From: Amoebophrya sp. A120
Taxonomy: Eukaryota > Protista > Dinoflagellata
DNA: 64,000 nt
Direction of reading: 5' to 3'
Assembly (NCBI GenBank): GCA_905178155.1
Contig: CAJINV010000004.1
Coordinates: 11,696,492-11,760,491 of the forward strand
In this document: one piece after another, positions 1-64,000 of the stretch
Layout of the letters: every line of letters starts with the position of its first letter
How positions within the stretch are numbered: the first letter of the stretch is position 1
Position numbers and translations under genes: made by a program
The notes under the pieces: model-generated
Seen by the model: the letters and a program-made list of their open reading frames with translations, nothing else
The model's database searches: none
Told to the model about the DNA's origin: nothing

Positions 1-395
1 CCTGGACGGCAAAAGTGGGGTCAGAAAACCCCAGCTGGGAATGGAGATTCACCGATTTCAGGATGAACTTCTCCGTCAGGGCAGTAGTATCTCCCTGCTG
101 GTGGTATTCCTGGTCGTCACTGGTCCCATCGTCTTGCACTGCGGTCCCCGCCGCATTTACTTTCATGTTAGAAACTGACACAGAATCTTCATCTTCATGC
201 CCTCTGCCCTGCTCCGTGATTTTTCTCAGCTCCGTCTTCAGATCGTCGAAGATGACATTCGTTCCACTTGGGTCAGACGCGTCGTTCACGGGCGCAAATT
301 GACGGTTTAGTACGGAAGTTGGGTTTAGGAGCAGGTTCGCACCCTCGTCCGGATGCTTCTCCAGAAAATCCAGTAACGGCGTCGCATTCGCGTGC
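1..395 (-). CDS. Exon of an unidentified gene running off the window (HANATPLLDFLEKHPDEG...FSDPTFAVQ)
   Basis: Open minus frame from ~395 to base 1, preceded by a pyrimidine tract + CAG. It is missing from the ORF track because there is no stop in the window. Confidence 0.5.
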
Positions 396-2091
396 TGAAC
401 AGGGTAGGACACAGACTGGACGAGTAGCAAGAGTCGGACAGCTAGAATTCCTATTCTTGTCGGATGCGACAAGACTGAAAAAAAGAGCCCTGGCCCCATC
501 CTGCAGTCACGCGCCCGGGTGCTGGGCGGCTGAGAGCGGCTTCTGAAAAAGCTCGGCATGTTTTTGGTATGGTCTGGATCTGAGAAGGTTGGTTCGGAAA
601 GGTAATAGCTTGACGACAATGAAGAACCAAAAAGGCCTACAAAGACAAAGACAAAGACAGACCAGAATTGCCTCCGGCGCTAAAACAGAATAGGCTCATG
701 ATCTGAATAAGCTTGCGGCCATTTGGAGTGGGTCTCACATAAGCGACGGATCCTTTTTGGATCACCATCATCATCACACCGATCTTTTTTCCGTACAGGA
801 AAATCGAAATAAATCAATAGCTTGTCGCCTTCTTCTTCCCGGATGATCATGATTGATATTATAGGAATTTGCACCAGAAGCAGAACTACTAGAAGACCGC
901 TCTCCTTCACTTTAGGCGGAAAGATCATACCGAAGAAAAAAGTAAGGACCCTACTTGCCAAAATCAGAGTCAGACACACAAGAACCACCTGGTTTGGTTG
1001 AAGGTAGAGGTTGAGGTGCGATGTTTCATGATGTTGAAGTTGACAAATCCCTCGGTCATGGCGTGTTTTTGTCAAGGCCTGACAGCCTACAATGCATAAA
1101 GTCGATCAATGTCTAGTGATATTTATACCCCAAGAAAGTTATTGTGCTGAATCAATTCCAAATGTTTTTCTTTCGTGTTCGTGACGCGCAAAAGTAAAAG
1201 TATTCAAGATTGTGGTTTTTGGACTGTACAACGACGAGACTAACATTCCTTCTGGATACATACAACAAACTGCAAACAAGTTTTAGTTTAAGTCAAACAC
1301 ATCGCAAAGCCATAATAAAAAATGTGGCGTCTGGTGCGTAAGAAGCGGTTTCCGGTGCACCGACTCTGGATAGAAGGGTTTTTGCGAGCAGGCGAGCGGC
1401 AATGAAAAATACGCTTGCGGGGAATCAAAAACGATTCTCTCAAACTACAGCATCAAACGAGTAGTACCTTCATATCAGGCTGCGTGCTGCCTATGGGTGT
1501 ATCCTCCGGGGCGAAGATCCTGCTTTATTGCTCCAGCGCAGCAGTAGATGGAGTTGGCAATCGCAGTATCAAGAGGAAGTAAAGGATATTTCAAAAAAAC
1601 TTGTTCTCCCGAGGCCTTGATGATAATACTACTGCGAGTCTTTCTGCAAGATGTTGTGGAAAAGGGCAAAAATAGAGGAAAAACAAAAAGAAAAATTTTC
1701 GAAAAGTAGGTGGGTGGGCGGTGCTGGAAGAAGTAGCGCTTCATCTGCTTTTTGAATACGTAATCAAAAGTCGACTTGTTTATAAATTAAGTTTCGAGTG
1801 TAAGCAAGCCTGCGCGCTCTGTACACAATGGAATGACTAGTGGTAAAAAGTTGTGCAACAAGTAACTAAAATCACAGACACTTCTTGGATAATTTCTATA
1901 ATGTCTTTCTGTTGTCATCTGCTGCGATATGTCTTTGTACAATGTCAATTCATGCAAGACTCGGTTTTTTTTTTCAAAACAGAACTTCATAAATTCTCTT
2001 TGTACAAGCTAAAATTTATTCTTTTCCTGCATACAGATACAGAAAGAGCGTTTAATGCTTCTATTTTTCCAACCAACCAGATGCGCTATCT

Positions 2092-5000
2092 TCAAGACCC
2101 TTCTTCAGAAATCAAATTCAGTTTGGCGTTGATATTCTGTGCCAGATTGAAGGCCGGGGCGCAAGATTCCAGGCTGTTCTCCCGCGTAAAGCAGACGCGG
2201 CGGGCGGTGCTGGTGCCAGAATTGATGGCTAGGTGATCTAGAGAAGAGTTCACGGAAGACAATGGACTGACATTGGCTAACTGCAGTGACGTAGACTCCT
2301 CTTGTTCTTCATCCCTCGTTCTAGTACAACTTGTTCGTCCCAGCACACTGGTCGTGCTGTGGTCCTTACCAGAGGACGCGTGCACGTCCACAGAGGGCGG
2401 GTCAACTACAACGCCCTCTGTAGTTCTTTCTGTATCGGAGGCGGAAGGAAACAATAGCTCGTCTCGATCCTGATCCACACTCGCCGACGGAGGACCCCCA
2501 CCTGGGAGAAGAGTTGAACCGGAAATGCTCACGCTCGACGCTGTGTCGTCGTCGTTGGGGGTTTTACAGGGGCTATTCTTTGTTCTTCCGTAGAAAGCGT
2601 GGTCTTTGGGTTTCTTCTTTATTCCACGCGTGCTAGAGGTCCCCTCCGGATGAACCAACACTACGGACGACTCCACGTCGTTAATATTTTCTTGGTCGCT
2701 AGTACCGTCGACGCTGGCTTCCTCGAGCGCGCCCGGAAGTAGGGGCATGATCGTGTTGTTTGCGTTTTGATGTCGTCCGGATGAAGAATGACCCTGCTGT
2801 ACTGTCTTGCAGCTGTCAACATCAACACCAGCGGAAATCGTCGTAGTTTGTCGTCCAGACGGGGAACCACTTTTCTTCACAGCACCAGCGTTATTTCTAC
2901 TGCGCACAAAAAAAGTTTCGTTTTCTCGTATAATTTCTCGCCCTCTTTCACCAGATGAAACAGCGTGCGTCTGGTTTGCTCGTTCTTGTGGAAAAGAAGG
3001 ATACGCGTTTATTGCTGTGTTGAACTCATTCTCATTGCCATTTCGTTGTTCCTCCAAACGACCTGAACCGTTTCCATTTTGACAATCGCTCGGACAACCT
3101 TCAGCGCTACTGACCGTAGAAGCTCCTTCGCCGCAACTCGCTCCTAGAGACTCGCTCGAGCAGGAGCCGCTGTGGTAGTTGCTGTTCGGCACGCTATCAT
3201 TGTTTTCGCGCAAGGACGAGGAAGACCGGGACCAGTCGGCGCGAATGGTCGGCCGCGTGTCCGTTGACGCGTGACTGCTTTTCCGCGAGGCCTGGTGGGT
3301 CGTGAGGTTTTTTTCTGGTTTGCTGGGGGGTGGTAAAATGTCCACACCCGCCGCCTTGTTTGCGATGTCGTGCAGGTCGGTGCTAAAGAACTTGCGGGTG
3401 AGGATCTTCCCCGAGCCTCCGGCTTCAACATCGCGATTACGAACTGCACCGAGGGTCGTTTCGGTTTCCTCGTCTATCTGCATCCCAGTCGGATCCGTCT
3501 CGAGCACTTCGAACTCAGCGCCTTCGGGCACTTTCTTTGGGGGAGCAGGTGAGAAAAGAACATCGGTTGTTGTAAAAAGCGCATCATGATTTCTTCTTTC
3601 GTTTGAGGGAACAGAGGATGTTGACGGCAAACTATTTCCACCCTCTCTCGTCGTTTGTTCCATTATTTCCTCTTGCACGGCCGGCATCATGGGAAAGGGC
3701 TGCAGACTGCTACTTCTCCGGTAGGGAAAATGTTGATGCTGGACTGCGGCAGAAGCTGTAAAAGTAGCAGCTGCTTGGTCGACGTTCTTGTCGGACAGTT
3801 GGTGGTCTTCAAGCGGGAACAACTCGGCACGCTGATAATTCTGGTGATCATCCGCCAGAGACAACAATTCCCTATGTTCACTCCCGGAATTCTCCCGCGT
3901 CATCAGTCCATCCTCAGCCGACAACATAGCCTCTGCTTTCTGACTTTTGTTTATCCTCTCCAGCTTGGCCAGCTCCTCCATGATCTTCCTTGAGGCCGCA
4001 GCGGGCGCGAAAACACTCTCCGCTTCCGTGTCATCCCCAAACACGGAAAACGTCATCGCAGACTCGCTGTTGTGTCGGGGAGCAGCAATGTGGCCGGGAG
4101 TCGTGGTGCTGTGTTTTTTATGATTCATGCCCATAGTATGATCGCTAGAAGAAGACCTGTGGACGACGTCGAACGGATCCTCGGGATAATGATCGCGTTG
4201 TTGGCTAGAATGTAGCCCGGCGCCTTGCTGGTGTCGATAGTAAAGGTCCGCGCTGTGTTCCTCTTCTTGATTTCGGTTCGTTTCTTGGTCGTGACTAACA
4301 AATCCATCTTGTTGTAGTTGTCGCCCCCTCAAGCCGGGGGCCTCTAATTGCTCATCATCCTCCAGTTGGTGGACTTTGGTGGAGGAAAATCTACTTCCCA
4401 CCCTGCCGAACCGTTTCGCCACTTGGTACAGTATTCCGGGGATCAAAAAACTTGATTTTGATCCTGCAGCAGAAGCCGTTCCTGGTTCCGACAACCTACT
4501 TTTATCGCCCGGGTTCATTCTTGCCGCACACAGTTGCGAAGCATTTTCCTCCTCGCGGGAGCGGCCTTTTGTGCGTGTGAACAAGTAGCTGGCGCGTGAT
4601 TCAGAACTGTCGATGTTATGTGGTGCGGCTTCCCCTTGCTTTCCGTTTGACAATGTTTCTCCCCATAGTGTTGCTTTTTCTTTTGCGGAATCACTCGCGC
4701 CAGTGCAGCTGGACGCGACTGGGACATTGAACGTGGAAAGCGGCACTTCGCCACGGCCTAGACCTAGCGCGTCGAAGGACGTGGAAGTTTTGAACTCCCG
4801 TTGTGACGCCGCAGCGCCCGCCGAAGGAGGTGGCTGGAAGTTGTCGTGATCGTTGTTTTGTAATGCACCATCGTCTTCATGAGAGCTTTTGCGTTTATTT
4901 TTGTCCTTCCCCGAAGATGCGGAACTACCTTTCTTCCTACCGCCCCGACTCCGTTTACTCCGATGCTGCTTTCGGTACACCAAATTTGGGTGCCGGCCCG

Positions 5001-8000
5001 TCGCGGAGATGACCCCGCCCCACGAGGTTTTCTGGAAGCGGTGGGAAACCGACGGGTGGGTCGGATTTTTCAAGAAGAAGTCCCCTCCGAAGCCGTAGGG
5101 GTAGTCTTCGAGCACGTTGGTGAAAACGTGCTGGTTCTCCTTGTCGAAATACGGCGGCAGGGCCATGATCAGATACGCCTGTGGCACGATTCTGGGCAGC
5201 ACCCCGAACAGCAGCCCTAGGGTGCAGAAGAGCAGCCCGATGTACGTCGGCAGGTCCCCCTCCCCGTGCAGCAGTTGCATTTCGGCTTCTTTCGTCCAGA
5301 GCCGGCGGGAGCACAGGGACCGGGTGCAGGCGTAGCAGATGAAGAACGCCAGCGCCTGGATGACGCGGACAGCAACCACTTCGGTGCTGTACTGGCTGTG
5401 GATGTGCTTCACTTTGTACTGGAAGGAGGAACATACTTTCCGCACCCAACTGAAGCAGTAGCTGTTGCCGTAATTCTCATTACCACCGGTGAGAAGCGCG
5501 TTTTGCGGAGCGGTGCTGGTAGTTGCGCTGGTCACCATGTACCGCAGCCACGGCCGCTTACTGCTGCCACTGCTCTTTGGGGACTTCGTTGTTGTAGAGG
5601 ACAGTCGGGAGGACCGGTTGCCGTTAGCTTTTGAAGACGTCATGCTCGTAGCTCCGGCGGTGGACATGGTGCTGCTTTTCGTCGTGCTTTCTGTTTTTAC
5701 TGTCGCGGCGGAGAACGGGAGTAAGCGCTTTCGGTCGTTGTCCGCCGCCGCTGCTGCACCTCGTCCATTTCTTGCGTTTTTTGCAAAGGATGAAGAATCC
5801 ACCTCAAAGGAAGTACCGTTTTGTTCATCATCTCGTGGTCCCGAATGAATGCTCCTCAGCATGCGCACCGGTGCGGACACCGCACGTGCTACAAAGCCGA
5901 TTAGATACCGTGCACCACTGGGAGTACCACCTCCTCCCAGGCCGGTACTCGTTGTTCCACCGAGCAAACCTGCAAGTCCTGTGTTCGAATTGGTCATGAG
6001 TGTGTGCGACGTGCAGCTGCGCGTGCGCATTTTCCGCAAGTAGCGGCACTTGTCGTCCGCCTGCGTGCAGTCGAACTGCTCGATCCGCTTGCGGCCCGGT
6101 TTGGCGACCGCGTAGTGCAGGTAGGCTAGGAGAGTGATCAGGAGGAAGAACGCCGAGCTGATGAGGTACCAGCGGGAGACAAACTGGCACAGCACCAAAA
6201 AGATGACCGCGCCGTGCAGGACCAGCACCCAGCAGCGGAACCCGAACTCGACGAGTTGCGTGATCATCTCGTGGATCACCCGCTGAAAATACTTTTCGAG
6301 GTACACGTTTTCCGGGGTCAGAACCCGGATCCCGTAGATGGTTTCCGTGTAGTGCAGAATGTACCGCTTGCACTTCAGGTAAAACGCCACCGTGGGATCG
6401 CCAACGAGGGCAGGACCTCCAGCTGTCTTCGACGTTGTTGTGCCACTAGTGTCGTGCAGCCACAGTGCGGAGTGCACGTTCTGGATCTCCCAGGGCCGCT
6501 GCGACGGCCGGCGCTTGTTCAGGGAGGGGCGGCGAGAGGAGAGTGCGGATGCGCTCGTTGGGAGCATGTTGGAAACCCCATTCTGGTTGCTGCCAGCTAA
6601 TACCGCACTGGTACTGCTCGTTGTCGTAAAGCCGCCTCCCACGACTATGCCGGAGGCTGCGGAAAAACTGGAGCTTTCGGCGTAACAAAGATCCCCGGTG
6701 GTGGAGGCAAGCTGATCAAGAGAATCGGCGACGGTGCAATTTCTCGTTGCCGTGCTAGTGGTGCAATTCGACGACTCCCCGCTTCTTTCTCGGTACAGCG
6801 GCAGATGATCGCCACTGGCTTCCCGGCTGGATTTCTGACAACTCGACCCGCTGCTCTTTTGGGTTCGCTCCACAAAGCTTGAACTTTCGCCACCAACAGT
6901 ACAACCAAAAGAGGGTAGCTGCTCCGGGATCATCGACGTCGTGGCTTTTTTCTGATCAGCTTCGTAAGTAGGTGAAGTGGTCCTCGTGTCGCCAGCTGGT
7001 TGACGTTGCTCTGTTTGGTTCTCGGAGGCTACTACAGGATCACCCATGCCCTGTTCGTAGTTTTTCCGCGTTGTTGTCATTTGTTCTTTCGGGCGCGCCG
7101 AACCGGGGTCTATGCCTTCTGCTTCGCACGTCACAATTTGCGCATGCGTTCTTGAGGTGTGGTGTTCCAAATCTTCCTCCTCCACACTGTTCGCGTTGTT
7201 GATCATGAGCATGTGGAGTTCCGCATTCTCGAAGGTCTGCAGGATGTCGATCAGGGTCCTTCGCACCAGGTAGAAAACCATCAGAAAGTAGAAAATCATG
7301 GCCAAAAACATCTGCATGTGAACGTCTTCGACCATGTGGAGCATGTCGGTGCCTGACGGTGTTGGCGCATTTTTACTCTCAGAAGGACTTTTGCTCTCTT
7401 TTCCTTGTAGAAGATCGGAGTCTCTCATGCCGTAGCTAGCGCAACAAGTAGCAAAGATTTAGTTGAAATCAGACGAGCATCATGATATGCTTTATCCATG
7501 GTAAAACGTTTTACCGTTATCCGGGAAGAGATGGAACCAGCCGAGCGAATAGTCGTGCGGCGACTCGTACCCGAAGACCCCAATCTGCCGCAGACACCAG
7601 ATCAGCATCGCGATGAATCCCAACACGGTGAGCTCCACCTTCATCCGGGTGAGAAGTTTGCTGTAGTACCAGTGCTTCCCGTGGTGATCGTCCTTTTGTA
7701 CGACTCCGTACGAGGAGTGCGCCGGTCCGCTGTGCTGGTCCGGAAGTGGTAGGCTTGGAGAGGAATTTACCATGCTAGTGACTGTACATGGTGCGCTGCC
7801 TTCCGTCATATTGTTGCTTTGCGCGACAGAACTGTGGTGCCGGGTCGGGTCGACAGAGTTTGAAGAAGACCCGCCCGTAGCTGCGCTCGAGCTCGTACCA
7901 GAGCAAACTTGTTGGTGTTGATGATCGAAGCGCTTTTCGATCAGCGCCTCGATCTTTTCAAACACAATGACGATCCAGATCAGGAAGATCAGAACGCAGA

Positions 8001-8499
8001 GCTCGACGAAGAGGTACTGTTTTTCGCTTTTGTACCAGGAAGGCCCACCTGCTGCGCCGAGATGACGGCCGCGGCTTTCTAGACGGTGACGTGCAGACGA
8101 GCGCTCTTCTGCATCTGGGTGGTCGTCAGGCCCCGCCTCTACCACGCTGGTAGTCAAGACTGACGACTCTTCGACTGGCACCTCGACGTGCGGGACGAGG
8201 TTTGATAGGAGTGTTGTCTTCACGCCTGCTGTGGTTTCGAGTATTGGGTGCTCATGTCGTCCTGCTTTTGGACGCTGCACCGAAGCTGCAGCGTCACGCA
8301 CTGATGAAGGTCCTCGTGGAGGGGACAATGAAGGGACCGGTTTGTTGTAGTTCTTGCGCTGTGACGAAAGGAAGCGCACGGAGGTAGTTTTGGTCGTAGG
8401 TGTACTGCTAGTAGGTGCTATCGTACCGTTGGAAGGTCGGCTCCACAAGAAAACTCCGCACAAAACGCGAAGATGACGGAGTAGCCGTGCCATCTTCAT
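2092..8499 (-). CDS. MLO-like multi-pass membrane protein with long low-complexity loops and tail (2 exons)
   Basis: ORFs 7492..8616 and 2092..7428 join via GT-AG intron 7353-7514 (FPDNG|TDMLHMVEDVH). LLTRMKVELTVLGFIAMLIW resembles MLO TM2 (EKIKxELMLLGFISLLL); VEDVHMQMFLAMIFY resembles TM3; YLEKYFQRVIHEMITQLVEFGFRCW resembles FxKYxxRxLEDDFxxVVGISxxLW. Confidence 0.65.
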
Positions 8500-9282
8500 G
8501 CGTGGATGCGGCAGCTGCTCGAGTCGTGTGTTAGCCGTGGAGGAAGTGGAATGTTTAGTATCAACGAGGAGGCATCTTCCCTCTGGCGAGAGAGGTTTCA
8601 AGTTACAGTGGCACACTAAGGCTGGAAACTTTTAGATGCATATAGAAGAGGGCAACAGGAATGGAAGAAACGACACCACAGGTATCACAGTGGCTGCTGC
8701 AAGGTGTAAGTAGCAACATCGCTTGCACGCCTACTCGCTCCACTCATCGTGGCTGCCGACCGCAGCTTCTTGCTTGTACCCTCCGTTCATCCGCAGGTTG
8801 TATTGTACGCAAAAGCACCATTATACACACCCTCCTCCGCTACAGGGCGTGAAAGAGCCAGCCCCAGACACCGTGCTATCCACATACAGTCGGCCGCTCA
8901 GGGTCTACTCAAGAAAAGCATCCAGACCTGCGTAGAAAATCTTGAACACTTTCCGTTCTTTTTGTTTTTCTTGAAGTTGTGACCTTGGGTAGTACAGACT
9001 CGAACCCAGAAGTCACTTTTCGCTTGCAACTTCAATACCTGTAAAAAATGGAGCATCAGCACAAGCACTCCCTCCTCAGTCGCTGACTTCACCTGGCGGA
9101 GATTTCAAAGCGGTAACTAAGTGTCTTTTTCTAGGACTTTCGAAACAAACATTGATGCGAGCACTAGCTTTCAGTAGTTCTTTTTCCGTTTCCTTTGCGC
9201 GAAACGAAGCTTAAGAAAAACCACCTTTCTCGCACACATCCTCATCATTATGGGAGGACACGAAGACATCGCGTCTCCTAAT

Positions 9283-12200
9283 CTATCTGTCAAAATGCGT
9301 CAAATCACATGCACGCGCTTTCCAATTTTTGTTCGACCGGTAACCATCTAACTTGTCTTGCAACAGCTTCAACCGTGGCACTTCTGGACGCATGACCCTT
9401 CCCGACCCCTCGATATTCGTGTTGAAGAGCGCCTGTGCGATTTGCCAACTTGCGTCAGAACTGTGCGTTTGCCCATTCATGATGTTCTGCAGCTGCGCAA
9501 TCATAAACGCGGAGTGGAAGTAGGAGGGTTCTAATTCCAGAAACAGGTTTCCGCTGTTCTCCGCCCACTGGCATAGCGTTTGCAGCGTCAGATCGGTGAG
9601 TCCGTTGCTGCTCCGGAGACGGAGCAGTTTGATGTTCGGCAACGTGTGCATCAGGAGCTCGATGCTCTCGTCAACCAGGTGCTCGCAGCTGTTCAGGCGG
9701 ACTGGGAGTTTTGAGTGTTTTCGTGGTTTTTCATGGATCCATATTTCTTACCCTTCACGTCGTGAAACGTGCAAAAAGTGTTCGCCGTCACTCTTGGCAA
9801 GGACCTTTCAGCTACACTGCAAAAGAGTAGATTGAGACCGCATATCACACGTACAGGAGAAAAAAAGAAAAAAGCAAAAAACTACACTTTTGCTGTAAAA
9901 ATACGGATTTCCAAGCTTTGCCCGCAGAAATTTCCGATCGCCCGCAGCGCGTTAGTGTTGAAATAAATCCAGTCAACTTCCAAATGCTGCAGCTCTTGGC
10001 GGCCCCGCAGTTCGTCCGCCAAATTTGCGTAGGAATGACCTATATCAAATGTAAAAGTGTCTGGGTCTGGAAGAGTCATGCTGTTTTTGCATGACAAAGA
10101 AGGTCATCTGCCATGGAAGCTCTAGCATTACAGGTTTCGAGAAGCTTCCGCAATGCCGAATCGGCATGACAAATCCCCCACTTTGGTGACAGAAAGTGGG
10201 CAGCTTTTGCCACCCATGCATGAGAGATTTTTCTGTCTTCTGAAATGCGCATCACAAGCTTGTATTCTTCCAGACCCAGACATTTTTGCATTTGATAACC
10301 GAACACCATGCCCTTGTACATGTCGAGGTAGCACAGCTCCGCTTCGTATCAAATGTAAAAATGTCTGGGTCTGGAAGAATGCAACTTGTCATGCTAAATC
10401 TGAAGCATGCAAAAATCAAAATCAGTGTTGCGTGATTACCAAAAGTCGTCCAGTTTTGACCAAGTCGGGAGGGAGTTTCTCATGCAGGATAGGCATGAGA
10501 GAGATTGCGCAGAATCTGTCATGCTAGGTCCTGCATTCCAGGCTTCGTGGGTCATGGAAAAGCTGCATGACAAATTGCGCATTCTTCCAGACCCAGACAT
10601 TTTTACATTTGATACTTCGGGAAGAAATTTGAAAATCTTCAAGGTCTTCCCCAATTTCCGTAAAAGCAAGTTGAACAGCTGATCCTTGACGTGTTTCACG
10701 CGCATCAAATTTCCGCGGATGGTAAAACTGACAATGTTGGGAAGGAACTGCTGGTCGGCAAAATTCGTTGTCGCTTGTCGCTGGAACGTTTCTTCTGTTG
10801 TCCCGCTAATACCTCCGGCCAGACCCCCGCCTCCGGGACTTGGCACTGCCACGGGGTTGCGCAGGCACCAAATCAGGTTTTCCGTGAGAAAATCCAGCTC
10901 CACGTGGGTTAAATTGGGAAAGAAGGTGTTGACTTTCCGGAGAATGGGGCTCACGTACGGGAGCCGGAGCAGTTCGTCCCAGTACGCCGGGTTTTGCCCG
11001 AGTTCGCGGAGTTCTCTTCGTAGCCCTGTGTTGTGGAATTCCGGCGGGAGACAGAGAGAAAACTTCTTCAACGTCGTAAAGTACTTTGGCGGCTTTTTCC
11101 TTTTGCCTGACGTGCTCTTCATTTGGCTTGATGTGCTGTCTCGCCTCATCGGCACGCTAAACTCGTCTACGAAATACCGGTCGGCGTTGGCCATGGACAG
11201 ACCCTGCATCACAATCTCTTTGTTCGGAATAACGCGATCTGGAGGCTCCTGCTTGGCTTTCTGCTCAACTACTTCCAGGGCGTCCGCGTCATCCAAATTG
11301 TCGGCTGCAACTAGTACATCGTCTTTGTTCCTAACATCTTCAGCCGCAGCACCCTCTCGTCCCTGCCGCTGCTCGAGAGTTGATATTGGTATTGAAGTCG
11401 AACTGCTCGCAGGTATTTGCCTAAAGGTAGTTGCACCCTGCCCCTTTCCTCTGTTCTGGACTTCCATGCGCTTTTTGCGCCGCAACGAGCCGTCGCTCGC
11501 GTTTCCTGGCGACTGTTCTTCGTCACTGCTCGATTGGGGCGGCGGCTCCTTGAAAAGCCATTCGATTAGAGGCTCTTGCGGGATTTCCAAACTCGCAAAA
11601 TCCAGCTCGTCTAGCTCCACTGCGGGGCGGAATAGGAGGTGCAATTCCTGCAGGTTGAAGCCAGAAGTTCCTCCAACCAAATCCGAACCGAGAAAATTTG
11701 GATCATTTCCATGTGTCGGTCGTGCGCCACCAGGAAGTAGCTGCCCACCTTCGCCGCTAGAACCACCACCGCTGCTCATGAAGGAGTTCAGCAGCAACAG
11801 CGCGTGCAGATCTTTCAGTAATTTGGTCGAAAAGGGGACGTCGAGCGTCAAACACCGCAAGCTCGTCACATCCGCGACGGCCTCCAAAAATTGCGACAAC
11901 AAATCAATCCCCTGGGTCGTTCTGGTCTGCAGGTAAACCGTTTGGAGACGGAGGAACTGGATGTGAAAGGGCAGCGGCTCGACCAGTTTCTCGTTTCCAA
12001 CGAGGCAGCGGAAACGGAACTTCCGCAAATTCTGTCCGGTGTGGGACAGCAGCCGGTAAAAGCCGGACAGCTTGTGCTCGACTGGCGCGTGGGTGTGCGT
12101 GTAGGAAATGCCCTTTTCCTGCCACAACCCGGGACTGAAGCTGGCGAGCCAAAACGCCGTGCAGACGCGGGGCATGGATTTCGCGACCAGGGAGGGTGGG

Positions 12201-12853
12201 AGGAACGTGAAGAGGTACGCCAGGAGCTGCGTATCCATGCCGTTGATCAAAACATGCGTCTCCGACAGATTCGCGTCGGACCCCCGCGCGCGCTGCAGCA
12301 ACGCGTCCGGCTGGGTGCCGCCAAAGTCCGCGCAGGGAGGGAGGCAGCCGGACGGCGATTTGGTACTGGAATGCGTGGAGGAAAGGGTCTTGGTTGGGGC
12401 ACCAGGAGGGCCCCTTAGTGTGCCGCTGATGTTGTGCCGCTGCGTTGGTTGAAGGTGTTCCTCATTGCTGCTCCTGCCCCCGGCTGGTAGTACAGCTGCA
12501 GTGCTCCTTCTTTTCGGAGACTGCAAATTCATTTGCGTGTGGGTGTTACCATTTGGAAGAAGTAGTTCGTGTGCTGAGACAACAACATCCGCACCTCCTT
12601 GGTCCACCTGCAGCCGCAGCACGGACGGTGGGGGGCTATCCGGAAACATCTCGCCCTCCGCCTGCATTCCCGAGCGCTCCGTCAGCGGTGGCGAGATCTC
12701 GGGTGGCGTGTAGGCGTTCGAATTCGAAGTGCCATACGTGGTCGGCGGCGTCGCCGCCTGCTGCTCTAATCGCTGCTCCAGCAAGCTCAAGGGTGGGCGC
12801 CGCGGGACCCCGACTGTCGCGCTCATCCAGGACTGCAGTTGCACTTGGACCAT
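9283..12853 (-). CDS. F-box / leucine-rich-repeat protein (4 exons)
   Basis: F-box-like INGMDTQLLAYLFTFLPPSLVAKSMPRVCTAFW and LRR-like SLEILRLNSCEHLVDESI, LPNIKLLRLRSSNGLTDLTL. The frame is restored by removing TIR elements at 10347 (FLPE|AELCYLD) and 10043 (MVFG|HSYAN) plus GT-AG intron 9702-9904. Confidence 0.75.
10043..10297. mobile_element. TIR introner family 1 (255 bp), now with GT-AG boundaries
   Basis: TATCAAATGTAAAAGTGTCTGGGTCTGGAAG...CTTCCAGACCCAGACATTTTTGCATTTGATA. TSD on transcript strand TCGGT/TAGGT; intron 10040-10299 reads GT...AG. Confidence 0.9.
10347..10614. mobile_element. TIR introner family 1 (268 bp)
   Basis: ~35-45 bp TIRs; perfect 5-bp direct repeat CTTCG at 10342-10346 and 10615-10619. 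Confidence 0.95.
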
Positions 12854-13084
12854 CCTGTGCAAAAGTCTCGAATAGTAGATACTCACGCACAATTCATTTA
12901 CATTTTTATTTCGAGCTCGCTTTGGCTTCGACTCATACAAACCGTATACGCAGTAAACACTCGAAGGAGTACTTAGTTCAATATGTATTTTGCGAATTTT
13001 TATCTTATGCAATAGAAATCCAAATGAAATTTGCAAAGCGCATCTCGCCTTCACAAATACGTGCTTTTTCTTTTTACCGATACT

Positions 13085-13948
13085 TTATTTGCAAAGGATA
13101 TGGATCGGCGGCGCCACGAATTCCCGGACGACTTGCGTTTTCGGCATGGGGTCGCAGTCGAGGTGCAGCACTTGGTTGAGAAAAATCTCCAGCTCGCGGC
13201 GCCTCTGCTCCAGGTCGAACTGGAACAACTTCGACGGAAAATGGTTCAGCGTGTACTTGAATCGGAGCTGCTCGTAGAGCTCGTAAAACTGCGAAAACCG
13301 TCTGGACACCACCCACTTGTGCTGGCCCTCGATCTGCTGAAACTGCTCGCGGTAAAGCGAAACATCGGATGTAAAGGGCGTAACGCAAGTGGTTTTGCTG
13401 ACCGAACTAGAGGGCGACGCCGCGGGGCCTCCAGGTTCTCGTGAGGAAGATGCTCCTGTAGTGGCTCTATTTGATACCGTCCTCGAGGCTCCTGCGGCAT
13501 TCGTCGACAACCCCGGTGAAGATATAGCCGTGTTGTGCGCTCCTGAAACAGCAGCTGCAGGGCTCCTTCTGTGCTGCGTCTGGCCGTTGTAACTGTCGCT
13601 GCAGGGCACTGAGAGCGCGGCGAAGCAGCCGTTAACGCCCGGGAGAACGCTTGCGCCAGAAGGAGGAGCACTACGGTGTCCTTGCCCTACTCCTGCGGAC
13701 GAGGTTGAAAATGACCCACTACCAGAGGAAGCAGAACTACCTGCAGCTGCCCTGCCCCCGAACGTGGTAAAAACCCGTTGCTGCGAACCTCCATCGGGCA
13801 CCACCAGATGGATGTTGTAGTAGACCGCCCCGTCCTCTTCCATGGACTTTGTATAGCTGTAAATGGACGCCCGAATGGCGGACGCGATAGGACGCTCCGG
13901 CAGAACATTGTCCGCGTCTTTCTCGAAGGCGGAAAGAGTGCCGCCCAT
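13085..13948 (-). CDS. PX (phox homology) domain protein, possible N-myristoylation (MGGTLS)
   Basis: VYYNIHLV...KWVVSRRFSQFYELYEQLRFKYTLNHFPSKLFQFDLEQRRRELEIFLNQVL is a typical PX signature, interrupted by a low-complexity insert. Confidence 0.8.
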   Translation of the reverse strand: MGGTLSAFEKDADNVLPERPIASAIRASIYSYTKSMEEDGAVYYNIHLVVPDGGSQQRVFTTFGGRAAAGSSASSGSGSFSTSSAGVGQGHRSAPPSGASVLPGVNGCFAALSVPCSDSYNGQTQHRRSPAAAVSGAHNTAISSPGLSTNAAGASRTVSNRATTGASSSREPGGPAASPSSSVSKTTCVTPFTSDVSLYREQFQQIEGQHKWVVSRRFSQFYELYEQLRFKYTLNHFPSKLFQFDLEQRRRELEIFLNQVLHLDCDPMPKTQVVREFVAPPIHILCK

Positions 13949-15295
13949 TCTTGTTGGGTATTTCTATTGCCAAAAGGTTGCTTTATCCTTGAAAGCGTGC
14001 AGCAGTCTTGTCGACAAGGAATACCATTATCGTCCGACTTCAAGTTCAAAACTCGATGATGTTCTCCCTGTCAAGTAGTTTCTAGTGATCGTGGAGGTTT
14101 GGGGTAAGTAAAGAAAGAAAAGCAAAGAAATATGCGTAAAGGTGCGTGTAGGGCGCAGGCGTGAAGTGAGAAGTTCGAGGTTCGAGAAACAGTACTGATA
14201 TCGTCAACTATAAACTCAACTTTGATTACACAGAAATAAATGGAAGTCATACTACAACAATAGGGAGGCAGTTGGCAGGAGGGACCTGCTTGGGACGGAC
14301 AGACGCAAAAACCCGATACAAACCGACTATTGAGATCATCCAAGCGATTTTTGCGATTAGTAGCATCAAGTATTTTGATGATTCTGCCGTAAACAAACGG
14401 AGGAACAATGAAAACAAAACCGATGTTGGTGCCGCTTTGATGATTTCCTCGACTTTGATATAATTGATTTTGTCGTTTTTTAGCTCGACTAGGACTACAT
14501 GAACGATGTCTGCTCGACGAAAGTGATTTCTTAGACACCTCGTTATTAAACGGCTTCGCAGGCTACTAGACGAAGTTTTTCGTGCTGACAAGCAATGCAA
14601 TGGCAACATCTTCAACACTGGTGCTGGTCAGGTAGTACTCCTGCAGAAGTAGAAGAACACCTTCATCACAGCGAGACCACCATGTGGTCCGCTTTGTCCT
14701 CGAGCACGAAGAAAGGATGTCGGATGTTGACCTGGTTGTCTCTAGAAAAACGGACCCAGGTGACGTGCCATTCTTTTTTCATTTGCCTGCGGCCAGCTAT
14801 GCGAATGCGACGTCGCCAGATGAAAACAAAACAACTCTCTTTTGTCCCAGATGTGTTGTGATGAGGATTTTGAAAATCCGCCCTTCGACATGCAACATGA
14901 CTACTAGCACCGCTCATGCACGTCCTAACGCTAGGTCGTGGAGCTGCGCTTGCACTTATTTTGTGAAAGTTATGTCGATATGTCGTTTTTCTTCTTGCCA
15001 AAAAAATGATGTGCCGTGGTACCTTCATCATGCGCTCAAACATTCTCTTGGACATCTGTTTTAAAAACGGGTACATTCAGTAGAAAACATCATGCGGGGA
15101 AGGCACTTTTATAGACGAGAACATTTTATTTTGACGGACATGCCGGACCTATTTGATATTGATATGATATTACAATCATTCTTTTCCACGAGAATCGACG
15201 GGCAGCGCCACGATATCTGGTGGCATGTTTTCCTCCAGTACTACTGGAGGCACAAATGCTCGTCACACAAACCCAACTACTACTACTCTTTCTGC

Positions 15296-18200
15296 TTAGC
15301 GCTTTTTCTTCGACCCGGCTTGCGTCATTTGCACGGCCCCCGGGCTGGCTGGCTTCGTGGGGAGCTTTCGTGGCGTCAAAGCCGTCGGCTTCGACCTGCG
15401 GAAGCACAGGCCGCAGCAGCCGCAGCACATCAAAAGCTTGAGGAAAAAGATCACGGTGGAGAAGGCGAGGGAGAGAAGTTTCCAGCTGACGCCGATCACC
15501 AGAGAGACGACGACTTTGCGGAAGAGGAAGCACAACACGACTCTGTAGAGCAGGACCTTCAGGAGGAGCTTGTAGACGAGAAACTTCAGGACAAACTGGT
15601 ACAACTGGGGTATTTTGGTTGGTGGAGTTCATCTGCTGCAGAAGTGTAAGAAAAGCTGCATTCTTGTACAAATGCATCAACACGCCGACGAGGAGGTCGT
15701 GCTAGACCATAACCATTGCTATGAACCGGTGCGCGCTCATCGGGGGGGGAACATAAACAAATGAAGTACAACAAAATGTCATCCAGTGAAAATTCTGCAA
15801 GTAGTACCACGAAGTAGCTCAAGAAAATTCCGCCGATGAGGAGGACGAGGAGGTCCCAGGCGCCGTTGGTAAATTTGACTTCTTCTCCGAAGACCTGCAG
15901 CGTTATATTGCAAGGAAAAATCCCCCCTCCCCATACTGAAAAGGTATATTTTTGGAAATTTGTGATGCTGATTTGTGGCAACAAATCGTGTCTGTCTTGC
16001 AAGAAGGCAACTCCGCAGGCTCCGCCGCATTGTGCAGGCGGGTTGTCATGCTGTTCGGCCTACAGCGCGGATGTTTTTCATGCTAAGTGCCTAAGCCAAA
16101 ACCTCGCTACTCACACTTGGTATGGGCCTTCAGTGTTCTCCAGCAAGACGCCTCGGATTTGTGTACGCAAATCCAGCATCACAATTTTCCTTTTCGATAT
16201 GGGGTGGGGGGTTTTTTCCTTTTGATACGTTAGTGGCTGGTAGATGAAAGTCTTCAAGTCTTCCACCGCGGTTTTGCTGCTCAGCAACTCAGTCGCCTGC
16301 GGGATGGCCTTCTCCACGGTGAAGGTGTACCTGCGGTAGTGAAGTTTGTTTTTGATGAACAATTTCATCCACCAAGCGGCCCTTTCAATGAGTGTATCGG
16401 AGCCGTCTGCTTGAACTTCATACAAGTGGATCGCGATTTGCCGACATACGTACACGAAAAAAAAAAATGGATTTTTTGTCGACGACAGAGCAGTACATGT
16501 CTCCCGTGGCGTTTTGCGCAGCGGCGAGCGCCGTGTTGACGTGTTTGTCGACGTTCAGACTCTGGTAGGTTTTCGAGGCCGTGAGCACCAAGGGGTCTAA
16601 GTGCTTTGCAGCGTGCACCCGGTACAGCACGTGACCCTGCGCTATCAAATGCAAAAATGTCTGGGTCTGGAAGATTGCGAGATTTGTCATGCTGATCTGG
16701 CATGGCCCTTAAATCTGTGTTGCGTGGCCGGAAACAGCCTCTCTCGCGTGTCATGCAAAAACGCAATTTCTCATGCGGAATACGCAGCACAGAAGCACGA
16801 AGCAACTTGTCATGCTTGGCGGCGCATTACAGTGCATTTGTTATTGACTGACTTGCATCACAAGTTTGAGTTTCCAGACCCAGACATTCACATTTTTCCA
16901 TTTCATATGCGCCAAGCCGGCCTCTATCTGCGGCTGCACGGAGTTTTCGTACAGATCTGTCGTTTATCAAATGTAAAAGTGTCTGGGTCTGGAAGAATGC
17001 AACTTGTGATGCTGAATTTGGATTCCAAAAAAATCTGTATTGCAGGAGCAGCAAAGGGAGTGTAATTCTTGCTAGGCGGAGAGGGCATTTGTCATGCGGA
17101 ACAGGCATCGCGAGGCCCTCAAAAAATCTGTGACGCTAGGGCATGCATCACAGACATCATGGCCCAGGCAGAACATGCATGACAAGTCTCAGAATCTTCC
17201 AGACCCAGACATTTTTACAGTTGATATCGTTTTTGCGTAGGCCAGCGACGCGCCGTCCTTCAGATTTGCGCCGACCGTCTGGGAGAGCTGGCACATGTTG
17301 GTTTTCAGGCCGGCGCCTTGCTTATCCATCACCGCGCTCAGGTTCTGAAAGTGCGTCTGCAGCACGTTCTTGTAGAAAACGCCTTAAGTAGTGTTGCATA
17401 ATTTTGAACCAGGATGTTGCACGGGAGTGTGCACAACGATCAAAGTGTCGTCGTGGTAAAGATAGTAGAGAGACCTATAGTACTGACAGCGACTTGGCTC
17501 AAAGCTGTTGTAAAAGCTGGGCGAAAGCTATAGGGGCCGACTTTTTTCGTGAATCTCCACGCTGTTGCAGCCAGGACTTGGCTCAAAGTTGGGCAAAAGT
17601 TGGCTCAAAGCTCTAGACCTAAGCACTTTTTTGCTTCTATTTTCTTCTGAAGCGCGACACTATTGCAACAAACTTGTGTGATATGAGCTCTAGACGTTCA
17701 GAGACGGCGAATTGCAAATCAGCATGCTATGATTGGGAAAAGTTGGCTCAAATATGGGTCAAAGCTCTAGAGGTTTTTTTACAAAACGGCCCGAAAAAAA
17801 CGCCGGAAGAGCTAGACGAATCAACTTCCCAGGCTGCCTATGAGGAAGAGGGGCGCCGCGGGCCCAATAGCTTCATCCCAGTTGAGCTCTTCTGCAGTTC
17901 AATTACGACTGCGAAACTCCCCAGGGTAGCTACTCCTCGCCGAAAAACAGAAACTCGCGCGCCCCCAGTGCTTATATATTTCAAGTCCAGACGCAGACGC
18001 GCCGCCGCTCCGGGCCAACGATCTGGACGCAAGAAAACGTCGCCCCGGTCCCGCAAGCGAGCCGGCGCCGCCCTGCCCGGCCGCCTTCTCTCTGGCTGGG
18101 GCCGGGGGCCCGGCTGCAACCGGAAACAGAAAAGACAACCTCCGGGGCGCACCGCCCCCAATGGTACGCGCATCACCCCGGACCGTTTCCACTAATTGGC

Positions 18201-20884
18201 CAAGCATCTCGGCCAGAAGGCGGCGGACAAAAGCCGCCGGCGCCTCTTTTCCCTTGTGCTTAGTGATAAAAACCTCAACGCATACCCTCCGGCCAGCCTG
18301 CCCACTTTTTACTCGGCTATGGCAATGGGCGGGAAAACTAAAAAACCCCGGATACCTGCTGCCCGCTGGCCACGCGCGACACGCAGGAGAGACTTCGCCG
18401 CGCCTTTCCCAGCTGCGTGGCGGGGCAAGCCGAAAGGCGCCGACGCGTCCGCGCCTTGGGTAGCCAGCCAGCCAGAGGCAATGGCGGCCCGGGCGCCCGC
18501 GCCCATGCTACCGCCCAAGCGAATGCGCCAAAGCGGCGCGCAACCGGAAGGGCTGCGGCTCTTTTTTGGTTCAGAGCTCTTCTCATCCGACCGCGGCCAC
18601 CTGGACACGCAGCCAAAGAGCTAGCCCCGCCCTTTCGTCCGCCTCCTATTAGACAGAACCTGTTGCGGCGCTGGGCCGCTGCGGAGTTTCGTGCGAGTTG
18701 CTGCGGGCTCCTTCAGCTGCCCAGCCGACAGAGGGAGAACCCAAGCCCCTGCGTCTTCTGCCTTATCCGACTGGCCGCCGGCCGAAAGAAAACAGCCAAA
18801 ATCGGCAAGGAAGCAGGCTAGAACGAGACGGCGACCAGGCAGTACGTAGGCAGACCTGCACCGAGCGGGGGCCGCAGTGCTTCTCGACGGGCCCTTGCGA
18901 TATACTAGCAAACGCGCCCCGACTTTTGGCCCGAGCATGGATGGCCGTAGGTTTTCTTTCTTCCTTGTAGTGCTGTCGCTCTCTTATTTCTTGAAGCTTG
19001 CCTAGCTAATATCATCTTCGTTTTCATGCATTGCTGACGCCTAGCTATTTACACCGCCTTGAGCCCTATTGTTCTATTTGTTTGCGTAAATTCCCGCGCC
19101 GTTGTGCCTCCACGGCGGCGCGAGTGAGGTATACTGATACTCATGACCATGATTTAGATTTTCAACCAGTGTGAAAAAATCACATCCAATAAAAACCAAT
19201 CAAACTAAAGTCCTCACCCGACAACTTCCCGACTAGTGCGAAGTCCACGTATCCACCCCATGGTGACGCGCCTCCTTCCGCCATTTTTTTGGACTTCTTT
19301 TCTGCCGCTTCGGACTTTTTCTCTGCGTCGGCGACGGCTTTTTTGGCCATTTTCACTTCTTCCTTCGCGGCCTTTATTTGGGTGGCCAGCTCGTCGTTGG
19401 CTCGCTGCGTCGCGTCGGCGTCGTCGTCCGCCGTTTTCTTCAGATCGGCATACTTCTTCTTCAGCTCCTCATACTTCTCTGCCAGCTGTGCTTGTTCGGG
19501 TGATGGTGAAGCTGTTGGGGAAGATGTTTAAGGGGGATGTGAACACGAGAATCACATAAAAACAGGTAAGTCTGGTGGTCTTTATTTGTGCATCTTTTGC
19601 CTATGCGTATGCTATGTACCCAACTGAATAGTTTGCGAATAAAAATTGAAATGTGATACTCTATGCGTTTTCCAAAAGAGACCCTTTTCCAAAACTTTCA
19701 TACCTGCTTCTCCCGCCTTCTTAGCTTTCTTCTCCGCATCTTTGACCTTTTTGTCTGCCTTCTGCTAGTATGCATTGCAACTATGTCTGAGTCTGGCAAG
19801 TCGTCATTCATGCCATTATGTGGATGGCCGGCATACGATACTGACACTCTCATCCACAGAAGTTCTTTATTTTGTACCGATGTGTTGCTGTTGTTTATGC
19901 TGACCATCCCTTGCAAGTTGCCTTTTTGCACAACAAGCAAGGAGTCGTGGTCTCGTTGGTACGCACCATGTATGGTTGTAGACGCTAGCTGCGCTGCGAA
20001 GCTCCAGACCAAGACATTTTTGCTATATGCATAGCTGTATCTCCTCCACGATTCCATTTTGCTGGGCCGATATCCACGAAGAAAATTGCTTCACTGTGAA
20101 TGTAAAGTGCGGAGGATAAAAGGCAGATTCGTCTCTTTTCTTTTGAATTGCAAGGAAATGCATCTCCTTCTCTTAGCGGGACAGAAGGTGCCCACGATGA
20201 CAGATTTCCTTTCTTTGCCATGCGTTTTGCAGCCGTTCTACGGATCGTGCAAGGTCATTACAGTGAAATAATTTCTTCGTACGATATCCAAAACCTTCTC
20301 TATTTTTGCCTCGGCGTCAGCTGTATTGTCAAATTTTCAAGGGAGTTCTGGTTTTCCTCTTCCTCTCTAAAATAGCGCAGTTTTTTTTCTACAGTCACGC
20401 CTCTGCCGCTTTTCTGTTTTTTCATCGACATCGCTTACACTTTCATACTAAGTCAAAGAAATAAACGCACACGAATCTATTAAGCCATTAATCATACCTT
20501 TCTCTGCCTCCAATTTTCCCTCCAACTCCTTGATTTGCGTTTCAGCCTCTGTAAGCTTTTGTTGCGCCAGTTGCTGCAGCTGTCCCAGGTTAAATTCTGC
20601 GGAGCCCTTAGCCTCCTCACACGTTGCTGCTTCCTGTTTTAGTTGTGTATTTTTTGTCGTCATGCACATTTTCCAAACGGAGGGTCTTTTTTTACGTTTC
20701 TCATGCCGCATGATGCGCACGGCAAGCCAGTTGTCAGGCAAAAAGTCCTTACCTCAGTTTTCTTCGCCAGCTGGTCTTTCAAATCTGCGACTTCGCTGGC
20801 AACCGCATTCTTACCTCCCGCGGCCGCGTGTGCAACCGACGCGTAGTACGCGGTGAAGCAAGCGAACGTACGCTTGAGGACCAT
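15296..20884 (-). CDS. Multi-exon protein: signal-peptide-like N-terminus, Lys/Glu/Ala coiled coil, C-terminal hydrophobic segments and Cys cluster
   Basis: Phase-compatible joins: MVLKRTF...KKTE|EAATCEE; AGEA|ASPSPEQAQLAEKYEEL; GKLS|GVFYKNV (GT-AG intron 17383-19217); YAKT|TDLYEN and GLAQ|GHVLY across TIR elements; PYQ|VFGEE; LSYFV|LYQFVLK...MCCGCCGLC. The junction near 16450-16495 and the 19770-20490 interval are unresolved. Confidence 0.6.
16643..16907. mobile_element. TIR introner family 1 (265 bp)
   Basis: Family-1 TIRs (right one slightly degenerate); direct repeat TGCGC on both sides. Confidence 0.9.
16965..17226. mobile_element. TIR introner family 1 (262 bp)
   Basis: Direct repeat TCGTT; nearly identical internally to the copy at 34398-34659. 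Confidence 0.95.
17491..17771. repeat. Cluster of short TTGGCTCAAA(G) / CAAAGCTCTAGA repeats inside a 1.8-kb intron
   Basis: Motif seen at ~17494, 17578, 17600 and 17743. Confidence 0.6.
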
Positions 20885-22830
20885 GCTGCTTGTATGTGCT
20901 TCTACAATGGGGGTAGAACAAGAAGTCTTTCAAGATGAAAAGTCCGCCCAAGATGACAGCAGCAAACCGGAGTTGCTCGCTGGGTCTTGACCTTATTGTG
21001 CGGACGTTGTCGTGGATCTACTTGGTCTGATGGATGCTGCTTTTCATAGCTGTGAGAGAGCGCAATACAGCGTTGAGATACTAACGAAGGCTACAAAATC
21101 GAACTACGAAAGTTTCTTTTGAAAAGAAAATTGAGTACATACGTGCGATAGTTCTTTTTTACTAGGAGATTTCTTGTTGGGAAAGTCGGAAAGAGAAAGA
21201 TGTTCTCGGTCTTCGGGTCGCTGAAGAGGATGATCCGGCTTTCGGGTCGCTTAGGTCATCACAATAGCAATCGGCAAAGATTCGGATTCGGATTCTGACG
21301 AGTTTTTCAAATACCTCGTGGAATTTTCGAAAATGCTCGACATGATACGGATCTTTGTCCGAAATCTTTTTTCTTGGTGCCGTGTGAAGAGTCAAGCTCA
21401 ACAACAAAATAAAGTAGTGATCGGAAGACATGGTTATGGATCATCCGGCGAGCAGCTGCATACTCGTTCGTTTGTTTTATCCGTTTCAACAAATGGGAAT
21501 CATGCAACCAGAACACGACACCGACAGGAGACGCTGCATCTGATTCAGCGCGCAGTTTTAGCATTTGCTCTTCTACTGGGGAGAGCAGAGCCGTCGAGAA
21601 AGATGCCTTGAACTTGATCATGTTGCTACAATTTCATTCTTGACGTTCTTTGTTTTTACATAAAAAAATACTCTTGCTGACTTTCACGAACGCAAGAACT
21701 ATGCTTGACATTCGCAACTATAAAATCAGTAGTGGTGTAGAAGATGCTTTCGCTGGCGACAGGTTGATGTGATGATGATGAATGGTCTAAATTATAATTA
21801 TACATTAAATCTGTCTGTCAAACTTCCCAAATTTTCATTTTCAGGCACTAACACTAAGCGTTTCTTCTTACAGTCATACGTCTGCCAAATTACGAAGTGC
21901 CACTGACACTGGTGATAGACGCACGCGAGACGCAATGTAATTCATTGGCATAGAGAAAGAGCAGAAGTAGTTACTTACTTAATTCGCTCAGAGGAATGCT
22001 GATTGAGTTCAGTGCACAGATTTTCAAACTTCGCCGCGCCCATGCGCCTCCGTGTCGTGTCCTTCGTTTTTGGCGGTGCCGGCCGCATGCAGCGAATCCT
22101 GCGCAAAGCCCGTCTCTCCGTTGTCGCGGACGACAAAGCTCGAAGACAGCCCGTCCGAACCCCGAACAGCCGACCATGGAGGGCCCCCATAGCAGCAAGA
22201 GAACGGAAGCCACGAAGAGGACGTAGACGGAGCAATGGATTCATCATCGGATTCCACCAATTCCTGAAAAAGAAATCAGCCTTTTTCTTTCTTCATCGTT
22301 TTTCATCGTGTTTGCGTTGACGTTGCTCTCATCAAATATTTTCGTTTTGTAAATACAACGGCACTTCTTCTAGTACGATGAATTGCATCTGTGAGGGTTC
22401 TGCGTTATTAGTTGGCACGATGCCGATGCAATTGGGTTGGTTCCACATTCAAACAGAAACCAGAGGAACGCCAATACGTGTTCCTTCCTCCAGTCGGGCA
22501 CGTCCTCCTCGTCTAAGGCTTTGGAGTCAAGACGTGATAAAGAGCCTCGTGATTCAGATTCTCGTTGCCGCCTCTCTTGTGCTTCTTCTCTTTCGCCGAA
22601 TTTTTTCTGTGCTTCGCGCCTCATGCTTCGCGGGAATGCGGAATCTTACCCCTCGGTTCCCTGGCAATACGATGCCATTGCCATTGGATGTATCAATCAC
22701 CTTGAAAGAATATCAATAGGTAGTTTTTTTTTCAGTCCCGATCAGCTGTTGCATGGCTTATGGTTATGCATTCAAACCTTACTACATAAAACATACTGGT
22801 ACTAACTCTACTAACTGCCCAGCCATATAT

Positions 22831-23811
22831 TCAATTCAAACATACTTCGACATGATCGTATGCAGGTTCGATTTCGTCCGGAGCATCGGGTAACTCCGGA
22901 GCATCGGGTAACAACTCGGGTTTCGCCCGCGGACGAGGATTCGGATTTTCGGCCCACGGACGAGGCCACGACGACCTCACTCCCTCCCACCACGACTGGT
23001 AACTCTTCTCCAGTAGCGAGTTATCACCGTCCACTGTGTCGGCAGCGGGCGCCAGGGTCGAACCCGACGACGTCACGCTGACCTCGAGAAACCCGCTCGC
23101 CCCGCTCTCGGCGCACACGCTCGCGAGGTCCATGAGGTCCAGGTTCGGTCCCGCCGTCCCGGTCGTGGCCGATTCCGGCAGCGCGTGTCCCAAGACCGGG
23201 CACTCCTTGGCATCGACCTTGCGGTCGTTGTTTTTGTCGAGTTGGAGAAAGGCGTGCACCGCCCCGGAGTTGTAGGCCTGGACCGCCGGCCACAACTGGC
23301 CTCCGTTGCGGTTTACGATGCCCTGCATCACGTCGACCTCTGCCATGCTGAAACCGCCTCCTTGCAGATCTGGAAAATGAGCTTATAAACTATTGTTTGA
23401 CAGACCCTGCTACTGCTGAAGCAACATAAATAAAGGTTTTTCATTGGACTTTCCATTTTTTCTACTTCATCACGTCAAGATATGCCGCATGCACCAGCAC
23501 GAGAAACAGAAACTTAGACTGTGGGAATAAGTGTTTTTGTGACTGCACCATGGCCAGCAAAACCGAAAGCCAGATGAAGATGGAGATGGTATACCCACTC
23601 TCAGCTCATAAATCGTCTTGAGCCCCGCCAAGTCCTTCTCGGTAATCTCCTTTCCGGCCACAACGCTGGGGGTACGCGCAGCTGCACCGCTCGTGCCCCG
23701 CAGATTCTGCTCTTGGACAAGGGCGAAGACGATGTAGGGGGCTGCAAGCCACCCAGCCATGAGGGAGAGCCCCGACGCGAGCATTGCGCCCGCCTTCACG
23801 TTGGGTCGCAT
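22831..23811 (-). CDS. Signal-peptide-bearing protein with one EF-hand-like loop (2 exons)
   Basis: MRPNVKAGAMLASGLSLMAGWLAAPYIVFALV hydrophobic leader; probable GT-AG join ELRV|DLQGGGFSMAEVD; AFLQLDKNNDRKVDAKEC matches the EF-hand loop pattern. Confidence 0.55.
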
Positions 23812-24652
23812 GTTGAGTTGCCTTTCTTTACTCTTACGTCTAGTGGTAGTGCTTGGCTTCGGTTTGCTATTTGTACTCAGCTTTATTATCTTTGAGCACG
23901 ATGGTGCAGCACCGGCCGAGACTGGCACCCGCAGAGGTCAATTACTTATAGATGATGAAAGGCTACTTGTTACTAGAAACTCAGGAACAACATGAACGAC
24001 GATCAATCATCAAATCCAAGAAAGACATCTTTACTTCTTCTGATCCTCCCTCACGATGACCTCCTGCTGTAGCACGGATTCGCATTGCCATTGGCCCACA
24101 CGCGTTGCGCTCCGACCCTCCTGTCAGTCAAACATTCATGCGTTATGGACCCTCACGCACACGCTCGTGCTCGTCACGTGACCTCGCGCAAGAGATGGGC
24201 TCACAGTAAGACAAATAGAAATATGTCTACGCAGCTGCTGCTGTGTCACAACAACGAAAGGGCCAAGAAAAGCGGAGAATGAATCGGCAATCGGATGAAA
24301 CACGAGCAGTAGAAAAACAAAGAGCGCGAACCGATTGTCGTAATCAGCCTGCTCTTGCGGAGGTCTTCTTCGCTGTCGAATCTACAAGGAAGTGTCTGTC
24401 TCGTGCTCGATCGAGCATTTGATTGGTCATTGCTTCACACCCACAGTCTTCTTCGAAAACGACGAAATTCAAAGCAGATAAATCTGACGTGGAGTAAGAG
24501 TATTCTTCATTTTAGTCTGGGGGTCATTTTTGCATTATCAACACTTCCACTCTGAAGGATCTTACAGTACTTAAAAATCAAAAAGAAACAAGATCAAGAG
24601 TTAAGTCATTATTTTGGTGTGTCATCTGATGTGTCATTTTCTTTTAACTTCA

Positions 24653-27600
24653 TTATGCAAAGATGAAACTCCAAAGATTGTCCTCCCACGAAGGTTCCAA
24701 AACCTCCTCGGCCACCTGCTCCACAACTGTGCTTTTCCTCGCTTTATCCACCTCGGCTTTGCGTTCGTTTTCTTGTATCAAATACGGATAGTACTGCGCT
24801 TCCAACGGCTGCATCCCCGTACTCCCGTCTACAATTCTTGCGGCGTTATAGTTGTTTTGCATTACTTGATGTCCTGACTGTGTTCTACTCCTTGCGGTTG
24901 AGGTAGCCTGCTGCGCCAGGTAGAAAAGGTGGTCGTCGGGGAGATCTGCAGCATCCGCTTCACCATCATCAACCTTATTTCTCCGTTCCGCCGATGGCCC
25001 AGTAGTTGTTCTTGCGAACACAAGCTCCTCAAATTCCCCTGCAGCCCCCGGGTTGCCAAGAATTAAAGCGGACTCTTTACTGGCCCCTCCTTCCGACGAC
25101 GATGGTGGTTCCGGGTAGTACAAAGCTGCCCGATCTACTCCTCCTGCGGGTTTCTCGTGCACGTTTCCTCCCATCTGCGAGCTGTGCCGCAGGTGCGGGT
25201 GAATGGAGTTGTAGTTCAGTTTTCCGTGTGCGTTCGGCGGTCCGCGCAGGTAGTGGTGGTCGCCGATGAAGTTGGGGATTTCGGCGCCCTCGAGTTTGGA
25301 CGGGCGGTACGGGTTGTTGCCCATCGCGTAATCCTTCAGCGTCCCCGTGCGGCCACACGCGCTGCATTGGTGATCGATGCTCGGAGGACCGCGAATGGTG
25401 TTGTGGAGAGCCGCATTGTAGCCGAGATTTTGCGCGTTGGGCGGAAGAGGGGCCCCGCCGACGGAAGGAGCCGCTTTTTGCTGCTGCGCTTGGGTCTGGA
25501 ATTTGTTTGATGCACTTGCTTTGGGAGGTACGATTTTTGTGTAAGTGAGCTGCAGCGGACGAATCAATAAATTATCCGCAGCTGGAAGTAGAACAAGAAG
25601 AAACAAACTGAAAGAAAAAACTCCAAGCACAAACATCTATCGTCATCGTTGAAAAGGATATCTGTAGTACTTACCCCCTTGTGAAAGCCGAGCACATTCT
25701 CCGCATATCCCGCGGGCAGCGGTAATTGCGGATACCCCGGAAGGCCCTTGACGATCCGCTTCCTTCCGTCGGGGAAAACCAAACGATAGGTTGGCACGGG
25801 GACTCTGCTATGGATTGCAAACATGTCTGGGTCTGGAAACTTGTAATGCTAAAAGTGAATGATAGACGCGCGGCAATACGCAGCTATGCATGACAAATTT
25901 TGTGATTGTGGCTGCCATATCTTATGTATTCCGCATGGCAAACTGCCTTTTCGCATGACAGTTAAGAGGGCCCTTGCGTGCCTATGCAACGCAGATTCTC
26001 GAGTCATGCCAGACAAGCATGACAAACTTGCATTCTTCCAGACCCAGACATTTTTGCATTTGATATCTGCGGACTACGGGCATGTCGACGAAATCGACGC
26101 TCTATCCTGTGCAAAAGTATCGTATTCGTATTGCAATCATGCATTTTTTTGAAGGTAAATCCGCATTACAAATTTTTTTCTCATGCTGAGGAAATAATTT
26201 GTAATGCATTTATACGAGTACGATACTTTTGCAGTTCATACGCTCGGCGCCTCGACGATGTTGCTCACCTCTTGCGTTTCCGTAGTCTTCAGCACCGCGT
26301 TGCCCTGATAGGTTTTTTGTTTGTCCTTCTTTCACGTACTGTATTTCCCGGAAATAATGGCAGAAGGATGAACTAAGTATGCAGATGCACCCCCACAACT
26401 GTGGATGTTTTTCTTTTGTAACAGGTTGAATAAAAACCAGCAAATAAATCAAAATCCGCCACCGTCTACAACTGTACGTATGCGTCCACGCTTCCCGCGG
26501 CCTTCAGCGCCGCTGCCCCGGTTCTGCTCGCGGCCAAGCCCTGCAATTCTGCAAGTTCCTTCTGCTCGGCAGCGTCCGCTTCCGTGATGGTTTTCAGATC
26601 GGACAGGTCCGCCTTGCGCCCGGTCGCGGCGTCCATGATGTACACCGGGACCCGTTGCTCCACTTTTTTCTTCACTCCCCGGTTCTTCACGACCGTTTCC
26701 TCGACGATTTTGTCCACGATCACCTCCCTATGCAGTCCAAAAGCATCGCATTTGACGCACGGTACTAAACTTGCGTGTACAGTATTAAAATGACACATCT
26801 GCCTTGTTACCTGAATCTGCATGACACGTTTCCTTTTTCTTCCTGAGAAAATTTGGCATGCGAATTATGCTAGTCCGACTACGATCAAACTTTTGCAATG
26901 CATACTCCCGGTACTCCGTTCGGTCCTCGTAAAAGACCTTCTCGTCGTAGATCACTTTCGGGATCTCAATGTACCGATCCTCGTAGATGATCTTCGGCAC
27001 CTCCACCCGTTTTTCCTCCACCATCACGGTCGTGGGCCCCTCCACTTCCTTCGTCACGTACTTCACGTATCCAGAAAAAAAAGTAAGTGTAACTTTCTTT
27101 GAGAAACAGCATCACAAATTTGCTTTACATGACAGAGAAAACCTGTCATGCGTGGCTTGTAAGGGAAAACACACACGAAAAGAGGACTTCATGGCTGTCT
27201 GGCATGACAGGTGTAACTCTGTTGCATGTTCTGCATCACAAATTTACACTTACACAGTTTTTTTCTTGCATATCACGACGGGAACCTCCACAAACTTCTC
27301 CACCACCTCAATCACCGGCTTCTCCACCACCCGCTCCTCGAGCACCGGCACCCGTTTGACCTTGGTGCGCTCCTTGACCACCACCTGCGGCACCTCCATC
27401 ACCTTCTCGACCACCCGGTAGTACTATGCATTGCAAATATGCCTGGGTCTGGAAAAGTGCCAAGTTTGTCATGCTAAACAGAAGTGCCAAGCTTGTCATG
27501 CATATTTCCATGCCCATGAAGTCTGTGATGCATGCCCTAGCATCACAGATGCTGCGAGAGCTTTCTCATGCTTAAACCGCATGAGAAATGCCCTCTTTGC

Positions 27601-29187
27601 GTGGCAAAAACTGGACCTCTTTTGCCGTTCATGCAATACAGGTTTTTTGCAGAGTCCAAAGGTAGGTAGCATCACAAGTTATAACTCTTCCCGGCGACCC
27701 AGCCATATTTGCAGTTGATAAGGGCTTGATCCCGACGATGAGCTTTTTTTGCTTCTCCGTGATCGTTATCAACTGTAAAAATGTCTGGGTCAGGAAGATT
27801 TCTACATTTGTCATGCATACTATCCATGACCCAGGATGTCTGTGATGCATGCCGTAGCATCACAGATTTTTAGAGCGCTTTTTCATGCCTATGTATTCCG
27901 CATGACAGATGCCATCTCCGCGGAGCACAAAATCTACTCCTCTTGCTGGTCATGCAATACCAATCTTTTTCGAATCCAGAGACAGCATCACAAGTTTAGA
28001 CTCTTCCAGACCCAGACATTTTTGCATTTGATAATCGTCTGCAGCTTCACGTTCGTCGTCTCCACCTCGCGCTCTTCCTTCCGCAGCGTCTCCTCGACCA
28101 GCCGCTCCTCCACGAACCGGCCCTCCAGCACGTAGTTTTGCACCACCCGCTCGCCCTGCGCGAGTTTGATGCCGTCCTCGGCATCGTGGTGCGGGCCCAG
28201 GTTGTTTGCCGCGTTCAATAGCGCTTCCCGGCCGTGGTGGTCCAGGTGCTCCTCCTCGCTGTCCTCGTTGTATTTGCGCTCCGGCACGTTGTGCGCCCGC
28301 AGAAAGTGGTCGTCCCGGGCGAGGTCGTACGCGTGGGCGTCGTATGTACTGCAAAAATGTCTGGGTCTGGAAGGTGGTAACTTGTCATGGTAAATCTGAA
28401 GCATGCAAAACTCTGTGTTGCATGAGTGCCAAAAACTGTCCACTTTCGCTAGGTTGGGAGGGAGTTTCTCCTGCAGGATAGGCATGGCAGAGACCTCGCA
28501 GAGTCCGTCATGCTACGTCCCGCATTCCAGACCTCGCGGGTCATGGAAAATCTGCATGACAAGTTTACACTCTTCCAGACCCAGACATTTTTGCATTTGA
28601 TACGTCGAGCACCCGCTCGATGTCCCGCGGGTCATCGTCGTCAATTTGCACGCCGGCTTGGTTTATCAAATGTAAAAGTGTCTGGGTCTGGAAACTTGTG
28701 ATACTGGGTGGCGTCTCATGATGAGGCTACAAATGCTGGCTCAGCATGACAAGTTTCTGAGCTCCTAGGTGTTGCCTATTCTGCATGATAAACTGCGCTT
28801 CTGCATCACAGAAAAACGGAGCTCTTGGGTAACGTGCGTGACAGATTTAAGAGTCATGCCAGACAAGCATGACAAACATGAATTCTTCCAGACCCAGACA
28901 TTTTTACAGTTGATATGGCTGAGCACGCCGGACAGCAGCGGCGCGGGTCCGTCGGTCTCCGCGGGCAGGAAGAGAAAAGAACTATTGTTCGCGGGTTGTT
29001 GATGACTTCTCGTCGGGGACCGCGAGGAGCTTGAAGATGTTGCACCAGGCTCGTCGTTGTCCTGGTGACGGTTGGTCGTGTTGTACTCCGCATCAATGAT
29101 CTGCTCGACAGTTTCCTGCGGCGGCTGCTCTTTTTTCTTCCGGTCGTGCAGCGTCTGCAGCGTCGGCTCGCCCTTCGTGTTGATCAT
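24653..29187 (-). CDS. Alveolin / inner-membrane-complex (IMC, articulin-like) protein, ~11 exons
   Basis: After removing 8 TIR elements and GT-AG intron 26305-26477, one frame reads VVEKVMEVPQVVVKE...VVEKPVIEVVEKFVEVPVV|KYVTKEVE...KRVEVPKIIYEDRYIEIPKV...EYRE|VIVDKIVEE, the alveolin EKIVEVP-type repeat. The acceptor of the last intron (donor 25674) and the true start are uncertain. Confidence 0.8.
25809..26065. mobile_element. TIR introner family 1 (257 bp)
   Basis: Direct repeat TCTGC; join MPVVRR|VPVPTY. Confidence 0.9.
26103..26240. mobile_element. TIR introner family 2 (138 bp)
   Basis: TATCCTGTGCAAAAGTATCGTATTCGTAT...ATACGAGTACGATACTTTTGCAGTTCATA; direct repeat CGCTC; join VEAPS|VDFVD. 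Confidence 0.9.
26729..26904. mobile_element. TIR introner, degenerate family 2 (176 bp)
   Basis: TATGCAGTCCAAAAG...CTTTTGCAATGCATA; direct repeat CTCCC; join EYRE|VIVDK. Confidence 0.85.
27068..27272. mobile_element. TIR introner family 3 (205 bp)
   Basis: TATCCAGAAAAAAAAGTAAGTGTAAC...ATTTACACTTACACAGTTTTTTTCTTGCATA; direct repeat TCACG; join EVPVV|KYVTK. Confidence 0.85.
27425..27720. mobile_element. TIR introner family 1, diverged (296 bp)
   Basis: Family-1 TIRs with mismatches; flanks AGTAC/AGGGC (decayed TSD); element+5 nt removal restores IVGIK(P/Y)YRVVEK. Confidence 0.85.
27767..28033. mobile_element. TIR introner family 1 (267 bp)
   Basis: Direct repeat ATCGT; join KLQTI|TEKQKK. 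Confidence 0.95.
28343..28602. mobile_element. TIR introner family 1 (260 bp)
   Basis: Direct repeat CGTCG; join ERVLD|AHAYD. Confidence 0.95.
28664..28915. mobile_element. TIR introner family 1 (252 bp)
   Basis: Flanks TGGTT/TGGCT (one mismatch); join GVLSQ|AGVQID. Confidence 0.9.
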
Positions 29188-29960
29188 CCTTTGTAGTTTC
29201 GTCGGGGGAGATTTGTTTAGATATAGTAACTTCAACTTCTAGTAAGTATAATGCCTTCCCTTCGGGGAGCGGGCTCGTTTTGTGTCGTGTCTACAATTGG
29301 TATTTGTCGACCGATCTTCATTCATTTTTCTGTCGCTGGCGCTCTTAGGCGGCAAAAGAATACTCAACAGTTTCTTTCTTGATGACGCTCTCGACGCCAC
29401 ACAAGACCCCCAAGTATTTGCTCATGCTTCGTCTTTTTTCGCTCTGCTCTCAGGTTCGCAGCACCATGCACATGTCCACGAGGCCGCTGAGGCGCTGCAA
29501 ACAATCAAGATGAACGGTAACCAAGAGGACGTGGAGTGACTTCTCAAACAGATGCGTGGGGAGAGAGAGAGCGACGATTGCGAGATCGACTATGGTTCTC
29601 CATAAACAGAATGTTTGGCTTGCATGCGACTGCGAGTCAACAAGTACTGCGACGACAAGAAGAATCATCTTCGATAGGCACCTCTGTACAACTCTCATCA
29701 GCCTGTTTTACTTGAGAGTGAAGACAAAGTAGCATGAGAATTTGTAACTTCTGCGAACTCCTCGAGAGATAGCAGGAGTCGTGCGTTAGCGTTCATTCAA
29801 AGGAGATTTGAGTTTCGCTAACTGGCCTGTATAAGTAGATACTGCAGATGCATTTGGTGTTGTGAGCCGTGTGTTCATTAGACGGTGACGGAGGTGTGCA
29901 AAATTTCAACAAAATTATGCTGCGATTGCGAATCGAATTTCATTCCGCTTCACCCCGCCA

Positions 29961-32703
29961 TCAGAGCCATGAGGAGTTCGCGACCCGTTTCGACTTTCCG
30001 GCGTTATCAACATCCGCCTGCTGCTCGGCCATCCTTTTCAGACCCGCGCGACAGAGCGCTTTCACATCCATACTGGGATCAACCCGCAGCTGGCTCACCA
30101 AGGCTTTTTTCCCTTCCTCACACGGTACGCGGGTCAGCGCCTCCGCCATCAGCAGCCTCGTGTACTCCGCTTTCTCTTTCCGCATCGCCTGCCCGAGTCG
30201 CGAAGCGAGGGCGTTCGCTTCGCTCAGCGTCGTCGTTGAGGTGGCAGTGGCACGAGTTGTTCCGCTTGCCGCTGCTGCCACTGCTGGTGGGCAAGCACTG
30301 GAGCTGCCGCCGACTTCGCTCCCGGCGCCAGCGCCTGTAGACGTCGCATGATGAGTCATCTGGTCCTCCTTGTCTCCCTCCTGCAGCAATTGTGTCGTCA
30401 GCATGGCGTTGCGCAGACGTCGCTCCTCCTCCAAACTCTTGCAGGCGTGCAGGTCGTGAATCAGTTGGGATATCGCCAGCGTTCGGATCCACTCGTCGTG
30501 ATCCTCCAGTAGCTCCCGCACTCGCGCTTTCGCCTCCGAGTCGAAGTTCGAGATGTCCCCGAGGCCGCAGCAGGCGAAGGCCCGTAAGTGGGGAAATTGC
30601 TCGTTGTAACTCCATATGAAATGCAAAAATGTCTGGGTGTCGGTGTGGAAAAGTGTAAACTTGTCATGCAGATTTTCCATGACCCGTGGGCATGGCCATG
30701 AGGTCTGGTTCTGGAATGCGGGACTTAGCATGACAGACTCTCCGAGGTCTTTGCCATGCCTATGCTGCATGAGAAACTCCCTTCCAACTTGGTCAAAAGT
30801 GGACCGCTTTTTCGCTCTCATGCAAGACATATTTTTGCATGCTTCAGATTTACCATGACAAGTTGCCGCCTTCCAGACCGAGACACTTTTGCATTTGATA
30901 CTCCATTCTTGCAGTTTCCACGACAGCTTCTTCCGGAAGTGGCTCGACCCCTGGTGCCACAGTTGCTCGACCGACTTCAGGACCGGAGGCGGTCGTTTTG
31001 CCACTGCGGTGGAAGAACCAGAGCTTCTTCGGTTTCTTGCTGGCGCAGGGGGTGAAGCGGATGACGCAACAAGGTCAAGTTGGTTCCCCGTAGAAGCAGG
31101 CGGGTTCGGTGCGCTTACCGAAGTTGCTTCTGGAGCTGCTAGGATGGTTCTCGCACCCCCTTGTTGATGTCCCGCGGTCGCGCTTGGTGTTGTTGTTCCC
31201 CATGTCCTCGCGCCAACATTTGTCCTCTCGCCCGGGAGGCCCTCGGGATGAAGCACGTCCAGGCTCCGGTAGAACTGGTTCTCCTGCTCCTCATCTTCTG
31301 ATTGGTCTTGCTCACCCCCATGCCATAGTGAAGACGCGTCGACAAACAGAGCCTTGGCGAGATCTTTTGCGTAGCGAGCGTTTGGATTTTGTTCACAATA
31401 AGTAGTACTTCCTGATGACGATGTTGCTCTACTTTGCCCTCCCCCACCTCGCGGAGCCAAAGTCGTCGCATCCTTGAACAAATCGGTGTCCAGATTTCTC
31501 TCCGACCGGTTGGCTTGGCTGCAGATGCTTACCAGGCGGAGGTGCCGCCACTGCTGGAACAGCAGTTCCTCGTATTCGCGGCGAATATCATCTGCAAAAG
31601 TATCGCACTCGTAGTAATTGCAATCACGCATTACAAATCTTTTGCTTAAGGTAAATCCGCGTCACAAATTTGATTTCTCATTCTGAGGAAATTTGTAATG
31701 CATTTATCCGAGTACGATACTTTTGCAATGCATAGCGAAATGGCCGGAACAGCTCAGCATCTCCCTTGCACACCAGTTCCCACTGCTTCAGCTCCTTCCC
31801 GAAACCTCTTTCTAGCAAGATGTCCAGCGCCGCACTGCGGATGGCTTGGTGGAGGTCAGAGTGAGAAAGTTGAGGGTTCTGCTGTTTTTCAACATTGATT
31901 GCGTCTTCGTCATCATTCGGTGGTCGCTCAACATGCCCTTCCTGACGTTGAGCAGCACTGCTGACTGCGTCGTTTATTTGTTCATCCTCTACTTGCACTT
32001 GGTCGTGCAAAAAGGGCACTTTCCCTCTGTCAGCAGCGAGACCAGGCGGTGCATCGCCCGGTGTTCTTGGAAGTTCTTTTTCCAGTACAGTGTCAGGAGT
32101 GCCGCTAGGACCGAGAAAACCCTCTCGGCGTGGCCGAGCAATTGGTGTAGCAATGCCCATGTCAGCGTCGTGCGGAAGATGATCGACGTTGTGTATCTGT
32201 ATGTGCTGTCCTCCAGCGCTTGTTTGGGGTTCATCTTCCGTAACTACGCTGCAATACGGAGGCGTGGCCTGCTGGTCGGAGGTTCCAATTCTAGCTGGCG
32301 ATCTACTTCTCTTTTTCCGACTACGGCCCGAATAAACCGGCGTGAACAAGGGGCGCCAACACGAGGGTGTTGATCTATGTTGCATCGACGACGAGCAGCC
32401 AGGCGTTTCATGCTGTCCTCTACTTCGTAGTTTGACGGGTTCCGTGGAAACAGAGACTGCGCTCCTTGTCGAGGCGGAGCAGTCGTGTTGGTATGTTTGA
32501 TCTTGCGGATGTTCATCCCCTTCTGGTGAAGCGGTTTCTGAGCTCGAGGTAGTTGTAGACCAATCTGACCCAGCGTGCAGCTTCCGCGTCAGCCCGGTAG
32601 ACGCAAAGCGCAGGCGAGCACCTGACACATCGAAGTAGAAAAAGGAAGATATTAGGGCACATACGGAAACGAGACCACGACGTGTGGGATAATTGTTGGC
32701 CAT
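29961..32703 (-). CDS. Hypothetical protein with signal-peptide-like N-terminus (3 exons)
   Basis: ORFs 31678..32958 and 29961..31631 join across the TIR element at 31586 (LFRPFR|REYEEL); element at 30615 removed gives KLQEWS|YNEQF. Leader MANNYPTRRGLVSVCALISSFFYFDVSGA. Confidence 0.6.
30615..30900. mobile_element. TIR introner family 1 (286 bp), in frame and stop-free
   Basis: Direct repeat CTCCA; ORF 29961..31631 reads straight through it. Confidence 0.9.
31586..31734. mobile_element. TIR introner family 2 (149 bp)
   Basis: TATCATCTGCAAAAGTATCGCACTCG...CGAGTACGATACTTTTGCAATGCATA; direct repeat GCGAA. Confidence 0.9.
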
Positions 32704-33073
32704 TTTCTTCGATATTTGCATTTGCTTTGTCAAGTTCAGCCGCGGCTTTGGTTGCAGCCTGGTACCACTTTTGGATACGCACAGTTCACGCACTGAAACT
32801 TGAACTTCCCACCTTCTTTGCCAAAGGTCGAAGATCGAGAAAAACCACAACCACGAAGCAGGATCTGGGGAAAAATTAAACCTTAGACACACAGAAGAGA
32901 AGAAAACATTGATCATTGGACTGTCATTCAGATTCAGGGGAACACCGACAATTATCAAAATTGATTTTCTTCACAAGATGGAACTCCACGTAGAAGTAGA
33001 TACAACTGAGGAAGTCGTTTGTTGAGCTGACTTATTGCTTTGGTTGTTTATCTCAAGGCTTGGCATTGAAAAA

Positions 33074-36000
33074 TTATTCTTTGTGCTGTGTAAGTAGAGC
33101 TGTTCCACCACTCGAACGCTGTGCTAGTGACGGCGCGAGAAACGAAGTTGCCCCGGCACCAAATGCTACGCCTGGTGTAGTTTGCGGCACCGGCGCACCA
33201 AAGCCAAGTGGCGTAGTAGAAGCGAATTGTGGAAAGGACGACGACGCAGAACTCGCTGTCCGCAGTGGCTGATGGAACTGCGAAATAGCGGGGACGTCGC
33301 CGGACGAACAAGAAGCGAAACCCGGCCTAGCACGACCGCTGGGAATTATCATGGTCGTCCTTGAACTTGAAGAAGATGAGGCACCACTCCCTCCTCCAAA
33401 ATGGCCCCACGACGTTGGCGGCGCAAACTGTGACGTCGTGGAGGGCTTTCCCGCGGTCGTGCCGGCTGTTTTCACAGAAGTTCCTGTCGTAATCCTGGTC
33501 GTACTAGTACTTCCACCAAAAGCTGCTGCAGAAGAACCACTTGATGAAGTTGCTGATGCTCCTGTCTTCCTTGCTTTTTGCGCCTGTAGTTTCTCCTTCT
33601 TCTCCTCCGCTAGAACCTCATCGTCCCATTTGAAAAATTCGCAGCTGGTGTACGTATATCAAATGCCAATATTTCTGGGGCTGGATGATCACGATTCCGA
33701 GATTTGTCATGCAGTTTTTCCAAGCTCCGCCAAGTCTGTAATGCCGGGCCTAGCATCACAGGTTCTGCAGCCCCTTGGTGATGGTGATGCCTATTCTGCA
33801 TGAGAAATGACTCCCCGGTATGGCTAGAAATGGGCACCTTTTGCAAGTCATGGAACACAGATTTTCGTATGATCCGCAACACGCATCACAAGTTCGTATC
33901 CTTCCAGACCCAGACATTTTTGCAGTTGATAACGTAGCACTGCTCGTCGTGGAGGTCTGCAGCTTCGTCTTAGACGGGTCGAAGTTGTTAGTTCCCGGTT
34001 CCTTTTTGCCTTTGCCCTTCCCCTATCAAGTGTAAAAGTGTCTGGGTCTGGAAGAATGCAACTTGTCATGCTAAATCTGAACAAGGCAAAAATCTGTGTT
34101 GCATGATTACCAAAAGTCGTCCAGTTTTGACCAAGTCGGGAGGGAGTTTCTCATGCAGGATAGGCATGAGAGAGACAGAGATCGCGCAGAATCTGTCATG
34201 CTAGGTCCTGCATTCCAGACCTCATGGGTCATGGAAAAGCTGCATGACAAGTCGCGCATTCTTCCAGACCCAGACATTTTTACTGTTGATATCCCCCCGC
34301 CCGCCCGACCGCTCCCAGTCCTCGGATTGGTGCAGCTCCAGAAGTACCGCCCGAGATTCTGGTTCGCTTTGAAAACCGGCTTCAGCATCGCCCGCTTTAT
34401 CAAATGTAAAAATGTCTGGGTCTGGAAGAATGCAACTTGTGGTGCTGAATTTGGATTCCAAAAAAATCTGTATTGCATGAGCAGCAAAGGGAATGTAATT
34501 TTTGGTGCGCGGAGAGGGCATTTGTCATGCGGAATAGGCATCGCGAAGCCCTCAAAAAATCTGTGATGCTAGGGCGTGCATCACAGACATTGCGGCCCAT
34601 GCAAAACATGCATGACAAGTCTCAGAATCTTCCAGACCCAGACATTTTTACATTTGATACGCTTCCCGCAGTGGCAATTCGGCGCGCGGTTGCTCACGTC
34701 GTAATTGCGCTCGCGGAACGTGAAGGAAAGCCGGCCCTCCCCGCTGATCGGGTGCTCGTGCAGTTTGTTGTCGACCGGAACTTCGTGGCGCCAGAACTCC
34801 TGGAAACCCTCCCACATGACGAGCAGAGAATTGTGGGGAAGGCGGATCGCATAGGACGTCACGCGGCCCTTCTGTGTGCTTGAGGGTGTCTCTTTGTTCG
34901 CTGTTGGTGTCGCTATGTTGCTCTTTGATGTGTTTTTCGGCAGCTTTCGCTGATCCTTGTTCTTATCGTCGACAGGTGTGGTCTCAATCTCAACGTAATT
35001 CACAGGCTTCATTTTGAATTGCCGACTTGCGCCCAGCGTGAAGGCCGCCACCAGAGCCCAGGGCCCGATGCTCTGCACGGGGTCGGAGTGCGCGCCCAGG
35101 AAATCGGACTTCGCCGTGTAGTAGTTGCAAACGCAAAAATCCGGTTTCCACATCGGCGCACCGGGACCGGGAATGTACTGTCCAAAGTGTTTGATGGTGG
35201 AGAGATTCGCACCGGCAGCCGCACGCTGGAGACGGAGGAGGCGGAGACAGGTCGTGCTGGTGGACGATGAAGCTTGGTGCTCTTCTCGTCTATTGCCATT
35301 GGTCGTTGGTTCATTTGGATTTTTCCCCGGCTTCTCGACAGAAGTATTAATCGTTTTTGGTACAACTACTGCTGTCCTCTCCCCAAGACTCTTCCAAGCC
35401 TCGTCTCGCGGTCTTTTCTCGTTCCCGACAAGAAATTTCTCACACCCGATCGCCACGGCGCCCGAGCGCAACTGTTGCACGCGATTCGTGATCACGTTCC
35501 GCACGTGCGCCACACGGTCGCCAAAATCGGTGTTTTTCCAATTTTTCGGTAGGTGGTCGAAGGAAAATCCGGTTTGCAGCCGGTGAGACACGATCTCCTT
35601 GTCGTACAGCCACCGCTTGGATTGGCGCCAGGTCACTTCCAGGAAGCGTGTAAGGAGGTCGTCGGCAAAGTCCTTCGCGAAAATGTTCTCCATCAGGTTC
35701 TATCAAATGCAAATATGTCTGGGTCTGGAAGAATGCAAGTTTGTCATGCTGCTTTTCCATGACCCATGAGGTCTGGAATGCCGGAGCTAGCATGACAGAT
35801 TCTGCGAGAACTTTCTAATGCCTATCCTGCATGAGAAACTCCCTCCAAACTTGGTCGAAAGTGGACTGCTTTTGGCACTCATGCAACACAGATTTCTGCA
35901 TGATTCAGATTTAGCATGACAAGTTGCATTCTTCCAGACCCAGACATTTTTACAGTTGATAGGTTCACCGGGCAGTGCTTCTCCAGTTCGGCCACGGTGA

Positions 36001-38350
36001 TTTTCTCCGTGATGGTTTTGTTCGAGTCGAAAAGCTATCCTGTGCAAAAGTATCGTATTCGTATAAATGCAAGGCTTGCAATCTCTCACTCTCTTAAGGC
36101 AAATCAGCATTACACATTTTATTTGTCATGCTTAACAGACTGCGCAGCTAAAGCCCGGGGGGGTGCGGGGTCCGAGGGGTGCACTAGGCACTGCCCGGAA
36201 CACCCGAACATGCCCCGCGACCGGCACAGGACCAGCAACACAACTAGTAATCGTCGATCACAGTTTGTCGATCACGACGTAGCTGAGAAGCCGTCCATAC
36301 GCCTGGCGCCCCAAGCCCAACCCAACCCCCGAGGAAACGCCTCGACCACAGGAGGACCAAAACAAGTGAGCTTACGGCACAATGAACTGGGAGCGCCTGT
36401 CTATGGACCGGATGAGGAAGGCCCCGGAAGACCCATTTTATTTGTCATGCTGAGAAAATTTGTAATGCATTTATACGAGTACGATACTTTTGCAGTTCAT
36501 AAAAGCACAACCGTCCGAAAAATGTCGGGCTCGTCTGCGACTGTTCTTCTTGGGGGCTCGGAGCAGGACGGAATTGCTTTTCTTGCGCTGGGACGAGCTT
36601 CGATGTGCGGTGTGAACTGGTTTAATATTGCAGGTCGTGTACTAGTAGTACTCGCAGACTTATTGTTCTCATCAGTTGCAGCTGCGCCTGTGCCTGTACG
36701 ACACGCGCTCGTGCTTACAGCAGGCTCGTTGTTTTCTTCCTTCCGGAAGAAGCCTTCTGACGCCTTCTTCGTCTGAATAGGCGCAGCAGCAGCTCCGAGC
36801 ACAGTTGCTACATCCCCTTGATGGTTTTCTCCAGTTCGGCCACGGCAGTGCTTCTCCAGTTCGGCCACGGTGATTTTCTCCGTGATGGTTTTGTTAGAAT
36901 CGATATCAAATGCAAAAATGTCTGGGTCTGGAAGAATGCAACTTGTGATGCTGCGTTTCGATGACTAAAAAATTTGTGTTGCATGAGCAGCAAACAGAGT
37001 CTAATTTTTGCTACGCGGAGGGGGCATTTGTCATGCGGAATGGGCATCAAGAATCCCTCAAAAAACCTGTGATGCTAGGGCATGCATTACAGGCATCATT
37101 GGTCATGAGAAATATGCATGACAAATCTTGCATTCTTCCAGACCCAGACATTTTTACAATCCATAATCGAAAAGCACAACTGTCCGAAAAATGTCGGGCT
37201 CGTCTGCGACTGTTCTTCTTGGGGGCTCGGAGGACGGAACTGCTTTCGCGCTGGGGCGAGTTTCGATGTGTTGCGGTGTAAATTGGTTTGTTGCAGCAGG
37301 TCGTGTACTAGCACTAGCAGATTTATTGTTTTCATCAGTTGCAGCTGCGCCTGTACGACATTCGCTCGTGCCTACAGCAGGTCGTTGTTTCACTGCAGGC
37401 CACTCGTTGTTTGCTTCCTTCCGGATGAAGCCTTCTGGCGCTTTCTTCGTCTGAACAGGGGCAGCAGCAGCTCCGAGCGCAGTTGCTACATCCCCCTGAA
37501 GCACTTTCGTCTTCACAGCGTCGTGCTTCTTTTCATTTTTCCAGGTTTCCGCGCGCGCCTGCAGTAGCCCGAGAACAGTTTTTTCTGGTTTTCTTGGGGC
37601 GACATTGGTGGTCCGTCCATTGGGATTCGTGGCCCTTGCCGCTGCCTGCATGAGCCTCTCCGCGGTTGCCAACGCATTTTTGCTGCTTGTTGGATTGGAT
37701 GAAGTTGCGGCTGCATCAGCATTGGTGGTCGCTGCAAATTCAAATTGATTATGGGCTTCCTCTGGGAGAAGGAGAACTCTACTACTTCGAGCCGGAAGAC
37801 CCGGGGTCTTGGAAGTGCGGTCTTCTTGCAAAATTGCAACTGGCTGTGGATGCGCATGCGCGTCATGATCGAGGGAATAACAATCCAGCGGCGCGATATC
37901 GCTCTTCCGAAGGAGCGAAGGGGGCGGAGAGGACGATGACGAGAGCTCGATAAGACTGATATCGTGTTCGTTTTTCTTCCTATTTTTGTTTTTGCTGCCA
38001 ACATCCTCCTGCGACCACTGAGCTCCTGCTTCAGAAGATTGCGTTCGAAACTGCTGGCGTCCCCTGTTTTCAGGCGGTTCCGGAGCCGCGGGTGGACGAG
38101 CTGGCGGGTCATAATTGGGCTGTGAGGACGAGGAGACAAAGATAACGCTCTCGTCGAGGCTACTGTCGAGGTGCACAACTTCTACAGCGGGCTTTTCTGC
38201 TTTTTCATGTTCGTTCGCGGCGTCCGCGACCGGGTCTCCGTCCTCCTTAATGTTACTCTGTGCAGGTGTACAAGCTCGGTCTGCTTCTGAGTCAGAAAAT
38301 TCCTGAGTCGAGATGCGTCGCCGCTTCAGGTCCGGTGTTGAGGAAGGCAT
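33074..38350 (-). CDS. AlkB-family 2OG-Fe(II) dioxygenase with C-terminal GRF zinc finger (7 exons)
   Basis: CVCNYY...LGAHSD (HxD), AAFTLGASRQF, IRLPHNSLLVM...WRHEVP, RLSFTFR. After removing 6 TIR elements the GRF finger reads PNCHCGKR|AMLKPVFKANQNLGRYFWSC...T|YTSCEFFKWDD. Confidence 0.85.
33657..33931. mobile_element. TIR introner family 1 (275 bp)
   Basis: Direct repeat ACGTA. Confidence 0.9.
34024..34291. mobile_element. TIR introner family 1 (268 bp)
   Basis: Direct repeat TCCCC; nearly identical internally to the copy at 10347-10614. Confidence 0.95.
34398..34659. mobile_element. TIR introner family 1 (262 bp)
   Basis: Direct repeat CGCTT; splits CHCGKR|AMLK. Confidence 0.95.
35701..35961. 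mobile_element. TIR introner family 1 (261 bp), opposite orientation to 34024
   Basis: Direct repeat GGTTC; join KHCPVN|LMENIF. Confidence 0.95.
36036..36501. mobile_element. TIR introner family 2 carrying a nested insertion (466 bp)
   Basis: Family-2 TIRs; direct repeat AAAGC; join RTVVL|FDSNK. Confidence 0.9.
36133..36433. mobile_element. ~301-bp GC-rich insertion flanked by 18-bp direct repeats (retroposon-like)
   Basis: CATTTTATTTGTCATGCT at 36115-36132 and 36434-36451; the corresponding position is single-copy in family-2 copies at 26103 and 31586. Confidence 0.75.
36904..37165. mobile_element. TIR introner family 1 (262 bp)
   Basis: Direct repeat ATCGA; join VVLFD|SNKTI. Confidence 0.95.
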
Positions 38351-38856
38351 TTTTTCTATCAAAACTCGCACGCGAGGTCGAGGACACAGGCAATAAGGCA
38401 GAAGAAGAAGTCCACCGAGAGCGCATACTTAGAAATAGAAAACCTTCACGAAGAACGTACGCAGCTATTGAAGTCACTTTTTCGACATTTTTGTTTCAAT
38501 ACTTAAATAATATGCGCTGTCGTACTCATCAGATTGATACGATCAAGAAACGAAATAGTTGCGACTACAAGCACGAGGCAGGACGGGACGAACAAAAAAC
38601 GATGATATCTTGTCAACGATCGAGCGCAGTTTGTTACTGTCGACCGTCAATCGGACCTCGTGCTAAGGTATCGCACTCGCAAAGTCCCATGTTTCGTTGC
38701 GGTAGTTTCCGTTTCGTCCCCCCGAGCGAACACATGCTCATGCAGTCGTAGTTTTGAAGCACGCAGGACGGGCTTCACTGTGTGAAAGAGATTTTAAGTA
38801 TATTGATTCGTGTTTGTCGCTTACATTCGGTCAAAAAACTACTTCTTCAAACTGTG

Positions 38857-40317
38857 TCAGTCGCTATCCGACAGCCGTGTTCTTTTGTTTGTGGCTCGTC
38901 CCTTCTTTATGATTCCCGCACCCGTAGAAGTAGTACCCTCGGTTGTAGCACCGCCGACTTTGTTTCTCCTGCTGCTGAAGGAGAAGCCGCCGCCCGTCAG
39001 GCTCGCCGCCGTTGCGCCACCGACCATTTTCAGGTCTTCGCGGTTGAAAATACCTTGGTTCTTTGCCTCGTCCTTCATGGCAGCCACCTTGTCCAGTGCG
39101 GATGTCACGCCCTTCAAACCAAGGTCCTGAATCCCCGCAAGCTCGTCGGTGCCGAGTTTAACTGTTGTTTTGTCGTTATCAGTATACTTACATTGGAAGG
39201 ATGTTTCTATATTTGCATGAAGATGAAGTTGAAGACTCGATGGTGCCGTTTTTCATTTTCTGAAGGGCCGCTAGACAAGCTCAACTCATTCAGCTTCGCC
39301 GGGGTAATGCCCAGCACTATCCAAGCTTGCATCTGGTGGACGATTTCTTCAGAAATGGCTTTGCATTCGAAAAAACAAAGAAAAAATCGTAGCGAACCAG
39401 CAAAACAACAGAGTAAACTTTATACTCTTCGCCACTTTTTCCATTTCCCTCGCTTCTTGTATTTCTTTCAACTTTTTTTCCCTAATCTCGTCTTCCTCTA
39501 TCTGCTTTCTGGACTTTTTTTTCGCGAACTTGCTGTCCTTTTCCTCGACGAATTCCCAGCCATCCGGCACCCCGGGGAGCTTCGCCGTGACCACCTCCGG
39601 CTTTTCCCAGGACGTGTCGCCCGTTTGCGTGTTGTAGTAGTAGCCGCCTGCTTCCGTTTTGGTGTCCAAGATCTGCACCCACAACAGCGGCTTCGCGACG
39701 TCCAAATCGCTCTCCATCAGCCCTTTCGGCAAGTCCCACTGGCGGTCCTGCGTCTTGCGGTTGAAGTAGTAGATCCGTTCCTCTTCCGGGTCCACGCACA
39801 CCGCCCACTCGGCGAGCAGCTTCTGCCTCAGCTCCGCGTGCTTTCTCCGGATCGAGTCGTGCAGCAACTGGTTCTCCGCGGCGACGTTTTGCTTCTGCAG
39901 CTGCTGGATCTTGTTCGCCGAAGTAGAGGAGCTGCTGGAGGAACCGCCTTTGCCGCTGCCCTTATTGTTGAAATGATTTTGCGGTCTGCTCCGGTTGCCG
40001 ACCAACGTGGTTTCGAACTCCTTCTCGAGTTCCTCGCGGCCCCACTTGGGCACCATGGGCTTGTCGTCGTCCGCGGGTTCGCAGATGCCCATCGCCCGAT
40101 TGGCGTCGCGCTCCATCTGCGCGAGGATCTTCTTGGCTTCCTTCTCTTCCTTCTCCTTCTCCCGCTGCTCCTCCTGCTTCTCTTTCAGCATCTTCCGCTC
40201 GTTTTCCAGGTGCCATTTTGACTTGTTGTGCGTGTTGATGTTCCGCTGGTGCCCGCTGATCCAGATCTTGCAGATCTTGCAGTAGTGCTTCGCCGTCGAC
40301 ACCCAGTACTCCGTCAT
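38857..40317 (-). CDS. WBP4: WW domain-binding protein 4 / FBP21-like (U1C/matrin-type zinc finger + two WW domains)
   Basis: MTEYWVSTAKHYCKICKIWI...HNKSKWH; WAVCVDPEEERIYYFNRKTQDRQWDLP; WVQILD...YYYNTQTGDTSWEKP. The 3' exon (38857-~39160) is probable but its junction is unresolved. Confidence 0.8.
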
Positions 40318-41112
40318 TTTGTTTTTGGTGGCCTAGCAAAGTCGCTGCGAGGTTGCTGAGCTAAGTGATATGTAACTTTGGGTCGAGAGACTGCTGCAGG
40401 TGGTCTAGATCTGTTTGACTTTATTTTTGTGCCGAACTAAAATAAAGAGCAGCGGTAGTTAATATCAAAGAAGCAAACTTTATTTCTCTATTGACGATTT
40501 GCTTACCGCGGGCGCGGAGCGATAACCATAACGGGGGTGAGCTGATGAACTAAATCGAAATATGTCGCTGGAAATGAGGGCTTAATTCAGTAAAGCAAAT
40601 CAGAAAATAATGGTCAATACACAAAGAAAGCCAACGCTGCAGCGGGGCACACTCAGATCCCTATTCAGCGATTTGCATTTGAACGACAACGATCCACAAT
40701 GCACCGGCTACTTTTTACATTTGCAGCGCTGTGGCATTTTGTGCCAGGCATTTCGATCTTTTCACTCAGTATGGAAACACTTGACTTCATCTCATTCCGA
40801 TCTCCCTTGTTGTGAGGTCGTGTCTGTGTGTATCTACTTATATTCACACTTTTTCTTTACCTTTATGCGTAGGAGAATACGCAAATAAACAGGCACAGCA
40901 CCGAGCTCGAAAAAAGAGAGTATACTCTTCGAGTCGGCGCCCAACACAATGCTGATCTTCACAATCGTCTCCATCGGCATTTCATCATCAATCCCAAAGA
41001 AACGCGGACTCACTACCTAATCGTCTTTCTGGGTGTGCTTTGGCTTTACTCGAAACAATATCAGTGTTAAATTATCTGTGTAGAAAACCGGTAGCGCAAA
41101 ATAGCACCATGA

Positions 41113-44100
41113 TCAGTTTCCTTTCTTTCCCCCGCCTTTCTTTCCCGCCACAGTGCTACCATCTGCATTGCCACCACCGACCTGATTTGCTGTGTCACTC
41201 CCTCCCCCCGCGGCGGCAGTACTGCTAGTTCCAGCCTGGTCAGCACTCCCGTGATTTCCACCCTGTTCTTGCCGCTCTTCCTCATCCCCGGCACCAGCCC
41301 TTTCTCCTCTTTGCACCGCCACCGCCGCGGGCGGCGCTGGGCCCCTCGGCGCCGGAGCGTAGGGCCGCCTCTCGTCCCGCGCGTTTCTGGCATCGAAGTA
41401 GTGGCGGCCGTGCTCCAGCAGCAACAGGTCGTCCTCGTCCAGGTCGTCGGGGTCGTCAGCTTCCGAAGACTCGGACTCCGTGGAGTATTCCCGCAGTGCG
41501 CCGTGCACCCCGAAGGTCCGCACCGGCGGCCCGATCTCCGGCCCGCCGATCACGATGCTGCCGTACCGGTCCCGACGCGCGCATATCCGGTTTTGCTGCA
41601 GCAACTCTTGCTCCAGCTGGTTTCCTCGGCCGCGGTGAAGCTCCATAGTACGACCCCCGCCCGGACCTCCGGCGCGTGCGGGTCCGAAAACCGCGAGGTT
41701 GCCTCCACGGTTGGCGGGGGACGGCGAGTCGTTGTCGAAATAGTCGTCGTCCGCCCGTTCCCGATCCCGGACGTTTCCAAAACCGGGCGCCGGTGCTGAG
41801 GTTCTTCCAGCTGTAGAAGTACCTGTGCCGGGTCTGCTGTTGTTCCGACCGCTCTCATCTTGCGCGTTGTTTTGCGCTGGACGAGGTCCACCTCCAGAAG
41901 AAGACGAGGAGGAGGAAGACGAGGATCCGCTCAAACCACGACTGCCTGTTGCCGTAGTTCCCCCGCCTGGGTTGAGCCACAGCGGCCCGACAAAGTCGTA
42001 ATTCTCGTCATTTTCAATATCGCGAAAAGAAGAACTGGCCCCTACGAGGACGTCTCCTCGGTGGTTGTAGTCCTCTCTACTTCTGTTCTCGCGAGACACC
42101 TCCGCCTTCTGGCGCTTCAGATTCCTCGCGATAATGTCGTATTGCCGGTCCGCGTCGAGACAGCGCGACGGGTCGCGGTGCAGCGGGTAGGCCCAGTCCC
42201 ACCGGCACATGTTCAGAATGTAGAACACCACGTCGATCGGAAGGTCGCGGAACTGCAACTTGTAGGGCTTGCTGGACGCCGCCGGCGTTCTTGCCGTCTC
42301 GGCAGGGGTCCTGGGTGATGTAGGTACAATTGCGGTCGTCGGCACAGCGGCAGTTGATGTCGCTGTGGAACTACTTTCGGCTAAGGTCGTTACTTTCGCG
42401 GGAGAGTCAATGCTCATCTCTTCTGACTTTTCATTTTTGTCGCCTTTAATATTCGAAGGCTCCTTCACGTTCACCACAGCAGGTGATGTCATAATTTGAT
42501 GATCAACATGATTCCCGTTCACCATGTCCACATCTCGTTCCAAATTGAAAGCGTCCGCCGAGGGCGACCGCTTCTGCTTCTTCATCGAGGGACCGGTACC
42601 TTCATTTTCTCCTGTAGGAGCAGAAGGATGACCATCCGCACTGCCAACATTTTCCTCATTTTCATCTGCACACATAATATTATTTGAGGATGTCGCCTTT
42701 CGTCTACTACCACTCCCTGGTGATAGAGAACTGCCTCCACGAGCGGTAGACGTGACTACCACCGCGTTGCCGATGTCTTTGTCTGGGTCAGAACGGTGAA
42801 TACAGAGGAGATTGAGGACCAGTCTTCGAAAAGCCCGCGGGAATTTTTTATGTGTCGCCGCGATCGGGTTCCACAGCAGGTACCGGATCCCATACTGGAT
42901 TTTCCCCACGAATTCCCGATGCGGCCGCCACGCGTTGCCGTAGCCCCAAAAACCGTTCTGACTGAAGGGGGTCACGGACGTGTGCGCCATGCCGGGAAGA
43001 ACGCGGATATGCATGTTCTCCATCGTTACCTGGAAGAGAGAAGGGCAGGGTGGAGACTGTCTTGGAGTTGGACTACAACAACTTTTCGTGCATGTGCATA
43101 ACGTTAACCTCAGCACAAGAAGGAGGTGCATGACTTCTGAATTATGCGATGATCATGAAGTAGAATTCACATGAAAACACCGTACCTGATGCCGTTGGTT
43201 GTTGTACACAATCGAGTCTGGCGTTCCACCGCCCCTCCCGTTCCACACCCACAAGGGCCTGTTCCTGCCCAGTAGCTCCTCCGCCTCCCGCCCCGACGCG
43301 CGCGGGTCTGGGCCGGAGCTGTGTACGTAGAGACCCACCGTCTCGCCGACAGGGAGCCGGTAAGCCTGCTTCTTTGGTTTCGGAACCACTTCCTCGATGT
43401 CGTCAAACAGGTTTGAGGATGTGGTGGGATTCGCACCCGAGGTCGTGCTGGTTGACGCTGCAGCAGCACCCCCTCCAGTCGTGCCTGAGGCTCCGCCTGA
43501 AGCGTTACCGGTATTGTTGTTTCCACCTCCTCGCGTGTTGCCGATTTCCATGTCATCGTCTTCGTCGTCAAACTGCTCGAAAAAATGTGCTCTCGCCGCC
43601 CTCGCGTTCCCCTGCGAGTTGTTGTTCGACTTCCGCTCTTTTTCCGACAAGCAAAAGGATTCCGACATTTCTTTCGTGATCGAGTTCGGATCTTGTAACT
43701 CCAAGTAATGAAACTTCGTCGGACTGGGTCCGTGCGTGCCGACGTGCACCAGAGTCCATAAAGGGTGTTGCACCGCGGGCGGATTGCCGTTTCGGGTTGT
43801 GCGCCGGATGCCCCCGCTGAAAAAGTTGCCGAACTCGTTCCGATTTTGATCTTGCAGCTCCGGGTCATGCTCCGCCTCGCCGCCATCTCGAGGATGTTCC
43901 TGCCCGCTGTGAAGCAGAGGCAACTCGTGTTTTCCCTGGTGGGTGTCTTTGGTCAGGAAGATTTTCATCTTCCCCAAGGTGCCGCGGACCGCGATGGACT
44001 CGATCTCGATGTACTCCACCGGGATGTGGGTGTGGCGGCTGTGGAGATCGAACATGATGCCGCAAAACGTGTGGTCCTCGTTGTCGGGCGTGACACAGTC

Positions 44101-44232
44101 GTAGGTTTCGGTGGTCGTGTAGGTAGCGACCTTTTTGCGCTGGAGGGACTGGGGGAGAAAGGGATCCTCGTCGCTGTTGAATTCCTCATCCGAGGCGGGG
44201 AACGGGTTGAAATCCGAAAGAGAAGACATCAT
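41113..44232 (-). CDS. Conserved-looking hypothetical protein (2 exons)
   Basis: ORFs 43153..44238 and 41113..43131 join via GT-AG intron 43030-43185 (NNQRHQ|VTMENMHI). Ordered blocks DNEDHTFCGIMFD, IESIAVRGTLG, WRPHREFVG, LPIDVVFYILNMCRWDW. Confidence 0.65.
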
Positions 44233-44838
44233 GGTCAATTATAGGTTAATTATGCGTAGTTTATTTGGGTCCTCAACTATCTCCAACAAAGAGATGAAAG
44301 AATGCTAGGTTACAAGGTCGTGGCCATTTATTTTAAGTAGGTCCAAGCTTTTGTACTTGTTCCATTGCGATGGAAAAATACCACTCTAGTCTGATTAGTC
44401 TGTCGTTGCTTGTTCGCGTTTTCGGACTGATTTGTCAGGTGCTGGCGCAGCTGCATTTCTATCTTGTTCTTGAGGAGGCTGTTTTTGAAAAATGGGAATA
44501 CGAACAAGGAGGCTTAGTATAGATCATGTGTAGGATAGAGCTTCGTCGAACATCCAAAAGTTTCAATCATTCAAAAACAAAGCAACCGAAAAACAACACC
44601 GATTGCGCTGTGACTTTTGACATAGTGTGCCTTTTGCTCTCACCTTCTTTTATTCTGTGCTTTAAACCGGAACAGGAGATCGAGATGCTCGGGGCTGTCG
44701 TAGCAATGAGCATGAAGTCGCTCATGTTCATCTGCTATCGGAGCGGAAATCTTTTAGAATTAGAGCAGATGATAAGTTAAAACACCCCGCGCATGTGGAA
44801 AAATGAGAAATATTAAATATTCATGGCTCCAACTGTTT

Positions 44839-45833
44839 TCAGTTCGCCTTGTCTCTTCTAATCTTGTTGATCTGGTCTCGGAAGTCTTCCGCCGCTGCTT
44901 TCTGGTCACTCGCTTTGGAGATGCCGCGAGAAATTGGAATGATCATTCCCGTCCCGTTTCGATTCAGACCAGCTTCCAACGCCTCTTTTAGCGGCCCGCC
45001 CTGCGCACCGATGCCCGGACTCAGGAACCAAAGACTTGGGTAGTTTTTTCGGATCTTCGCGAGCGCGTCAACCTGATGCAGAATCATGGAGCAAAAACTA
45101 CGATTTTTTTCGCACATTTCTCTAGTACATTCAGCTTGCTTCGTCCACAGACATCAATATTTTCCACATTGATCCGTGCTGAATCTAAAAACTCGCAAAT
45201 TCAGTATACGTCCGTCGCCCCCACTACGACGCCGATGTTCCCGAATTCCTTTCCCCACTTTTCGGCACACAACCTGGCCACCTGCATGTACAAGGGAATG
45301 CTGCCGGACTGCGGACCCTCCGGCCCCGCGCCGATCGTGATTTCCACTTCCAGCGTCTGCAAATCGTCGCTTCCCGGATTGCTGGTCTTGCACAGCACAA
45401 ACGCGGACTTCTCCCTCGAATCCGTGAACGGCGCGACCCCGTCCCCGCCCAGATAGGGGGATATCGTCAGTGCTTCGCCGACCAGAAAGTTCCCCTTGGC
45501 GTACGCCGCACTGGTGCTGCCGATGTCCCCGCGCTTGCAGTCGAAAATGATCGGGATTTGCAGCTGGTTAATTTTCTCCGCGACTTTTTCCAACTGCTCC
45601 CAGCCCTTGCTGCCAAACTGCTCGAAAAAGGCCGCGTTGGGCTTGTAGCAGCAGGCGACGTGAGACGTGTTGTCGATCAGGTTCACACAGAACTCGTACG
45701 CTTTTTCGGCGGAGGGATCGTCCCCGAGCTCTCCCACGTGGGGATCGAGGCCGACGCAGAGGAGAGAGTCGACGGCCGCGATTCTCGCTTCCAACTTTTG
45801 GAAAAACGTGGAGGAAGCAGACGCGGAGGCCAT
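44839..45833 (-). CDS. pyrF: Orotidine-5'-phosphate decarboxylase (subfamily 2, Plasmodium/kinetoplastid-like), 2 exons
   Basis: LCVGLDP, YKPNAAFF, FDCKRGDIGST (DxKxxDIxxT), LCKTSNPGS, GVVVGAT, LSPGIGAQGG, ISRGI; GT-AG intron 45073-45209. Confidence 0.95.
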
Positions 45834-46331
45834 GATGTTTGTTTTCTGAGACTGCGATGTCGCTTCTCTTGGTTTTTACACTCGTGTGTCGGTTTTTGCG
45901 TTCTTTACTTACATCATGCCTAACAGGAGTGATTTCCGTGCAAAGTTTGAGTGAGAATCAAGGTGTACTCGAAGAGTTTCTGATTTGAACTGTGCATGAG
46001 CGGATACATACGCCCCTACTAATTGTAAAACACTACTCTACAACCGATCATCTACTCAATCCGAACACACCATGCCAGCAGATGACGAGCTGCAGATAAG
46101 CGACCCAAGAACGAGACCGCGTGTGTTCATGTTTATGTTTTTTCTTTTCGACGTTACAACATGTGTACTCTTGGGATGAAGAGAATCATGTGTCGCTGTG
46201 AAGAAGAACAAGAAATGATCTGGTTTCATGTGATTGGGGTCGCTTCAAGAAAAAAAACTCGTCGCCGTCGTTGTCGCTTTCGAGCTCGCTAGATTGCATG
46301 CTTGACATGCCACTCCACCTTCCTGCTTCGT

Positions 46332-59500: not shown

Positions 59501-62402
59501 TCCGTTACGTTCTCCCACTGGTCAAGCGGCTTTTTCTGGTGACTGTTTCGCGGCTTCGCTTCATCAGCATCTTCGTCGTTATCCATATCGACATCAGGAG
59601 GCTGCTCCTGTGCATCTTCGCTTTCGCCGTGTTGACTGTCATTGTTACTGTTGCCATTCGGCTTCTTGTTGATTTTCTTCTTGTTGATTTTCTTCTGCTT
59701 GTGCAGCTTCAACCCCATCCTCTTCTTTCCAGGAGCGCGTTGCTGCGCTTGTGCTTTGCTGTTGCCGTCAGCTTTCTTCTCGCCGTCAGCACCGGGCAGC
59801 TCCACTCCGGATGCGGTATCCACGATCAGTTCCGCCATGTTGTCTTCTGCGCTCGAGCTGGGCTGCACTGCCTTTCCTTTGCCTTTATTTTGTTTCTTGC
59901 CTTTTCCTTTTGGACTTCCACCTACTTTTCCGTTGTTCATTATCAATTGCAAACCTGGCACACGGACACGCCCAAATTTCTTGCTGATCATGCACATTCA
60001 GATTCATCACCTTGAACATCATGCAGCTCAATCACTATGCTTTACTATCATTTGATCACACGACCAGCTCCAGTTGCAAATGCAATTCACGTCAGACTTT
60101 GTAATAAAGGATGTGTTCGGAGTGCACGTAGCTGCATCACAAGCAGTTGTCCGTGTAGGGAATTTGCAAGGCATAGTTGTGTTGTTCGAGGACAAAGGCG
60201 CCCTTGAGCCAGCGGCGGCCTCCGGATCCAGAAACAGGGCAAACTCACCATGGCTGACGTCGAACAAGTCGTGTTGAAACAATTTGTTACTGCTACTGCT
60301 CGTGTGGTTCTTGTTGTTCTTCAATTTCTTTTTGGTCTTGTGCAGCAGATCCTGGTCTCCCTCTGAGGGCAGAAGCTTTTCCTCCTCTTTCTTACTTGCG
60401 AGCACGTCGGCTTTATTTCCCTTTTTTTCGTCGATCCTCACGAATTTTTTCGCATTGTTCTTGTGTTTCGGCTCGCGCTCGGCCGCCACTCCAAGTAACC
60501 CGAAATTGCTTTTCTTGACGTCCTGATCCAGCACGACATTCTTCGTGTCCATTTTCCCTCGTCCGGCCGGTTTAAATACCGACGACGACCCACTCGCGGC
60601 ATCTGCTCCTCCCGCTGCCGGGATTCCACGATTGGCAGCGGCATCCCCCCAACGACTCGAACTGCCAGACGACTTGACATCGCCCCTCTTGTTCAACATC
60701 TTCTGGATTTGCTTTTCTATCCCTACTGGTGCGTCGTGGGCATGACCTGCAAGTTTCTTCTGCGTGGTCGTTGTGCTGTTTTTGTGAAAGCTCGAGTTTT
60801 CCTTCACTTCCGCGTCAATCTGGCCGCCCGACTGGCTAGCCGCTTTTTGCACGACGGCCGAAGATGAAGAAGCGCCTGGCACATGATTTCCACCGACCAC
60901 AAAATTCGAAGACGTGTTGTTCCGGGTCGGGAGCGCCTCCGGCAGGACTATTGCTTTCGAAGATGCTGCTCCAGCTGACACGGCCGGCTGTGCGTCGTCC
61001 TGCGCAGCAACAGCAGAAGCATCTGTCGTTGTGATGATGTTCGCCTTCACTTTTTCATCAGTTTTGATAATTGTGTCTTTGTTCCTGAGTACGCCGGATG
61101 GTGGGTTAGCTCTTGCTTTCGAGGTGGGCATGATGGCCGGACCCGATGCAGACAAAAGGGACGGTCCCGCTTGTGCGTCAATGCGACTACCTGTCGGCGA
61201 CTGCGGCGAGGACTTTTCGTGCCCACCTTGATCGCCAGGAGAGCTGGCACTTTTTCCGTCTGGTTTATCACTCCCGTGATCCTTGTTCATCGATACGGCG
61301 ATCGGTGGCTGTTTCCTTTTGTATTTGTTCATCGATACGGGATCTGCTACTGCCGCAGCTTTGCTGCTCGCGCCGGCCCCGCCGGACGACGACGAAGAGG
61401 ACGCAGACGCACTGTTCTCGATCCCACCTCCGCGGGGCATTTTTAAATTCGTGTTGTTGAAGATGATGTTGGTTTTACCTCCGCGTTGTTCCGGATGTTT
61501 CGTCCTTGATAAGGAGGTGGAAACTTGGTTCATCTCGTCCGAAGAGGAAATAGTTTGGGTCGTAGCCCCCTGTTCTGGCCCTGGACGCGTGTCCTGGTTG
61601 TCCGGTCTTACCACATCCACGGCCCCGGCTGCTTCTACCCGGACTCCGACACCAGCATCGCCACCGCGCGAGTCGCCGACCCCCGTGGTCTTCATCGGCT
61701 TTATATCTCCACTACCGGATGCGTCGAAGCTGCTGGAAGGTCCTTTCTCGAGAAGATCTTTCTTGGAAGACCGGCCCTCCTGCGGTTGTTCGTGAACGTG
61801 CTGAGCAGATTCAACAGCAGCATGGAGAGAAGGCGGGGCGGCATTAGTGGTCGTGGTGATTTTGATCCCATCTCGCTTGCTTTCCTTCTTGTCCGCGCGA
61901 TCGCCATGCGTTTGCGCGACGAACCGGGCTCCCCATTTTGGCTGCGTCGGGGGCATACGGGCACCGGGGGCAAGGCCAACGTGACCGCTCTGAATTCAAT
62001 ATCGTATGGAGGATTCTCACAAATTTTCTGCAAAAATTTTCAGACACGGACACGAACGGAGTGCGTTGCCTATAGAAAAAAGAAATCAAAACCGAAGACG
62101 CACTTCTTGATGAGAGTGGCCTTAAGTGTAGGGGAAAGATCAAATACCCCCTGGCTCCTTTCTCCGATTTTTGCAGGCGACCGCGACTGGAGTCTCATCT
62201 CCGGCTTCGTAGGGGATGGCGTTTTCGAAAACCGCTGGTCTTTCAGTTCGTGCTTAGCTTTTAGCAGCGGGGACGCATTCGACCAGTCCTGTGCTCCCCG
62301 CTTTTGCAACCGCGCGGACATGGCTGCCGCCAGGCCATTTGGTCCCTCCCACTCCCCCACTTCGGCGGGCGACGGGGCTGGCTGCCCACGCTCGAAGTCC
62401 AT
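56568..62402 (-). CDS. Large multi-exon low-complexity protein (or two adjacent genes) with a Cys-rich segment near the 3' end
   Basis: Co-oriented ORFs 62070..62402, 60028..61956, 59449..59997, 58067..59002, 57453..57938 and 56568..57278 (HCTICN...VCRDSPAC); junctions not resolved. Confidence 0.45.
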
Positions 62403-63409
62403 TTTTAGATGAAGTGATAAGTTCGTATAATCTCTTGTGCCTGATGCTACTCAATTAGAATTACCGCAGTAAAAACTAATTGCGAGAAATAAAACAACTT
62501 GCTGAGGTGGCCGATTCATATGGTAAAATTATTCGTAAGACAACGGAGGTAAAGAAACCATCAATTCCAATCTATATTCGGTTTTCTTCAGGACAAATGG
62601 ATAGATAATTGCGCACTGAGTCTGCCCTCTGCAAGTAGAATGTTTCTACCTACTTCCCCTGCGTTTCCAGTAGTTCTAGTTTTTTTGTGGCTGCATTCGT
62701 TCGAGAGAGCGGGTTCCAATGATGTTTTTGCTCTTGGTGTTGCAGCTTGCTATTGCATAATAAATAGGAAACCCACCGATAACTGCCTTAAGACTAGATA
62801 AGAGGTACGGCACAATTATGTTGAGCACCCACACCAAAACTCGACAAGAAAAAACGCCTAGATTTTTTTGGTTGCGAAAGGACGCATGAATGACCAACAA
62901 AAAACAACCGATCAACATGCACACGCAAAGGACAAAAAAATCTTTGCTCACATGCTTCATCAAAACAAGTAGTGCCGGCGCAAATCACTCGCGATCGCGA
63001 TTCTTCTCCAGTATCACGCAGCGTTTGGCATACTTCTAAACTGCCACTTTGTTTTTGAGCTCGGCCATAAAAACTCATAGCGTTGCGTCGCTTCATGACG
63101 ATTTTCGATGCCCTCAGAATCAAAATTGCTATTGGCGCAATTTTCCTCGGACCGCCGTGCTTCGCGATGATTTCGCCTCTGTTCTCTCTCTCGTCTCTCA
63201 TCTCGGTGTACATATTTCCTCCTGGAATTCGAATTGTATCTAGATGTTTCAGAATCAGTAACTGACTGCAACAGTAGTATGGACATAAAATATGTAAGTA
63301 CTGGTCGAGCGAGGGCGAATGTGTCTGTCGTGCCAATCCAGTGTGTGAGTGACAAGGATCTTACACCTGCCACACCCATGCATGTACCTGACTGTAGTCC
63401 TCTGTCTGG

Positions 63410-64000
63410 CGCGAGGGGCCTGGCGACTCCGCTTGGACCAGCTGCAAGTCGGACCGCAAAATCGGGGTGGTTGAAGCGAAGTCGCCGGGCACTCGTGACT
63501 CCGCTTGGCGCAGCCCGGCTTTGCGGCAGGCTGCACGTCGGGCTAGCAGATGCATAGACACCGGCGCTCGCCGGCTCCGCTTGTTCGGACCCGCCGAGGT
63601 TTGAAGCTGCAAGTCGGACCTACCAGCAGATGTCGACCCCGGCGCCTCTGCTGGGACCAGCCCCCGGGCTCTCCAGCTGTAAGTCGGACCGTCAGATGTG
63701 GAGGCGCCGGGGCCAGGCGCCTCCGCTCGGACCGGCCGGACTTTGCAGCTGCAAATCCGTCGGACCAGCAGATGTCGATCGAGGCGCCGGGGCCCGGCGC
63801 CTCCGCTCGGACCAACCGGCCTTTGCAGCTGCAAGTCGGACCGGAAGATGGGGAGGCGCCGGGGCCCGGCGCCTCCGCTCGGACCAACCGGGCTTTGCAG
63901 CTGCAAGTCGGACCGGAAGGTGGGGAGGCGCCGGGGCCCGGCGCCTCCGTCTTTGCAGCTGCAAGTCGGACCGGGAGATGGGGAGGCGCCGGGGCCCGGC
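63410..64000. repeat. GC-rich tandem repeat, ~72-bp unit, continuing past the window end
   Basis: GAGGCGCCGGGGCCCGGCGCCTCCGCTCGGACCAACCGG(C/G)CTTTGCAGCTGCAAGTCGGACCGGAAG... with starts at 63701, 63781, 63853, 63925 and 63983; more degenerate copies to the left. Confidence 0.9.

Follow-up and report, generated by a model that had tools for sequence, protein, structure and literature searches.

The window analysed here is a stretch of 64,000 nucleotides from contig CAJINV010000004.1 of Amoebophrya sp. A120, and the protein that it encodes matches one from A120 at 100% identity. Between positions 10043 and 37165 it carries 21 inverted-repeat elements of the form TAT...ATA, 138 to 466 bp in length, together with one decayed copy, and two further decayed copies lie downstream (Table 1; elements are named below by their first position). 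The first-pass annotation had listed 20 elements in this range; their existence stands, and the count rises to 21 plus the decayed copy at 12851. Fifteen copies belong to family 1, as judged by BLAST with the 10347 copy as the query, and three to family 2, which begins TATCCTGTGCAAAAG...; the TAT...ATA elements at 15906, 26729, and 27068 fall outside both families. One 21-mer of the terminal inverted repeat (TIR) has 26 occurrences in the window, where 100 shuffles give an expectation of 0.

Table 1. Inverted-repeat elements in the window, with their target-site duplications (TSDs)
Element	Position	Strand	Length (bp)	TSD	Remarks
Family 1	10043..10297	-	255	ACCTA/ACCGA	1 mismatch; reverse orientation relative to 10347 copy
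Family 1	10347..10614	+	268	CTTCG	37-bp perfect TIR
Decayed, family 2-like	12851..13100	.	250	ATCCA/GTCCA (RNA sense)	Absent from first-pass list
Other TAT...ATA family	15906..16227	.	322	CGTTA	
Family 1	16643..16907	+		TGCGC	Right TIR decayed
Family 1	16965..17226	+	262	TCGTT	
Family 1	25809..26065	-	257	TCTGC	
Family 2	26103..26240	.	138	CGCTC	
Third family	26729..26904	.	176	CTCCC	
Fourth family	27068..27272	.	205	TCACG	
Family 1, old	27425..27720	-	296	AGTAC/AGGGC	2 mismatches
Family 1	27767..28033	-	267	ATCGT	
Family 1	28343..28602	+	260	CGTCG	
Family 1	28664..28915	-	252	TGGTT/TGGCT	
Family 1	30615..30900	-	286	CTCCA	
Family 2	31586..31734	.	149	GCGAA	
Family 1	33657..33931	-	275	ACGTA	Exon chain open
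Family 1	34024..34291	+	268	TCCCC	Exon chain open
Family 1	34398..34659	+	262	CGCTT	Exon chain open
Family 1	35701..35961	-	261	GGTTC	Exon chain open
Family 2	36036..36501	.	466	AAAGC	GC-rich insert; exon chain open
Family 1	36904..37165	+	262	ATCGA	Exon chain open
Decayed	49804..50023	.	220	GCAAC/CAACG (RNA sense)	Flanking 5-mers shifted
Decayed, family 2-like	50133..50277	.	145	ATCCG/ATCAG (RNA sense)	

Nature of the elements and their previous description

The 5-bp flanking repeat is perfect in 18 of the 21 elements and imperfect at 10043, 27425, and 28664, the same number of exceptions as in the first-pass annotation; among 20 further genomic copies it is perfect in 18, has one mismatch in one, and adjoins a damaged end in one. 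A duplicated exon segment supplies reciprocal empty sites (35962-36035/36502 and 36845-36903/37166): the empty site of the 36036 element is the paralogous exon copy at 37166, and that of the 36904 element is the paralogous exon copy at 36026-36035. These reciprocal empty sites prove that the 5-bp repeat is a genuine TSD. Thousands of element copies are present genome-wide, the best 40 scored being 93 to 96% identical. No ORF was found inside the elements, and no transposase for these families was found. In line with the first-pass suggestion, the TIRs, the true TSD, the copy number, and the lack of an ORF support the view that these elements of Amoebophrya sp. A120 are non-autonomous, MITE-like DNA transposons with TIRs.

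The phenomenon is already known, because Farhat et al. (2021, BMC Biol 19:1; PMC7789003) described these introner elements (IEs) in the 115.5-Mb genome of A120; the first-pass statement that introners are reported for Amoebophrya therefore holds for this very genome and TAT motif. Their inverted repeats consist of TAT, about 7 variable nucleotides, and at least three A residues, direct repeats of 3 to 5 nt lie at the borders, and a hairpin brings the exons together; the non-canonical splice sites have RNA-seq support, the mean length is about 240 nt, and 29,850 copies account for 17% of the genome (PMC7789003). Those IEs are essentially the elements described here, although the inverted repeats are 8 to 20 nt in that study and reach 30 to 45 nt here (PMC7789003). 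That study leaves the intron border "unknown," whereas a single cut register can be inferred here from mismatched duplications, which is new relative to Farhat et al., and it argued against transposase-mediated mobility in A120, whereas the empty sites prove the TSD (PMC7789003).

Exact removal of the elements from RNA

The first-pass annotation placed all elements in coding frames and none in intergenic DNA, and held that deleting an element plus 5 nt always restores the frame. The former applies to at least 16 of the 21 elements and the latter to 16, through direct RNA or annotated-protein evidence for nine and homologue contiguity and/or uninterrupted exon-chain ORFs for seven more. Among the remaining five, a search for a consistent ORF model at 15906, 16643, and 16965 found none, and at 25809 and 26103 a frame is open across both sites, but the main ORF is closely preceded by two in-frame stops. 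Every element except 30615 contains stops in all three frames, and exon chains stay open only if each element plus 5 nt is removed, over 1177 codons with six elements, about 440 codons with six, and 854 codons with two; the exon chain 32970->29964, which contains the 31586 element, is open. At 30615, the element plus 5 nt amounts to 291 nt, in frame and stop-free, and is nevertheless removed.

Annotated A120 proteins and their A25/MMETSP orthologues are contiguous over the element sites examined, a comparison that the first-pass annotation had proposed. Annotated protein P0001 and orthologues P0002 and P0003 continue across the 10043 and 10347 sites, and P0001 skips the 12851 element, which holds an in-frame stop (13085-13087). 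The 34398 element lies at the C-terminal edge of a 2OG-Fe(II) oxygenase homology region, with a zinc-finger-like segment (GRF-type, as judged by eye) beyond it; homologues P0005 to P0009 are contiguous over this site, and the alignment to P0005 lies on either side of the 35701 element.

RNA contigs (data set X3) and DNA contigs (X1) come from the same organism, the runs stemming from different samples; X3 is RNA, since its depth is zero over 29350-29549, between the exon models used, and differs from gene to gene. At seven sites RNA contigs join exons without the element and 5 nt, bearing out the first-pass claim that an element and one TSD copy are precisely removed. The joins are 26723|26905 for the 26729 element, 27062|27273 for 27068, and 30608|30900 for 30615. 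A contig piece stops at 27419, before the 27425 element, and the next 41 nt of the contig are identical to the micro-exon, the transcript retaining the upstream (RNA-sense) TSD copy; another ends at 28337, before the 28343 element, and the next 56 nt of the contig are identical to the micro-exon there. RNA contigs restart at 28034 after the 27767 element and, with 0 mismatches, at 28916 after the 28664 element, so the upstream (RNA-sense) TSD copy is kept at the latter, and one piece terminates precisely at 31585, beside the 31586 element. In contrast, DNA contig 26215-27112 keeps the 26729 element between both exons at a single-copy depth of 40.7. The first-pass annotation had allowed for removal from either RNA or DNA and had suggested a check for DNA excision; these data place removal at the RNA level. 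Pre-mRNA loses exactly the element plus 5 nt, in either orientation and without GT-AG, and this exact removal renders the elements harmless.

A canonical GT-AG register is possible in only one of the 21 elements (10043, on the transcribed minus strand), and at 10347 the available registers are GT..AA or TA..AG, just as the first-pass annotation had described. Mismatched TSDs in six elements are all consistent with register 4, and one of them with register 4 only. This case, 49804, is the only one that tells registers 4 and 5 apart: annotated protein P0154 reads ..SSQAAR.., which register 4 alone gives, with intron ends CU..AC. At 50133, TSD position 4 comes from the upstream copy, because P0154 reads ..KIRTR... 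At the 5' side the RNA is cut between TSD nucleotides 4 and 5, a single nucleotide ahead of UAU, and at the 3' side it is cut four nucleotides past AUA, both positions being fixed relative to the element's own ends. Under register 4, the introns begin N-U-A-U-(C/G), which resembles spliceosomal G-U-A-U-G-U, and the 3' arm contains a U-run. A relic GT-AG intron (9703-9905) begins in the same register as the elements, which fits a continuum toward spliceosomal introns.

Candidate mechanisms of removal

We lean, short of an even chance, toward a helix-measured, spliceosome-independent cut-and-ligate process akin to SOS splicing or to the removal of Euglena nonconventional introns. The elements insert with a 5-bp TSD and are tolerated within coding exons. 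On this model, the cuts would be measured from the RNA helix of the paired TIRs rather than read from terminal dinucleotides, a spliceosome-independent endonuclease would make them, and an RNA ligase such as RtcB would rejoin the exons; excision would be scarless because the two cut offsets add up to the transposase's 5-bp stagger. The process would then be related to animal SOS splicing and to Euglena nonconventional-intron removal, but precise. The TIRs are strongly predicted to fold into a stem of >37 bp starting at U1 of the element (for 10347, -120.2 kcal/mol, z -10.5), and the genome encodes RtcB and two Sen-type endonucleases. The genome search found neither U1 nor U12 snRNA, with U6 as the control (10 hits), and a scan of the window with Rfam detected no ribozyme or self-splicing intron. 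Several points count against this model. Excision is exact, whereas SOS splicing is imprecise; the SOS factors AKAP17A and CAAP1 had no match in the genome, a weak point given that the six-frame search is insensitive for introner-split, fast-evolving genes; mismatches within the stems are not biased toward RNA-sense wobble pairs (18 G.U against 22 A.C); and stem positions 4 to 7 are often unpaired in copies still excised. The N-U-A-U-(C/G) start, the U-run in the 3' arm, the relic GT-AG intron, and the single register-deciding case tell in the same direction. Of the first-pass proposal of TIR-guided removal, the exact RNA-level removal stands, while guidance by the predicted TIR stem is putative.

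The main rival, to which we give about one chance in three, is the ordinary U2-type spliceosome, freed in this lineage from the need for GU-AG; the hairpin would bring the splice sites near each other and the element ends would provide what other signals are needed, namely U-A-U at positions +2 to +4 and, 10 to 15 nt before the 3' site, a U-run. Consistent with this, U6 is canonical, with ACAGAGA in 10 copies. Farhat et al. detected nearly all spliceosomal proteins, and some 40% of A120 introns are GT-AG (PMC7789003). Register 4 gives an invariant U at +2, A at +3, and U at +4, with a GU start in 7 of 21 copies; the relic intron, GU..AG, shares this register, one TSD change made 10043 GT-AG, and a tunicate spliceosome has adapted to 95% non-GT/AG introns (PMC13326754). 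However, the first, second-last, and last intron nucleotides are unconstrained, all four bases occurring at each, and the 3' site lacks AG in 20 of 21 copies. Because both orientations are removed, any branch point would have to lie within the symmetric TIR. Our genome search did not find U1, as Farhat et al. also reported (PMC7789003), and the exact, constant spacing between the cuts and the element ends looks like the result of measuring rather than of reading. Excision from DNA in expressing cells, with transcripts made from cleaned templates as after the programmed elimination of ciliate IESs, would also remove the element with one TSD copy, the outcome of precise transposase-type excision, and the RNA and DNA runs do stem from different samples. 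We consider it highly improbable, as the DNA contigs hold the element at the depth of its unique flanks, the DNA joints listed include no empty-site joint, the families lack a detected transposase, and removal stays exact even for decayed copies whose ends are mutated and whose TSDs are mismatched, which is hard to square with a transposase. A hairpin with short direct repeats and no GT-AG is the classic signature of reverse-transcriptase template switching, and the junctions could in principle be such artefacts in broken host genes, a reading to which we give hardly any credence. The spliced contig has a depth of 83 against 12 to 19 in element-internal bins of the locus, although these bins pool other copies, and exact removal persists where the repeat is 3/5 matched (27425) or shifted (49804). 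Moreover, ORFs of up to 1177 codons remain open, with conservation, downstream of as many as six elements, which requires removal in vivo.

Relation to other unusual introns

SOS splicing in C. elegans and human cells (Zhao et al. 2025, Nature; PMC12779559) is triggered by pairing of inverted terminal repeats and is spliceosome independent. As here, inverted-repeat DNA transposons leave exons at the RNA level while staying in the DNA, through non-GU-AG sites near the repeat ends (PMC12779559). SOS splicing, however, uses many sites, with indels and often out of frame, and the exonic insertions that it removes are rare and purged, in contrast to one exact junction and tens of thousands of fixed copies here (PMC12779559). 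RtcB is present in A120; AKAP17A and CAAP1 are not among the matches of that insensitive search. Euglenid nonconventional introns likewise have variable non-canonical borders, short direct repeats, and paired intron ends, and a MITE origin is suspected (PMC3935182; PMC12501133). The Euglena code combines a helix and fixed, asymmetric spacers (N3 ... N5-6), the cuts lying 3 nt and 5 to 6 nt from the helix (PMC12501133). The cuts here likewise lie at fixed, unequal distances, 1 and 4 nt from the outermost pair. Counted from the third pair, the distances here are 3 and 6 nt, and the spacers would be N5-U-A and U-A-N1-4. Removal in Euglena depends on CAG/CTG-type motifs and on a purine following the 3' cut, whereas here UAU/AUA is fixed and no purine is required (PMC12501133); stems are far longer here than in Euglena, and the transposon nature is explicit in families, TSD, and empty sites.

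Canonical introners of Micromonas, Aureococcus, Symbiodiniaceae/Polarella, and many others (Huff 2016; Gozashti 2022, 2025) are, like the present elements, non-autonomous transposons with TIRs and TSDs that create introns genome-wide, and A120 itself is among the listed introner-rich species (PMC9860276, PMC12130899). They supply or co-opt GT/GC-AG sites and are removed by the spliceosome, whereas 20 of 21 copies here lack such a register (PMC9860276, PMC12130899). In the tunicates Fritillaria and Oikopleura, the great majority of introns are likewise non-GT-AG and exactly removed, but by a modified U2 spliceosome (divergent U2AF, changed snRNA m6A) that still prefers specific terminal dinucleotides, with no involvement of a TIR helix (PMC13326754). 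Ciliate IESs resemble the elements in being transposon derived and in having a short flanking direct repeat that is reduced to one copy, with the frame restored; they are cut from DNA by a domesticated transposase, whereas the present elements stay in the DNA and are missing from the RNA.

Elements, ends and target sites

The 21-nt core of the terminal inverted repeat (TIR) occurs 26 times in the window, against 0 expected from 100 dinucleotide-preserving shuffles. The first-pass annotation had placed 20 TIR elements between 10043 and 37165; their presence is borne out, but we count 21, plus a decayed copy at 12851-13100, and further decayed copies lie at 49804-50023 and 50133-50277. Each of the 21, named here by its start position, begins with TAT, ends with ATA and is flanked by a 5-bp direct repeat. 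BLAST of the window with the cleanest copy (10347-10614) returned 15 family-1 copies of about 260 bp, and the element ends assigned three copies to family 2 (TATCCTGTGCAAAAG...) and three elements to other families. Elements are 138 to 466 bp long with TIRs of 19 to 48 nt, and a motif scan found an A-run about 7 nt after TAT on at least one arm in 18 of the 21, the deviants being 15906, 27068 and 33657. All but one carry stops in all frames. Family-1 copies lie in minus-strand genes in both orientations (7 one way, 8 the other), and both orientations are present among the copies shown to be removed. Genome-wide there are more than 3155 candidate places for these elements, of which the best 40 scored are 93 to 96% identical. 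A stretch of about 7 kb (17400-24650) holds no TAT...ATA element despite segments such as 19183-19527 and 22834-23382 that look coding on the minus strand, indicating that elements are clustered in some genes and unevenly spread. A GC-rich tandem repeat (period 72, 4.2 copies, 83% matches) occupies 63638-63949, at the extreme end of contig 4.

These elements are members of the family described by Farhat et al. in 2021, so that the phenomenon is a rediscovery and the earlier remark that Amoebophrya introners are published holds for this very genome (PMC7789003). In the 115.5-Mb A120 assembly reported there, noncanonical introns account for more than 60% of all introns and 29,850 "introner elements," averaging about 240 nt, make up 17% of the genome; their inverted repeats begin with TAT, followed by about 7 variable nt and a run of 3 or more A, direct repeats of 3 to 5 nt border them, and a hairpin brings the exon ends together (PMC7789003). 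The window elements match them in the TAT start, the A-run, the border repeats and the RNA-supported noncanonical junctions. What is new here is the empty-site proof, the contrast between DNA and RNA at one locus, and a fixed cut register that can be tested.

The empty sites come from the gene at 38428-33077, whose 1177 codons carry a 2OG-Fe(II) oxygenase domain and whose N-terminal part includes a segment of about 134 codons that is duplicated in tandem and in frame (35962-37400). In one duplicate a family-2 element has inserted at AAAGC, in the other a family-1 element at ATCGA, the neighboring 5-mer, and at the site occupied in its partner each duplicate is uninterrupted and has a single copy of the 5-mer. 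The 5-bp repeat is therefore a true target-site duplication (TSD) of a 5-mer that was single before insertion. It is perfect in 18 of the 21 window copies, the imperfect cases being 10043, 27425 and 28664 (three, as in the first-pass annotation), and in 18 of 20 further copies elsewhere in the genome. A preference for CG-containing targets was dropped, such TSDs making up 13 of 21 in the window versus 5 of 19 elsewhere. The TIRs, the TSD established by empty sites, the many near-identical copies and the lack of coding capacity uphold the earlier identification of the elements as nonautonomous DNA transposons.

Since a 5-bp TSD hints at an integrase-type transposase, the genome was searched for an autonomous partner with the integrase-core (rve) profile, and no transposase for the TAT...ATA families was found. 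The closely examined matches, at loci L012 and L025, are Copia long terminal repeat (LTR) retrotransposons, and none of 14 further rve loci had enclosing inverted repeats. Three candidate partners were rejected: a 7-kb multicopy element is bounded by direct LTRs of 368 bp and encodes a Copia gag-pol of 1980 amino acids, a 6.8-kb pairing in locus L017 consists of two separate small elements, and an 8.35-kb unit with family-2 ends is a Copia element nested in a 145-bp family-2 element. Copia LTR retrotransposons likewise generate 5-bp duplications. The nested Copia, at L012, has an open reading frame with integrase, SH3 and RVT_2 domains, and its family-2 host has the TSD GACGA, so that the nest resembles a single element in which TIRs enclose retrotransposon genes. 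It is possibly related to the "TIR-flanked Copia/Gypsy-like" hybrid introner family of A120 discussed by Gozashti et al. in 2025 (PMC12130899).

Removal from RNA and restored reading frames

Comparison of four public sequencing runs over 25750-31749 showed that removal occurs at the RNA level and is exact. Run X1 is DNA-like, with even coverage of unique sequence at a depth of about 41; its contig 26215-27112 contains element 26729-26904 between both exons at the same single-copy depth, and other X1 contigs span the borders of element 30615. Run X3 is RNA-like, with a gene-dependent depth (83 versus 11.7), zero depth over 29350-29549 (a stretch between the exon models used) and 0.49 of the sampled words, approximately the estimated total of the exon pieces. 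An X3 contig of 2662 nt joins 26723 to 26905 and 27062 to 27273 without mismatches and continues through 27273-27419, 41 nt, 28034-28337, 56 nt and 28916-29284; these two short stretches are exactly the two microexons minus one repeat copy. A second X3 contig joins 30608 to 30900, skipping 291 nt (286 + 5), and the element concerned, 30615, is in frame and stop-free but is nonetheless removed. Each X3 junction thus skips the element plus 5 nt and retains one TSD copy. The earlier proposal of removal from RNA (or DNA) stands for RNA and is very improbable for DNA, in that the X1 DNA contig, a check for somatic excision, retains 26729-26904. Two RNA runs from 2026, X10 and X11, have no coverage of this locus. 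In X10, labeled as the same species, a family-1 end (matching window 26034-26067) is followed by at least 30 nt of unrelated flank in about 70 reads, so that RNA from some other locus or strain retains such an end.

RNA contigs are joined at seven elements, and annotated proteins cross five more, including elements outside 10043-37165; contigs and proteins give a single exact junction per site, at the contig level, where rare variants stay hidden and minor isoforms may exist. Taken over their best local alignments with the exons used as queries, the annotated A120 proteins P0001 and P0154 are 100% and 88% identical to the window exons, and P0001 skips elements 10043, 10347 and 12851. An A25 orthologue of P0001 (40% identical) and an MMETSP Amoebophrya protein run gapless across both sites compared, the 17-residue microexon being included in gapless alignments at 82 to 88% identity. 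Foreign 2OG-Fe(II) oxygenases (phmmer, 53 to 57% identity over the matched stretches) are contiguous across 34398 and 35701. Exon chains walked codon by codon stayed open for 1177 codons across six elements, about 440 codons across six and 854 codons across two, and frames of this length require exact removal.

The claim that all elements lie in coding frames is upheld where RNA, proteins or open chains cross them, but 15906, 16643 and 16965 yielded a consistent gene model on neither strand of 15906-17226. An open frame runs across the sites of 25809 and 26103, with two in-frame stops ahead of the main open reading frame, and 25809-26240 gave a clean gene model on neither strand. Exon 24656-25636, used as the query of a protein search, had no match within the length limits applied. 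Equating the correct frame offset with the longest open reading frame proved too noisy a test, the correct offset winning in 11 of 19 copies from the genome (P = 0.024) and in 11 of 21 from the window (P = 0.056). Between 33657 and 34024, an 87-nt piece (33932-34018) is open in frame and has no counterpart in homologues; judged by eye, it interrupts an apparent GRF-type zinc finger (..GRYFWSC.. / ..CEFFKWDDE..), and it may be a skipped pseudoexon or a lineage-specific 29-residue insert.

A fixed cut register

A 5-nt repeat leaves six equivalent cut registers per element. On the transcribed strand, a GT..AG register is available in only 1 of the 21 elements, 10043, where it arises solely from a mismatch between the repeat copies. 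The options at 10347 include GT..AA and TA..AG, in agreement with the first-pass annotation. Spliceosomal introners of the type described by Huff in 2016 differ in this respect, element plus TSD giving GT/GC-AG. Among 19 genomic copies elsewhere, one TSD (CCAGG) permits a GT/GC-AG register, and since about 4% of 5-mers would permit GT-AG by chance, the copies give no hint that canonical sites have been selected.

At elements with mismatched repeat copies, the transcript reveals whose letters are kept (see the table). We infer a single rule that fits all six cases: the 5' cut falls between repeat nucleotides 4 and 5, 1 nt before UAU, and the 3' cut falls 4 nt after AUA. In this register, register 4, four repeat nucleotides come from the upstream copy in the RNA sense and the fifth from the downstream copy; it is separated from register 5 by one case only, 49804, whose intron ends are CU..AC.

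Repeat copies kept at six elements (positions numbered in the RNA sense), and the nested Copia element
Feature	Location	Repeat copies	Kept	Further detail
Element	12851	differ at 1	upstream copy
Element	10043	differ at 2	upstream copy	protein ..VFGHS..
Element	28664	differ at 2	upstream copy	RNA contig, 0 mismatches from 28916
Element	27425	differ at 2-3	upstream copy
Element	50133	differ at 4	upstream copy	protein ..KIRTR..
Element	49804	flanks GCAAC/CAACG	four nt upstream, fifth downstream	annotated ..SSQAAR.. given by this register only
Copia inside ~145-bp family-2 element	L012:247-8598 (G000:C1:15330547-15338898)	own TSD CTGAG		225-bp LTRs

The GT..AG intron at 9703-9905 has a 5' end like an element terminus (G|TATTTTTACAGCAAAAG) and a 3' end without the repeat. 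It looks like an old element turned canonical intron, judging from these ends, and it starts in register 4 (ATCC|GUAU).

Excision mechanism and machinery

For the RNA of one copy with its flanks, folding predicts a stem longer than 37 bp that begins at the first U, with an energy of -120.2 kcal/mol compared with -69.7 +/- 4.8 in shuffled sequences (z = -10.5). All copies have the outer three pairs, pairing is often absent at positions 4 to 7, and beyond these lies a long helix. The elements bear on two larger questions, the origin of new introns and the survival of a genome under massive transposon insertion into exons, for which Amoebophrya is an extreme case, its introns being mostly noncanonical and many of them recent transposons. 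The description in 2025 of SOS splicing and of a Euglena intron code has framed the question of the excision machine concretely. The observation behind the first-pass annotation was confirmed, and its interpretation is partly supported.

Several features suggest that the cuts are measured from structure and not read from sequence: the cut distances from the element ends are fixed, the first, last and second-last intron nucleotides are fully free, removal is independent of orientation, and decayed copies are still exactly removed. We tentatively favor, at a little below an even chance, a spliceosome-independent route in which both cuts would be measured from the TIR helix, one nucleotide out on the 5' side and four on the 3' side, and the exons would be rejoined after cutting, for example by RtcB. 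The total offset of 5 nt would equal the 5-bp stagger of the transposase and render insertion into exons scarless. Extended to the whole genome, a reading to which we give somewhat less credence, about 30,000 insertions would be removed by such a machine and their exons religated, the match between offset and stagger implying that transposon and host RNA-repair geometry have become coadapted. Removal by a relaxed spliceosome is the main rival, which we regard as somewhat less likely than the helix-measured route. It would fit the register 4 intron start N-U-A-U-(C/G), which is near the spliceosomal GUAUGU, the U-run in the 3' arm, the GT-AG relics in the same register and the precedent of a tunicate spliceosome adapted to non-GT/AG introns (PMC13326754). 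Moreover, selection on the stem at the RNA level gave no signal, mismatches showing no RNA-sense wobble bias (18 G.U versus 22 A.C), which is a point against a purely structural reading. Against the spliceosome stand the three free nucleotides and the removal of both orientations. DNA elimination, in which DNA loses the insert as with internal eliminated sequences of the ciliate type, is very improbable given the element kept at single-copy depth in X1, and we consider a reverse transcription artifact or pseudogenes as the source of the pattern more improbable still; the remaining probability is assigned to none of these readings.

The helix-measured route invites comparison with two systems. 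SOS splicing in animals is triggered by pairing of inverted terminal repeats, is spliceosome independent, needs RTCB and is imprecise (PMC12779559). The two share loss of the element from mRNA, its retention in DNA and non-GU-AG sites near the repeat ends, but SOS junctions are heterogeneous and carry indels, whereas here there is one exact junction per site. In the Euglena code for nonconventional introns, a helix is combined with spacers of 3 nt and 5 to 6 nt (PMC12501133). The predicted A120 helix likewise has fixed asymmetric spacers, with cuts 1 nt before and 4 nt after the stem in 6 of 6 cases, and the Euglena spacers resemble the N5-U-A ... U-A-N1-4 of A120 elements. However, the euglenid signature 5'-N3CDG ... 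CH'GN5-6|R is absent, A120 ends being UAU(C/G)... and ...AUA, and the purine that follows the euglenid 3' cut is found in only 13 of 21 copies. If the helix-measured route is true, it would correspond to animal SOS splicing but act precisely and on a genome scale, possibly using the same kind of machine as Euglena. A single fixed register gives exact predictions of by-product sequence (circle or lariat), intermediate ends and reporter outcomes.

Genome searches bear on the candidate machinery. No U1 or U12 snRNA was detected in the genome, with U6 as a control giving 10 matches with the canonical ACAGAGA box, and no Rfam ribozyme or self-splicing intron matched within the window. U12-type splicing was considered because RTATCC resembles the U12 5' site and was rejected, the first nucleotide being free and no U12 snRNA found. 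The RNase III domain (PF00636) had no genome match at an E value of <=0.01 in a search in which bacterial controls ring but which is insensitive on split genes; if Dicer- and Drosha-type enzymes are truly absent, long TIR hairpins in pre-mRNA would escape dicing. Of the SOS splicing factors AKAP17A, CAAP1 and RTCB, only RtcB was detected: exon-by-exon searches, insensitive on this fast-evolving genome, gave no match at an E value of <=1 for CAAP1 (PF15335) or for the AKAP17A RNA-binding domain (PF25015), the latter searched without a positive control that rang. The genome encodes two Sen-type endonucleases and one RtcB (C5:6115035-6117073). The match of the RtcB gene to its Pfam model is split into five pieces, implying that the gene is itself interrupted by four intervening sequences.
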